Assembly: GCA_964199315.1 (NCBI GenBank)
Contig: OZ116699.1
Span: forward strand, 15,438,001-15,502,000
Direction of reading: 5' to 3'
Origin: Orbicella franksi
Lineage: Eukaryota
Length of the DNA: 64,000 bases
The translations under genes were made by a program, and so were the position numbers. The notes below the pieces were generated by a model, which was not told the origin of the DNA, did no database searches, and worked only from the letters and a program-made list of their open reading frames with translations. Positions 1 to 64,000 of this stretch are shown piece after piece. Positions within the stretch are counted from its first letter, which is position 1. Each line of letters starts with the position of its first letter.

Positions 1-5916
<5,916 letters not shown>

Positions 5917-7654
5917 TATTGGTGTGTAGCGGACCCTCATGTACAGCATTAAGGGCACAGAAGACTTATTTGTGCCTAGCCCATGGGAACCCAATTTCTC
6001 CTGCTTAATTCAGCATACAGCATCAGTAATTGTGGTTCAATAGTTATGTCATTCCACTATTTGGCATAATTTATCTTTCAATCGATGCTCCAAGTTCCAG
6101 TGGTGTTTGAATATGAAACCATCCTCAATAGGTTGAAAATTTAAAATTTACCCTTCAGATGATACTTGAGTCCTTAATTGACCCATCCTCTGTTGACAGC
6201 AAACAGTACACTGTTGAATCTTTTGTAACCTGTGCCATAATTTGATAGTCAATAGTGAAACAAAACTTTTCCAATCAAGACAAATTAGATTCTCTAACTC
6301 TTGATACTAAAATTTTATGAGACCACCAGATCTCCCTATGACTGAATACATTTTACAAAACAAAATAAAATTAATGAAAACTCTGGATACAAAAGTAACA
6401 TACAAACCACAACAACTAGCTTAGTTGTGGTGTGAATAAATTAGTGTATTCATGAATACACTGATAATATTCTTAATATTCCTCTAAAGAACTTGCTCCA
6501 TGTAATTGTTGGTGAATGAGATATAACTTTGACTGAAGAAGTTCAAGTACACTTAGGAAATAGCATGGACAGTTTTGAAGTCGTCACAGCAGTGCTCTAC
6601 CTAAAATAACCTCACTGTTGACTAGTAACCCTAGGGATTGTTCATGGGTACCCCTTGAATCCTTTGACTGTGTTAAGGGAAAGGGGGGATCTCATGCCAC
6701 TTGTCAAAGTTTTAAACTGGTTCATGTTTACTTCTTCTTTTATCATGTTCTTGTCTTCCTCTAAGCAGTAAAATCTGATCAAATCAATATTAATATAAAT
6801 ATTTGTACAAAATTTCTTTCTGTGGATTCTGCTTATTGTTGTAGAAATTAACATAATCATTATGACTCTCACAGTGGTTAAAATTTGTTCATAGCTATTT
6901 AATGTGATTTGGCTAGGCTCTACAACACCCCTTCCATCTGTCATGTTTAGAAATTATTTTATCAAGTGAGTTTAGTGAGTTACAAGCCTTAGCTTGTAAG
7001 TTGCAAGTACAATTATAATATTTTCACATAGGTGTTTGTGAGTGAATCCCACAGAAAGTAATATTAACACTTTTTTGTTAGTTATTATGTGTCTTTTATT
7101 CAGTAGTAGTGAAATTCTTACATTTAGTAGATCTTTAATTTACATGGATTAAAGGCTGAAAATCAGCAAAAACAATATAAACTTTTTACCTTTAAAAAGT
7201 GATAATGGTCAGAGTATTTATGACTTAAAGAATAGTTATGCAATTCAGAGGGAAAATCTAAATCAGTCTAATATTAGAACTTTTTTCCAAAGTAGCACAA
7301 ATCATTTTCATAACCCTCCTTTGCAAGCTAATTCCAGTTTTCTCTAGAGATGTTAAAATAGAAATAATCTGTTAATCTGGGTTAATGTAATTAATTATTT
7401 ATAAATGTTTGCAATGCTGACTGCATACTGTACAGATATTTTGACTGTGATATCATTCATTATTCATCTGTAGCGTCATGTCATAGTCACCGTGTGCCAC
7501 ATTTGCCAACCTGAATATTATTCTCCTTTGTTCAACCTATTGTACAGTCCAAGTAGCATTCTAAAATGTTACTTAACACTTTCTCTGTAGGTTGAGTCTT
7601 TGAAGGTTTCAAAGCTGTTTTAATTATTATTTTTTTGTAAGATTCCTTTTGCCA

Positions 7655-7660
7655 AATAAA
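7655..7660 (+). terminator. Candidate STK32 polyadenylation signal
   Basis: AATAAA followed by T/GT-rich sequence about 1.7 kb after the stop codon. Other AATAAA sites exist in the region. Confidence 0.3.
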
Positions 7661-7847
7661 GTTCTTTTATATCATAATTTTATCTTTTTTGTTTTGGCAT
7701 TATGTTAAAGTTTGTTAGCTTGTAAAATGCTAGAATGTTGTTGCTGCAGATCTCATAATCCAAATGAAAATGCAGGGGAAAGATCACAAGTTGTCTGAGT
7801 ACTTACATGTACAATGAAATCTGAAGTAGTAAAGAACAACTGGAATA

Positions 7848-8611
7848 CAGTAAACACCTGCATATAAGAACACATGGATTAAGAACATCAGGCTGAAATT
7901 TGGCAAATAAAGCACCACTTTTATAAGAACAATATCAGCCTGGAAAAAATAATGTTCTTATAAAATGGGACGGGTGTCAAAATTACACAAATTACCATAA
8001 ACACACCTGCTGACCAATGGTATTAGCTAAGTTTTGGGCACCTTTGTTCTCTTCAGAATATCTAATATCATGAATTACATTTTTTGCCTTTACAATACTA
8101 TAAACTACTGTATTGATAGAGAAAAACATAAGATTTTATAGCTGTATCAAGGTCAATCACAGTTGTAGTTGATCAAAGCTTGCAAATACTTGTCCAGTCT
8201 TAATGTTATTGTTTTGCTGATGTACATGTCAACACAGTAGTAAATCAGACTTTCAGATTTGCAGATGTACAGTGGACCTCTACTTTAGGCATTTCAAGGG
8301 TGGGGCAGCATATGGATCTGCCACAGAACTATACATACACCCTTCTTGTTACTGTTTTGTTACATTACTGATTACAGTAGACCTATTTGAACATGAGGTT
8401 TTTAATTATTGTTCCATCAATTTATGTAATTGTCCAAAAACATGATTAAAATTTCTAGCAACATTTTTTATGCTGTACAGCACTGAATTTAAAAAAATTT
8501 AAGAACATTTAAGAACATCCTGAGGCTGATTTTTCACTAAGCATCCGATAAATAAGAACACAATCAGTCTGACCTCTGAAATTGTGTGTTCTTATATGCG
8601 GGTGTTTACTG
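7848..8611. mobile_element. Non-autonomous Tc1/mariner (pogo/Tigger-like) MITE, 764 bp
   Basis: 27-bp TIRs: cagtaaacacctgcatataagaacaca (7848-7874) and tgtgttcttatatgcgggtgtttactg (8585-8611), one mismatch. TA on both flanks. Subterminal aagaaca repeats. Confidence 0.9.
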
Positions 8612-8806
8612 TACCAACACAACTTATGAATGCTGATTGGTAACAGCAAGATAAGTCATCTTGAAATATTTCTAATATTTGAAGGTTTACGGTTTTCACA
8701 GGAACTCCAGACTTATAATTTACTTATATTTGACCTTTTTATGAAAGAGCCAAGTCTACTGGGCAGGACTTGATGTCTTGATTTAAATCCATATTCTTCC
8801 TTGCAG

Positions 8807-8891
8807 TAGAATAGTTTTCAATTGAGTGTGGGAAATAGTCAGGCAATTACTTTGGTTTTGGTTTTATGATACTCATTTGAAAACTGCTCTA
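8807..8891. mobile_element. Minimal 85-bp MITE, same family as 31328-31592
   Basis: Ends tagaatagttttcaattgagtg ... gatactcatttgaaaactgctcta are inverted repeats resembling the termini at 31328-31592. Confidence 0.7.
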
Positions 8892-9469
8892 TAATGAATA
8901 TTTGATAAGCTCAGGACAATTTAGTGTCCAAGCCTGTGACATTACTATTAATAATCCATAGTTTCTATGTTAGAGATTTCAGTTAGATGACATAAAATTT
9001 CAGACCAAGCTTATTTCATACTTATCTTTCATTTTATGTACATAATTTAAAGAAGAGATTGATAGAGAGTAGTTATGAAAGATTATAATAAAAGATATTC
9101 AAAGTGGTATAATTTTGTGTGACAAAACATAACAGAGTGAGACTGAATGACAAAAAAATTAAATAAATAAAGACTACTAAACAATTTATCTTGCCTATTA
9201 TTTTTAAAAATAGTGGTTATATTAAGTTTAATATTTAGGCCAAGTCAGCAGTTGCCTGAAATACCAAAAATTCTTTGCCATAATTCTGATTAACGTTTTG
9301 AGTGAAATTGTTCAAAATTGTTCTTGTCAAGTCATTATGTAATAGAACTGTTTTTCTACAGTGCACAAGATACATGTAATCATTCCGTTTCTCCCAATTT
9401 TGTTTAGTTTTATCTTGGGACTTATGCTACAAAATAATGAATGCATGGTGATATATAGTAAATGAATAA

Positions 9470-9640
9470 ACAATAGCCTCCATTTGGTGCAAAAATATGC
9501 TCAGATATTTGTCTGAAGACTATCTGTTTCGAGAAGTGATCAGTTTCCAAGAGGGAAGCTCAAGGGAAACAGCTTCAAGAGCCAGATAATGTCCAAGGAC
9601 AAATATTCACGCATATTTTAAAAGTCAAATTGGGGCTATA
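9470..9640 (+). repeat. Interspersed repeat fragment; related fragment at about 10600-10860
   Basis: The aatagcct...atttgg...cagttt...agggaaac segment recurs in diverged form at about 10725-10860, on the other side of the YR remnant. Confidence 0.5.
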
Positions 9641-9644
9641 TATT

Positions 9645-10040
9645 ACCATTAAAAAGTTCAAAACAGACCCCTTTTGCGAGACAGCCAAACTCACTATAGC
9701 TAAGTCAGACTCAAGCGTGTGTGCTGTCACCGCCCTTCTTCAAACTTGGACAGAGTACCTTTCAGCCACTCTTCCAATTCATTGATGGGTGCAGTCTTAA
9801 CTGCACATCTAACAACTTGCGTGTTCTTCTAACGTCTGTGGGTTGGACAGTGCACAATTTTCTTCACACAGCTTCAGAATTGGTGTGGCCATCACAGCAG
9901 GAGCAGTAGGCTTTCCTGATTGGTTGATTAAAGTCCTTAGAAGGTGACATCTGATGCTTAAATCAGACATACCGGTATATAAAGACCCCAAAAGAAACTA
10001 TCTTTCAAGTCCCAAAGAACTTGGCATTTTGCCATTCCTG
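9645..10040 (+). mobile_element. Decayed tyrosine-recombinase ORF of a DIRS/Ngaro-type retrotransposon
   Basis: Translation with stops/frameshifts: TIKKFKTDPFCETAKLTIAKSDSSVCAVTAL ... GLDSAQFSSHSFRIGVAITAGAVGFPDWLIKVLRR*(W)/TSDA*(Y). It contains the YR KTDPF motif, the HSFRIG (HxxR) motif (9861-9884) and the W.SDAY region. GC-richer non-coding sequence follows to about 10565. Confidence 0.85.
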
Positions 10041-11174
10041 ATTTGCCATTGAAATGCTAAGAACTGCTATATACATTGCAAACACTACAATGTCTCTTTG
10101 TACTTAAAACTTGATTCTTAGGTGAATACTTTGTATCTACATAGTCTTAGGTTGTACCAGAGGGCACTCGGGTCCCCCATACTGCCTCTTCACAGCCGTC
10201 CGGTCTCCTTGTCACTCAACCCTTGGGGCGAACTCATCAAGGAATGACCATGCGCTATCCTTACACCTCCTGTGGAGATTCCGTTTAGGGGATCTGCATT
10301 AACTTAGTTAATGGACTCCACACAGGGTATCTTCACACCATACTCGACATTATGGGTGGGGAATTGCTGCCTGTGGTGCCCCTTCAGCCCTGGGCTGAAG
10401 CCTCATCAGAGATGGGACATTTGCTACTCTGGACTGGGTTAACTTTGCTTCAAGACATTATTGCAGTGCAGATATAAGGCACCCCTTGGCATGGAGCCAT
10501 CTGGTCAGTGGGTTTTATCCGAGTCTTGCCAGTACATTCCCTGCCGAAGATTGCCCACCAAATAATCTTTTGTTATTGCACACCAAATATAACATTAATT
10601 ATACTTTTGAAAATTGGGGAATATCACTTGAATGTTCCCCAGTTTTAGCTGGGACATACTCAGTCATGCGATGCATTTAAACCAATCAAGCGCAAGCAAA
10701 AAATATTTGATGGATTATGACAATCAATAGCCTGTATTTGGCATGAATTAATTTTTCCTGACAAGTGAACAGTTTTCTAAGAGAGAAATTTGAGGGAAAC
10801 TATGGTCTTCAACAAACAAAAAATGTACAAGAAGAAAATATGCATCTATATTTTTGAAGCTTAATGTAGGTCTGTGTCAGAGACATTGATTTATAAATGT
10901 ATGGTCCAAGTCTGGAGTCTCTCAGTTGGTGGCCAAGCTGTCAAATTAAAATAATGTAAATTAATAAAATTATGTTGATTTTAAAAGATTTTTCATTTTT
11001 TTGCTTTTTTAATTTTGGATACAAAAAGTGAAAAAAGACTCAGAATTTGTGCACAAATCGTTGGAATGTAGGCAGCCAAAATGAACAGATAAATGAAGAG
11101 TGCAAAACTTGGATCATTGGATATTTCATAGTTTTGCTTGCATCATGTGAACAATCAGTTGCATGAAAGAAATG

Positions 11175-11363
11175 TAACAAATTGATGCCAGTTTTTCATG
11201 CGTCTGTCATCTTATTGATGATAAATTGCGTCATAACTTTGTCAAAGTGGCTGCCGAACCACTCGCCTGCGGCTCGTGGTTCCACAGCCACTTTGACAAT
11301 GTTATGATGCAATTTATCTTCAATAAGAGGACAGACGTATAAAAAACTGACATCAATTTGTTA
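11175..11363. mobile_element. Palindromic (foldback) MITE, 189 bp
   Basis: Left arm taacaaattgatgccagtttttcatgcgtctgtcatcttattgatgataaattgcgtcataactttgtcaaagtggctg pairs with right arm cagccactttgacaatgttatgatgcaatttatcttcaataagaggacagacgtataaaaaactgacatcaatttgtta. Confidence 0.85.
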
Positions 11364-12613
11364 AGCTGAGAATTGCTGGGTTCTTTGATTCGTTAGCTTT
11401 TCTAACAAATCTTTGTAATAAAAGACTAAAGCCATCAATACACTGCGTTCGATAAGAGAAAAATAGCACAGATAGTGCAGGTGTTGAGTAAATAAAATGA
11501 TCACTCTATTGATGGCATGTTTGTTTTTGCAATCCTTGTGCGCATTGCATCACCAAAAGCGTGCACGAAAACTGTGTTTGGCCACCTCAAAGTGTGAGGG
11601 CTCTGGGAATGTAACCCTAGAATGAATTTCAAAAGTAGCATTTGCACTCAATCTTGTACTTGTGTTGCTAATGACCCAATTTTTCTTACACCAAATCTAA
11701 AGTAGTGGTCTTTTTATTGAGAAATTTTAGTGGCCTATGTACAACTAGTTGTCAAGAATGAACTAGTCCAGTGAGGTATAGCCTCCAGCACAATCGCTCT
11801 TTAGGCTTGTCACGTAATGCTTCCTCCCCCAGGAGGAAGATTGCACAACGAGCCCACACACTGTTTGTGCTAGAGGCTAAGTGAGGTGACAAGTGCCATA
11901 AAACAGCAAGCTGATACTACATATAACTGACATTCAGAACAATAATATTATGCCCAAATACTACATTATGTAATTTAGATGCAAGAAAAATTATCTGATG
12001 CTGATTTACTGATTGTCATTGGGTAGAAGTATCATTTTAATGTTTTGCTTTTACAATATTTTGTCAATAAAACATTAGGAAACGAATAAACTAAGCTGAT
12101 GGCAAATAAATTTGTATTCTTGTACAGGATGTATATTATATTCTGTCAACATGAAACTAACAGAATAAAAATACTTGCTGAAGATACAAAAATTATAGCA
12201 TCATGTTTTCACCTAAAATTTGATGAAAGTGGTGAGCTGTTTAAACAGACATCAACCTCTTGTGCACTTATTACTTTGAATATGACTTGCTTCTGATCTT
12301 AAAACTATTTTAAAAACGAAATATTTACACTCTGTACAACTGATCATCTTAAAACTCATTAGAAATGTACCTGAAGATTGAAACTACAGTATGGACAAGA
12401 AAATCGCTAAAGTATTTAACACTGTGCTTTCCTTCTATTACAAGAAACAATGACATCACAAAAGAACAGAATGATGTTATCCTTTGGTAAAAGGCACTAC
12501 TGAATCCAAACTTGATGGCAGTGTTCCTTTTTACAACTCTTTTGTTGACATTTTTTATGATTAAAAGCAAATTCATGTAAGAGGCAATTAGTACTGCACG
12601 ACTGCACCCCTTG

Positions 12614-15600
12614 TTAGACAAATGAGATCATTGAATGTGTTCTGTTGAGCATACTGCTACGACAGTTATTCTCTTCTTTGTCCAGGCCATTCTAAGGGAG
12701 AACAAAGAAATTTCATCAGATGCCTGCTTAAGATAGACAGAAAAGCATTTAGGAGTGAAACAACAGCTACAACATGCCCATAGCTTGCAATTTAAGATAT
12801 ACACCCAGCTCTCAAAGAATGATGTAAATAGCAATAATTATTAACTTTTAGCCAAGCAGCTAAGCTAGATGTTAGTTGGATTAGGGGAGTTTGTTTCCAG
12901 AGAAATTGATCGATCAACAGTTGGTCAGTAGACACTTGATCGATAGTTAGTCAATGGTCGGCCAATTGTCGACCAACTCAGGTGTATTGATTGAAACTCG
13001 CTGGCATGTATGCAAAAATTAGTAGACTGTTGACCAAAATGTCAATCAAGTGTCAATTGAGTGTTAACCAAGGGGTCAATCAAGGATCAATTGAGGGTTA
13101 GGATCATCACTGTCAATCGACACTTGACCACTGATGCCTTTAGTTCACATGATCCCAAAACCTTGCTTTCATCAGTACTGAGCACTCATTTTGGTCAACA
13201 CAAAAAGTCACTCATTGCAATAATTATATTCAATACAACCATGTACCCCAATTAAGACACAAAAAAGGTCTTTGACTGAATGCAACTATTTTAATTGCTT
13301 CTTTGATGCTACTTTCAGTAATTTAATATACTTTAAGTATCTATCAATCCTATGGACTAGCACTGTCCTTCAATAAGTTATTTTCCAAGTATATTCAGCT
13401 ACATGTGTCTCTAATATTTCCGTGTCAAAAGCATTTAAAGGCGGGGCATACTAACATTTAAAACCAGAGTTGTATCATGATAACAACAACCAGATAATAC
13501 TCACTCAAGAGTGATCAACAGTCCCTGAAAGTGCCTTGTTGGTGCTGGGAAATGTTTAGCATAAAGGATGTTTATTGATGCCCCTTGGCATGTTGCCATT
13601 ATTTTTAGGAGTATTCATTCAAGCTGTATTTAAGGTCATTCCTCACATTTGCATTGTGCATCCTTACTGTGCATAATTTATGGTGTCATTAGCGCGCGCT
13701 CATGCACGCGCATATTGAAAACATGACGGATTTGCCTTGATATTGAGCTCTGTCAGTTGAAAAATGGCTCTAGCTCACCAACAAGCACAGGCACCCCAAT
13801 TTTTTTCCTAGTCGTTGTAATCAACTAATCATAAGCTTTGCGTGAGAAAAGACTGATCTAATTTCTATTGCTGAAAATTGAATAAATAAGAAAAATAGCA
13901 GACACACTGTGGTCTTTTCTATTTTGCAGTCGGTAACCACGTCAAGAAATTTGGTTCAAATTTTTAATTAACGATTTAGCTTTCTGTCTGAATCAAACTT
14001 AAAATGTTTATTTGTGTTCGACACAATGTATTGACTGTAGTTTAATACGTGTTCTTATGAGTCTGGGTTCACAAAGATTTTACAATTACTGGGATTGCGT
14101 TCTTATAATAAGCATTAAATAATGCCAAAATGGGGCATTTTCAATGCCTCACTGCTCCTTAATGAGCATGGGCACCCCCCTTTTTTATTTCAAAATTTAA
14201 GTTATAATATGATAAATGTTCAGTGGACAAAGTTTGAACAAAACTTTATTGTCACTTTTATTTCAGAGGAATTACCTTAATTTTAGAGATGTGTTCCACT
14301 GATTCCTCCCACAACTTGAAAATGAATTTTAACAGGAGGAACAGTAATTATTGATCTTTATAAAATAACTGAGACACTGTGCATTCTCACTGATAATAAT
14401 TATCGGATAACTATTATCCCATGTAAAGTTATAAAATACAGAAAGCTTACAGAAAGGACAGTTTTGCACTCAGCCACCAATTAAATCTAACATACATGTA
14501 CATTAGGATGGTAATTTTGATTACCATAATGATTTGACATGTGTAAAAATAATGTTGAAAACCTTAGTAAGCTTTCATTTACTTACGGCAAACTCATTAT
14601 ATGAGGTACAAACAACCAAAGATTCATTAGTCTTGCTGGATGATTTGAAGCCATTCACCACTTGAATTGATGTGTTACCAGTGTTATTCAGCGTTTTGCT
14701 TGTGTTCCCATTTTTCTCTCCAAGAACCCTTCTTTTCACAGCAAGTCTGGCTGACTGCCTCTTGTTAGGTGTCTGTTAACAGGAAAAGCAGATTATTGAT
14801 CACTGAAACTTACCAATAGAGAGAACTCCAAGCCTAGACGACTGGTCAGGATACAGGTGCCACATAGTTTGGTTTCTGACCTGGCTAAAATTCTTGACGT
14901 GTTAAATTTCTTAATGAGCAAACTGCTTTTATTTCTAAGTTTTTTTTTTAATTACATGTTAACACCCAAGTCGCTAGTGGAGGGAAGGTGCCTACGAAGC
15001 CCGGGGGCTGCAACCGCAGTCACATCCCCAAAGCGCTAGAACACCCGACTGGCCTGCCCAACCCGCAACCAAGCCACGAGCCCCCCGCGCCAAGCCCCCT
15101 ACAGGCACCCGTCACACTCAAGCCAGACGGCATTGGTGGAAAATAAATGAATAAATAAATAAGTAAATAAATAAATAAATAAATAAATAAAATAAAATGC
15201 TGAAAAGAAAGGGGGGGATAGGGAGGGAACGCCGAGAACCGCTAAACTATAATTCAATCCACAACGCCACACTAACAGAGCGATGAACACACTGTGAGCA
15301 CATGGGACGACAACACATGTACTAACCAAATATACCGCTGGACAATGTCAGCCCCAGGGCTCTCACGACCATATGACTGTTGCAAACGCTACAGAAACGC
15401 ACCAAACGCTAACAGATGGCCAAGGCACTAACAAACGCCTACAAAAATGCTACTGACCAGACAGGCTCCTGGTCATAAACTATGTAAAATTTCATAGAAC
15501 TATATCAAACGCTAACCAAACGCTCACAGACGGCCAAGACACTGACAACCGCCTATAAAAACGCTACTGACCAGACTAGCTCCTAGTTGTTAACTATGTT

Positions 15601-18600
15601 AAATTCCATTTAACTATATTAAATAATAATTAATATTATGTTTTCCTATTTTGTATTTTCAATTAGCAGCTTCACAGTTTACTTGGGAAGACCTGACAGA
15701 TCATGTGCACCAAAGGCATGACCCGTGGTACCCGTGATACCCTTGATCGACCCTCGATCAGCATCTTATTAACATCTTGATAAACCGTTGTTTGGTAGTT
15801 GGCAGAGTGTCGCCTGACTCATATATCTAGTGACACTCAATGGCACGTCTGCAAAAATTAGTCGACTGTTGACCTGATGGTCAACCCACCGTCGACCAAG
15901 ATATATCGATATACAGTTGAACCTTGATTATCCGGACTCATTTGGACCAGACGAAATAGTCCGGATAATCGAGGGTCCAGAAAATCGATAATATGAATAT
16001 TAATGAAGAGCAAAACTGTTTAAATAAAGCAACATTTAATCATGAAACAACACTTTAACAAATTGCTTGGAAAACAATATGGTCTACTGTACATCTTGAA
16101 CCACTCAACTCTGAGCCAATCAGAACTCATTCAAGTGTTCTTCATTAGTTATGACGCGTGCAAGCGCTGCTTTTGCTCTTTAAAAGCAAAAAAAACCCTC
16201 GCTTTTGCAAGCACTTTTCAATGCTATAGTTTTAAAATGAATATTGGTACGGATCTTGATCATGACTAATAAATATACATGAAAAACTTGGGACTAGGGA
16301 AAAAGTCCTGATAATCGAGGTTCGACTGTAGTGTTGACCATTAGTATCGATGGAGATGCCAAATGAAAGTTGTTTGAGCTGATGTCAATGGCATGTCAAT
16401 AGAGGGTCGATAAAATCAAGGGTATCAATCTCGAGACACTTAATCGCGGATGCCTTTAGTACACACAATCCGACCTGACAGAGTGCTGAGGGTAACAATA
16501 TGTTATTTGTGTTTGCTCACCACCTTTTTCTTTATTGTCTTGGCCACTCGTCTGATGTTTGATTTAGTGGCAACTGGTGGGCGGCCATTTGTGTTTCCTT
16601 TGGCAGGTCTGGGGGATGGGCAAACACTAGAATGCAGTGGCAACCTTGATGGTGTTGATGTGGTACAGTCTTGCATCTATGGCAACAAGAAAAGCCTTCT
16701 TACTAGTGACAATCAATTTGGGTACTACTGGCTGTTGCAATGGTCAGTTTAGGAGATAAATTGAGTTAGTGAAAAAAACTGTTTTTAATCAGCCAAGATA
16801 TTAAACCCAAATTGAAACATAAGAAAGGAAAAACATTTTGCAAAAAAAAAAAACAAATCTTACATAACAGCTCTCATTTACAAAGGTACTTATAAATGCT
16901 TGTTGTTTGCACTCACACTCACCTTCATTCGTTTTGGTGTCTTCATTGGTGTGGTTCCTCCCATAGGCCTGATTATGAAGAAATATTAGGTCTATTAATA
17001 ATGTTATCAATCAAAATAAAGTTTTGAAATATTTAGCTTTTGTCTCGATCAGTACCAAGTCAACAAGACCTGGCACTAACCAAAGCTCCAGTGGATATTC
17101 TGCATCAAATGGCAGCCATAAATTTATATACAGGTGTACAAGCAGAACTGATGATATTAAACAGCATGCATGACATAACTTTAGATATCAGTCAATACCT
17201 TTTCTTGGGTGTGGTTGCTGGCTTGCTACCATAAACCATCTCCTTCTCCATTAGCTCCTGTTGTCGTTTGTGCTTTGAGAAGCAATTTTATTAAACAGTT
17301 AAATTACTCAAATAATATAAAACATCGGTTACTCAAGAACTATACTCTGGATTCTTATCACAGTTATACTTCTAACTACAATTCATAATTTATTCTGTTG
17401 CAAATGTCAGTATGTAACATTAACTGGTAATAAATGTTAAATACCTCACTGTACACATCCAATGTGCATGCACAGAAGGTGCATCTGCATCTAGTTCTAT
17501 TGATGAAGCTATAGCCCTCTGTATGCATTGCAGGTCTATTAGTTTTAGTAACAGGTTTGTTGCTTACCCTTTCTACTTTCTCTTGTTCTTTCTGTGCATT
17601 AAATGCTGCCCACTGATTGTTAATAATGTTCATGTAATGACAACCATTGATTAGGAAACTCCGTTCATGTTCCTCTTCCCACTTTCCAATCTGAACCGTC
17701 AGCTTTTGCTCAATCTGACGTAGTAACCACAATGTAGTCAATTAAAATTTAATTTTAGGACATCAAAAAATAGATAACAGTATTCTGTAACTAGTAAGCA
17801 TGATGGATGGGTTAATAGTCCTCCCTGGTTAATCAGTGCCCACTTACAAAAAGGTTTGATCTCATTTTGACTTTTATAACTTTACAACAGCAGTCACAAA
17901 CTATCATTAGGATGACTGATCAAAGTCACCTTGGGTAATTCCTTGTTTATTCCCTTCCTAATTTTCTCCTCCTTGAGTAGTGCTCCACCACGGTTTGCCA
18001 GGCGATTTGTATCATTTTTTCGACTCTGAAAAACAAAAAAGAGTGAGAAAAGCACATTATGGTACTTTGGAACAGTTCACTTTGACATGAGACAATAATT
18101 ATGCGCACTACTATGACTACCTTGATCATGTCTTAGAACAGTGACTTCAACAATATTATTGTCATTGTCAATTCTATTTTAATCATGGTCAACCAATATT
18201 ACATGCAAATAAATAACTAGCACCTCAAATTCTTCCATTGTCTTAAACAGAGTTTCTCTTCTCTCCACAAGTTTGAAAATTTCCTTGTTTCCATCATAGT
18301 AATTTTTCATGACTTCCACCTGATGCTCATGGAGTGCCAAGAGTTCTTCTGTAAAGTTGTCTGAAATTTAAAAGAACAGACATTGAAAATGGGGGATCAT
18401 GTGTACTAAAGGCATCCGCAATTGAGTCTTGATCAATACCCTAGATCGACCCTTTGTATTTTCTGGTACGGCATTGTAGTCGCGGGATTTCCATTTCAAA
18501 AACACTGGCAAAACACGAGTTTACGCCAGCCATTTTATTTTTGCTTGGACCATGCATTATTCACTCGGTAGGGGGTGAATAATGTTCCTTACCCAAAGAT

Positions 18601-21600
18601 AGCCAACCAATCAGATTGCTTGAAACACCAAGATCACTGAGTGTGTATGTACTAATATTACATGTATAAAGAATAATACAGACACAACAGCAATGTCACT
18701 CAATCTAGTTTCAGGGAATTTGTAATTATACCATAAGCCTACACTGTGTATCAACATTTACAGCAACATAGACCTCTGCATGCATTGCGTACCTATAACA
18801 CTATTACCTTGTACCATAGGCCTGCAATATGTGCAAAGGTTTTCAGCTACATAGCCCTCTGCACGCATTGCGTACCTATAACACTATCACCTTGTACCAT
18901 AGGACTGCAATGCATGCAAAGGGCTACAGCTACTGTAGCCCTCTGCATGCATTGCATACCTGTAACACTATTACTGAGTACCATAAGCCTGCAATGTGTG
19001 CAAAAGGACTTCAGCTGCATAGCCCTCTACATACATTGCATACTACAGTATAAAGTTATTACCAAGAACCATAGGCTTGTAAAGCGTGAAAAGGGTTTAT
19101 GTACCTACATGTACCTAGTCGTCTGCATGCATTGCATACATATAACACTAAAAGCCAATACCATAGACCTGCATTGCGTGCAAAAAACTAAGTTAACGCA
19201 ATGTAGCTGTCAGAATGCATTTCATGCTTTGCACATTTTTCATGCCCATAAGATGTACAGTAACTGCAATTTTTGAGTCAATTTTCTTCATCAATGATCA
19301 CAAACATCTTCATTACGAGCAGGCAAATCAGAACAATAAATCTTTTACAATGCAACACTGATCAACTTAAAATTTATCACATGACTTCTTATATGAAAAT
19401 GTACATGCAGAGTAAAACCAGATAAACTTGTAAGCCAGTAGCAGCACTGTTCACACTTACTATCAAAAGCTGGGGTAAACTCTTCTTGCTGTGCCGGACC
19501 AAAATAACACTTGTCCCAGAGCTCAGATAGTTCCTTTCTGAAGGATCAGTAAATAAGTCAGATCAGTAACAGAGTTCTGTGCTACAGTTAGCAAATGAAA
19601 TTGTGTGGGTTAAACCAACAAGTAACCTCCAGGACTTACAATCCAGTGAATTCACCATGTTACATGCAGACTGTAATTTATTTCATTCTGTAAATTTATG
19701 TAACTGGAGGAACTTTCATCATGTTATATATAACCGAAAATACTTGTACAGCTGAACCCCGCTATTTCAAACTCTCAGTGCAAGACTGTGGTCTAAGAAA
19801 AGTTATGCTCCTTCAAAAAGGACCTGAAACATTATTGAGAAATACCTGTAATTTACTTGTAAGCAGACATACCTGAGGCCGTCAATGAATTTCTGAATGT
19901 GTTGTAGTTTCAATGCCTGCAATCTTTGGACTTCATTTTTCAGCTGAAAGTTAGCACAATATTATTGATGTCAAGTGCTTGCATAATAACATTCACTTCT
20001 ATCACATAAATGTCGTACACCTGTAATTGACTTTAAGTCTTGTATACATTATAGCTCTATAGTTAAACTAACTTACTGCCTCACCTTTGCAATGACGGAA
20101 GGTTTGCATCCATTGTGTTTAGTAAGAAAGGCTTGTCTTTCTGACTCGTCAATCTCTAGTTTGGTCCAAAGTGATGTGATTGTCTCTCTTAATTGAGATG
20201 ACTCTGTCTCGCACCTTTTGTGCTGATTTTCAAGCTGAGAAAAAATGTCATGATTAGAGCGTCAACTGGTAAATTTCATGAGACGAGGGAAAGTGATTTT
20301 GCCTTACCTCGCATTTAAGATCTTTCAGTGCCTCAATATTCAGAGAAGAGAGTTTAAATGTTTTTTCAGCATCATCTTTAGCCAGGTCCTGTCCTACAGT
20401 TGTTGAAGGAACTGCCTCTAACTCCCTCCACAACGTTTGAATCAATTGTCTCAATTCCTTGAATGTATTCAGTCTTTTCACCTGCAATGTAGAATCCCCA
20501 ATTACCAACTAAAATACATGTCTGGCAACTAAATGATCCATTCATGACAAAGTGCAAATGTGGACAAAAGACATCACAAGTGCAAGGATATTTATAACAT
20601 TAAACATGTTACTCTTCCTAATCCCTCATAGTTATTTTGCTTTCAAAGTATTGATTCTGCTTACGTATGACCATCCTAATTTATTAATATGCTCTGAGAA
20701 TTTGAAGGTCCAGCAAGGCAATGAATATTTTCTCTATACTCAAAAGTGAACAGGCCAATATTGTAAACTACGGCATTGGGCATTGAAATCTAAATTTAAA
20801 ATCTCTTTTAGAAGGCTATGAAAAAGTGTCATCTGTATACACCCAGATGAAAGCAAAAATAAAAACTCTCAAGTTTGGCCAGAATGTTATTGTTTCAGGA
20901 AAATAGCAGCAACATGTTTATAGCTCATTAAACTGTTTTGTTTTACTTACTTGTTCCTTTTGTAAATATTCTACATTGGCCTCCAATTCTTTTAGCTGTT
21001 CTTTGTTTGGTACATTGACTTCTCCCAGGTTATGAGCAGGAAGACATAGCCTCTCACATAACTTTGTTTCTTTCTCTTTCAAACTCTTCAAGTTTTTCAT
21101 CCTTTCGTGTTTTTCCTGCATTTTAATTCAGTCCACACAAGACAAAATTAATATTAGCGTTGCCATGCATGAGATGCATTCTGAGTGTAAGTCACCACAG
21201 ACTTGATTACCAGCCTCTGTTCAGTAAAGGAGCCATGACCCTTATCTCCTACTTCCTCTTCTTCTTCTTAGAGAGAAATGAGACTGCATTTGAAAGAGCA
21301 GTGGAAATCAAGTCTTACCTAACTAAAGCCTGAATGATAAATTACAGTTATATTATGACATTACAAAAGTAACATTACCAGTTTAAGGTCATCCACTTTT
21401 GTTCGAAGTTCATTTTCCAGCATAAGAATACTCATTTGCTTCTCTGGCTAAGATGACAACATAACAAATAAAACATATTAAATGACTGAACATCTTATAA
21501 TGACGATACATTAGAATACATGTATGTATGCCCCTGGCCAAACGATCACAACATTTTAATGCATAACATTGTTTGGCCTAACGTGTTGCGCACATTTGGC

Positions 21601-23067
21601 CACCCTGTTGCGATGTGTTGCAACATGCTGGGTGCTGTTGGCTCAAATTTGACCATATTCAAACTTGAGCCAACAACACCCAACATGTGGCAACAGGGGA
21701 GCCAAACTCTTACGGCATGTTGCACCCCCAACAATGTTGTGATAAGTTGTGATCATTTCACCAGGGCTATTTTTCAGTTTTGGACCCTTGTGCAGTTTTG
21801 GTACTGAATTTCCAACATAAAAGCATCAAGGAAAAATCAAGCATACTCAGCCGTAACAGGTGTCACAGGTTACAGCTCTAAGTGTTAATCAGAATATGCT
21901 ACACAGGTAACAGTCAAACCCCAAGTGACTGTCTGTCAGTTGATTACAAGTGTCTGGACATTAACAAGCATCAAATTCTCTCATCACTAACCTTGAACAC
22001 AGGTATTCCCAGTTCTTCACTCAGTTTATCCAACTCCTGAGTGCAAGTTTCTACATTTGCTTGTAGTGTAGCTTTTAATTCCTCCTCCTCACTCACCATT
22101 TGTTGCAATAAATTTCGTAAATGAAACAAAACAGATTTAGTTCTTTCTTCTTTTTGTTCTTCTTCTAAACCAATTTCACTCCAGATGTTTTGCAGTGTCT
22201 GCATAGCATTCTGTAAGCAAGGTATCACTTCAGATTTAATCATTCGGACGCTGTCCTCCACCGAAGATGTAGAAAGATGCCTGCTGGTATTCTTGGTAGT
22301 GCTGATGTATAAAATTAGATCAAATAAGAGTTGCTGTAATTCAGTCTTCTACCTGTATGCAGGATTTTAAAAGCTACAAGGAGCCCTTGGGCTTCTACCA
22401 TGCTTTACAAAAGTAGTCATATATAAGAACGACACTTCTTTTTGCTTCATTGAGATTGTATATTATTTAAGGTTCGGTTAAACAGTACAATCCACATAAC
22501 CGCCACTTTCTAAGATCAATACCAGCTTATTTTATCACTTGGATTCGTGAAACGTGGATCTTATAGTTATAAAAACTTTGTGGGAGGAAGAACTCGTTCG
22601 CAGAATTTGTTAACAACAAGAAGGGGGCATTTACAATTAAAAGCTTAAGTTTAAATCTAATTTCGAAGCTGCACAGTGGAAATCGACACCATGAAAAAAT
22701 CGTACACTTATTTATGACAGATTTCTCGCGAGCTTAGCTAGCTATAGGACTGTTAGTCTGTCGTTTCAAACTAAGTTTAATTACCACACCTTTAGACTAA
22801 TCTGTTATGCGTTTAACTTCAATATACGCTTTGATCTTGATAAAGAAGGAATTTCGCTGAAACCAAGAAATATTCTAAGGGATTCGAAAGCCATTATTCT
22901 CCTTGTGAAAACCACATCAACCTAAGCTTGCACTTCGTCGAGTCCGCCATCATGGTCGATCACGCGAGGATCAAAATACGGCCCCGGATTCCCCGGATTT
23001 GCTCCCAGAAAATTACTAAACGTTCGCAAAAAGTAGCTATAGTCAATCCTTACCTTTCAGTTTCCAT
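12614..23067 (-). CDS. PRC1: Protein regulator of cytokinesis 1 (MAP65/Ase1 family), about 649 aa
   Basis: 16 phase-consistent exons: 23054-23067, 21992-22301, 21379-21447, 20951-21115, 20308-20481, 20085-20234, 19873-19943, 19461-19537, 18224-18360, 17930-18025, 17568-17714, 17199-17272, 16923-16968, 16521-16676, 14587-14772, 12614-12691 (total 1950 nt). Motifs: CLQNAMQTLQNIWSEIG, ELSELWDKCYF, FTEELLALHEHQV, NRLANRGGALLKEEK..K..LPK, EMVYGSKPATTPKKR (CDK-type TP sites), TSYNEFA, SSMLNRT. The first and last exons are less certain. Confidence 0.93.
12905..13155 (+). repeat. 5'-truncated copy of the GGATC-terminus MITE family
   Basis: Shares gcaaaaattagt.gactgttgacc and the right end gatgcctttagttcacatgatcc with 15699-16471. 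Confidence 0.75.
13634..14276. mobile_element. Non-autonomous DNA transposon with TTAA TSD and GG..CC termini (Kolobok-like)
   Basis: ttaa|ggtcattcctc ... gaggaattacc|ttaa. About 11-bp imperfect TIR; TTAA at 13630-13633 and 14277-14280. RR termini plus TTAA fit Kolobok rather than piggyBac. A related left end is at 57307. Confidence 0.7.
15141..15197 (+). repeat. (TAAA)n microsatellite, imperfect
   Basis: About 14 imperfect units read directly from the sequence. Confidence 0.9.
15401..15625. repeat. Two tandem ~114-bp direct repeats
   Basis: accaaacgctaacagatggccaaggcact...aactatatcaaa starts at 15401; accaaacgctcacagacggccaagacact...aactatattaaa starts at 15515. Confidence 0.85.
15699..16471. 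mobile_element. MITE with (G)GATC termini and 8-9 bp TSD, carrying a nested insertion
   Basis: Left end gatcatgtgcaccaaaggcat, right end atgcctttagtacacacaatcc (imperfect ~21-bp TIR). gacctgaca is duplicated at 15690-15698 and 16472-16480. Superfamily undetermined. Confidence 0.8.
15914..16328. mobile_element. pogo/Tigger-like MITE, 415 bp, nested in the element above
   Basis: TIRs cagttgaaccttgattatccggac and gtcctgataatcgaggttcgactg (3 mismatches in 24). TA on both flanks. Confidence 0.88.
18394..18453. repeat. Terminal fragment of the GGATC MITE family
   Basis: ggatcatgtgtactaaaggcatcc is the reverse complement of the family right end. Confidence 0.75.
18730..19190. repeat. ~83-85 bp minisatellite, 5-6 diverged units, in a PRC1 intron
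   Basis: Unit catagccctctgcacgcattgcgtacctataacactat...ccatagg.ctgcaat starts at 18767, 18850, 18933 and 19018, with further degraded copies. Confidence 0.88.
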
Positions 23068-23083
23068 TTCAGCTCGTAGGATT

Positions 23084-23199
23084 TTTGAAATTTCCAATCG
23101 AAAAATTACTTACGAAAACAACTGTAAAATGTAGGTATTTGAAAAGACCCGCAAACGGTCTCTATTTGTCACGTGACTGATTTTGCGAATTGTAATTGG
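23084..23199 (-). promoter_or_regulatory. Putative PRC1 proximal promoter with CHR-like, CCAAT and E-box motifs
   Basis: TTTGAA at 23084-23089 and 23138-23143 (+ strand), CCAAT at 23094-23098 (+) and 23195-23199 (-), and the palindrome GTCACGTGAC at 23168-23177. All lie just upstream of the inferred ATG at 23067 in CpG-rich DNA. Confidence 0.5.
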
Positions 23200-24562
23200 C
23201 TTTTTCTGCGGCAAAGGGAAAGATGGCTGGTATAAGAGTCACAAAGAATCCTTTTTGTGATTTATGCAAAAATATAGGCGAAAAATAAATACTCTATACT
23301 AGACGGCACCCCCGGGGGTACGGGCCGAGAACATTTAACGGAAATAGTCAATAAAAAAATTGCTGATACAAAACCAGGAAGAATCGACAGAAAAACATTT
23401 TTTAAATCACTTGCACGAATCCATGTTCGATCCTCAGATTTAGAAAAGTTGAGAAACTCGACAATTTCGTCGAACACCAATAAATTGATAATATCAAGAC
23501 ATTAGGTAGTCTAGTTTCTGTACCCTCCCTGCCCTTTGCTACATTCCAGGAAACAATTGGAAAAGGCCTCAGGGACAGCGCGAGGAGAGAGAGGTACAGA
23601 CACAGCTGTGGGGATTGAAGCTACGTAGGGTGACATAGTCGGAGAGTTCAGAAGCTGTTCTACAACATGAGGATGATTGACGACGACGCGGAATCGAACA
23701 AGACAATGAACAGTACTTTTATTTAGGAATGCCCCCAAAAAACATTCGGCCCCGGGTTACCGGGCCCCGGAAAAATGTAAAAATGCACAGTTTATGTTTT
23801 CACTGAGTTTGATTTAAATGTTCTCTTTCGTTTTTCCCGCAACGTGTGGTAGTTTTGTTGTTTGGTCACGCAGCAGCGGAATGATATTGCTGTCAGTTTC
23901 TCTAGGCAGCCTTGCACGAGAGAATCAATTGTTAAAACGCTAAACGTTGATTCTGCTTACTTTTTTTCTCGAATTATGTTATAAATCCCAAAATGATTGC
24001 CTAAACTGTTTCCTGTTGCGCATGCACAAGTAAAAAAAGATCAAAAATGCATACGGCAAGCCCCATCATTGTACTAATTGAAAACTGCTATATTTCAAAA
24101 ACAGAAAAAAAGCAAGGGAGGAATGGCCTTTAAACAGGCAGGCAGTTTCTTCATTTCCCTCGTGGTGGGTGTTGAGAGAAGAGAATTCGCACATGCATAA
24201 GATATTGGCTCGTCCAAAATTCTCTGGGGTCTCCTCTTTGCCAGTGCGCTCCTTAATTAGTGGTCGCGCTTGGAGTTTTGGCCTGTGGCATTGACGTAAT
24301 TTGGGTCCTTTCTGACAAGCTCCATATTCCTTGTTTTATCGCTTATAAGTCACAAAATTCGAAGCGCGTGGGAACGGGCACAGTACGACAAAGACCCGCG
24401 TGGAAGATTGGGGCGACGCCCATCTCCTGTCTTAATTACAGTTCTCGCGCGGACAACAGTTTCACCCAGTCGCGCGCAAAGGAAATGTTAAAAACAAAAT
24501 AAACAGTGTCAAAGTGAAAACTCGTTTAATTAAATTTTTCATCATTTTTCTCCTAATTGAAA

Positions 24563-24568
24563 TTTATT
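24563..24568 (-). terminator. Candidate KNDC1 polyadenylation signal
   Basis: AATAAA on the minus strand about 500 nt after the stop codon. Confidence 0.35.
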
Positions 24569-25069
24569 TAATTAACTACCGGAAAACCGACAGCCGCCAT
24601 AAGTAATAAATAAATAGATTAATCTGAAATAATAAAATATAGCTGGGACTGTTTACGGCGTATCCATCAGACAAATCTCAAATAAAATATCATGCAAAAA
24701 CCTTATTTTATACAAATATACATTATCAAAGACGAAAATGGAATTTCCGCACTATTTAGTAAAATATAAATTGCTTATTCAAAATCCTAACTAGTGTACA
24801 TATTACACTTTCTCCTCTCCAAACAAACCCTGCGATTTAACAAACTCTTCAATCATAATAATAATAAATTGCGAAAAATTCACCTATTTTCCGCGTAAAC
24901 AGGCGGAGGTATCTTAACTTCCATTACGATCTCCGTAAATAAAATCTATCGCTTATCACTTTACAACACATAGTATAACCTGAACATTTTCTCCGCAAAA
25001 ATAGATGTAGTGATTGGAAGTTATCATAGCACTTTTTGAAAATTACAGATGACCAAGTCGTAAACAGGA

Positions 25070-28000
25070 CTAATTATGGCTGCCGAATGTCGCTTTCATC
25101 TTCTTAAAGGCATCATGGAATTTCCTAGAGCCATGTGAAGATGATAAATGAAAGTTGCTTGCGTTCTCAGAAGCTAGGGCGTGGAGGTTTTCCTTTTTGC
25201 ACTCGTGTATACGCTGTTTCAGTCTGTCCTTCAATTCGTCGTCTGTTTGGAAGGCATAACGCATCTGTTTAAACAAGCGTATCTGGTCCACTAAACGAGC
25301 CGCTGATCTGTAATTGAAACAAAAACAAGTTGAGTAATCAGTAGCCTGCGAACGCAGACGTATTTCTGGCTCTCGCTCGTCTCCTCCGAAAAATAACGTC
25401 TGCGAACCCGAGCCAGGAAACGATTTCTCCGACGTAGGAATTTTAAGCCAATCACAGTTTAGCTCAAGTAGCCCCAGAACTACTGCGCGAGGTATTCGCT
25501 GCCAGGAGCACTCGAGTTTCATTTTATCGTGGAATCTGATTGGCCAAGGAGAAACAAAAGTCATTACGTCACAGAAATCGTTTCCTGGCTCGGGTTCGCA
25601 GACGTTATTTTCGGTGGAGACAAGCGACAGCCGGAAATACGTCTGCATTCGCAGGCTAAGTAATCAGTCTCCTACTTGTTAAAATATCAGAAACAACAAT
25701 CTAGCTTAAAAAGGCGGGTGTTTGGTATGACATGTCGCCGGTTAGAGTGCAATCATCAAAGGAAGTCATGTTCCTCTTTCTTAAGTACAGAATGAATTAA
25801 GCTACCGTATTTTCGCTAGAGCTTTTTTCACAAGAGGTGAGCGACATGAAAAGGTGGGAAAAGTTGTCAAAACCAAGACGTGGGTTATTGTAGTTTTCTG
25901 TCACATTGGCCTATGACAGTTCCCTTGACAGGGTCATTCAGTGCAAATTTCATAGTTGCTCTAAAGACATAGAAAAACCCACTAACTCAAACTGGCTATT
26001 TTAAAACAGCAGTTTCATAACTGTTCGCTACCGTTATAGAGAAAGCTGTATACATAAAGTGAGAATTGAAAGGGAAATTTTCACCTCTTTGTGATACAAC
26101 TTGGGAAAGCTCAAGACGCATGACAGTGGTCACAGGACACCCAACAATAATGGTCTGACCCAGAGGTGATAAGGACTAAAGATTGCGAGGAGGAAAATGG
26201 ATGGCAATACAGGAAAACCTTAAGATTTCTTCAAAGTCCTTGAGAAACGAGATTTCCTTACAGAACTGTTCAAGAGAATTCGTGTGAGTTCACGTCATGT
26301 TCATTCGACAAATCCATGTAAGGTTTTTTCGTGAATGGTCAAACATTGTAAGGCACTTGTCTCTTTACCTCATCTTTGTCCACTTGAACATGTCGTTAGG
26401 TAATGTGAACCCTCCAAGCTCCTGCTGTTGAACGTGAATAACAAACAAAAGGAAACAAGGAATTGTGGGTTTGTCACGTGACGCTTCACTCTTCATCAAC
26501 CACGAGCTGTCTGTCTTCAGCAAAACCTGAAATAGAGGACAACACAACTGATTGAAATTTTTTACGGTGGTTTAGATAGAACTAGATCATTTGTTGCCAA
26601 AGCGAACTGCGCATTTCTTTATAGATATCTTACAAAAGGCATTAGGTTTGTCAGGGTTAAAACTTACCTTGACGGCCTTAAGTTCTTCCAATGCTTCCGC
26701 TGTTTTTGTGGGAACCTGTTTCCAAACCTACCGAGCAATTAATATGTTATTTGTATAAATGTGTTTCTTATTATTATTTAGAGACATTTTAATATATGTT
26801 TGCCTAAGAGATTAAAGGGCGCAACTAGGGGGCTGATAACTTATTCCAAGACGTCACAAATATCACTACAAATAAATATTTAACAGATTAAGACAAAAAA
26901 CAAATGTGTTGAACTCTTTTACAAATTGTTGAACGTTATTCAACCAAACTCCATTCTATCCCGCAGCAACCACGTTTGAATTGCCAATACCACGTGACCA
27001 AGTAAACTACCAATAACAGCGCAAATTACATCCAATGATACCACAGCTACAAAGCAACAACTATCAATGATTGGGTAACCTACCGGTAACTGTCTGATGA
27101 CAAACATTTCCAGGGCGTCAACGATTTGGAAACACGTGCTGTAGTTACGAATCTCACAGCAGTAACGCGCAGCATTCACAAACTTGGTGATGAGGGCAAG
27201 TTGAGCCTACAACACAACGGTACAGAAAGATTTGTTTGCAACTATATCATCTGGCATTCGATTACTTTATGGATTACGTGACACATATTGCAGTAAATAG
27301 TCTAATTATATGGCTTGCTCCGTGAGCGGGCAAGATGAACCGAATCCTTTGCTGTGATTGGCTACCCGAGCGGGCAAGATGAGGTTATCTTGCCGGCTAG
27401 GGATTACCCGCTGTGTCTCGCAAGAAAATTGTGTTCTTTTCCAAATAATAAATCCTTTATTGACAAAGCTTGCTTGGTAAAGATGGCTGGATATTGGCCT
27501 CGTTCCTTTTTATGCATGTTTATGGACCTAGAGTCCTTCTCAGTCCATAAACACGCCAAAAAAAGAACTTGGTCATTTTCCAGCCATCTTTACCTCACGC
27601 CTGGTCAATAACCCATATCAAGAGAATAGGATCATAATCTATTGCCCAAATATAATTACCTTTATTGAAGACGCACTGCAGATCTCAACAGCCACCCACA
27701 AGGACACGTCTTGCGCATGTTCCAAGAGGTTTTCCAGATGGCCATCGGTGCTGGGCTCGCTGACGTACATATTTTGCTCCCAAGGGAGGGGTACCTCCCC
27801 GGAACTGGCGGGTAGCTCCGAGACGCGCCGACTCCCGGTACTGAAGCCAAAGATGCTGTCGCGTTCTCTGCTGGGGGACTGGCTCCGACCAACACCAATG
27901 CCATGCGCACGAGAGTTTAGGAAATGTACAGGGTGAATGTGAAAGAACAAGTCCTGGAACAGAATAAAAGATATATGACTCAGTGAAGTGTATTCAAGTG

Positions 28001-30494
28001 TCTTTTGGGGTCGAGTGAATTAAGTGAGAATGAACTGAACAAAGATGGCATCTTGTAAGGCAAGGCCAGAGTAAAAACGTTCAAGTTTCCCTCCCATCTG
28101 CCTATTAAATGAACTATACGAATGGCAATTATCCAAGTACGTTTTGGAAGACGATTTTCCAGAACTGGTACTTCTTTGCGCGTCTCCAATAACCTGAAAG
28201 CTGTTTTCTAGAGGGAACGCCCACTCCGGTTTTTTGAAAAAACGTTCATGAAAAACACCCTTTTAAAAGATGCCTGTGTTTTCAATATTATTGAGTATAC
28301 ATGTCACCTGGAGGTCTTGGTAAAACGCCATGTGGTAGGCGCTCAGGGAGGGATGAAAGAGAGATGTCATGGCGTGCAACAATATAATACCTTGGAACTC
28401 TGGTTAACTTTGTAATGTACTCTGTCAAAATTGAGCAGTCTTTTACCTGCTGTATAAGTGCAAGTTGCTCGGCCAGGATTCGTGACGAGTGGTCCAGAAC
28501 TGAAAGAGCCTTTAGGTACAGGGTTGGTTTGTATGTCATGCCTTTCTCGGGCGTGGCTCTTCGGAAGCACTGCACTGGTGATTTGGACTTGCGGCTACCC
28601 ATTGGCTGCCAAAAAATAATAAATTAACGTTAAAAATCTGTTGACTCCAATCTGAATGTTTTCTTGTTGAATATACCTTTCTTATTAGTGAGTCCTTTTT
28701 GCCGTCTACCGGGTTAAGACCTGAAAGGAAGGAAAAAGAATGTTAAATATCTATTGTCTGCTAACACATTTTTAAATTTGTTCTCGAAAACGTTTAAACA
28801 GTGTACAAGAACGTTTCGATACCTTGGGGGTCCTCTAGCTGCAGTACAGCCACGAAATCACTGGGTTCATCTGACCATATGTTATTGTTTGAATCCCTTT
28901 TCTGTTTCTCTGCAATAAGTTCCATCAAGTAATGACCTCTTTCGCTTCTATCCACGAGAATCAACTGCGATAAAGTAAAAAGAATATGATTAACACGATT
29001 GAATTTCCTAGTCCGACACTTGTCTTTCCGGCCTTTTGCATGGTAGTATGTCTTGTACTTATGTTTGTGATGTAATATCCACATTTATTTTTTCTAAGAG
29101 GGTACGGTAACAAATCCTGCAATCTGATTGGTTCTTAGTGCGGCCCGGATTTTCCTACGATGCTGTTGTGTGTGGAAAAGGTCAACAATTATAAAAGTGA
29201 TTCGAGAGAGAGAGGAAAAAATAAATATGTTATTTTCCGGCTTAAGGTCAGTCTGCATAGTGAAAAACTTGACCTCGTATAGTGAAAAACTGCTGCCAAC
29301 GGCCTGCGGTCTCGGGTAGCATTTTCAAGACATCGGTCACAGTCTTTCACTATATGGACCTCTTAGCCGGTAAATAACATACATGCAGACCATGTAGTAT
29401 CCGGTTTCGGGGAAACGTTACAGTTCTTCTCTCTTTTTCTCCTTGCATGGAGGCCGGCCATAAGATCAGATAAAATCTCATTAGGAACAACGTGTCAATA
29501 ATGAGCCGTAAGGTCGCTTTGCCTAAGACTAAAAGGACCTGTAGGAAAGTAGGCAAGAACAAAGTGAAATCTTACCTCATCTTTAACAAATGCAAGCAGC
29601 TCTTTGATAAGACTGGGATTTGTTTTAAAGTCAAACCGATAATAACCGTCAATCCACTCAGACAACAGGTCCAGAGCACGGTATCGGATCTGAAGCTGAT
29701 GGTTATACACCTGGCCAGAGGAGTCCGTTCTGACGAGATAAACACAAGTGTCATTTAATACCTCAAACCAATGCTGTATCAGGCGTAGCCGGATGAGAAC
29801 ATTTGCGACACGTGTTCAGCTTCACTGCACTTTTGCTGTGATTCGAAGATTTAAAGAGAAGATGGGGTTTGATTGGCTACTTGGTGCGATAAGGGGCTAA
29901 CGCCTAACACTCAAAACATCATCTACTTTTACCTAAAATAGTTGTCAACTTATTCTAAGTTATGCGTATTGGTTTTAAACGTGTCAAAATTCGTGTTTCA
30001 ATCACAAAGAGTTTTCCCTCTCTCAACCTCATTGTTCATTTTTAAAGGAGTCAATGTTCATAAAAATATAATCTTAAGTTGAAGCATAACCTTATTGTTC
30101 TCCGTCCTTACCTTAGAGAGGCTGAGCATTTTTCTCTGATGAAAGAGAACAGTTCTTGAGCAGTGGAAACGTAACGGAAAGTGTAAAGAAAGTATCGTAC
30201 ATAAGCCTGACTCATGGCGTGTCTGAAATAACAAAAATATATACAGTATCTCTGTTAGTACCAGGATCATTCGTAAAGCACAGCAAGAATAACGAATCAA
30301 ACAGATTTTGTTTTATTCACCTGTCGAAGAGATAAGAGAACAAGCCAAGTTTGGTCCCTGATTGAAGGGAGGGGCCAGTTAGTGACTCATCCACGATATC
30401 TGTGCTTTCATTCACCCTCTGGTTCCATATCGGAGAAAAGTTTAAGAAGCTATTATTCAACTCCGGTACTAACGTCACACAGCTCTTGTTATAG
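25070..30494 (-). CDS. KNDC1: REM (RasGEF_N) and CDC25 RasGEF domain exons of KNDC1
   Basis: [103 protein letters not shown]...PTIPCFLLF. All junction phases are consistent. Confidence 0.92.
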
Positions 30495-33400
30495 CTACAA
30501 AGAGGGGAGAAATACACACACAAAATATCAGTGGTTTTCCTTCATGACAGATGGAATTGCTTGTGTATGTTAGAAGACATTAGAGGAACAATCTCTTTCA
30601 ATTTACCTCACAAGAAATGAATACAGTAGCGATGTATCTACTCCAAAGCGCTCGGCGTACACACTCTAAAAAACAAAAATATAGCAACTGATTAAAATAT
30701 TTGTATCGGAACCGAACATACTTTAGTTGAATAAAACTCTTGTAGCAAATTCATTACTGAACAGTTTTTATGTTTAGACCGTGCTGATTGTTTAGCCATT
30801 CTATGCCGTACGTTAAATTTCCACACAGTAAAGTAAAGACAAAACTCATACTCACCCTCAATTGCCGTTGAACATTTTTTAAGTAAATAATTTTCTTATC
30901 ACATTCCTCGATTTCGTTGACCAGTTTAGAGGCCAGGTCTTTCACATCTGTAAAAGACGATACACACCAGATCAATACCGCATTCCTATTTTGGGTTCTT
31001 CATAAGGATTTGGGTTTACTTAGTCACATCCCATGTCCGTTGTAGTTTATGGTCTTGTATCGTGATGTCCAAGTCAGACTTCAAGTGTACAAAGTTAGCT
31101 CAACACACCTTTCTTATTCTCCACATCCGCCATCTTGTTGTAGGAATTCATGCTCTTTTTCTTAGCTCTTCGCTCCAACATTAGCTGCTGAGAGATTTCC
31201 TGGAAAAAAATGATTGATTAAGCTCTCGCATGTGTTCTGGATTTCACGTGACATCTGTCCGAAAATACATTTTTAGCTGTAGTTAATACGACTTGCGGTG
31301 TAATGTGGTGTTCACGATGAGTAAAAATAGAGCGGTTTTCATTTGAGTATCGAGCAGTAATTGGTTTTACATCAACTAAGCTACACGATTGGCTTGAAAA
31401 ACTCGCGCCACTTTTTCATCCAATCAGAAGTAAAATCAAAACTAATCGTGACTCACTCTCACGCGTTTTCCCGCGCTACATGTTATTCCTTCGAGTTTTG
31501 ATTGGTTCACTGGATTGTCTTTGTCCTTTGCGATTGGCTAGAGTGATTACTTTAGTTTTGGTTTTTACGGCACTCAATTGAAGACTGTGCTAGTACAGCG
31601 ATTTAATCTAAACTCATGAAACCGGTGTCAATGGCGGGATGTCTCCCGGGCCAAGTCACAAGTGCTTTTAGTTTTGCTCTTTATTTGCCGAGAAAGAAGA
31701 TATCATCTTCGCTTTGACTCCATCACAAGCACACCATCTTTGTCCTGATTGGCTGAGAAGACACTATCTGCGCGCCCATTGGTTTACGCGAGTCGTGCAA
31801 GCTTCCTGAATTGATTACTTTTCAAATACAAGCGTTAGCTCTGCTTACAAAGCTAGTATCTTACCATAATTTTAGTTCCCAGTTTTTCCGTCAGATCCTC
31901 CACGCTCGTTGCCAGTTTGACTCCCTGAGTGGGTAGAATGACAAAATGGTTAAAGGAGCTCAGTCACGGTATTTTGAGTTATTTTGGCGTACAAAATTAC
32001 CGCTATATTGAGGGAAACCTGAAAATATTAACCACGATAGAAAAAACACTAAAGAGATAACAATAAACCATAAAGGAACAAGGATGGTTAAGTAAGGATG
32101 GAGAAGATTACCACGGATTACAAACGACGAACTGGACAAATCTAGGCTACGCTTTTCAAGATGCGCAGCTCCTTTAATGGTTAGGTCATAAGCATCTGAA
32201 CAAGAATATTCCACAATATGTCCAGCAAACTGTCTATATATTCATTGAACGTCATTATTAACATCATACAAAAGAGCCAGGGCGCATGACAATATGATGG
32301 TAGTTTTTTATCCAGCTCACCAATTCTTCAAATACATAAAGAAATTAAATTTATGAGGAAAATCTAAAATATTTTTAATTTCTGTGTTAGCCTAAATTCC
32401 AACAAGTTAGCCCCATGGCTATTAACAGTGTGGTTTCCTTGTAAAACATGTATCGTCATAGCGACAGGATAAAATCCGAGGATTTTGGAAAGCTCAGTGT
32501 TCTATTTATCAAGTAATCTAGTGCCTGGACTATCCAAGACTGGTTAAAAATATTACATTTGTGGATAGCTAAGTATTTCCAATACACCGTAAATATATAT
32601 ATCACTGCATCTTTTTGCTCACCATTACTCTGTGATAGTCGTCAAAAATAGGTGTTAACAATTCTTGGATGTCCGCTTGCATTTCAGGAGCAATAATTTT
32701 GATGGGCAGAAACTCGGTAGCTTCTCCTAGCGGAGACATGAGAATGTCCTTCGCCCCAGTCCCGCTCCTCTCACTGCTGCTTCTGGAGATGGAGTTAAAA
32801 TACAAAGGCTCCAGACTGAGGTGGGATTCCTCGCGAGACAGGTTGATAGACTCCGGAGGGCTGATGTCACTGACAGTGCTCTCAGAGAATTGCAAGGTTG
32901 GCCTGTTAAAAAAAGAAAACAATTCTACTGTCACGTACACTCTATACACTGTAACATGGCTAACAAAGCCCCCCAAAAAGGTTTCAAGTAAAATGTTGTG
33001 AACTTTAATTTCATGAGACGATAAACTTAACGAACTGTTTTTGTTATCACGTGAGTTCATAACCCAACGTTAATACCAACAGTGTTGAGTTTTACCTTAA
33101 CAAAGACTTGGTGCTCGCAAGCAGTTACTTATATACGGTATTTTCAGTTGTCATTTGTGAACGATTCTCAAAACGAAAGGCAATTTTGATGAAAAATATT
33201 GCTGAAACTTTGGATAAGAGGACTTTTGTAAACTACTTAGTAAAACTGTACTTTCAAGACCTAGAAATACTATAAAGACCGTACTATTGACTACGCGTTA
33301 CATGAGAGAAGAAGAAGTTCCATTCTCAAAGACTGTGGCATTCATACATGTGTGCGGCTGAATGAAGGAAAAAATATCGAAATCTTGTAAGTGGCCTCAA

Positions 33401-36400
33401 GAAGTTGAGTTTGATGTGACAAACCTTCTACTCTGTTCTCCGCCTGTGACAGCTTCGTACATATCATGAAGAAGGTCCTCGTCCCAATACAAATCATTGT
33501 ACTGATCGGTAATGGCCTCTTTGAAGTTTTCCTCGCTCATTCCGGCCAAAGACAGCACATACTCAGCTATAAATACAGTGAAACGGATGTTGCTTAGAGA
33601 TAACAAGATTTTGTTAAAGTTACCCGGACCACCGTGCTATATGGTAGTCAAGTCTATATTGCTTGGTACATAACTTGTCGTATTACCTTCGACTGTCGTT
33701 CCCATTTCTTTCATGCACATACATGAAGTAACGATGAAATAAACTCTTTGGCAATATTAACGACGATATTTATCGATCAGGTTGTTATTCAAACAACAGA
33801 TTCACTTATGAAGGACAGAGAAAAGTAAAACTATTCCTGAATATTTGAAAACGTGGTTTAAAACGTGCCAGGGTTGTAAATCACCACAGGAAACTGCTGA
33901 AACACTCGACAACGCGAGAGACCATGCAATAAGTTGTTTTGACACCGTGTTTGAGTAACAAATAAATCCAGCAAATGATGGGTTATGTGCGTCAGACGCT
34001 GAGTCTCCTTTGTATTGTTAAATGGATTTCTGATTCAACAAATCTCTTGGGACGAGCCTCGGCAACAAAATAATATGCAAATTTTCCACGCTTGTTTTGC
34101 TGTTTTCGATCATAAAATTGCCTAAATTCATCAATAATTTTTGAACCAATAAATTGTCAGTGACGTTTAACATGAAAAATTGAATTAATTCTACCGCCCT
34201 ATCATTATCCATCGAAACAACACCTAAAATATGCCCTTGACAAAATAACCAGCTCGTGCCAGATGATTCTTGACATTGTACCTTTCAAGAAGTTTACAAA
34301 TCTCCATGTTAGACCCTATTTTTGAGCATCCCTGCCTTCCTTCTTCGACGACACCTTCTCCAGTCTAACATTAACAAGTATGGTGCTCTTTGTTACAGAA
34401 AGTTCTCGACAAACAGCTTTCAAAATGGTTCTTTTTTGGTACGTGCCCGCATCTTAATGAAGTCAGCTGTTTTTGTTAGAGTGGTAGCCAATTTGCTGCT
34501 AATTGGCTGTTTAATTGTACACGAGCTCACAAAGGGTCGGTCAGGAAGGTCTTAATTAAAACACATATTGTGTTTCGGATTTGTAAGTGCACAAAACTGA
34601 TGGACAGGAAAACTTAAGTAACTTAATTAGCCAACCCACCAGTGCCTTCGTACACCTTATTACCTTAACGCACGTAATCACACAGAAACTGCAGAGTAAA
34701 GCAACGACTTGTAAAATGAATAACTTCTCATATATTAGTATTGATAATGGCTCCTATCTAAGTGATTGAGAAGTTGATGACGTAGGTAGAGCAAATGACA
34801 ATGATTGTCACAATGAATTGGACCACAAAACAAAAGCAATATTTGAACGGCTACAAACAAACATTGAGGAAGACGTTCGCAATATTGTTTTCTGTGTTTT
34901 TAGTTCAATCTTTGACAACTTCAACAGCGTTTTAAAAGGTGCAGGAATCGTAATTCGATTCAAATAAATTGGCAATTTTTGTCGTTTGGAGAGACCCTAG
35001 AAAAAAATCAGGTTTCAACTTTAATTCAGCTGAAGTTGGCCATCGATGTGGCTTTACTTGAAAATGCAAAGGAGAGTCAGCTGCCTCTTAATCTAATTAC
35101 TTTATTACTTGATTTCTATAACGATGACCCTTTTAACCCCGCACAATTACTAAAAACAGAAATATAAATTTTTTCCGGATATCGGGAAAAAACATATTAT
35201 TCAACGAAGCATTTTATCACGTGCAACACTTCAGGGCTTTCGCGAAAAAGAGGATGAAACACCTTTTTTTGTTTAGAACGCTACCGCACGGTCAACCTTA
35301 GATGACATAACGTGCACCTATAAAAAAGGAACACGCATATTTCTTACCCATATTGACGTCTTCCACTCCATCATCCATGTAGCCATCAAATGCAAACTCG
35401 TCGTGTATCATGTCGATAATCTTGGAGAGAACACCCTTCCCCTCTGACGAAGACACACTGGAGGACAACACCTTTTGACGACACAGTAAAAGACAGTGAA
35501 TCTATCGTTAGGTGTTTGTTATTTTCTAGCCGCTAGAGTTATACAGAGGACGCTTGACCCTATTTTCTATTTAGCAAATAAATTCCATGTTGCCTTGCGT
35601 CTGTCCAGTATTATCACAGAGGACGTCGAAATGTGGTATGTTCTTACAACATTTTGAAGTCTCCCTACTGTGATCTATTACTGAACAGACGCAAGGCAAC
35701 ATGGAATCTATCTGTTTTATGTAATAAAGAACCAAAAAAATGTTAATGACGTCATCTATACGAATGTCCTCCAACAGAGAGAGCATGAGAAAGAACCAAT
35801 CAAAATACGAGACTAATTCGACTTATTATATAAATGTCTAAATACAGGGACTAGGAATATATTGACAATCCAGCTGCATGACCATGTTGTGTGGGTTTTC
35901 ATTTCTGAGTTGGTCCTTAGTTCCTAAGAACGGATTTGGCAAGAAAATAAGATAGTGTCAGAAAACCTATAAGGTTCCACGAATGATCAAGAAGCATCAT
36001 CTCTTTGCGAGTAACGTATTTTTCCCAAAGACCCGACACGACAACCGTGGCCAAGCTTGGTCTCCATGGCCGAATCTAAAATTATAGACCTGCTCAAATG
36101 GTGAAGACAGAATTACACAAGGACTCTGCACTAGACTAGGTGGAGTATAACAAGTGTGGCTATAAGTCTAAGCTCAGTTTTTACACCACAGCTTTGGCTT
36201 AAATCCTCATAAACTTTGTTTTACGTACTAACTGTAATGTCATTGTGCCTTGCACTTCAAAGTTGAAAAGGATAAAAATTGCCTCACTTACCTCGGGCGA
36301 AGAACTCTCATCCTTTGAAGCATTACTGGGAGAGATAGTTGTTTCAATATCGACCACAGGAAACGATCGAGGGCTAACAGCAGAAGCAACGTCTTCTTGA

Positions 36401-39400
36401 TTTCGCACAGTAGTGCTTTCTTTTGAATCTAAAAGTTCTTGCTCCTTTTTCTTTGAAGCTTTATCAGAATCTGACAGTCTTGGTTTATGGTTTGAGCTAC
36501 TGCCTGTTGGAGTTTGCCCCTGGCGACTTGTTTTTTCCTTTTCTACCGCTTCTATCGTCTCATCTGGCAAGAAAAACATTTTTCCTTGTGGGCGCTTTCC
36601 CTTGACACCTTCCTTTGTCGCTGGAATCGCTGATTCAGCAAACGAGGCCTTTGGAGAAGAACCTTGCTTAACTGCGGCTGAATTTAACACCTTCTTAACT
36701 AGTTGGCCTAGGAGCTCCTTAGAATCGACTTTTGACGAGGAAGGAGGGCTTTTGCTGGAATTCCTGCCTGAAATGTCGGGAGGTGGCGTAGAAGCAGCAA
36801 CAAACTCTTTGGGAGTTGACTTCCCGGTATGAGCGAGCGCCGCTAACTTCACGGCTGAAGGTACTTCTCTAGATTTTTGCGAATGACTGTTAGAGCATTC
36901 ACTGGAGTCCACAGAGCGCTTATCCGTCATTTTGGACACGTCGCCTTTAAGATTCTTGAACTTATCGCTATCACTTGGTGCCATTTTGGTCGGGGATCTG
37001 TCAGATTTTGCCGATGAGGTCTGAAAGGGATTTGAAGCATCCTCGGGTTGAACACTTCTAGATAGAACAGCCACATTTGCTGGATCTTTCAGTGCAACAC
37101 TTGGCCCTTTTTCTGACGAGGGAACGGAATTTTGTTGCTCTATCGGATCATAGAAAATACTGGTACCTGTCAGAAACTTTGGAGATGTTGGCGAGGGCGA
37201 ATGCAACGGAGAGGTAGGAGGAGATTTCAGTCGATTACTCTTACTCTCCTTTCCGCTACGTTTTTGAGTCTCGTCAGGATCTGACATGTTTAATCCACTA
37301 TCGGAGGAGGAGCTACTCGGAAATCGCTTGTTAGTTTTCCCTGATGTCGCTCTACTTTTAGACAAAGTTTCCTCAGAGGAGGGAACGTAGAATACATCTG
37401 AATCTCTAGGAGTATCCACAGAACTCAAGTTTTCTGAGAATTGATCTTCAGTAGGTAAAACAGAGGACAAAGACGATTTGGAGACTCTCTCTGAAGGGTT
37501 GGCCGGACCACTTCTCTCTTCGCTGCTTTGACCTCGCTGCCGTGTCTCTGGGTTATACTGACCTCCTCTTAATTCCTTCTGCTCCAGTTTTGGATCTCGT
37601 GCATTAGGTGACCCACTTGGGTTGCCAGGATAGGTAGCCCCGGCTGCCCCAAAGAACTCAATGTGCCCTTTTGGTGACTTCGGGTAGAGGGGAGAGGTGG
37701 GATTGCTGGCTGCTTTGGGAGGAGGTTTGATAGTAGCGCTACCTTTGGCAGGGGTGCTTCCCCTTCGAGTGTAAGGGTACCTTAAAGGACTTGATGCTGA
37801 CGAAGAGGATGTGCTGCTTGTGGTTTTATTGCCCTGATAATGCGGATTGGAAGAGTAAAGGTTCCTTTCTCTTGAGCATTCTTTGGCCCCGTGTCTCGCA
37901 TTAGAACTTGTTACGTCGTTTCCCTTCGCATGAGGATTACTCGTAGAAACAGCTTTGGAATGTGGATCATTTTTACCGACATTTCCGTTGTCCTTCCTTC
38001 GATGTAAAACAGATCCTTCCCCCAGGAAACTCCTGGAAAAGTCTGACGCTGTTTGACGTACCGATAAACTGTCCTGTGAAGAGCTTTTGTGGACTTGTTT
38101 TGGGCTACGTGATAAATTAGTTTGCGATGAACTTTTCGGCAGCGGACCGTTCCGCGGAAGGCTTGAAGAATCGCGGTTTCCTAAAAGATTGATGGGTTGT
38201 GAAGTAGGTAGTGAATTTCGTTTGGATCTCGGGGTTCTGGTTTCCGAAGTAGTTTGCTTCTGAGGCATAGGATTTGAGACAAGTTTTCTAAGTGACATTG
38301 GTGACGGAGGATTTCTGGACGGAGAAGCATTGTCTTTCAAAGAAGGACTGTCATCTGATGGATGCCTTGACCTCACAATTTGATCGGTTCTAAATTGCGT
38401 TCTTGGAGTCTGGGAATCCTCTGAAGTCAGTGGGGTAGTTGATGACCCTTGGGTCGTAGAAAGACCACACGAGCTTTTGACTGTCGAAGAACATCCTGGG
38501 CCAAGCCCAGGATTACTTTTAGTATCCATTTTAGTGTTTGGATTTCCAGTCAGAGTTGAACAATTTTTGCTGACATTGTCAGCAGTTTTAGCGTCCCTGC
38601 AGTTTAAACCTTCAAGTGTACCGTTAGCGGAGCTTGGAAGAGGTTCTTCGTTCTCAATATCACCCGTGCTGCGAAGGATTTTTCTCTCGAATCGCTTCAC
38701 ATAGTTATCCGATGCATTTCTCCTATTTGTGACCGTATCAGAGCTAGCACCTTCTATACTGTCACGAGAAGATCTCTTTGGAAGACAGTTTGTGTCTCGC
38801 TCAGGTTCCATTTCCCCGCATTTGAAAGTGACGTTGGTAAAGTAGTTTGATGGCTTAAAATCCTTCAGTGATCCTGGACTTAAAGGAAACGTAGGAAAAA
38901 GAATAGTTCCATCCACACCACCATATGGCAAACCAAATCCGCCCACAGAACTCAGTGGACAAGAAACTGTCGGCCTTGTGGCTTCTAAAATTGCCAAATC
39001 CACGGGGATCTCAAACTTATGAGCGTTTGATGTCGGAGAACAGAGGAGGTCCTTAGGACTTTTGACATCGCAATATTGAATAGAAGGGTCTCTTTCTGGA
39101 AGAAAGCACAGATTCCTTGGTTTTGTTCGCGGCGAGCCTTTTTCTCGGACTGGTTCAGAATCAAGAGACGATTTTCTAGTAAGTTCGTTTGACGAGCCAT
39201 CTTTGGTTTGCCAGGGTTTCGACAAATTTTCGGATGTGTGATTTGACTTGATAAGGTAATCATTTCTTAGATCAGTACTTGACGAACCTCTCCCGGAAGG
39301 AGTGGAAGAGACATTGCCAGATGGGCTTCTTTCTTTCGTTGTCTTTGAACTATATTTCTCATCCACCTTATTGTTTTTAGTCGGATAATCGTTAGTCAAA

Positions 39401-42400
39401 GAGAGCCCAGATACTAAACGTTCTTGGACGTTCTTCCCAAGAACATTTGATGGGCTACTGTCTCTCATGATATTCTCTTGAGACGTCCATTTCCTTATGT
39501 TCTCTAACAGCCTTGTTCTGGGCTCGTGACATTTATCAACAGTGGATTCATTCTCTATGTCAAGGCTTCCTTGGGAGGATGACAGGCGATTCCGACCTTC
39601 GACAGAAAGCATGGTTTGTCTGCCGTCAGTCGAACCTGAATCTGATCCACTGCGTTGAACTTCGCGGGGATCAGCGGAACTGCTGACTGATGACCGCCCA
39701 CTGTCGTCTGATGACTCACTTGTCCTAGTTCTATCGCGAGACGAGGTAGGAATACCAGGCCTCGAAGTTGACAGTTCATGATCTGACGCGGGATGTGCTC
39801 CGTCACGCTTCGACGACGGACGAAGAGGACCAGTCTTAGAAGCTGGCTGGGGAGCTGAGGCAGAAAGATTGGGCTTAAATTGTCCCTTAACAATGCGATC
39901 TTCAGGTACCAGAGACGAAGAACCAAACTTTGATATCATGGACGTCACGGAGTTAGAACGAGCCCTTGGAGAGTTGTCTACAGACTCTTGAGACATTTGC
40001 TCGAACTTCGAAACAAGCATGGAAACGGGACTATCGGATCGTGATCCTGCGGGGCTGGATGGTCTACTATGGGTCCTGGGTCTTTGCACAGGATTGTTTG
40101 GTCTCGATCCTGACGGAGACGAGATTGATCTTCTCAGCCCATCCTGTGAGGTAGATGGGCTCGGGGGACGCCAGTTTGGGAAGGAACCCGTTGATACTCG
40201 TGTAAGGGGTTTATCATCAGATGACAAGTTCAATCCCTCTCTTCTCCAGTAAACGGGAGGCGTTTGGGAGCGAGGAGGAGTCGCCTCTCTGGGAGACGCT
40301 CGTCTTCCCAAGGAAGGAGAAGGAGTTTTCGCACGAACTAGTTTGATCTCTTCGCCAAGTTCGTTGGATTCACTAGTTATCGGTACCCTTCGTCGAGCAA
40401 CATTGGAATTTGCTTCTGATTCAACTGGAGTTGATCTGCTCTTCGCAATTGGTGTTTGCCAAATGGGACGAGGAAGCTTGGACCCCTTGCTGTTCTCTTG
40501 GGCAGTGGAAAGCCTCGTTTGTTGTTTTGTGTCTGATTTTGAACTTTCCGATTTATCAAACCTTGGTATTGTACTGCTTGTTTTCTTTGGTCTAGGTACC
40601 ATATCAGAGGACTCACTCAGATCGCTATCTGTTGACACAACTGACTGATTCAACGTCACGGACGCATCATTAGAAACATATGGCATAGGGGACATGGCTT
40701 GTTGAGGATAAGGCATCATTCCTCCCTGGGGCATGTACCAGAATGGGGACATCGGTAAAGGGGCTACACTGGGCATAGCAACGGCGATAGGCACAAATGT
40801 GGCATTAGGGACGGAAGGCATTTGGTTGTCGCTTACATCAGAATGCACGCTTGGAGAGGCAGAACGCCCAGCTGGCGTTATGGGGCTGAACATCATCTGG
40901 GCTTCGGATTGGCCGTAGTGTGGATAGACATATAAGGATGGCGAAGGAGGCTTAATGGGCTGCTCCTCTGCTGGCTTTCTCGATTCGTCGCTTCCTTGAT
41001 CGTTCTCACCGGCAGAGAAAGGGTTCTTGTTCAGCTTGGCTGATGCTAGAAGAGATAAAAGCTGTTCTTTTTGATCCTCAGTCAGGAAATAGCCCCGTTT
41101 GCGTTCCGTGGAAGTGTCTTGGTTGGTATTCGCATCATTTACAGTGTTAGACTTGTCATTTGTGGAATCAGATAACGGGATTTCCCTATCGCCTTTCGAA
41201 CAAACGCTGGATGTGACTTTGTCCTTTTGCGAATCCTCTGCAAGAGTATTCTTCTCCACTTTTGCTTCTTCTGACTTGGGAATTACTTTGTTCGTTAGAA
41301 ATTCTTTAGTGGGCTTCCAATCGACATTACTGGACGGTTCTTGCTTATTTTGAGCCTTGACGAAGGGATTCCGTTCTTCAGGCTTTGCCGTCTGGAAAAA
41401 ATAAAAAGAAAGAAATAAAATTTCTCACACCTGATGATAACAATAATACGCAACGATTTTATTTCCGTCCGTTTCGATACAACTGGCGAATTGGGTTCAT
41501 TGTTGAAGAAATTAATTTTGCGCCCAAGAGCCGATTGCTTTCCGCAGCGTAGAGGGATTTTATGCTGAAGAAAAAGAAATTACCCGGCTTGGATTACAGA
41601 ATTGTCAACACGGCAAGAACGAATGTGTGCTCCTGAAAGTTAACGGTTGCAAACAAAAGCAACGCGAATAGAAAAACTTGATGATTGTTTCGATGATTTA
41701 TTGTTATGCTATCCGCTATTTATTTTCGCGCATGCTTGTTTATTAAACCTGTGGCTTTGAATTGAGACTGTAATCGCTAATACACCTCGAATCCTAGATG
41801 GCGTTAATTAAAGTATATTGTTGTTTCTCGGCGCATGACTCTCTAAAATTCTGAAAAGAATTCGAAGAGTTCGGAATTTGCGAGCGAATCGTTTACAAAG
41901 CATCAAAATTCGTGCAAACTGGACCTTCACTGATCCTCGAAACAGGTGGTAAGATAGTGAAAGTTCTGAACGGAGAATCAGAGAATTTGAATAACCCGAC
42001 CATAGCAGAGAAACATCTTTTACACATTCTTGTTAACTGAAGATGATCAAATAGATACGAGGTTTAACTAAAGTCAACAGGAGTCTTACCTTGAGGCGTT
42101 TGCAATAGAAGGAAGTCATGAATTAAGAGACCCACATACGTAAAACATGAAAGCTTATTTAGGTTATGTGATGTCCACAGCAAATTCTCACTTTAGGATA
42201 GTATAGTTCAAAAAATATATATGAATAATGTTTCACCCGAAAATTAGAAACACCTGAGGAAACACCGTGCAAATTGGAAAGTCTTTGTAGCATGTCCTCT
42301 GCGGAAGTTTGAAATGTTTTGACAAGTTGGTTCATTTGAATTTAACACAAATCTGGAGTTAGACAAACATTTAAATAGAAAAGTGGATTGTAAAATTCAA

Positions 42401-45400
42401 CAAACAAAACCGATTGCTACACTGAGCTAGTATAGTAATCAACAAAATGAACTTCAGCCAGTCACTTGTATTTCAAGATTTATATAATTTAAACAAAACA
42501 TGATTCCAGATACTCTTTCGTGAAATAACTATTGAAAACGTTCACTCTCTACATTATTTAGATACCCCCACTGTCCTAGGGCCACACACTTGCATCACCA
42601 GCTGTCGTGTTTTGTTAAAACAATGAAAATTATTTGATTTTCTTTCAAAAATTGGATAATGAAACTATTTTTATAATTCACTGTAGTGCCAAGGTTATAA
42701 CTAAAATTTTAAACAAATGTCGCATGGCGGTTAGGCTTGGCGAATGGCTTGACGTACTCCGACGGTTTTGAAGGCCACTGCATTCATAACGCTGTCAGAA
42801 AACCCTTCTGCTCTTGACAAAGCGTGATTCGAGCAAGTTTTTATCGTCTAAACGGCGATATGACAACCGCGAATGACTAAATTCAAGTTGTTCTTACTTG
42901 AAGTACTTTTGAATCCAACGATGGCCTGTGTGACCGCTGTATTCCGAATCCAGCGTTTTTTTTTTCTGCCCCGAGAAAAGCACATAAGAGACCACAAAAC
43001 TAGGTTTTCTGCTCTTAAGTTTTTAATTTCTCAACTCTTCATCCAAACAACTTTCTCATTCTATTTTCAATTTGACATCAGAAGAATCAGTTAATGAACA
43101 CTTTGCTTTCATAATTTTGAATGGCCTGTCAGTAAATAGCTAAAACACAAAGAAATTACTGAGGAAAACGGATTTCGGGATTTTTGGGTTAATTTTTTTC
43201 ATTGTCCATTAAGCTTTGATAAACGGACGTAGCCTGGCTCAAAGGAAGCGAATTAGACAACCATTGAAATATAGAGACGACGATAAAGATAAAAATTGCC
43301 TTAAGACCTTCCGTAAATCTGAGCTGAGTTCCGGGGTCACACCTTAACATCTCATTGAGCCTCGATAAATAGACGGCATAAGCTTGTGGAGGCTAGTCTT
43401 TCATCAACCTAATACTACTTAAAAATCGAAAAGTCCATTTGGCAACTGATAAGAGATACGGAAAAAATAGAACGCAAATGATTTCAGGATACATATCTCC
43501 ATTTTTATCATTTAATCATTCAGAGTTATCGGGATCACTCGGTTTGAAGCTAGAATATGCTGTTCGTTTCAGAATTCTACTATGGTAAAAAGAAATTAGT
43601 TATTACTTACCGGGTAAGACCATTTAAATGAAATCTTTGAGAAGCTTTTTCATGTGGAGCTGTTTTTTTTTTTTGTCTAATATCTTGAAAAATAAACTTC
43701 CATGTAATTTGAACTTGGGTAATGTTGGTCATCCTCGCTATTTCAAGCCAGCAGTTAATAATTCCTTGATACTTTTTAACTTCCCTCAACTAATTCAAGT
43801 AAGCACACCATGAGAATTTAGCCGAGACTGAAGAAGATTGAAAAGGACTACTAACGGAGACCTTGACACATTTAAGCTGCATTTTTCTAAGCCTGTCGTT
43901 TCTGCGCTGGAAACTTTGTCATGAAACGTTTTTTTTTAGAAAGCGACAACAAACAACAACAACATCAATCGGATTTTGGTTGTTGGTGTCCATAGATTCT
44001 GATTTTGTTGGTGTTACAGTATTAGGTAAGGAACTGAAAGACTACACTCGTATTTATTTTTCAATTATAGAATTGAAGCTTCTAACAGAACACGATCAAA
44101 CTTTACTTGCTGTTTATGTACTTTCTACAAATTAGCTGGAAAGAATCAGCGGCTTTTTAATCACGCAAACAAGCAAATCCTCTCCGCAGACCTCGGGGAC
44201 ACGACTAAGACCTAGCAATTTGAATTTGTCTCACGAGGGTTAAAAGGAGTAATTGAGTTTTTGCTACAAGAGGGAAGGAGTTTTTGCAAAAATCTGTGAG
44301 TGATAATAAAACATAACTTACTTGTTTAAGAAAGCCTTTGAATGAAGCCGCCACAGAGATCGACCCCATCAGAGTGTCGTGATGCTTCTTATCCTCTTCT
44401 GCTGTTTTTTTCTTTCTGGTCTATAGGAAACAAAATGAGAATCATATAAGTTATCTTATCCCACAACCGATGCCTCTTTACTGCTCTTCAGCAAATTCTA
44501 CCTGTTAAACCTCCCTTCAGCAGAACCTTTCTGTCAACAAAACACCTGCCTCGTTTTGCACTTACCTGGCGAATTTACTCTGACGTTAAGATTCAGCAAA
44601 TGATTCATGACTTTAAAAACTAGCTGCGCTCTAAGATAATATTATTAAACGCTATGGTCTCGAATGTTCTGAATATTACGATATTAGAAAGATGAGTTGT
44701 TGGCTAGGTGATTGATAGGGTTACTTTTGAAACTCTTTGGCATCTCAACAAGAACGAGGGCCATATTTACATTTAGCAAAATATTGCTTAAATGCCCGTG
44801 CATTTTCAAGCGTGATTATTGTGTTGAGCGGCCAATGCTGTGCTATTAAAAAACAGGCTTAAAGATTTTTAACTGCGTTTACAATTGTGTTCTCAATTAG
44901 CATAATAGACTCTTATGATTTTATTCGTCTATTTCTATCTTAGATTTAGTTTTGATTGAGAAGATATATCAAACATTCAAAAAGGTGTTTCATCGGGCCT
45001 GTTTCATCACATTTTCAACACTTCTTTTCCAAATATTTCCAAGCACCTCGAAGTTTGTCAAAACTACCCCTCCCTCTGAGCATGGGATTTCAACTGTCTT
45101 ATTGGTGTTAAGAATTGTGATGAAACACAGTCTCTCCAGTCTAATATTCCGTCGGCAAGTGGTCAAACTGCGATATTTTAGACATTTTAGAGTGCTAAAA
45201 TATCTATATACATATTTTTGGACTATCTAATCGACAAAATCAGCGGTTTTTGAAAAACAAAAGGATGCTGCTATCGTTGCAACCTCCGATGCTTAGAAAT
45301 CCATGAAAACAATAGAAAACTATGCGGTCATAAGTCATTTTCGGCGACTTTGAACATGGAGCTTAAGCGATTTGCCGCCACGAAATCGCTGCTGTTTTGA

Positions 45401-48400
45401 GCATGCTTGAATTTGGGTGCGATTTGCAGACGATTTCTAGTTGGAGAGCAACGAAAAAACCTACCTTGGCGTCAGCTCCTAAGAGTGGTTTGTCGCAACA
45501 TGGCGCACGGGACTAATACCTGACTTCAAAGAAGACTTTGGCATAGCGTTCGTCTGGGATCTCCCTCGAGATATTTAAGCAGTTGATCACGTGTTATATC
45601 TGCTTCCCTCCCCGTGGAATTGAAATTCACGCCTTAATCCTTAATTTTTTTTTTTTTTTTTGGCGGCAACAAAGAAAACAAATACCGATACAAAACGCAT
45701 TGCACCTTTTTTCTTCGTCTTTCCCACGATACATTTTTGTTTGCCACAAAGTAGCAAAGCTAGACATATGGAACTTACGTACACTTCACGCTAACCGCTG
45801 CGAAAGGCCCCAATTCATACTGAAAGTTGCCAGGAAATCGCTACTACTTTGCGCGTCTGGACTGATAGCTGTATGAATTGCCTGAAAAGCCGCCTGACAA
45901 AAACCCCGACGTAAACAGGTCCTCATGTTGTGGTAAGATATAAATAGGAGGTTGCAATCCAATTTGTTTTCATGATTCTTGCCCCATAGCAAACAAGAGT
46001 TTAATTCAAACTGACGTTTGTAAATAGTTTGGCGGTAATACACAGATTGGGTTTCTATAATAGCAGCTTCTCCGACGAATTTGATAGAAAAAAAACTTTA
46101 CGTCGACCCGTGAAGTTACATAGCTGCACGCTTTCGGTGACTTGAGTGACTGATTAATCTTTTGCTAAAGCAAACCGCAGCCAAACGAATTTCCCGTTCC
46201 CCCAGGCTTTTTTGTTAAAGGCTTGCCGTTACTGTAAATGTGCAATGTAAATTTAAAAAATGAACATAGATTAAAAGTCACACAGGAGTAACAAGGGAAA
46301 AAAATAAAGTGAGTTCTTAACATTCCTTCTAGTTAGCATCTTAAGTACATCATTATGATAGGATATCACTCATGCGACGCAAATAATTGTTTTGGAAGCA
46401 ATTAAAGTGTTGATACCACGGTAAATGATTATTTCATTTCTGCCCAATCGTCTCCAACAGAGTCATGTAAAAGCCTACTTGTATGGATATCTGCTTTCAT
46501 AAATAGCTCACAGTACATTTAAATTGTTACATAAAGGGAATAATACCCTTTTTAACACCTGTGGAGTATTTAATTCTCCCCTGAAACCAATCCTAATTTT
46601 TAGTGTCTATTAGAGCCAAAGAAACAAACAAAAGATTTAGAAAGCAATCTGAAAATGTATTTAGTACTCAATGATTTGAAAATCACTGCAGTTGTGTGAG
46701 TTGCCGTACTTTGCAAATTCCCTAAATTGACTGATTCGAAACAGTTCCGAGTTTTCAAAACATTTCAACTGAGCAAATCTCTGGAATGAGGTGCTGCTGA
46801 CATTGGCACTGGCCATTACGGCTGACTTCGAGGATTGAGAATGACAGGTAGAGAAATGCGTTTTAACTTACCAATTTCAGTCGGTCGCGCATCTTATTTT
46901 GGACAAGGCAACAATAATCTTTAGTCCTCTGCGACGTGACGATAGGTGCGACGAATTTTGATTGTGTCATCGCACGCGTGCAATACCGAAGTTACAGACT
47001 TGTATACTGGTCGCGTGATTGCGAGTTGATAAGCCGACGGCGGAGCAATGTGCCTGATTATCATATTAACTGTTAATTACCACTCGAGAAACACAAATAT
47101 TTACATTTTAGAGAAGTCAGCTATGAAAGAAAACCTATAATTCTTAATCACCGACCAGCAGAGAATGTCACGTCAAAGAGGCCTGTTTGCTTTCAATAGA
47201 CTGTGAAAAAGTTCACAGCTTTCCTTCAAATAGCTGCGTGTACAACATTGTTTCACCGTCAATTACGTAACATTAGGCTGTATGTTAACTCCTTACTTCT
47301 TAACAAAAGCGAACTCACGATGAGAAAACACGAAGCCGTTTTGCATTTGAAAGAATGTAGACCGCTTTCGATGAGTAAACACGGGCGACTCAAAATGCCT
47401 CGAGGGTAATAAAACCAAGGAAATTGAGTTTTAATCTCTTTTGAAAAAGAACCGACATCGGAAAAACAAAGGAGGGAAGTGACTTGAAGAAAGAATTTGG
47501 ACATATAGTTTAAAAATGTAATTGCTACGTGATTGAAACAACCCAAATTACACGCTCAAGTTGCTTTTACTGCGTAACTTCCAAACATGCCTAGAAATAA
47601 CATGTCCAAGATGTTAAGTTTCCCTTAATATCAAGTTCTACCCGAAAGCATTCAGCCAAATGAACTTTTTCTAGCCTTGAATTCCAATGAATTAATTGGT
47701 TTCGGGTCAGTTCTATTCAACTGGTTTCAGCAGTTTTTATAAAGGTCAACGTATTTTCAACTGATTGATTCCACGAGTGGTTTATCTGAACAACTAGGAA
47801 AATAAGTAATGCCTCTTATTAATTTACATGAAGATCAGTTGAATATTCTTGTTTTTGAGTACGGCTTAGGAACAATTCTGTGTTTGGAATTAAAGAATGT
47901 TAGGCATATAGTGTAAGGCCTTTCAGCCCCGAGCTAAAAACTTCAATTCTCTTAACCAAGCCCCATACATTTCTTTAATGTCATTTCTGAGAGTTTAGTG
48001 ATTCATCAAAGCAATACGTTTTTGGGTGAATTACCGGCTTATCGCACTTTTTGAAACGGCTTCGGAAACATACCAGGCTCGCTTCGTCTCGCCATGGCTA
48101 TGTTGGCTAGAAAGCGTCTCCAGAAAGTAAGAACCGTGACTTGACCAAAGGAAAATGATATGCCTTCGAAGCGTAATAAAGAGACACGCTAGCTGCATGG
48201 TTAGTATGACCGCATTACACGGGTTACTCACGTCATCCTTTTCTATGGCCTCGGAAGCCTGGTACTCCCATAGTAAAGCCTGGCATCTTTCTCGTGACGT
48301 CATATCACCTTCGTTCTGTAAGGATTCGCATGTCTTTGAAAAAGAAACAAAAATGTTGCGTTACAAAGGGCGGAGAAGAGCAATGTAAAAGTGCGACAGT

Positions 48401-51400
48401 GGGTAGTAACAACACTTGTTTTATTTTCAAAAATAAATTTGTTACTGGACTTGTTGGGCAGCAAAAAAATGTCAGAATATTACGAATTTCGTAATTTCTT
48501 GTTAAGCCAAGCACACGAGCAAGTTTGTAACTTCCTTGAAAAATTGTCCTCCTTTTTCACTATACGCCAGCTTTTGAATGAGAAGACTGAGAGCTTCAAG
48601 GACATTTGCCAAGGAGAAACCTGTCATATTTTTTGTTCCTCTTAGCAAAGAAACCTTGTCACATACCTTTGCTGTTCAAAGTGTTATACATGAAAAAACA
48701 ATTGAATATTATACACTTAATGACTGATCCAGAGGGAAATGGTCGATGTTTTCCGAGACGAAGTCGAGGGAAACATCGAGATTCAAGGTCGTGTGCTTAT
48801 ACCGATGTTTCCCTCGACTTTTCGTCTCCGCGGGAAACATACATCAACCAATGGAGGCGCGGGTTAGAGTTAACTTGTTTCCAGTGATACAGCAAGAGAA
48901 GTTGACTAGGGTTTAACTTACTTGTAGCACATCATATAAGCCTGGCCTGGCATCCTGGGCATCCTCTGTCATAGATACCAGCAGCTCTTGGAGTCTGCGA
49001 CTTAATGATGGTTTCTCTGCCTCTGTCAACCGCCAGTCAGCCGCTGACCACAGGGTGGCAGCCAGACTGAAAACACATGTCTGTGATAAAATGAAAAAGC
49101 AGTAAGTTATCAAGGCAACGGGAAAAGAAAACATAGGACAAACTCTGGTGACCAGGCTCCCAAAATTGTCAGCAGTGACTATAAGTACACGACCTGTACC
49201 TACGGGTTTGTACACAGTCATCTCTTGAAGATAAAATTACAACACTTGCGTGGTCATGCGAAAGAGGCTCCTTCCCATGATCCTCCGAGTGTTAAAATTT
49301 TTCTCTGAGAGGCAGAGTGAGCAATACCAGTCCCTCCTAAGTAGCATATATTTGTTTTGATACGTAAAATGCTTCGATTTTGAGCGCCAGGAAGTTTTGA
49401 GGCTGGTTGATCGAAACGCCGTGCTATCCAGGTACAAGATAATAGACAACAAATGCTAAACGTCATAAACGGTCAAGAGAGAAAATAAGGCCTTTAAGAG
49501 GGCCGATGATTAAATATTTCCTTTTATCCTCTCTTAACAAGACATATTGAGAAAAGCTACAAGTAAGTTATTTTCCAATGAACAGTAGACACCTTGTAAG
49601 ACGAGCAATTTGTAGCGACTCTTCTGCCACATTTTGCTATGTTTAACAAAGGCCTCACAAAGGTTTGTAGAACGAGGAAAATGGCGAAAAAACCGCCACC
49701 AATGCATTGCACACTGGCAGCCGCAGTGTAAGAGCGAAGGAGTTTGGGTCGCAGCTATTATCGTGGGGTTAGGTAAAATGACAGCCGGCCATGGTTCACA
49801 CTGTGCGTCAATATAAATTTGTTTTGACTTCTGTATTGAAAGCGTCCGTATGAATTATAGACTTGATATTTTAGTAATGTTACACTCCAGCGGACACCAG
49901 AAATTACAGGATGAAAATAACAGTATATTGTACAACCAAAATTAAGAACAAAAGGTAGCAGATTTTCACACGCAATTCGCCCACAAAGAGAGCAATATCT
50001 TTTAAGAGGTCAATAAGTTAAAGTCATTTCAATTTACGAATTTCTAGAGAAAAACCAATTAGCTGCAAATTCATTCATTAACCGTTGTGATACGAACAAA
50101 CAAAGCTGATGCTAAGAAAGGAACTTTCATGAATACCAAAAATGTCCGTGGAATTTACTGTGTCTAAGAGGTTTAGTGAATGAAGAGCAAAAGTTGGAAT
50201 TACGAGGCTCTTGTTACGTTGCTTATGACCCCATAACACTTAAAGGCGGCAATAAAACCACTTTTGTGTTGAGTACTTCTGATTAACACTTTTGGAATAC
50301 CTCAGGGAGTGTCTTGAGATTCCGTGATGAAGAAAGACGGCGGATGTGGTATAAGCCAAAACAAAAACAACTTGATAAGCGGAATAATTGCAGGAGGAAA
50401 AAAAACACTAACTTCGCTAACTCCGTCAAAAAAAAGAAAAGCAATAGTCGCTGTTTTGCTAACAAAGTGATCAAGGAAACGAGACAGTTAATGAAACAAC
50501 GCACTCAAGTAAATTGTATTGAAAGTTCTCGACACTAAATACCAAAAAGTCTATTTCTCTTAATATCGGTCATGAAAGTCACGCTTTCACTGATGTCAGT
50601 CTCAAAAATAATAGTTAGCGCAATTTACACCCAATCGAGAAAGAGAAAACAGAAGCTGTGTTATTTCCCTAAGGACATACAGGGTTATATTAGTATATTT
50701 TGAATAAGAGATAGTGCATAATTTGCGAATAAACAAGTAACTGATATCATGGCATACCAAACACACGACATAACCGAAAAGTAAACTGCCGGCTGTGAAG
50801 TGGCTGAAAACTTAAGATTTCTCGGCCACTTTCTAAGCCAACGTTATGTTAACAACATCAACAGGATGGCAAAACATGACATAACGTTTACAAACGAATC
50901 GCCGGTTGTTCTTTTAATAGGGCAAGAATGCACGTGTAAGAAAGTAAAGATTTCTGTTCACTTACCACACTAGCTTGTATTCCAAGGGTAAAGTTTCGTA
51001 GAAATGCGTCAAGAGATCTCAGAAGTTAGTAACATAACCTTAAAACTTCTAGAGCTCTTGAACGGACGCGCTGACTAGTCAAACAGACAAACAAATCAAG
51101 TGTAATAAATCATGTAAATTTGATGGTTTCGTTGTGCGAGTAAACATTCCCAAGGATATCCGAAGTACAGTGTAAGAAATCTGTTCCTGATTGAACGTAC
51201 TTTCAAACCTTTTCGTTCGCAGTTGAAACAGGTATGAAGAAACGGTTTTCCCGTATGTTCGGCTGCTTCTAACTCTTGAATGTAAAATATTTTGAACTCA
51301 CGCCCGCCGGACTTTTTTTATACTGGCAAATGCCTTCTATTGTTATGCCACACAGTGATGCCTTTTGATTACACAAAGAAAAGGAAACTAATGCGCGACC

Positions 51401-54400
51401 AGCTGGAACAAAAGAACGAGTACCTAAAGCAAAACAAAGATCTGTTTTCTTATGGTTACATTTCAAGACCACTCTACCTTTTAATGCCTGAAAATGTTAC
51501 CCAATCTTAAAAACCTGGCATCTAGTATGTAAACCTCCTTGTGAGTCCCCGTTAAATACTTAATAACACAAGTAAGAGAATTACAAGTTAAAGTCGGTGC
51601 TCAGTTGCCAAATTCTCATGACTTATAAGTATGATTTTATATTGATATCCTGAGCAGAAATCCGGTACTGATCAGGCTCAGGGCTAGCTTTTTTCACTTT
51701 ATCGCGATCGCAGTATACTAGAGCTGGTCTCTGAGCTTAACTTTAAAGAAACGTCTTACACTATTTTCTCATGCCTTGTTAAGATTTTAAATAGCGCATA
51801 GCTGAAACTTAATGCAATTGTGAGTTACAAATACAGAGAGAAACGCTTCATAGCTTCATTTTCAATGACTTTATATACCTGCGAATTTGCTTCCACAGCT
51901 AAAAGCACATCCATTCAAATTGTTGTCTGCTCTGTCTACTGCAACAAGCTTTTGCTCAAACCTCTACAACGCACAAAGCCATCAGTTTGTTTTATAGCTA
52001 TGTCATGTAACAACTGAGCACCCATAGGCGTTGACTCTACACGTTGTGCGTTACTCCGCCACAAGTACCTGGCACTAATGAGCCATGAGTAAACATTCTT
52101 GAGAATTTCTCTAAACATACAAAGGCTTCTTGCGTCGACGGGATTACTTAATGGAAATCAATCCCCTATACTGTTCGTAGTTATACAACCAAAACTTAAT
52201 GCGTTAGGTAAGGAGCCACTACTGAATGATATTTTCTCTGACCACACAAAGTTTCGTGCGCCGATGACGTCACGCACTTGCACTTAATCGCCTCAGCTGC
52301 ATGCAAGTTTCTGTATATACAGTGACGTCAGAACAGTAATTAAAAGCCATTATCAGACCGCGTAGTCAGTATTACGTTTATTGTACGAATAGATACAGCT
52401 TTAATTGTCATTAAGAGCCTTTTGTATTCAGCACAATAACAGCTGAGTTTACGTTTCTTGTGAACTGAGTTTGTAGGCGACGATAGGCGAGAAAATTGTT
52501 ATTTTCCAAAAAGGATAAAATATAATTGGCACGATGAAATGTTTCAGCTGAAAGAAAAACAGCGATTCATTAACCTATTTACCAGCGTAAATAAATACGT
52601 AATAATTTAGCAATTATAGAACGATTGTCGTAATGAATTTTAAACGTTGCGCCCCTGGACATCAAAGTTACTAGGCAAGACTACTGTCAGGTTATTGAAC
52701 AAAACACTGAGTATTTCACTTTCACTTCAACACTTGACAAAGTTGCCTGGGGTTTTATCTGTTTTTTAAAATCTACATACTGAGTTTTGTTTGACCCTGA
52801 AGCTGAAATACTCTAGCTTTGAAATTTCTGACACTTGGTTAAATTGTTCTGTTGGCTAAGAAAAGACGCCTCTCAGAGGATCTAACATCATCTGTAGCCG
52901 AGAGTTTGTGTGTAATTACATTTTGTAGGATTCGTAATTAAAACCCTTTCCGCATGACTCTGTTGGACACCTTCGTGTAGTTGTCGCTTTGTTTCACAGT
53001 TAGAAGAGAAACGTTCAGTGTGAAGTCTTATTCTGCTTGTTCATACACACCGCGTGGATGTGTGTGCTTTCTAGATTTGCATAATGTGCTATCCTACTTA
53101 AATATGCGTACACAAAATATAATATACAATAGGTGCTAATTCTCACGTGCCAATATGTTACACCGACATCCTTGGGGCCGGGAAAAAAGTGTGCACTTGG
53201 GAGACGCTATTTATGAAAGGTTAGGACGGGAAATCAAATTGACTAAGAGTGCGTTTAGCGACAGGAATCTCAGTGTTCGACTGTACCCTTCAATTGCGAC
53301 AAAGGACAGTCACTGAACAAGTGACAGATTTTGCCTTATTAAGCCAGCCACCACAATCAAACTTCATTACACGGCGACATGCCAGATCGCAGACAAACAG
53401 ACGAAGCTGAAAACCTTACAAACGTTACCCTTTCAACCGTAACAGCGAGCAATATTTAAATGCTCTAACTCCTCTTTAATATTTCTTTGCAAAGCTAAGG
53501 AAGACAGAAAAGGCCTCTCTGTATATCAAAGGTGGGTGAGAGAGCTTCCTGTAACAATATTATTATTATTTAAGACACCATATTCAGCATTCAATTACTT
53601 GTTTAGGAACGTTTGAAACAATTTCAATGAAATCTCCGCAAAAACCTGGCAACTAATAGACGATGGGGTAGTGTGTTACCCAGGTGGGATCAAACTTAAA
53701 GGAAAATTTCCACGAATTTTGAATTACGAACTACAAGAACTGATACGGTATAACATGCACGCCTGTTCCAGATTATGACGATGTCTTAATCGATCGACAC
53801 TGGTTCAATTTGCTAAAATACCGTCAGACACAAAAACCGCAAAGAGACACACTAAAGAAAAGAGTGATAAATGACTCATTAAGTGTACTTAATATGAGCA
53901 TAACTCGTGACTTATTCTAATCGGGCTTACAGACTATTTGTTGTTAGTTACAGGTTCAAAACGTAAGCTTGCCAAAGGCTATTTTTCTGCAATAACTGTG
54001 AACATTCTCAATTACTTAGAGATTAGACGGTTTATCATCAATAAGTAGTACAGTCATTACAACTGACAATACAACCCTTGTTCGCGGTTCTTAAGCCCTA
54101 TGGGCCGGGTAGCTCTTTTAAATTTGTTATTTTGTGAAAAAATGTCACACGAATATGAAGAGCCTATCGCAGAACGCGACCGGATCAGTGTTCAGTTTTA
54201 TTTAATAAACGACGCACAAAATTGTGAAGAGAATTATCACAAAACGTTTGGAAACAACACAATGTACATTGACTAAGGAAATAAGTCATTGTTTTGCCAC
54301 TGTAGTCATTTATCAAAAGTAGGCATAAGTTTGTGTAGGGAATCGAAGTTATAAGTTGTTCAAACGTTAAGAAATATAACAAGGTCTTTAAGATGTCTGG

Positions 54401-57400
54401 AAACGCATGCAGTAACTTGACAAACTGCGCTTGAACGTTGTTAGAGAAAATGGATTAGTGAAGTCCAATTACCTCTTAGCGGTCTAGACATGTGGTTTAT
54501 CAAAGCACGAAAGTTTCAGTGACTGACCTCCGCTTCGTTAATCATAAACCTCGCAAGACTGATTCATACTTTTCGCACGACACAAGTTTTGAAAACTGAA
54601 TGCCACAGCTCTTTTGAGAGTATTCCGTGTGGAGCTGGGTGGAAAAACAGTGGGACTACAAGTTTGCAAAATACATGAGGTCTAAGAGTCGATGCAACAA
54701 ATCCCATCTGCGCATTAGATAACTACATAGTACTGAGCACAATATCTTAGCAAGATGGAGATCTTTTCCACAAAAACCGCAGTTAAGTACACTGAGAAAA
54801 ACTTCTTTTTCACTAACTAAAGCGAGAGCGAAAATTATAAAACAACATCGAATGATGAGTTCAACTAGCAGCTTAACTGAAGCCAAGGAGAGCACTTCAT
54901 ACATAATACAACGACCGCGATTGAACGATGTGTGCTTTAAGCTTTACTTGCTGCAGCTTTCGACCCGATTCACTCAACTCAGAGGAAACGTATAGGGAAC
55001 ACAACATTACAGTTCTCCTTAAAATGAAAATGATTCGCTAGCAGTCCGTGAAAAAGACAAAGCACATACCTTGGTCCACGAGTTAATCACATGCGTTGTT
55101 TTCCTTTTTGCTGACGATCACAACGACAGTCGGATGAAAATCACGCTAAATTGACTTTGCGTTGATGCAAAGAAATGTCATTGTCCATATCACACATGAT
55201 CTAACAACATAATCATCTACCAAATGGTGTTAGCCGTGTCGGACTTGATACGAATTATTCTTCAATCCCAGACGCCTGGGTTTCTCACTGGCTATTTTGC
55301 ATGTGTTTCGAAGTTCCTGTGGCATTGGACAATATGATGGTTTCCACTGATGTGTCACAACAAACTCATAGGTGACCTCAACGAAATGATATGTCTTTCA
55401 GTCGCATTTGCCTCGAAGGCAATGTTAAACGTTTCAAATTTTTCAATATATAGTTTGTTAATGCATGATGAGTCGATAAATTTTGAAGCTTTCACTGCTA
55501 CATCTTACACCATTTTTGTTGTCATGGAAGTTCTCTCGGTACACACAGTAAGGAGAAATTCTTATAACTCTACTTCCAAAATACAGAGAGCTCTTTATTA
55601 TGCGGATATCGACACAATTGGGTCCATGTGACGCTTAAGTCAATACTGACAAACTACTATCTATCCACAACACAAACAGTTTGTCTTCAAGGACAGTTCC
55701 TGACTTTATACACAACTATTCCTCATATACAGCAATCTCCAGTTGGGTCTCTCTCTAAAGGGTTTTGTTCGACTGTATTTACACAAAAACAGTTGAGAAG
55801 CCGAGAGTATCAGACCATGTAGCTATTACTGTCAAAGAGCATGTCTCAACAATTACTAAATTTTCTCACCTTCTCGGATGCAAACTTGTTAGAGTATTCT
55901 GGAGCCAGGAATAGGTCATCAATAGAAACTCCTGCAAGACAAGTGTCAACATACAACAATTAACGGATTGATAAGCTCATGTCAGTTAACACGTCTCTGA
56001 TGTCACAACCTTAAACAAGATTAAGAGTTTCAAAAACTTCTTTACATAGTCTAGTAAGTGATATCATAAAGCCTCTCACCAGACACGAAAACGCCGCAAC
56101 CGTTGAAATAAAATTGTTGAATAGCCGATGGTTTTGATGTGAAATGGATATTAAATAAATATCACGTCTAGAGCTGCTTTCTATGAAAAACTGAAGACAT
56201 TTTGAGCTTCACAAATTGCGGGCACCTCTCGGACGGAACCTGCGCAGATTGTCTACGAAACGAGATTTGAGAAAGCACGATACACTAGGATTTGAAGAAT
56301 ACAAAAGCATTAGTTACAATCAAAAGACAGCCTCTAGATACAAAATCTCGCCATTAATAACGTAACTACGTAACTAGAGATTTTCTTGGCAGTGCTTGGG
56401 TGTAGTTCATTAGAATGAAGTCAGCTGAGAAGCCAGTCGTAAGAGAATCGTGAAGAAATCTTTGTCTGTGTTTGCAGCGAGCACAAGGATTGTACCTAAT
56501 TACCAGCTCGTTAATGGAAGGACCGTCTTTATACATTCCTAATGTGCCCTCTTTGTGCACAGGGAAAGTTATTTTTAGCACACAATTCTTCAGCTAATCC
56601 CTCTTGCTATACAAAAGACAGCCTTGATTTCAGGCACGTTTAAAATAACCTAACTTATTTGAAGAGCTGCTAGCAATTTTGCAGAATGCTTACTCTGGAA
56701 AATGTTCTTACCATGGTAAAATGGCGTCGGAGGTCACAATTACCTTAAATGAACAGGCTAAAGGTGTACATACTGTACATAAATAAAACATAAACATACT
56801 GACAACCTAATTAATATACAAAACAAGGGAAACCTCTTTCAAACGTTTATATCAACGGATGGCCAAACACGCCACTAAAAGCAGTATCAATGAACAATGG
56901 GTTAATCAAAACAAGAGTGTGTTGACTGCCTGTTAAACGTTAAGGTCAATACACTCACTTCAAATCCAACAAACGTTCAACAGATCTAAGCTGATACACA
57001 GTTACTTCTGAAGCATGTGCTCTTCTCACACTCAACCCCTTTGAAAAGTAGCTCCACTTTCAAACAACGTGAAAAATACTTCTTGATTTTGCACCATCGA
57101 AATGAGCACGAACTATCAAACAACGCTTGAAAAGAGTCTTCGCCATTGTTTAGTACAACTTGAAAGTGACTGAGCAAAACAACTCAGGGGAAAACAGTAA
57201 AACCAATTTAGCTCAAACCAGAATGGACCTATTGTTGTGTAAATCTAAGATTCTATTTCAAACGCGATTATAATGATTCGAACGCTAACGCGAGTAATGA
57301 GCTTAAGGTCATTCCCCAGTATTGCAATGCGCATCCCTACTGCGCATAATTTAACGCGTGCATAGCGCGCGCGCATTAAAAAATGGCGGCTTTTTCTTTA

Positions 57401-60400
57401 CAGCTGGACCTCGCCATAGAGGTAAATCGTCATTTTCTCGCAAACGAGTATGGTGACCTAGCATTTTTTTCTGTTGTTTTGAATTGAGTATTAAATTTCT
57501 CTGTGTAAAATAAATATGGACCAATTCTCAGTGTAGAACAAAAAACAATCGTCGGAAACGTGAATTTGGCAAGCAATCGTGACTACAGTCATGGTGCTAT
57601 TCTAAGGATTTATTGGGTATAAACAAGGTGCATAGTGATTGATGCGACTTCAGCGAAAACAAGTGCTCATTGTTGATTCACGTAAAAGAATCTTAACTAA
57701 TGATTCTTGCTGTTTATATTGGTCCTTGAACTAATTTCAGTTTTGATTTATGTTTTTATTATCTTTGTCCCAATGCGAGGAGGTTAGTTCTCGAACTGGA
57801 AGAGAGCCTTCTTCTTCTACACCGTCTCAACGAGTTTCGTAAAAAGGAGAGGTTGCATGGCAAGATCTTAGGCGAGGTTGCACAGCGTATCAATCATGTC
57901 TGGTTGCTCATCTTTTATAGCTGTTCCATGACGGTAAGGAAAGCAAGTAACAGTCAAAAGAGCGTTAAACCCGACAAGTTGACAGAAGTCAAGCTCTCTT
58001 TCGTCCAGCTACATAATATTCCATCTGAACATCTTAAGATTCCGATTTAAACCCGGTAAACAAACAGGGAACTTAACGCTTTCCAAAGGTCGCAAACTTA
58101 GTGCGTACAAACCTGTGCTGAGGTGCTTGAACTTGATGGTACCACTTGGGTTGATGATTACGGTTTCCAGGGACACGTAAGAAGCTGAAAAAAGAGACAT
58201 TAATAACCTGAACTGCTTGGGTTGACCGTCGCTTTAGTAACGCGGGAGTCATGAGAACCCTTTGAAGCTCACAAATTTTTTTCCGAAGCCTCTTCATAAT
58301 TTCTCAAATAATCATTTCTATCTTTCCTTCACGTCAACTATCCATCACTCTCTGTCAGCAATTCATAAATATTACATGCACTCAAGCCATTCACCAAATA
58401 AACATTATTCTATTCTCAGCCAAAAGAAACGAAGCCATCATTAATTGATTCGGCACCGATTACAGAACCATTACAGTACCATGTACATGTGGCTTCCAAC
58501 TCTGATTGGCACGATAGGCTTCTTGTTATTAACCGGTTGTCTTATAAACCGACCCCCACCCTCCCCCTCCCCCCTCCCCTCTTCCCCTGGGAAGACCGCT
58601 TTATCTTTTAATTGTTATCTACACTTACGCAAACTTCCCAGCGCATCCAGGGTCCGCAACGTCTTGGAACACTCTTTGCAAATGGCGACCAACTCTACTT
58701 CAGTCAAACAGGAAGAGAGGCCGTTCAACAGCTCTCGGATATTCACAGCCTTCACAAAACACGTCAAAAATCAACTTTATTCCGGCAATCAGGATTAACA
58801 TTCTCTTTATATAATTTCTGTAATTTTCGGAGATTTTCTGATCATGCAAGTCCTTCATAGCTCCTGGTCTGCCTACTTGAATTTGTTATAGGAGGTAAAA
58901 AGAAAGTCGACTTTAAATCCCCGAATCGTAACATAACACGAGTAAAATTAAATATTTGCTTTCAGTTAGAATGTTTATGTCTTTCCCCGGCTTATCATTG
59001 GTATTCAGCCTTACGATACAAAATTGGGAGGGAATTGGGGAAAGGTATCAGTTCTTATAAGTCTAATTGGGCAATAACGAAAATACATACTGAACGGTTT
59101 ATAAATACCTTTCTTAATAGACTTAGTTTTAGATATAAATTAGCAACGTAGATTTTTCAATTTCTTGTCTTCTTTAATGCAATTTTAATTTTAGCATTTT
59201 CAGTCAATTTTTTTTATCGTAAGGGCCTATTAAATATTCTAGCTAATTCTACTTTGTAAATTTTGATATGTATTTTTATCCAATGAATAAAGACATTATT
59301 ACATTATTATTACCACTACGATCAATAATTTTAACGTACCTCCTGTCGTACCGGTGCACGAAGGACAGAACTTTCGACAACCGTTCTTATCCTCTCAAAC
59401 TGTGCTGCAGACGCTGGTATACTGTTGCTACCACTAACGCTCTCTGTATAAATCTTCGATCTTCTTTTCGTCACACGAGGGACAATGCTTTGCTTTCTTC
59501 TGGGACCCATTTTTCTGTTCATCAGCTTTGCGAGAACATTTGTTCTCGACTGTTGGGATGGAGAGTCGGGTCTTAAGTCAAGAGCTGTTTTACCGGCATT
59601 AGCCATAGAAGAAATGTCCCCCACTCCATCATTCTCTACTTGTATTTTGGCAATACTGGGTGTAATATTGTTATTCGCGTCTACGTTAGGACTATTCTCG
59701 ATGCTTTTCGTCCTGCTTGTTGTTTCCATGACGCCCATCAATTCTTTCCCACTCACGTGGCTGTACTCACTACTTGTGACTGTACGTGGTTCCAAATTAA
59801 TACCGTTTACTTCGCTGTCTGTTCCTTGCTTACCTCCATCTTTGGCAGTCAATGTACCTTCGATTGAAGCAACACGTTTATCAGATACTCGATGAACTGC
59901 AAATTGTTGAAGTGGAATACTTTCGACAGTTGTCCAGCATTTCGATTGGGTTAATTTATCGTCAGTGTTTGGGTTTTGTTCACTCTTTTCGGAAGGTTTG
60001 GAAGAAGGATCTTGTGTTTTCTGCTTACTGTCACTTCCCTCGAGTTTCGCCTTCAAAGAAGCATACCTCTCGCTGAGTGCCGCAAACCTTTCCTCCGTGG
60101 GAAGGGAATCGTTTAGAGGCGGCTGTTTCGGAGATATTCCAAGTTTACGCACGATCCCTTTTCCACCTCCACCATGAACAGTGACTCTCGAACTCATTGT
60201 AATGGTCGAATTAGTCGTGGCTGACTTACTTGCCTCTGTTTTTTTGATCCTGGAATAATCATCAGCCTCCTCCTGGCTTAATGGAAGGAAACGCGAATTA
60301 TCGAACCCCACACCACTTGAGTGTTGGTAATTCGGTTGATTTACCCTCCCTTCTGTTCTTCCAGATGTATCGTTTGGAATCACAAAGGTGATAGGAGGAC

Positions 60401-62480
60401 GTTTAATCACGTTGACACTGCTCTTCCTTTGAGGAGGCGCAACGCTTCTCGCAGGAAGTGGAGCGCTGATTTTTCTCTGCGGAGACTGCACTCGAGGAAC
60501 ATCCATACTCTCGCTTGCAACCAGTTGCCTGGGCACGGGAAAATTAACGTCACCATCGGCTCTAATGTGAGACTTTTCCTTGGACTTGCTAAGTTCAGAT
60601 GGACTTGAGTCTTTGGCTGTACCTTGCACTTGATGATTGAGAACCATACCAGGGCCATTTGAGTTGCGCATATCGTCCGATGGGCCACATCTCTTTGCAC
60701 TATCTTTTGATTCGGTGTTAATGTTGTTACCGTTGACGCTATTGCTGTTGCTGTTGTCGTTGCCCTTGTTGTGTTTGTTTGACAAGGAATCCTTGATAGA
60801 TGCTGCTGTGTTCAAGACGGATGATTTACGATCGTTTTCGGGGTTACTTTCATTTCCCCACTCTCCAGTGTCTAACGATTCTCTCAAGGAAAATTCCAAA
60901 GTTCCTGTGGGCGGCTTGGTAGAAGCAATGGAATTCCTCCGCTTCCGCTGCATAGCCTGGCTGTGGGTGATCACGTGTTGCTGAACGATAGCCAGCAGAC
61001 CTTTGGGACGAGCTTCACTGGGTGACCCCTGAACATCTTTGGAATTTGGCACCTCTGGTCCAATGGGTGACCTCTTCTCTGATTGAGCGTCATCAGTTTC
61101 GCATTTAATGGTCAAAGCAGATAGCGACGGGCATCTTTTAGCTGAGTTTGGAGACAGCGTGTTGAGGACATTTCCAATGGAACCCCTTCTAGTTAGAGCC
61201 GGGCTTTTTAATATCCTCCCAAGAATGCCATCTTTGTCCTTGCTTGGGCAGTTGCATTTGCGCTCCTTTTCAGCTGCAGGTTTTAAAGACGTTTTGATGC
61301 CAACAACTTTGGATGTTGAGCTGCCAATTTGAGGAGAAAGCGTACGCAAAACGTTTCCAAGAGAACCCCTACGTTTTAGTAAATTGGGAAAATTCATTAT
61401 TTTACCAAGAGCATTTTCGCTTTCCTTCTTAACCTGACTCTCAATTTTAACCTGTCTTTGGATACTTGGACTTTCATCACGTTCAATTTTACCTTTGTTG
61501 AAGTTCAAAGGAGAAAGTGGTCTCCATGGATCTTTTACGTGACCATTTGCGTGTGGCAATAGAAGTGCTGAACTGAGTTTTCCATCGTTGCCAGGTGTTT
61601 CTTCTCGACCATGATCGGATTTCTTGTCGAATTGAGGCGACAGTGATAGCAGAACATCACTCAAAGACCCTCTCCTGGTTAGGCGAGGAGATACAAGAAC
61701 CTTTCCAAGCATGCCTTCGTCGTTATCGGTATTCTTTGCGGAGGAACGGCGCGACCCTGGTTCTGACCCTACCTTGCAATCGCCATCTTCGGGTGATCCA
61801 TTCAGATTTATTGATACACTTGCAATGCTGCTTGATCGACGAGATTCTACTACGGGATTCAGGGAGGTTATTCGTTCTAACACTTCTGGGTCAATCACAC
61901 TCCCTCGTCGAGATCGATGAGGGGCCATGGATGTGTCAACTTTCCTGAGCATCTCATACAGAGCTAACTCTTCGTCCCTTGTTTCTTTGGAGCTCTCCTG
62001 AGGGAAGGACGACCCAGTGGTCGCCGGAGAAACATCACCAGTATTGCAAGCATCGTCACCTGCATCATCTGTGTACGACAGAACGTATGTGGATACAGCC
62101 TCTATTAAATGCTCATTGTCCTCTGTGGAATTCTCGAAAGAGAAGCATCGCTTATAAAGTGGAGATTCGTCTACATTGCAATCACCGGAAGAAAAGGCTA
62201 TCGTGCCATTTGCTGCGCTAGTGGATTCGACATTCTTAGTGCCTTCGTAGTACTCTTGCGTGGGTTCACAAGGCGGTTCGCTCGCAGCCCTCGACCTTAA
62301 TTCTCCCTGTTTAAAGCTACCAGTTGAGCGTCGTCGCTCTTTATCCGTGTCTTCCTCTTCGGGTTTTTCCGGAATATCGTGAAGAGTGTGAAAGAAACGT
62401 ACATCGGCAATGCTATGTCTCCTTCGTCTTGGCCGGGACTGTAGACTGGCGTTGTTTAGAAGGAACTTTTTCAGATCCAT
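25070..62480 (-). CDS. KNDC1: very-KIND / kinase non-catalytic C-lobe domain-containing RasGEF, about 3,800 aa
   Basis: Exons (high to low): 59340-62480, 58629-58749, 58113-58184, 55870-55931, 48922-49080, 48232-48333, 44322-44420 (probable), 36292-41391, 35348-35471, 33425-33566, 32623-32902, [unresolved junction], 32122-32195, 31865-31924, 31109-31199, 30856-30947, 30607-30665, 30321-30494, 30112-30222, 29576-29729, 28823-28964, 28677-28720, 28447-28605, 27660-27953, 27084-27206, 26668-26727, 26369-26526, 25070-25307 (TAG). KNDC1-specific segments: [25 protein letters not shown]...[58 protein letters not shown]...[15 protein letters not shown]. Confidence 0.88.
25342..25658. mobile_element. 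Long-TIR MITE, 317 bp, 9-bp TSD (MULE-like)
   Basis: About 90-bp TIRs starting tagcctgcgaacgcagacgtatt and ending aatacgtctgcattcgcaggcta. agtaatcag is duplicated at 25333-25341 and 25659-25667. Confidence 0.9.
27297..27620. repeat. Probable interspersed repeat in a KNDC1 intron
   Basis: Internal direct repeat gagcgggcaagatga and internal inverted agatggctgga/tccagccatct. Resembles a recalled common anthozoan repeat; only one copy in the window. Confidence 0.55.
31328..31592. mobile_element. MITE, 265 bp, TAG..CTA termini
   Basis: Ends tagagcggttttcatttgagtatcg and cggcactcaattgaagactgtgcta are imperfect inverted repeats. Same family as 8807-8891. Confidence 0.75.
35576..35713. repeat. Palindromic MITE fragment
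   Basis: attccatgttgccttgcgtctgtccagta pairs with tactgaacagacgcaaggcaacatggaat. Confidence 0.8.
36292..41391 (-). CDS. KNDC1: 5,100-nt internal exon of KNDC1 encoding 1,700 aa of Ser/Pro/Arg-rich, probably disordered sequence
   Basis: Open frame throughout (ORF track 36199-41259). Acceptor tttttccag at 41392, donor GAG|gtaagt at 36291, phase 0-0. The next exon continues into the conserved FAFDGY segment. Confidence 0.88.
48232..58749 (-). CDS. KNDC1: KIND domain exons of KNDC1 (5 exons)
   Basis: The spliced peptide [56 protein letters not shown]...[60 protein letters not shown] matches the KIND consensus. Phases 0-1-1-0-0-0 are consistent. Confidence 0.9.
48747..48839. repeat. Short palindromic element
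   Basis: gagacgaagtcgagggaaacatcg pairs with cgatgtttccctcgacttttcgtctc. Confidence 0.8.
55093..55630 (+). pseudogene. Possible decayed rhodopsin-class GPCR, antisense within a KNDC1 intron
   Basis: Frame-shifted segments [14 protein letters not shown] (TM1-like; GN position mutated) and [15 protein letters not shown] (TM2 LAxxD motif, 55230-55247), followed by hydrophobic stretches with stops. Confidence 0.3.
57307..57400 (+). mobile_element. Left end of a Kolobok-like element related to 13634-14276
   Basis: ttaa|ggtcattccccagtattgcaatgcgcatccctactgcgcataattt aligns with the first ~46 bp of the 13634 copy. The right end was not identified. Confidence 0.6.
58553..58587 (-). other. G-rich tract with G-quadruplex potential
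   Basis: The minus strand reads GGGG-AAGA-GGGG-A-GGGGGG-A-GGGGG-A-GGG-T-GGGGG. Confidence 0.6.
59340..62480 (-). CDS. KNDC1: First coding exon of KNDC1: 1,047-aa low-complexity N-terminal extension
   Basis: ATG at 62480 with an in-frame upstream stop and an acceptor at 62540 (5'UTR intron). Donor GAG|gtacgt at 59339, phase 0, matching the phase-0 start of the first KIND exon. The splice link is inferred. Confidence 0.75.
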
Positions 62481-64000
62481 GTCTATGCCACAGTGGTTTA
62501 CGATGCAATTAGAGATCTAGAACACTGTGCAAAGATAATCTGCAAAATGGACGGATAAAATTGATTCACAAACTTTGTCACCGTGGGTGTACCATGAATT
62601 TTTCAAACTCTCTCTGAGAAAGTGAAATAATGCTATTACTTGCTGGGAAGTTTAGCTTAAAAAGCTTATTAGCCTTTGTAAATATGTTTTCACGCAACAG
62701 ACTATAAATTTGTTATACATAGTTCTACATTCAGTTTAGTTTCAAACTTTGATGTAACATGTGAAATAATACATCGATATAAGACAAAAAAGCTTGAAAT
62801 GTAGATCACTTCTCATGAAACGCGCTATCAATGTATAATAGAATATACCTAATAGCGACGTGATTAACTCTTAAAACAGAAGTCAATTAAAGCGTACAGT
62901 AAGATTTGGCTCAAGCCCCGGAATTGACGTGAGAGGTTTCATACATCGTAATAAATGAGTTTGCTTATCATATTTGTTTGACAATTCATTCAGTGATCGA
63001 CATAATTTCGTTTTCTTCGCTTGACCTTCACTATTCAGAAGCAGAGTCATCTATTACGATTCCGGAACTTTGACTGTATTTTCACTGACACGGCACGGAG
63101 CACTTCACGTGCGGTACGGAACGAAGAGTCAGTTTACTCACGTGCTCAAAGCAACATATTTGACTTCTTCACGCCAAGTCTTCAACAGTCATTTCCACCG
63201 TGAACCATCATTAACGATATTATTTTGGCACTCAAGGGTATAGTTCAATGCCTTCAGATGGCCAGCACAGTTAACGTTTTCAGGCATCTGTAGCAAACAT
63301 TGCTTTGTTCTAGCTAAAGAGGGATATTAGGTACATCTTAAAATGTAATCTACTGTAATCCTATAATCATTGTCCGTAATATCCAAATGGAGACAAAACA
63401 TGGATTTAGAGTGATTTACTTCTGAATCTCATTATTTAAAGAGTTATGTCATCGCAAACACAATCACTTGTAAATAAATTGTTGTACTGAAAGTTTTGGT
63501 TCATGAATTAATATTAATGAACTGTAAGCAAAATGGTAATGCAAATGGAGCGACGACAGCGGAATATAATTATGCGAGTACTTTTACAATAAAAAATTCC
63601 AAAGATGTTGGAGGTAAGTTACAAAATGTGACACATTTTCAAAACTGTTATTCCACTGGTAGGTATTTATTTTCACTGATCACGAACAAAGCCAGTTCGT
63701 TTCTATTCATGCGTCGTTAGCATTCCTTTATAATGATTTTTTGTATTATCGGTACCTTGGGGAATTTAGCTGTATAAAGGATTTAACTTATGTTTAGAAC
63801 AGCCAAACGAAAAAAGCCTCTTCATTAAACTGTTCTCTCCGAAGTTTGAAAATCTTGGCCAATTCCCACATTTTACATAAACAACCTCATCCTTTGCGAG
63901 ACTCTTCCTTGATGAAATGAAAGCTTGTCGCAATTAAAAGAGCATTATAAGTAATAATTTCTTTGTGCCGCGTAAATAATACACTGTGTATGGTCATGTA

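What the first reader, a model, noticed from the sequence alone, without database searches (positions are those of the whole stretch)
25070..62480. Giant very-KIND: about 3,800 aa with one KIND domain and two huge single-exon disordered regions
The model is more than twice the recalled length of human KNDC1 (about 1,750 aa, two KIND domains). Here a 1,047-aa region precedes a single detectable KIND domain, and a 1,700-aa region separates it from the conserved C-terminal half. No second KIND was found. This suggests a distinct scaffold-type RasGEF architecture, reminiscent of giant-exon neuronal isoforms.
Basis: partly seen in the sequence, partly recalled or inferred. Interest (0 to 1): 0.72.

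Follow-up and report, generated by a model that had tools for sequence, protein, structure and literature searches.

The report
Giant coral very-KIND (KNDC1) RasGEF gene
This is the stony-coral version of the Ras activator very-KIND/KNDC1, whose longest reading frame (3,776 residues) is twice the vertebrate length because one KIND domain sits between two huge unstructured stretches; the layout is shared with sea anemones but has not been studied.

Summary
On the minus strand, 25070-62480, I rebuilt a 26-exon coding model with all introns GT..AG: 11,331 nt, 3,776 aa.

- **Layout:** exon 1 has 1,047 codons, five small exons encode one KIND domain, exon 8 has exactly 1,700 codons, and a conserved C-terminal half carries RasGEF_N and RasGEF.
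- **Family:** outside Cnidaria, all 115 listed hits to the C-terminal half are KNDC1/very-KIND or unnamed look-alikes with KIND, RasGEF_N and RasGEF.
- **Both giant exons are real coding sequence.** They stay open and conserved in many corals. Exon 1 has dN/dS 0.32. Both align in order with the 3,966-aa Nematostella RefSeq model. AlphaFold2 predicts both as almost wholly disordered.
- **Transcript evidence:** an RNA contig splices exon 1 to exons 2 and 3.
- **Single KIND:** no second KIND exists in the window or elsewhere in the genome. Mollusc, amphioxus and vertebrate KNDC1 all have two.
- **KIND2-type:** the coral domain scores 134 bits against KIND2 and 71 against KIND1. It shares four or five intron positions with abalone KIND2. 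Mouse KIND2 is the MAP2-binding domain.

Caveats: a related coral's cDNA starts at an alternative first exon, conserved here at 46970-46872, giving a KIND-less product of about 2,590 aa. RNA word shares hint that the long form is rarer. No single molecule spanning all 26 exons was seen.

Verdict: a new variant of a known family, of moderate interest.

The parts
59340..62480 (-). Coding exon 1: ATG at 62480, 1,047 codons. N-terminal disordered region with conserved islands: the N-terminal [18 protein letters not shown], three RRGS repeats, [26 protein letters not shown], and the last ~90 aa before the donor.
   Evidence: ORF, with an in-frame stop at 62517-62519 just upstream. ORFs of 1,006-1,237 aa with the same start and end in at least five other corals. 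dN/dS 0.32. RNA contigs cover 59343-62478. AF2 mean pLDDT 35.5.
58629..58749 (-). Exon 2, start of the KIND domain.
   Evidence: Splice joints 59339|58748 and 58629|58184 in RNA contig of run X2. Junction scoring. KIND2 profile 23 bits on this exon alone.
58113..58184 (-). Exon 3, KIND ([23 protein letters not shown]).
55870..55931 (-). Exon 4, KIND core ([20 protein letters not shown]).
   Evidence: Matched by the Oculina, Nematostella, Montipora and Actinia models. GT..AG.
48922..49080 (-). Exon 5, KIND.
   Evidence: KIND2 profile 52 bits. Pfam KIND 15 bits..
48232..48333 (-). Exon 6, end of KIND.
46872..46970 (-). Candidate alternative first coding exon: 33 codons ([11 protein letters not shown]...), GTAAGT donor in phase 0, in-frame stop upstream at 46994. 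It would join exon 7 and give a KIND-less isoform of about 2,590 aa.
   Evidence: Homologous to the 5' end of cDNA contig L005 of a related coral, which joins it to exon 7. Not tested with reads of this species.
44322..44420 (-). Exon 7, linker.
   Evidence: Contiguous with exon 8 in cDNA L005.
36292..41391 (-). Exon 8: 1,700 codons, the middle disordered region (S 18%, P 10%).
   Evidence: 38 conserved coral and anemone homologues, 98-36% identity. Held at 0.75-0.92 of its sampled words by 14 RNA runs, including polyA libraries. AF2 mean pLDDT 31.6 over its first 1,200 aa.
35348..35441 (-). Exon 9, start of the conserved C-terminal half (KNDC1-specific block, aa ~2952-3049).
33425..33566 (-). 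Exon 10, KNDC1-specific conserved block.
32623..32902 (-). Exon 11.
31865..31924 (-). Exon 12.
31109..31199 (-). Exon 13.
30856..30947 (-). Exon 14.
30607..30665 (-). Exon 15.
30321..30494 (-). Exon 16, start of RasGEF_N.
30112..30222 (-). Exon 17, RasGEF_N.
29576..29729 (-). Exon 18, RasGEF_N.
   Evidence: Pfam RasGEF_N 22.5 bits on this exon's ORF alone..
28823..28964 (-). Exon 19.
28677..28720 (-). Exon 20 (44 nt).
28447..28605 (-). Exon 21, start of RasGEF.
27660..27953 (-). Exon 22, RasGEF, with a cnidarian insert of about 20-25 aa.
27084..27206 (-). Exon 23, RasGEF.
   Evidence: Pfam RasGEF 25.9 bits on this exon's ORF..
26668..26727 (-). Exon 24, RasGEF.
26369..26526 (-). Exon 25, RasGEF helical hairpin ([10 protein letters not shown]).
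25070..25307 (-). Exon 26, the conserved C-terminal tail (..[15 protein letters not shown]..) and the stop codon at 25070-25072.

Best explanation
The locus is the coral orthologue of KNDC1/very-KIND, a Ras-family guanine-nucleotide exchange factor. Its longest isoform has 3,776 aa, laid out as follows:
- a 1,047-aa disordered N-terminal region in one exon;
- a single KIND domain of the KIND2 type (aa 1047-1209, five small exons);
- a 1,700-aa disordered region in one exon;
- the family's conserved C-terminal half: a KNDC1-specific ~95-aa block, RasGEF_N, a RasGEF/CDC25 domain with the family-typical hairpin H-x-Q-Q-x-E-x-G, and a conserved tail.

Shown: the gene structure, orthology, coding constraint on both long exons, predicted disorder, the single KIND, and splicing of exon 1 to the KIND exons.

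Inferred by homology with mouse v-KIND (PMC2064798): the C-terminal domain activates a Ras-family GTPase, and the KIND2-type domain tethers the enzyme to a cytoskeleton-associated partner.

Inferred only: the two long regions act as flexible, phosphorylation-regulated docking stretches. They carry short motifs conserved between corals and sea anemones, several of them basophilic-kinase sites (RRGS, RRNS, RRHS).

An internal promoter probably also makes a KIND-less isoform of about 2,590 aa that keeps the 1,700-aa region and the GEF half.
For: - **Model:** 26 exons, all GT..AG, open 11,331-nt CDS.
- **Orthology:** the C-terminal half of the Oculina orthologue hits amphioxus, abalone and vertebrate KNDC1 at E 1e-147 to 1e-98. 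All 115 listed non-cnidarian hits are KNDC1/very-KIND or unnamed look-alikes. The window model aligns to them at the KIND, the ~95-aa block and the 640-aa GEF half. The hairpin and tail motifs are conserved from coral to mouse.
- **Pfam:** RasGEF_N and RasGEF on window exons, and full-length in Oculina. KIND scores 32.3 bits on the cut Oculina domain, against a cut-off of 26.7.
- **KIND type:** the window model scores 134.2 bits against the KIND2 profile and 71.3 against KIND1. The ML tree puts cnidarian KINDs on the KIND2 side. Four intron positions and phases are identical to abalone KIND2, with a fifth one column off.
- **Exon 1 belongs to the gene:** a spliced RNA contig shows 59339|58748 and 58629|58184, and RNA contigs cover 59343-62478 in two studies. 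The start codon and donor are conserved in at least five corals. dN/dS is 0.32 at dS 0.93, and the KIND exons follow the ORF in another coral. The Nematostella (3,966 aa) and Actinia models carry the same N-terminal region in order.
- **Exon 8:** 38 homologues, high word shares in 14 RNA runs, and a related coral's cDNA joins exon 7, exon 8 and the GEF half.
- **Disorder:** pLDDT below 50 for 935 of 1,047 and for 1,159 of 1,200 residues.
Against: - No single read or contig spans all 26 exons in this species.
- Junctions 48232>44420 and 44322>41391 rest on orthologue models and a related coral's cDNA, not on reads of this species.
- The Oculina RefSeq isoform X1 (2,817 aa) starts at an internal Met about 95 aa before the end of exon 1. 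Montipora X2 starts just before exon 4.
- Runs that hold 0.76-0.81 of exon 8's words hold only 0.15-0.33 of the 5' stretch. The polyA runs with 0.9 of exon 8 are not among the listed holders of the 5' stretch. The long form may therefore be rare, or coverage may be 3'-biased.
- KIND2 orthology is not statistically secure: AU tests do not reject the alternatives (p 0.14-0.15).
- GEF activity, the GTPase target, the KIND partner and any scaffold role are untested.
Confidence: 0.8

Rival explanations
1. The main product of the locus is a shorter protein, and the 3,776-aa form is a minor isoform. The shorter forms would be a KIND-less isoform of about 2,590 aa from the internal first exon at 46970-46872, and/or forms starting downstream as in the Oculina X1 and Montipora X2 models. 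This adds to the best explanation rather than excluding it.
For: cDNA contig L005 (8,070 nt, 2,609-aa ORF) of a related coral begins with MTQSKMAAPV.., has in-frame stops upstream, and joins directly to exon 7. The window keeps a homologous 33-codon exon with a GTAAGT donor in phase 0. RefSeq models in Oculina and Montipora start downstream. RNA word shares are much higher for exon 8 than for the 5' stretch in the same runs: X4 0.76 vs 0.33, X6 0.76 vs 0.27, X11 0.77 vs 0.17, X13 0.81 vs 0.15, X14 0.76 vs 0.14.
Against: About 28% of the 5' query was intron, so its attainable share is only about 0.72. Long mRNAs are usually under-covered at the 5' end. In run X2, exon 1 contigs (depth 3.5-5.7) and the spliced exon 1-2-3 contig (4.7) have similar depth. 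Purifying selection on exon 1 shows that the long form matters. The alternative exon was not tested with reads of this species.
Confidence: 0.35
2. The 5' ORF (62480-59340) is not part of the protein: translation starts at an internal Met near its 3' end, as in Oculina X1, and the rest is a 5' leader or a separate gene.
For: The Oculina RefSeq X1 model starts at a Met aligned to window aa ~954. No annotated or assembled protein in the searched libraries carries both the whole N-terminal ORF and the GEF half for a stony coral.
Against: An ORF of 1,006-1,237 aa with the same MDL[KR].F..N.ASL..RP.RRRH start and the same donor is kept in at least five other corals. dN/dS is 0.32 at dS 0.93. Motif islands are conserved in order with Nematostella and Actinia proteins that include this region. 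RNA contigs reach 62478 and stop before 62577. ATG 62480 is the first ATG after an in-frame stop.
Confidence: 0.07
3. A second KIND domain exists but has diverged beyond detection inside one of the long regions.
For: Bilaterian KNDC1, including abalone, has two KINDs, so one might expect two here. Nematostella's single KIND scores only 13.6 bits with Pfam, so Pfam can miss such domains.
Against: KNDC1-specific KIND1 and KIND2 profiles run without filters find only aa 1047-1209. They find nothing in the other 3,600 residues, in either strand of the window, or in the long regions of 58 orthologous sequences. A KIND1 profile over the whole genome hits only exons 2 and 5 of this gene. AF2 finds no folded domain in aa 1-1047 or in the first 1,200 aa of exon 8.
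Confidence: 0.03

Closest known systems
Vertebrate very-KIND / KNDC1 (mouse v-KIND, 1,742 aa; PMC2064798, PMC5338823)
   Same: Orthologous C-terminal half (31-33% identity over ~640 aa), with RasGEF_N, RasGEF, the same hairpin motif and the same C-terminal tail. A shared ~95-aa block lies upstream of the GEF region. A KIND domain is homologous to KIND2. The order is KIND, disordered linker, conserved block, GEF.
   Different: One KIND instead of two, with no KIND1. A 1,047-aa disordered region takes the N-terminal place. The linker between KIND and the conserved block is ~1,740 aa, against ~230 aa in mouse. There is a ~20-25-aa insert in RasGEF. Total length is 3,776 vs 1,742 aa.
Invertebrate bilaterian KNDC1-like proteins (Haliotis rufescens 2,338 aa; Branchiostoma 2,426 aa)
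   Same: Same family. The KIND2 exon structure is nearly identical to the coral KIND: introns at alignment columns 14, 56, 102 and 155 with the same phases. The middle region is also encoded by one large exon (544 codons in abalone).
   Different: They have both KIND1 and KIND2. Their middle linker is 550-680 aa, against ~1,740. They have no long N-terminal disordered region.
Nematostella vectensis LOC5521079 isoform X2 (3,966 aa, RefSeq 'uncharacterized protein') and Actinia tenebrosa LOC116304067
   Same: Same overall layout and order: ~1,300-aa N-terminal region, single KIND, ~1,700-aa middle region, GEF half. Motif islands are shared.
   Different: Only islands of the long regions are alignable (28-37% identity). 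These are automatic models without any published study.
SPIRE KIND domain (own genome, contig C12, L001)
   Same: The only other clear KIND domain in this genome: Pfam KIND 121 bits.
   Different: It belongs to an actin-nucleator gene with WH2-like and FYVE-like parts by eye (not scanned). It scores only 9-14 bits with the KNDC1 KIND profiles.

Membership tests
KNDC1 / very-KIND RasGEF family | C-terminal RasGEF_N plus RasGEF (CDC25-homology) domains. | tested here: met
   Pfam RasGEF_N (22.5 bits) and RasGEF (25.9 bits) on single window exons. Full domains at 54.6 and 82.2 bits in the Oculina orthologue, which is 77-96% identical to the window over most of these exons. PDB sequence matches to Epac2, SOS1 and RasGRF1.
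KNDC1 / very-KIND RasGEF family | Closest relatives outside the clade are KNDC1, not other RasGEFs. | tested here: met
   All 115 listed non-cnidarian hits to the C-terminal half are KNDC1/very-KIND or unnamed look-alikes with KIND, RasGEF_N and RasGEF, at E 1e-147 to 1e-98. The window model aligns to them in order. A formal reciprocal search from a vertebrate KNDC1 into this genome was not run.
KNDC1 / very-KIND RasGEF family | Family-specific motifs: the ~95-aa block upstream of the GEF region, hairpin H-x-Q-Q-x-E-x-G, and tail SRKF..K.KATF. | tested here: met
   Alignment of coral, Nematostella, amphioxus, abalone, lamprey, gar and mouse sequences. These features are my own reading of the alignment, not a published definition.
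KNDC1 / very-KIND RasGEF family | Two N-terminal KIND domains (KIND1 and KIND2), as in the published description. | tested here: not met
   Only one KIND (aa 1047-1209) with Pfam, KIND1, KIND2 and combined profiles. 113 of 115 bilaterian KNDC1 sequences have two or more matches to the iterated KIND profile. I therefore file the gene as an orthologue with a variant architecture.
KNDC1 / very-KIND RasGEF family | Exchange activity on Ras-family GTPases, and binding of a partner through KIND2 (MAP2 in mouse). | not testable with these tools
   Known for mouse only (PMC2064798).
KIND domain (Pfam PF16474) | Match to the family profile above the curated cut-off (26.7 bits). | tested here: inconclusive
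   Window exon 5 alone scores 15.4 bits. The joined window domain could not be sent to Pfam because joined exons have no reference. The Oculina orthologue scores 26.1 bits in the full protein and 32.3 bits when the domain is cut out. Nematostella scores 13.6 bits. Homology to KNDC1 KIND domains is not in doubt: 134 bits, E 2e-43, with a profile of 109 KIND2 domains.

The most novel reading that the evidence does not exclude
The ancestral very-KIND had one KIND domain of the KIND2 type, and KIND1 arose later by internal duplication in the bilaterian stem. Hexacorals instead grew two motif-studded disordered arms, carrying repeated RRGS-type sites conserved between corals and anemones. These arms would make the protein a giant phosphorylation-regulated tether for Ras signalling. 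An internal promoter would switch between a tethered (KIND-containing) form and an untethered GEF.
Probability: 0.25. Interest if true: 0.55.

Novelty: new variant of a known kind. Interest (0 to 1): 0.4.

Why it matters
Very-KIND is known almost only from mouse cerebellum. There it links Ras to MAP2 through its second KIND domain and limits dendrite growth. An early survey of Ras regulators placed KNDC1 mainly in bony vertebrates, with putative orthologues in a choanoflagellate (PMC3141262).

This locus shows that the gene is present and under constraint in corals and sea anemones. They keep only the KIND2-type domain, and its exon structure has been stable since before cnidarians and bilaterians split.

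This gives a simpler, single-KIND natural version in which to ask what the KIND2-type domain binds in animals that may lack vertebrate-type high-molecular-weight MAP2. It also offers a clear case of lineage-specific growth of disordered regions within single exons. It does not change any principle.

Tried and rejected
- **Pfam on single exons and the two giant ORFs:** nothing for KIND and nothing at all in the giant ORFs. This is uninformative for KIND, because the domain is split over five exons.
- **Weak KIND-like hit on contig C4:** Pfam 15.3 bits, KIND2 profile 16.9 bits. I scanned 40 kb around it. Only a short Cys-rich peptide, repeated nearby, matches and no further KIND exons do, so I rejected it as chance or a repeat.
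- **Profile of the ~90 aa before the KIND domain:** it found nothing in 115 bilaterian KNDC1 sequences, so it gives no positional evidence for KIND2 orthology.
- **AU tests:** neither 'KIND1+KIND2 form one clade' nor 'cnidarian KIND goes with KIND1' is rejected (p 0.144 and 0.151). Loss and gain of KIND1 therefore cannot be told apart.
- **Raw-read polyA runs X23 and X24:** zero and five reads on the 5' stretch, so no test.
- **Amphioxus gene structure:** P0060 and P0063 are not on record for DNA look-up. Only abalone could be compared.
- **Literature:** two searches found no paper on cnidarian KNDC1.
- **Not done:**
  - Pfam on the joined window protein. There is no reference for joined exons, so I used profiles built locally instead.
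  - Folding of the last 500 aa of exon 8.
Full report
**1. What is there**

The window is AT-rich animal DNA (about 32-47% GC in 2-kb windows) from a 497-Mb coral genome. The minus strand carries two very long ORFs: 59331-62480 (1,049 aa) and 36199-41259 (1,686 aa from its first start codon; 1,741 aa stop-to-stop, 36202-41424). Both are rich in Ser, Pro and charged residues, and neither has a Pfam match. Small ORFs between 25 and 30 kb carry pieces of RasGEF_N and RasGEF.

**2. Gene model**

- The long middle ORF has 38 homologues in corals and anemones, at 98-36% identity.
  - Three are long annotated models: Oculina patagonica LOC144643172 X1 (2,817 aa; KIND, RasGEF_N, RasGEF), a Montipora model (2,593 aa) and a Desmophyllum fragment.
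- I laid the Oculina protein on the window and scored every possible GT..AG pair against it.
- This gives 26 coding exons with canonical splice sites and an open CDS of 11,331 nt, or 3,776 aa, from ATG 62480 to the stop at 25070-25072.
- Exon 1 has 1,047 codons and exon 8 has exactly 1,700 codons.
- Exon 4 (55931-55870) encodes the LAPEY core of the KIND domain. The Oculina, Nematostella, Montipora and Actinia proteins all match it.
- The next gene downstream, from about 22.3 kb, is a MAP65/PRC1 homologue on the same strand. The 3' limit of the gene is therefore sensible.

**3. Is the 5' exon part of the gene?**

*Transcript evidence*
- In RNA run X2, one assembled contig skips 58185-58628 and 58749-59338, with CT..AC ends (GT..AG on the minus strand). 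It therefore joins exon 1, exon 2 and exon 3.
- Contigs of two runs from different studies tile exon 1 from 59343 to 62478. Nothing lies between 62577 and 62975.
- In X2 the introns next to exon 2 have no depth, which argues for RNA rather than contaminating DNA.

*Comparative evidence*
- A whole-library phmmer search with exon 1 finds ORFs of 1,006-1,237 aa in at least five other corals. All start MDL[KR].F..N.ASL..RP.RRRH and all end at RAPVRQE, exactly at the donor.
- Against one of these (58% protein identity), dN/dS is 0.32 at dS 0.93. In that species KIND exons 2 and 3 lie 550 and 890 nt downstream of the ORF.
- The Nematostella RefSeq protein (LOC5521079 X2, 3,966 aa) has about 1,300 residues before its KIND domain. 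It aligns in order with the window model through the N-terminal islands, the KIND, the islands of the middle region and the GEF half. The partial Actinia model agrees.

*Start codon*
- ATG 62480 is the first ATG after an in-frame stop.

**4. Exon 8 and the other junctions**

- Fourteen RNA runs from many studies hold 0.75-0.92 of exon 8's sampled words, including polyA libraries.
- A Logan RNA contig of a related coral (L005, 8,070 nt) carries a 2,609-aa ORF, so it cannot contain introns. It is contiguous across exon 7, exon 8 and all the GEF exons.
- The 48232>44420 junction rests on the Oculina, Montipora and Nematostella models and on its canonical, best-scoring splice pair. I could not lay reads of this species on these junctions.

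**5. Disorder**

- For exon 1, folded with a seven-species alignment, AlphaFold2 gives mean pLDDT 35.5, with 935 of 1,047 residues below 50.
- For the first 1,200 residues of exon 8, folded with ten species, it gives 31.6, with 1,159 of 1,200 residues below 50.
- Only short isolated helices appear, and several coincide with conserved islands, for example aa 795-813 ([19 protein letters not shown]). 'Disordered' is thus supported as a prediction.

**6. Family**

- The C-terminal half of the Oculina orthologue finds KNDC1/very-KIND and nothing else among the listed non-cnidarian hits. Amphioxus is 38% identical; abalone and the vertebrates reach E about 1e-100.
- The window model aligns with them in three places: the KIND, a ~95-aa block (aa 2952-3049) and the last ~640 aa.
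- The RasGEF hairpin reads H-V-Q-Q-Q-E-L-G-G. It differs from the SOS and RasGRF1 hairpin, but it has the same form in every KNDC1 from coral to mouse, as does the C-terminal tail. The catalytic module is therefore family-typical.

**7. One KIND, and which one**

*How many*
- An iterated profile shows two or more KIND matches in 113 of 115 bilaterian KNDC1 sequences, including abalone.
- Separate profiles of 109 KIND1 and 109 KIND2 domains were run without filters. The targets were the joined model, every ORF piece on both strands of the window, and 58 cnidarian sequences. They find a single domain, at aa 1047-1209.
- A KIND1 profile over the whole genome hits only exons 2 and 5 of this gene.
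- Pfam KIND over the genome adds only a SPIRE homologue and one chance hit.

*Which type*
- The domain scores 134.2 bits with the KIND2 profile and 71.3 with KIND1.
- Pairwise scores go the same way for amphioxus (124 vs 74), mouse (77 vs 54) and gar (82 vs 58). They are even for abalone.
- A maximum-likelihood tree puts the cnidarian KINDs on the KIND2 side and the SPIRE outgroup on the KIND1 side, with support 83/61. AU tests do not reject the alternatives (p 0.14-0.15).
- Intron positions give independent evidence.
  - I mapped the abalone gene (L010). Its KIND2 has introns at alignment columns 14, 56, 102, 155 and 188, with phases 0, 1, 0, 0, 0.
  - The coral KIND has them at 14, 56, 81, 102, 155 and 189, with phases 0, 1, 1, 0, 0, 0.
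  - Abalone KIND1 has 83, 102 and 187, with phases 1, 0, 1.

*What this means*
- The coral domain has the KIND2 gene structure plus one intron that survives only in KIND1.
- This fits a KIND2-like ancestral domain. It cannot decide whether KIND1 was lost in hexacorals or gained in bilaterians.
- In mouse, KIND2 is the domain that binds MAP2 and anchors the protein to dendritic microtubules (PMC2064798).

**8. How unusual is the size?**

The distance from the KIND2-type domain to the ~95-aa block varies widely:

| Species | Distance (aa) |
|---|---|
| Mouse | ~230 |
| Gar | ~335 |
| Abalone | ~550 |
| Amphioxus | ~680 |
| This coral | ~1,740 |

In abalone this stretch is also one large exon of 544 codons. 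The single large exon is therefore old and the coral has expanded it. The long N-terminal region has no bilaterian counterpart; its last ~90 aa find nothing in bilaterian KNDC1.

**9. Isoforms**

- The cDNA contig L005 begins with a short first exon (MTQSKMAAPV..) that has stops upstream, and it joins directly to exon 7. That isoform lacks both the N-terminal region and the KIND domain.
- The window keeps a homologous 33-codon exon at 46970-46872, with a GTAAGT donor in phase 0 and an upstream stop at 46994.
- RefSeq models start inside exon 1 in Oculina and before exon 4 in Montipora.
- Runs holding 0.76-0.81 of exon 8's words hold only 0.14-0.33 of the 5' stretch. The polyA runs richest in exon 8 are not among the listed holders of the 5' stretch.
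- This may reflect a more abundant short isoform or 5' under-coverage of a >11-kb mRNA. I cannot tell which.

**10. Mechanism**

*Shown*
- The gene structure, orthology, constraint, predicted disorder and single KIND.

*Inferred from the mouse protein*
- The C-terminal module activates a Ras-family GTPase.
- The KIND2-type domain holds the enzyme on a cytoskeletal partner.

*Inferred only*
- The long regions act as flexible docking stretches.
- They carry short islands conserved between corals and Nematostella: three L-x-RRGS-h-x-x-VL-x-x-LSP repeats, [51 protein letters not shown], two S.[IL]SKF motifs, KP.NYF.NV.F and DNY.KRFE.
- Several of these islands are basophilic-kinase sites.

**11. 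Novelty**

Automatic RefSeq models with this layout already exist, as 'uncharacterized protein' in Nematostella and Oculina. Two full-text searches found no study of cnidarian KNDC1. An early survey placed the family mainly in bony vertebrates (PMC3141262). I rate this a new variant of a known family: correct, well supported and of moderate interest.

Noticed in passing
The motif is kept in all aligned corals, and one copy aligns with Nematostella (ILKRRMSLGDVLNSLAPR). AF2 puts short helices on them. They look like phospho-regulated docking motifs.
   Followed up: partly
window 46872-46970 (-): Conserved alternative first coding exon: 33 codons, a GTAAGT donor in phase 0, and an in-frame stop upstream at 46994. 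In a related coral's cDNA (L005) the homologous exon starts a KIND-less 2,609-aa isoform.
   Followed up: partly
window 63079-63522: RNA contigs of runs X1 and X2 cover this stretch upstream of the start codon, after a gap with no cover at 62577-62975. No joint to exon 1 was reported and there is no convincing ORF. It could be a 5' UTR exon or an unrelated transcript.
   Followed up: no
window ~20076-22348 (-): The next gene downstream is a MAP65/ASE1 (PRC1-type) microtubule-bundling protein. Four exon ORFs hit PF03999 at 25-44 bits.
   Followed up: partly
L001 (G000:C12:21505184-21508783, -): A 657-aa open frame holds the only strong Pfam KIND domain of the genome (121 bits). It is followed by WH2-like and FYVE-like parts by eye (not scanned), so it looks like a SPIRE actin-nucleator homologue largely in one exon.
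   Followed up: partly
window 27660-27953 (-), model aa ~3505-3530: The coral and Nematostella RasGEF domains carry an insert of about 20-25 aa (..[24 protein letters not shown]..) that is absent from bilaterian KNDC1. It includes another RRxS site.
   Followed up: no
L010 (Haliotis rufescens KNDC1-like gene, 76 kb): Abalone KNDC1 has a 37.8-kb first intron inside KIND1, and a 544-codon exon for its middle disordered region at the position corresponding to coral exon 8.
   Followed up: partly
G000:C4:28637404-28637652 and 28654430-28654555 (+): A short Cys-rich peptide (..LVFTVCFQCLRSLSSCCK..) occurs twice, 17 kb apart, and weakly mimics the start of KIND. It is probably a repeat, not a KIND exon.
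   Followed up: yes

Follow-up and report, generated by a model that had tools for sequence, protein, structure and literature searches.

CREB pKID is disordered and, upon binding, adopts the order helix, pSer133, helix (PMC4030872). After phosphorylation by PKA, tau engages 14-3-3 dimers by means of pS214 and pS324; the peptide around pS324 reads ..SKCG-pS-LGNIHHK, and its Gly(-1) and Gly(+2) are tolerated by the 14-3-3 groove (PMC12313985). In mouse, MAP2 tethers v-KIND to the microtubules of dendrites (PMC2064798; Huang et al., 2007). In the structure of the Spir-1 KIND domain (2YLE), a helical formin peptide occupies the place of the missing G-helix (PMC3415841).

Here we describe a unit of ~30 residues that occurs three times in the window, a 64,000-nucleotide stretch of the Orbicella franksi genome. 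All three lie in the N-terminal extension, ~1050 residues long and predicted to be disordered, of a very-KIND/KNDC1-like Ras guanine-nucleotide exchange factor from coral. We compare them with the systems above and weigh what they may do.

Three diverged copies of one unit

An initial sequence-only reading had located three copies, separated by linkers of 30–70 residues. The peptides translate exactly from those positions on the minus strand (Table 1), within an ORF of 1049 residues (59331–62480), and the linkers measure 71 and 32 residues. The consensus of the unit is h-L-G-[KR]-I-h-x-S-P-x-L-[TK]-R-R-G-S-[LI]-[GS]-[DN]-V-L-x-x-L-S-P, with one additional residue ahead of KRR in R2. The net charge per unit ranges from +3 to +5.

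Smith–Waterman scores between unit pairs were 70–92, whereas a unit scored against 300 shuffled versions of the whole ORF gave 29 ± 4 (maximum 49). Scanning the coral's own genome returned the units with E-values of 8.7e-17 (R1), 1.3e-19 (R2) and 1.2e-17 (R3); R1 reached 73 bits against the seed HMM. Each pair has 16–17 identical residues, 9–13 of which differ in codon, and nucleotide identity between units is only 53–57%. Because the codons have diverged while the residues are identical, the repeat is old and maintained at the protein level. The codon comparison and the column conservation given below both agree with the original proposal that the protein pattern is kept by selection.

The conserved site upstream of the units (residues 189–209) carries a basophilic motif in 21 of 30 sequences and is missed by the unit HMM. 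Judged by its sequence only, it may be related to the units.

Table 1. Features of the locus, in window coordinates; residue numbers refer to the ORF that holds the units.
Feature	Position	Strand	Details
Whole gene	25073..62480	(-)	~24 coding exons, ~3770 aa; collinear tblastn of Oculina P0095
Exon 1, first coding exon	59340..62480	(-)	1047 codons, from M1 to ...VLRAPVRQE; disordered, Ser-rich
Exon 2, KIND start	58629..58749	(-)	RNA contig joints on both sides
Exon 3, KIND continuation	58110..58184	(-)	5' end by RNA; 3' end approximate
Upstream related site (putative)	61854..61916	(-)	aa 189-209; RRGS and a hydrophobic stretch closing in L-x-P
Unit R1	61629..61715	(-)	aa 256-284; putative phospho-acceptor Ser272, codon 61665-61667
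Unit R2	61326..61415	(-)	aa 356-385; putative phospho-acceptor Ser373, codon 61362-61364
Unit R3	61143..61229	(-)	aa 418-446; putative phospho-acceptor Ser434, codon 61179-61181

The units are predicted to be disordered motifs

The sequence-only reading had recognised no named domain in the units, and neither Pfam nor the PDB provided one. The whole ORF matched no Pfam-A family at E ≤ 1, and 87 units scanned singly against Pfam-A at E ≤ 10 gave only two unrelated one-off matches. A profile of the 87 units returned two chance matches among PDB sequences, both with E > 1. Unit R3 alone found no PDB sequence at E ≤ 10, and an ESM Atlas feature search with residues 240–460 yielded no usable match.

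AlphaFold2 predicted disorder overall (mean pLDDT 48.8; pTM 0.13), with helices of only 4–7 residues. These short helices coincide with both hydrophobic segments of the unit, where pLDDT is locally raised. In R1 (residues 259–262 and 273–279) and R3 (419–424 and 435–441) they flank RRGS on either side, and in R2 (357–362) there is one only ahead of it. The helices and the column counts agree with the earlier description of an RRGS site bracketed by two short segments and SP. On this model, the units are short motifs, disordered and centred on a PKA-type site, rather than folded domains. Of the 'undescribed module' first suggested, the word undescribed holds; the predicted disorder argues against a folded module, and the occurrence in a single gene lineage against a family spread across many proteins.

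Several known motifs were compared with the units and rejected. A PKI-like helix with pseudosubstrate was represented by PKI(5-24), the classic kinase docking peptide of this type, with its sequence verified in the PDB; it scored -1.8 bits against the unit profile, a value reached by 19% of anchored shuffles, and was dismissed as a relative in sequence. WH2 actin-binding repeats were considered because Spire pairs KIND with WH2, and found no Pfam support (ORF at E ≤ 1, units at E ≤ 10). PP1 RVxF, B56 LxxIxE, SxIP, D-box and paxillin LD motifs were compared by eye with the column counts and none fits.

The units belong to a KIND–RasGEF gene

Exon 1 starts with a Met that is conserved among orthologues and terminates at the donor GAG/GTACGT. 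An RNA contig joint with GT..AG ends (58749/59340) connects it to the KIND exon, which makes exon 1 part of the KIND–RasGEF gene. Exon 1 was seen in RNA-library contigs of two studies, one contig splicing it to the following exons; in the raw poly-A RNA runs X23 and X24, hardly any reads fell on the stretch. Exon 2 shares 83% identity with the beginning of KIND in Oculina P0095, and exon 3 was placed by the joint 58184/58629 together with tblastn using P0095. The gene order is N-terminal extension, one KIND, a giant disordered exon (~36289–41403), RasGEF_N (~29573–30502) and RasGEF (~25073–28985). All exons probably form one transcript in this genome, as gene models of Oculina and Nematostella suggest, with exons 1–3 linked by RNA contig.

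Pfam scores for ORF fragments of the window were 25.9 bits for RasGEF and 22.5 bits for RasGEF_N; the corresponding region of Oculina P0095 (2150-2817) scored 85.3 and 55.0 bits. KIND reached 17.8 bits with the exon fragment in the window and 32.2 bits, at a cut-off of 26.7, with P0095:80-280. Atlas features gave 0.97 to chordate KIND clusters. As exon 1 is spliced to KIND, with RasGEF_N and RasGEF downstream, the product is a very-KIND/KNDC1-like Ras exchange factor.

In the Oculina and Desmophyllum gene models that were retrieved, the first exon is cut or split, and the repeats have consequently been filed as separate 'hypothetical proteins'. The Desmophyllum orthologue P0114 is annotated 'cerebellar granular layer formation'.

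Conservation and copy number

Absence from orthologues, which had been named at the outset as an observation that would speak against the module, was checked, and the units are present: all 29 stony-coral orthologues keep three or four of them. A more distant relative has two or three, and Nematostella has one, at residues 417–446 of P0116. Across the 29 orthologues and the window, mean column conservation is 0.76–0.82 in the units, R3 being the best-conserved copy (0.82), compared with 0.58–0.60 in the linkers.

Among the 87 copies, the near-invariant upstream columns are I (84), the P of S-P (79) and L(-5) (82). They are followed by the site itself, with R/K(-3) in 83, R(-2) in 85, G(-1) in 79 and S(0) in 84 copies. 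After the Ser come L/I(+1) in 83, D/N/E(+3) in 87, V/I/L(+4) in 86 and L(+5) in 81 copies, and the terminal L-S-P at +8 to +10 is kept in 78, 75 and 75.

There are no paralogous units elsewhere in the 497-Mb genome, where the best non-self match had an E-value of 0.28. Among 1.84 billion representative proteins, the unit was found in the hexacorallian orthologues of this gene only; this search is blind to a single diverged copy such as that of Nematostella (26.6 bits), and the restriction to Hexacorallia is bounded accordingly. The ancestor probably had a single motif, as Nematostella has, with internal duplication multiplying the copies in stony corals. The locus would then offer a clean case of a short linear motif multiplied internally, from one copy in Nematostella through two or three in an intermediate lineage to three or four in stony corals.

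Basophilic sites and a proposed phospho-switch

Exon 1 contains 16 [RK][RK]x[ST] and 9 RRxS sites, compared with 4.5 ± 2.1 and 0.8 ± 0.9 in shuffled sequences; none of 2000 shuffles attained either count. Of the 16 sites, eleven are conserved in 70% or more of 30 sequences, and the extension holds ~8 further conserved [RK][RK]x[ST] sites besides the units. All three units of the window match the PKA consensus R-R-x-S/T-hydrophobic, and for this reason PKA is the best-fitting kinase. Leu(-5) and the hydrophobic residue at +4 would also suit PKG, CaMK, PKD and AMPK-family kinases, and sequence alone does not separate PKA from other basophilic kinases.

We propose, with a probability of roughly 0.45, that the unit is a lineage-specific, internally duplicated and disordered kinase-inducible linear motif, whose phospho-dependent binding to a reader controls the exchange factor. 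The unit would begin with an amphipathic helix (h-L-G-[KR]-I-h), followed by a Ser-Pro break, the extended basic segment L-x-R-R-G-S and another amphipathic helix of the type Φ-x-x-Φ-L-x-x-L, here [LI]-x-[DN]-V-L-x-x-L, with S-P as its cap. A basophilic kinase would phosphorylate the invariant Ser and thereby place the phosphate at the N-terminus of helix 2, like Ser133 in CREB pKID. The phosphate may switch the binding state of the unit, most likely by letting a phospho-reader dock, for instance a 14-3-3 dimer, and three or four copies could provide multivalent, switch-like control of the location or activity of the exchange factor.

Phosphorylation of the units, the kinase responsible, a reader and any influence on exchange activity are putative elements of this proposal. 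The gene context, which points to a signalling exchange factor, is counted in favour of a kinase-inducible motif. Because conservation over 30 residues exceeds what a 14-3-3 or kinase site needs, another or additional partner is likely. If the proposal is right, a very-KIND-type Ras exchange factor is regulated in hexacorals by densely arrayed sites for basophilic kinases, and three or four of them have been elaborated into inducible binding motifs of 30 residues. Kinase signalling by cAMP or Ca2+ would then be coupled directly to Ras in cnidarians.

Alternative functions of the units

The same pattern of column conservation is compatible with other causes, such as a high-affinity docking or substrate site for a kinase, with no reader downstream, an amphipathic segment that binds membranes, or a signal for localisation. 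The last of these would combine the basic cluster with the export-like pattern L-x-x-V-L-x-x-L, and the hydrophobic spacing of helix 2 resembles that of leucine-rich export signals. We regard this group of explanations as unlikely, given that the invariant Ser and R-R(-3/-2) point to a phospho-acceptor and that the likeness to PKI(5-24) ends at RR. Rather more doubtful is a role of the units as ligands of the KIND domain of their own or a second molecule, on which their amphipathic helix and basic stretch would dock at the site that the formin FSI peptide takes on Spire KIND, until RRGS phosphorylation releases the units, resulting in phospho-gated autoinhibition or oligomerisation. Units and KIND share a polypeptide, the units look like kinase substrates flanked by helices, and KIND, itself a kinase C-lobe homologue, binds a helical formin peptide in Spir-1 (PMC3415841). 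However, the units resemble no PDB chain in sequence, FSI peptides included, and three or four copies per single KIND have no obvious stoichiometry. A complex prediction of the Oculina KIND (P0095:88-262) with R3, run without supplied alignments, gave 0.02 against a mark of 0.34 and speaks neither for nor against such a contact. We consider it very unlikely that KID-style inducible helices dock in the G-helix-like groove of their own KIND and are released when a cAMP-dependent kinase phosphorylates RRGS. If true, the protein would contain a phospho-gated multivalent autoinhibitory switch coupling cAMP signalling to hexacoral Ras activation, and the first KIND domain still reading substrate-type peptides.

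A further possibility, to which we give hardly any weight, is that the units are tau/MAP2-like repeats that bind microtubules or tubulin and are released by phosphorylation of [KR]-x-G-S. The coral protein would then have in cis what mammalian v-KIND gains through MAP2, the protein that ties mouse v-KIND to dendritic microtubules (PMC2064798). The positive charge of the units, their length of ~30 residues and the hexapeptide G-S-L-G-N-[IV], common to tau repeat R3, fit this idea. Against it, only these six residues are alike, the units end in L-S-P, and they are not contiguous, with linkers of 32 and 71 residues between them. Neither the exon nor any of the 87 units matches a Pfam tubulin-binding repeat, even at E ≤ 10, and searching the PDB with the unit profile brought up no tau or MAP chain at E ≤ 10.

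Comparison with known systems

Like very-KIND/KNDC1, the coral protein combines KIND, RasGEF_N and RasGEF in one chain, the middle part of which is long and disordered. In mouse v-KIND, a pair of KIND domains forms the extreme N-terminus, whereas the coral protein has one detectable KIND after the ~1050-residue extension; only one KIND stretch was found in Oculina P0095 and in the window. The formin FSI peptide, which is recognised by KIND, resembles the units in being short, basic and helical and in coming from a region of disorder, and a PDB sequence/profile search found no sequence similarity between the two.

The pS324 site of tau resembles the units in the hexapeptide and in a basic residue at -3. 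This likeness is at the level of pattern only, the tau peptide scoring 3.3 bits with six matching residues. Unlike tau, the units have no PGGG and no contiguous period of 31–32 residues, and Pfam tubulin-binding repeats do not match them. The classical 14-3-3 mode-I motif (R-S-x-pS-x-P) has Pro at +2, and the ELM 14-3-3 pattern disfavours Gly at -1. The units have the Arg(-3) and Ser of mode I, a conserved Gly(-1), and G or S, never P, at +2.

Like pKID, the units are predicted to be disordered and to have a helix A, then a PKA-type site of the form R-R-x-S, and a helix B that places hydrophobic residues at +1, +4, +5 and +8, with L-S following. When pKID (PDB 1KDX chain B) is aligned to the unit profile, the register is L-x-R-R-x-S-h-x-x-h-L-x-x-L-S; the score of 4.4 bits, attained by 1.4% of anchored shuffles, marks a likeness at pattern level only. 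The Pfam pKID family of CREB, CREM and ATF1 (PF02173) matched neither the ORF (E ≤ 1) nor the 87 units (E ≤ 10). Phospho-dependent binding to the KIX domain of CBP/p300 is a property of pKID. Unlike pKID, the coral units insert four or five residues, S-P-x-L, between helix 1 and RR. Whereas pKID is part of a bZIP factor, the coral units occur in three copies in an exchange factor of the cytoplasmic type.

The repeat and its gene

The three peptides quoted in the sequence-only reading (R1, R2 and R3) are reproduced exactly by translation of their intervals, and are separated by linkers of 71 aa (R1–R2) and 32 aa (R2–R3). Local alignment scores between units were 70–92 for all pairs, against a background of 29 ± 4 for one unit (maximum 49) in 300 whole-ORF shuffles. 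As had been proposed, the protein pattern is kept while codons have diverged: each pair of units uses different codons at 9–13 of 16–17 identical residues, and nucleotide identity between units is only 53–57%. Together, the high scores and diverged codons establish that the repeat is real and old, and that it is the protein sequence which has been maintained.

Coordinates of the repeat units and associated coding features
Feature	Position	Strand	Description
ORF holding the units	59331-62480	minus	1049 aa
Exon 1 (first coding exon)	59340-62480	minus	1047 codons
R1	61629-61715	minus	residues 256-284 of the 1049-aa ORF
R2	61326-61415	minus	residues 356-385 of the 1049-aa ORF
R3	61143-61229	minus	residues 418-446 of the 1049-aa ORF
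Second giant coding exon, same gene	36202-41259	minus	1686-aa ORF, Ser/Pro-rich
Downstream ORF series	about 17380-22350	minus	separate gene

The exon 1 ORF closes with ...VRQE, followed by GTACGT. One RNA contig (run X2) carries the joints 59340/58749 and 58629/58184, and the parts it skips are bounded by GT..AG on the minus strand. Exon 1, including all three units, is covered by RNA-library contigs from two studies, whose coverage falls to zero at 62531–62924, just upstream. Such contigs also cover 63079–63522, upstream of the start codon and with no joint reported; this stretch may represent a 5′ UTR exon or belong to a different transcript. Another observation concerns one X2 contig (depth 5.7, five other differences) that lacks 6 bases at 61220–61225, in frame. 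As placed, which may be ambiguous, the gap turns G-I-L-G-R into G-R-R at the start of R3, and the contig may represent an allele or a sister taxon.

The second giant exon, used as a query, retrieved the RefSeq model P0095 of Oculina (2817 aa; precomputed Pfam KIND, RasGEF_N and RasGEF) as well as models from Desmophyllum (P0114) and Montipora (P0113). P0095 begins within the tail of the exon 1 homologue, continues as ...VRQE-ALTIQQLLNGL.. across the same junction as in the window, and aligns collinearly with the window, as about 24 pieces between 59612 and 25073. Pfam scores on P0095 were 32.2 bits for KIND (cut-off 26.7), 85.3 for RasGEF and 55.0 for RasGEF_N, and the KIND region groups with chordate KIND clusters at 0.97 (ESM-Atlas features). 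From the exon joints, the collinearity and these matches, the gene is a very-KIND/KNDC1-like RasGEF (PMC2064798). The second giant exon makes up most of the stretch between KIND and RasGEF_N, gave no Pfam hit, and is 48–98% identical to most retrieved orthologous exons (40–84% without the nearest, 98% match).

Public models cut exon 1. The Desmophyllum locus is divided over P0014, a 'hypothetical protein' that has the repeats, and the KIND-containing P0114, which starts inside exon 1; in Oculina, P0012 spans the first 867 residues and P0095 begins at an internal Met close to the end of the exon. The window's unbroken ORF, taken with the RNA joint, points to one gene, to which exon 1 belongs.

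Downstream of the RasGEF gene lies a separate gene, a series of ORFs that look coding and contain much coiled-coil-type sequence (e.g. LQNIWSEIGLEEEQKEERTKSVLFHL), which we take to be reminiscent of PRC1/Ase1-type proteins.

Conservation and history

A word-seeded search for homologues of the exon returned 29 proteins of similar length, all ORF-level copies of exon 1, two of which bear stony-coral names (Oculina patagonica and Desmophyllum pertusum). The repeat is kept in these orthologues, with R1, R2 and R3 all in register, and mean column conservation is 0.76–0.82 in the units versus 0.58–0.60 in the linkers. Counting from the Ser of RRGS as position 0, an 87-unit alignment retains the helix-1 Ile (84/87), the Pro of S-P (79/87), Leu −5 (82/87), Arg/Lys −3 (83/87), Arg −2 (85/87), Gly −1 (79/87), the Ser itself (84/87), Leu/Ile +1 (83/87), Asp/Asn/Glu +3 (87/87), Val/Ile/Leu +4 (86/87), Leu +5 (81/87) and L-S-P at +8 to +10 (78, 75 and 75 of 87).

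Several taxa have four units, the additional one lying between R2 and R3. The extra unit of its carriers (P0019, P0022–P0026 and P0028) is an R2-type duplicate that shows partial decay in P0022, P0023 and P0028, whereas P0024 and P0025 have their decayed copy at the R2 position. The near-identity of units one and two in P0027 and P0029 suggests a separate event of duplication or homogenisation.

A profile scan of the 497-Mb assembly matched R1, R2 and R3 at E 1e-17 to 1e-19 and found no further units there, the next match having E 0.28. Among 1.84 billion representative proteins, seven clusters fell below 1e-30, all within the 29 exon homologues; P0030 followed at E 1.9e-9, P0031 and the 137-aa fragment P0038 had one unit-like stretch each, and the remaining matches were low-complexity noise. 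P0030, an exon ORF of 1217 aa from a metagenome scaffold, has the landmark islands of the coral exon, two good units and a decayed one, and closes with a donor of the same kind (..SE, then GTACGG). The N-terminal extension of the Nematostella vectensis RefSeq model P0116 (3966 aa) is homologous and carries just one unit, FKTICTSPGILKRRMSLGDVLNSLAP (residues 417–446, 26.6 bits). The simplest reading is a single ancestral motif that internal duplication later multiplied. Since a single diverged copy scores too low for the 1.84-billion-protein search, absence outside Hexacorallia is not demonstrated.

Nature of the unit and its kinase sites

The unit had not been recognised as a named domain, and this held: a Pfam scan of the ORF and units gave no family, and a search of PDB sequences no relative. 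An AlphaFold2 model of residues 241–462 (28 aligned sequences) contained as its sole structure five short helices (R1, 259–262 and 273–279; R2, 357–362; R3, 419–424 and 435–441), with local pLDDT of 50–62 within units against about 40 in linkers. Of the phospho-regulated module suggested by the sequence-only reading, RRGS between short predicted helices and the SP sites stand; the model shows no folded domain (mean pLDDT 48.8, pTM 0.13). As modelled, the unit is a linear motif or a pre-structured element for binding, set in a disordered region, with the order helix 1, S-P, L-x-R-R-G-S, helix 2 ([LI]-x-[DN]-V-L-x-x-L), S-P. Further strongly conserved islands of the extension (aa 126–138, 494–529, 685–700, 791–813 and 983–1007) match no known family; conservation reaches 0.92 among them, in sequence that Nematostella also has.

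The unit core is a textbook R-R-x-S-hydrophobic site; Leu −5 and the hydrophobic +4 also suit other basophilic kinases, so the sequence cannot name the kinase. Exon 1 holds 16 [RK][RK]x[ST] motifs (4.5 ± 2.1 in shuffles) and nine RRxS (0.8 ± 0.9), counts that 0/2000 shuffles attain, and eleven basophilic sites are retained in at least 70% of 30 sequences. Given this enrichment, the extension looks like a multi-site kinase input region, three of whose sites have conserved flanks.

A possible phospho-switch

Likenesses to the CREB kinase-inducible domain (pKID) and to tau around pS324 lead us to propose that the unit may be a kinase-inducible docking motif, in which a phosphate at the N-terminus of helix 2 would switch binding and three to four copies would provide multivalency. 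We give this idea as a whole slightly less than an even chance (about 0.45). The partner would most plausibly be a 14-3-3 dimer, a suggestion we hold more tentatively: Pro is absent at +2, Gly −1 is conserved, and thirty conserved residues exceed such a site's needs.

Binding of the units to their own protein's KIND domain is an attractive but unsupported idea; the precedent is the Spire KIND, where a helical formin peptide is bound in the position of the G-helix (PMC3415841). Tau-like microtubule repeats are suggested by a hexapeptide common to units and tau and by the connection of mouse v-KIND with MAP2 (PMC2064798); against them, no profile matched, PGGG is missing and the units are not contiguous. 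The units might also act without a phospho-reader, as kinase docking sites, localisation signals or membrane-binding segments; for docking, the peptide PKI(5-24) showed no similarity to the unit profile beyond RR.

The repeat is genuine and unannotated, and is apparently described by no family. Its value lies in a testable link from a basophilic kinase to a cnidarian RasGEF, in a neat example of motif amplification, and in the evidence placing exon 1 in the KIND-RasGEF gene.

Comparison with known systems

Elements of this kind are familiar: linear motifs that are conserved around a phospho-site, lie in a disordered regulatory region and have been duplicated within a single gene lineage. In how Ser and helix 2 are placed, the unit follows the pattern of pKID, which is disordered and folds on its partner to helix, pSer133, helix (PMC4030872). 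The pKID sequence (checked as PDB 1KDX_B) aligned to the unit profile in the register L-x-R-R-x-S-h-x-x-h-L-x-x-L-S at 4.4 bits, a score matched or beaten by 1.4% of shuffles that kept RRPS in place. Tau R3 has a site identical to the core G-S-L-G-N-[IV], where pS324 of the peptide ..SKCG-pS-LGNIHHK sits in the 14-3-3 groove after PKA phosphorylation (PMC12313985). Both likenesses are of pattern and do not count as evidence of common descent. Compared with very-KIND/KNDC1 (PMC2064798), the coral gene has one detectable KIND domain and adds an N-terminal extension of ~1050 aa (1300 aa in Nematostella).
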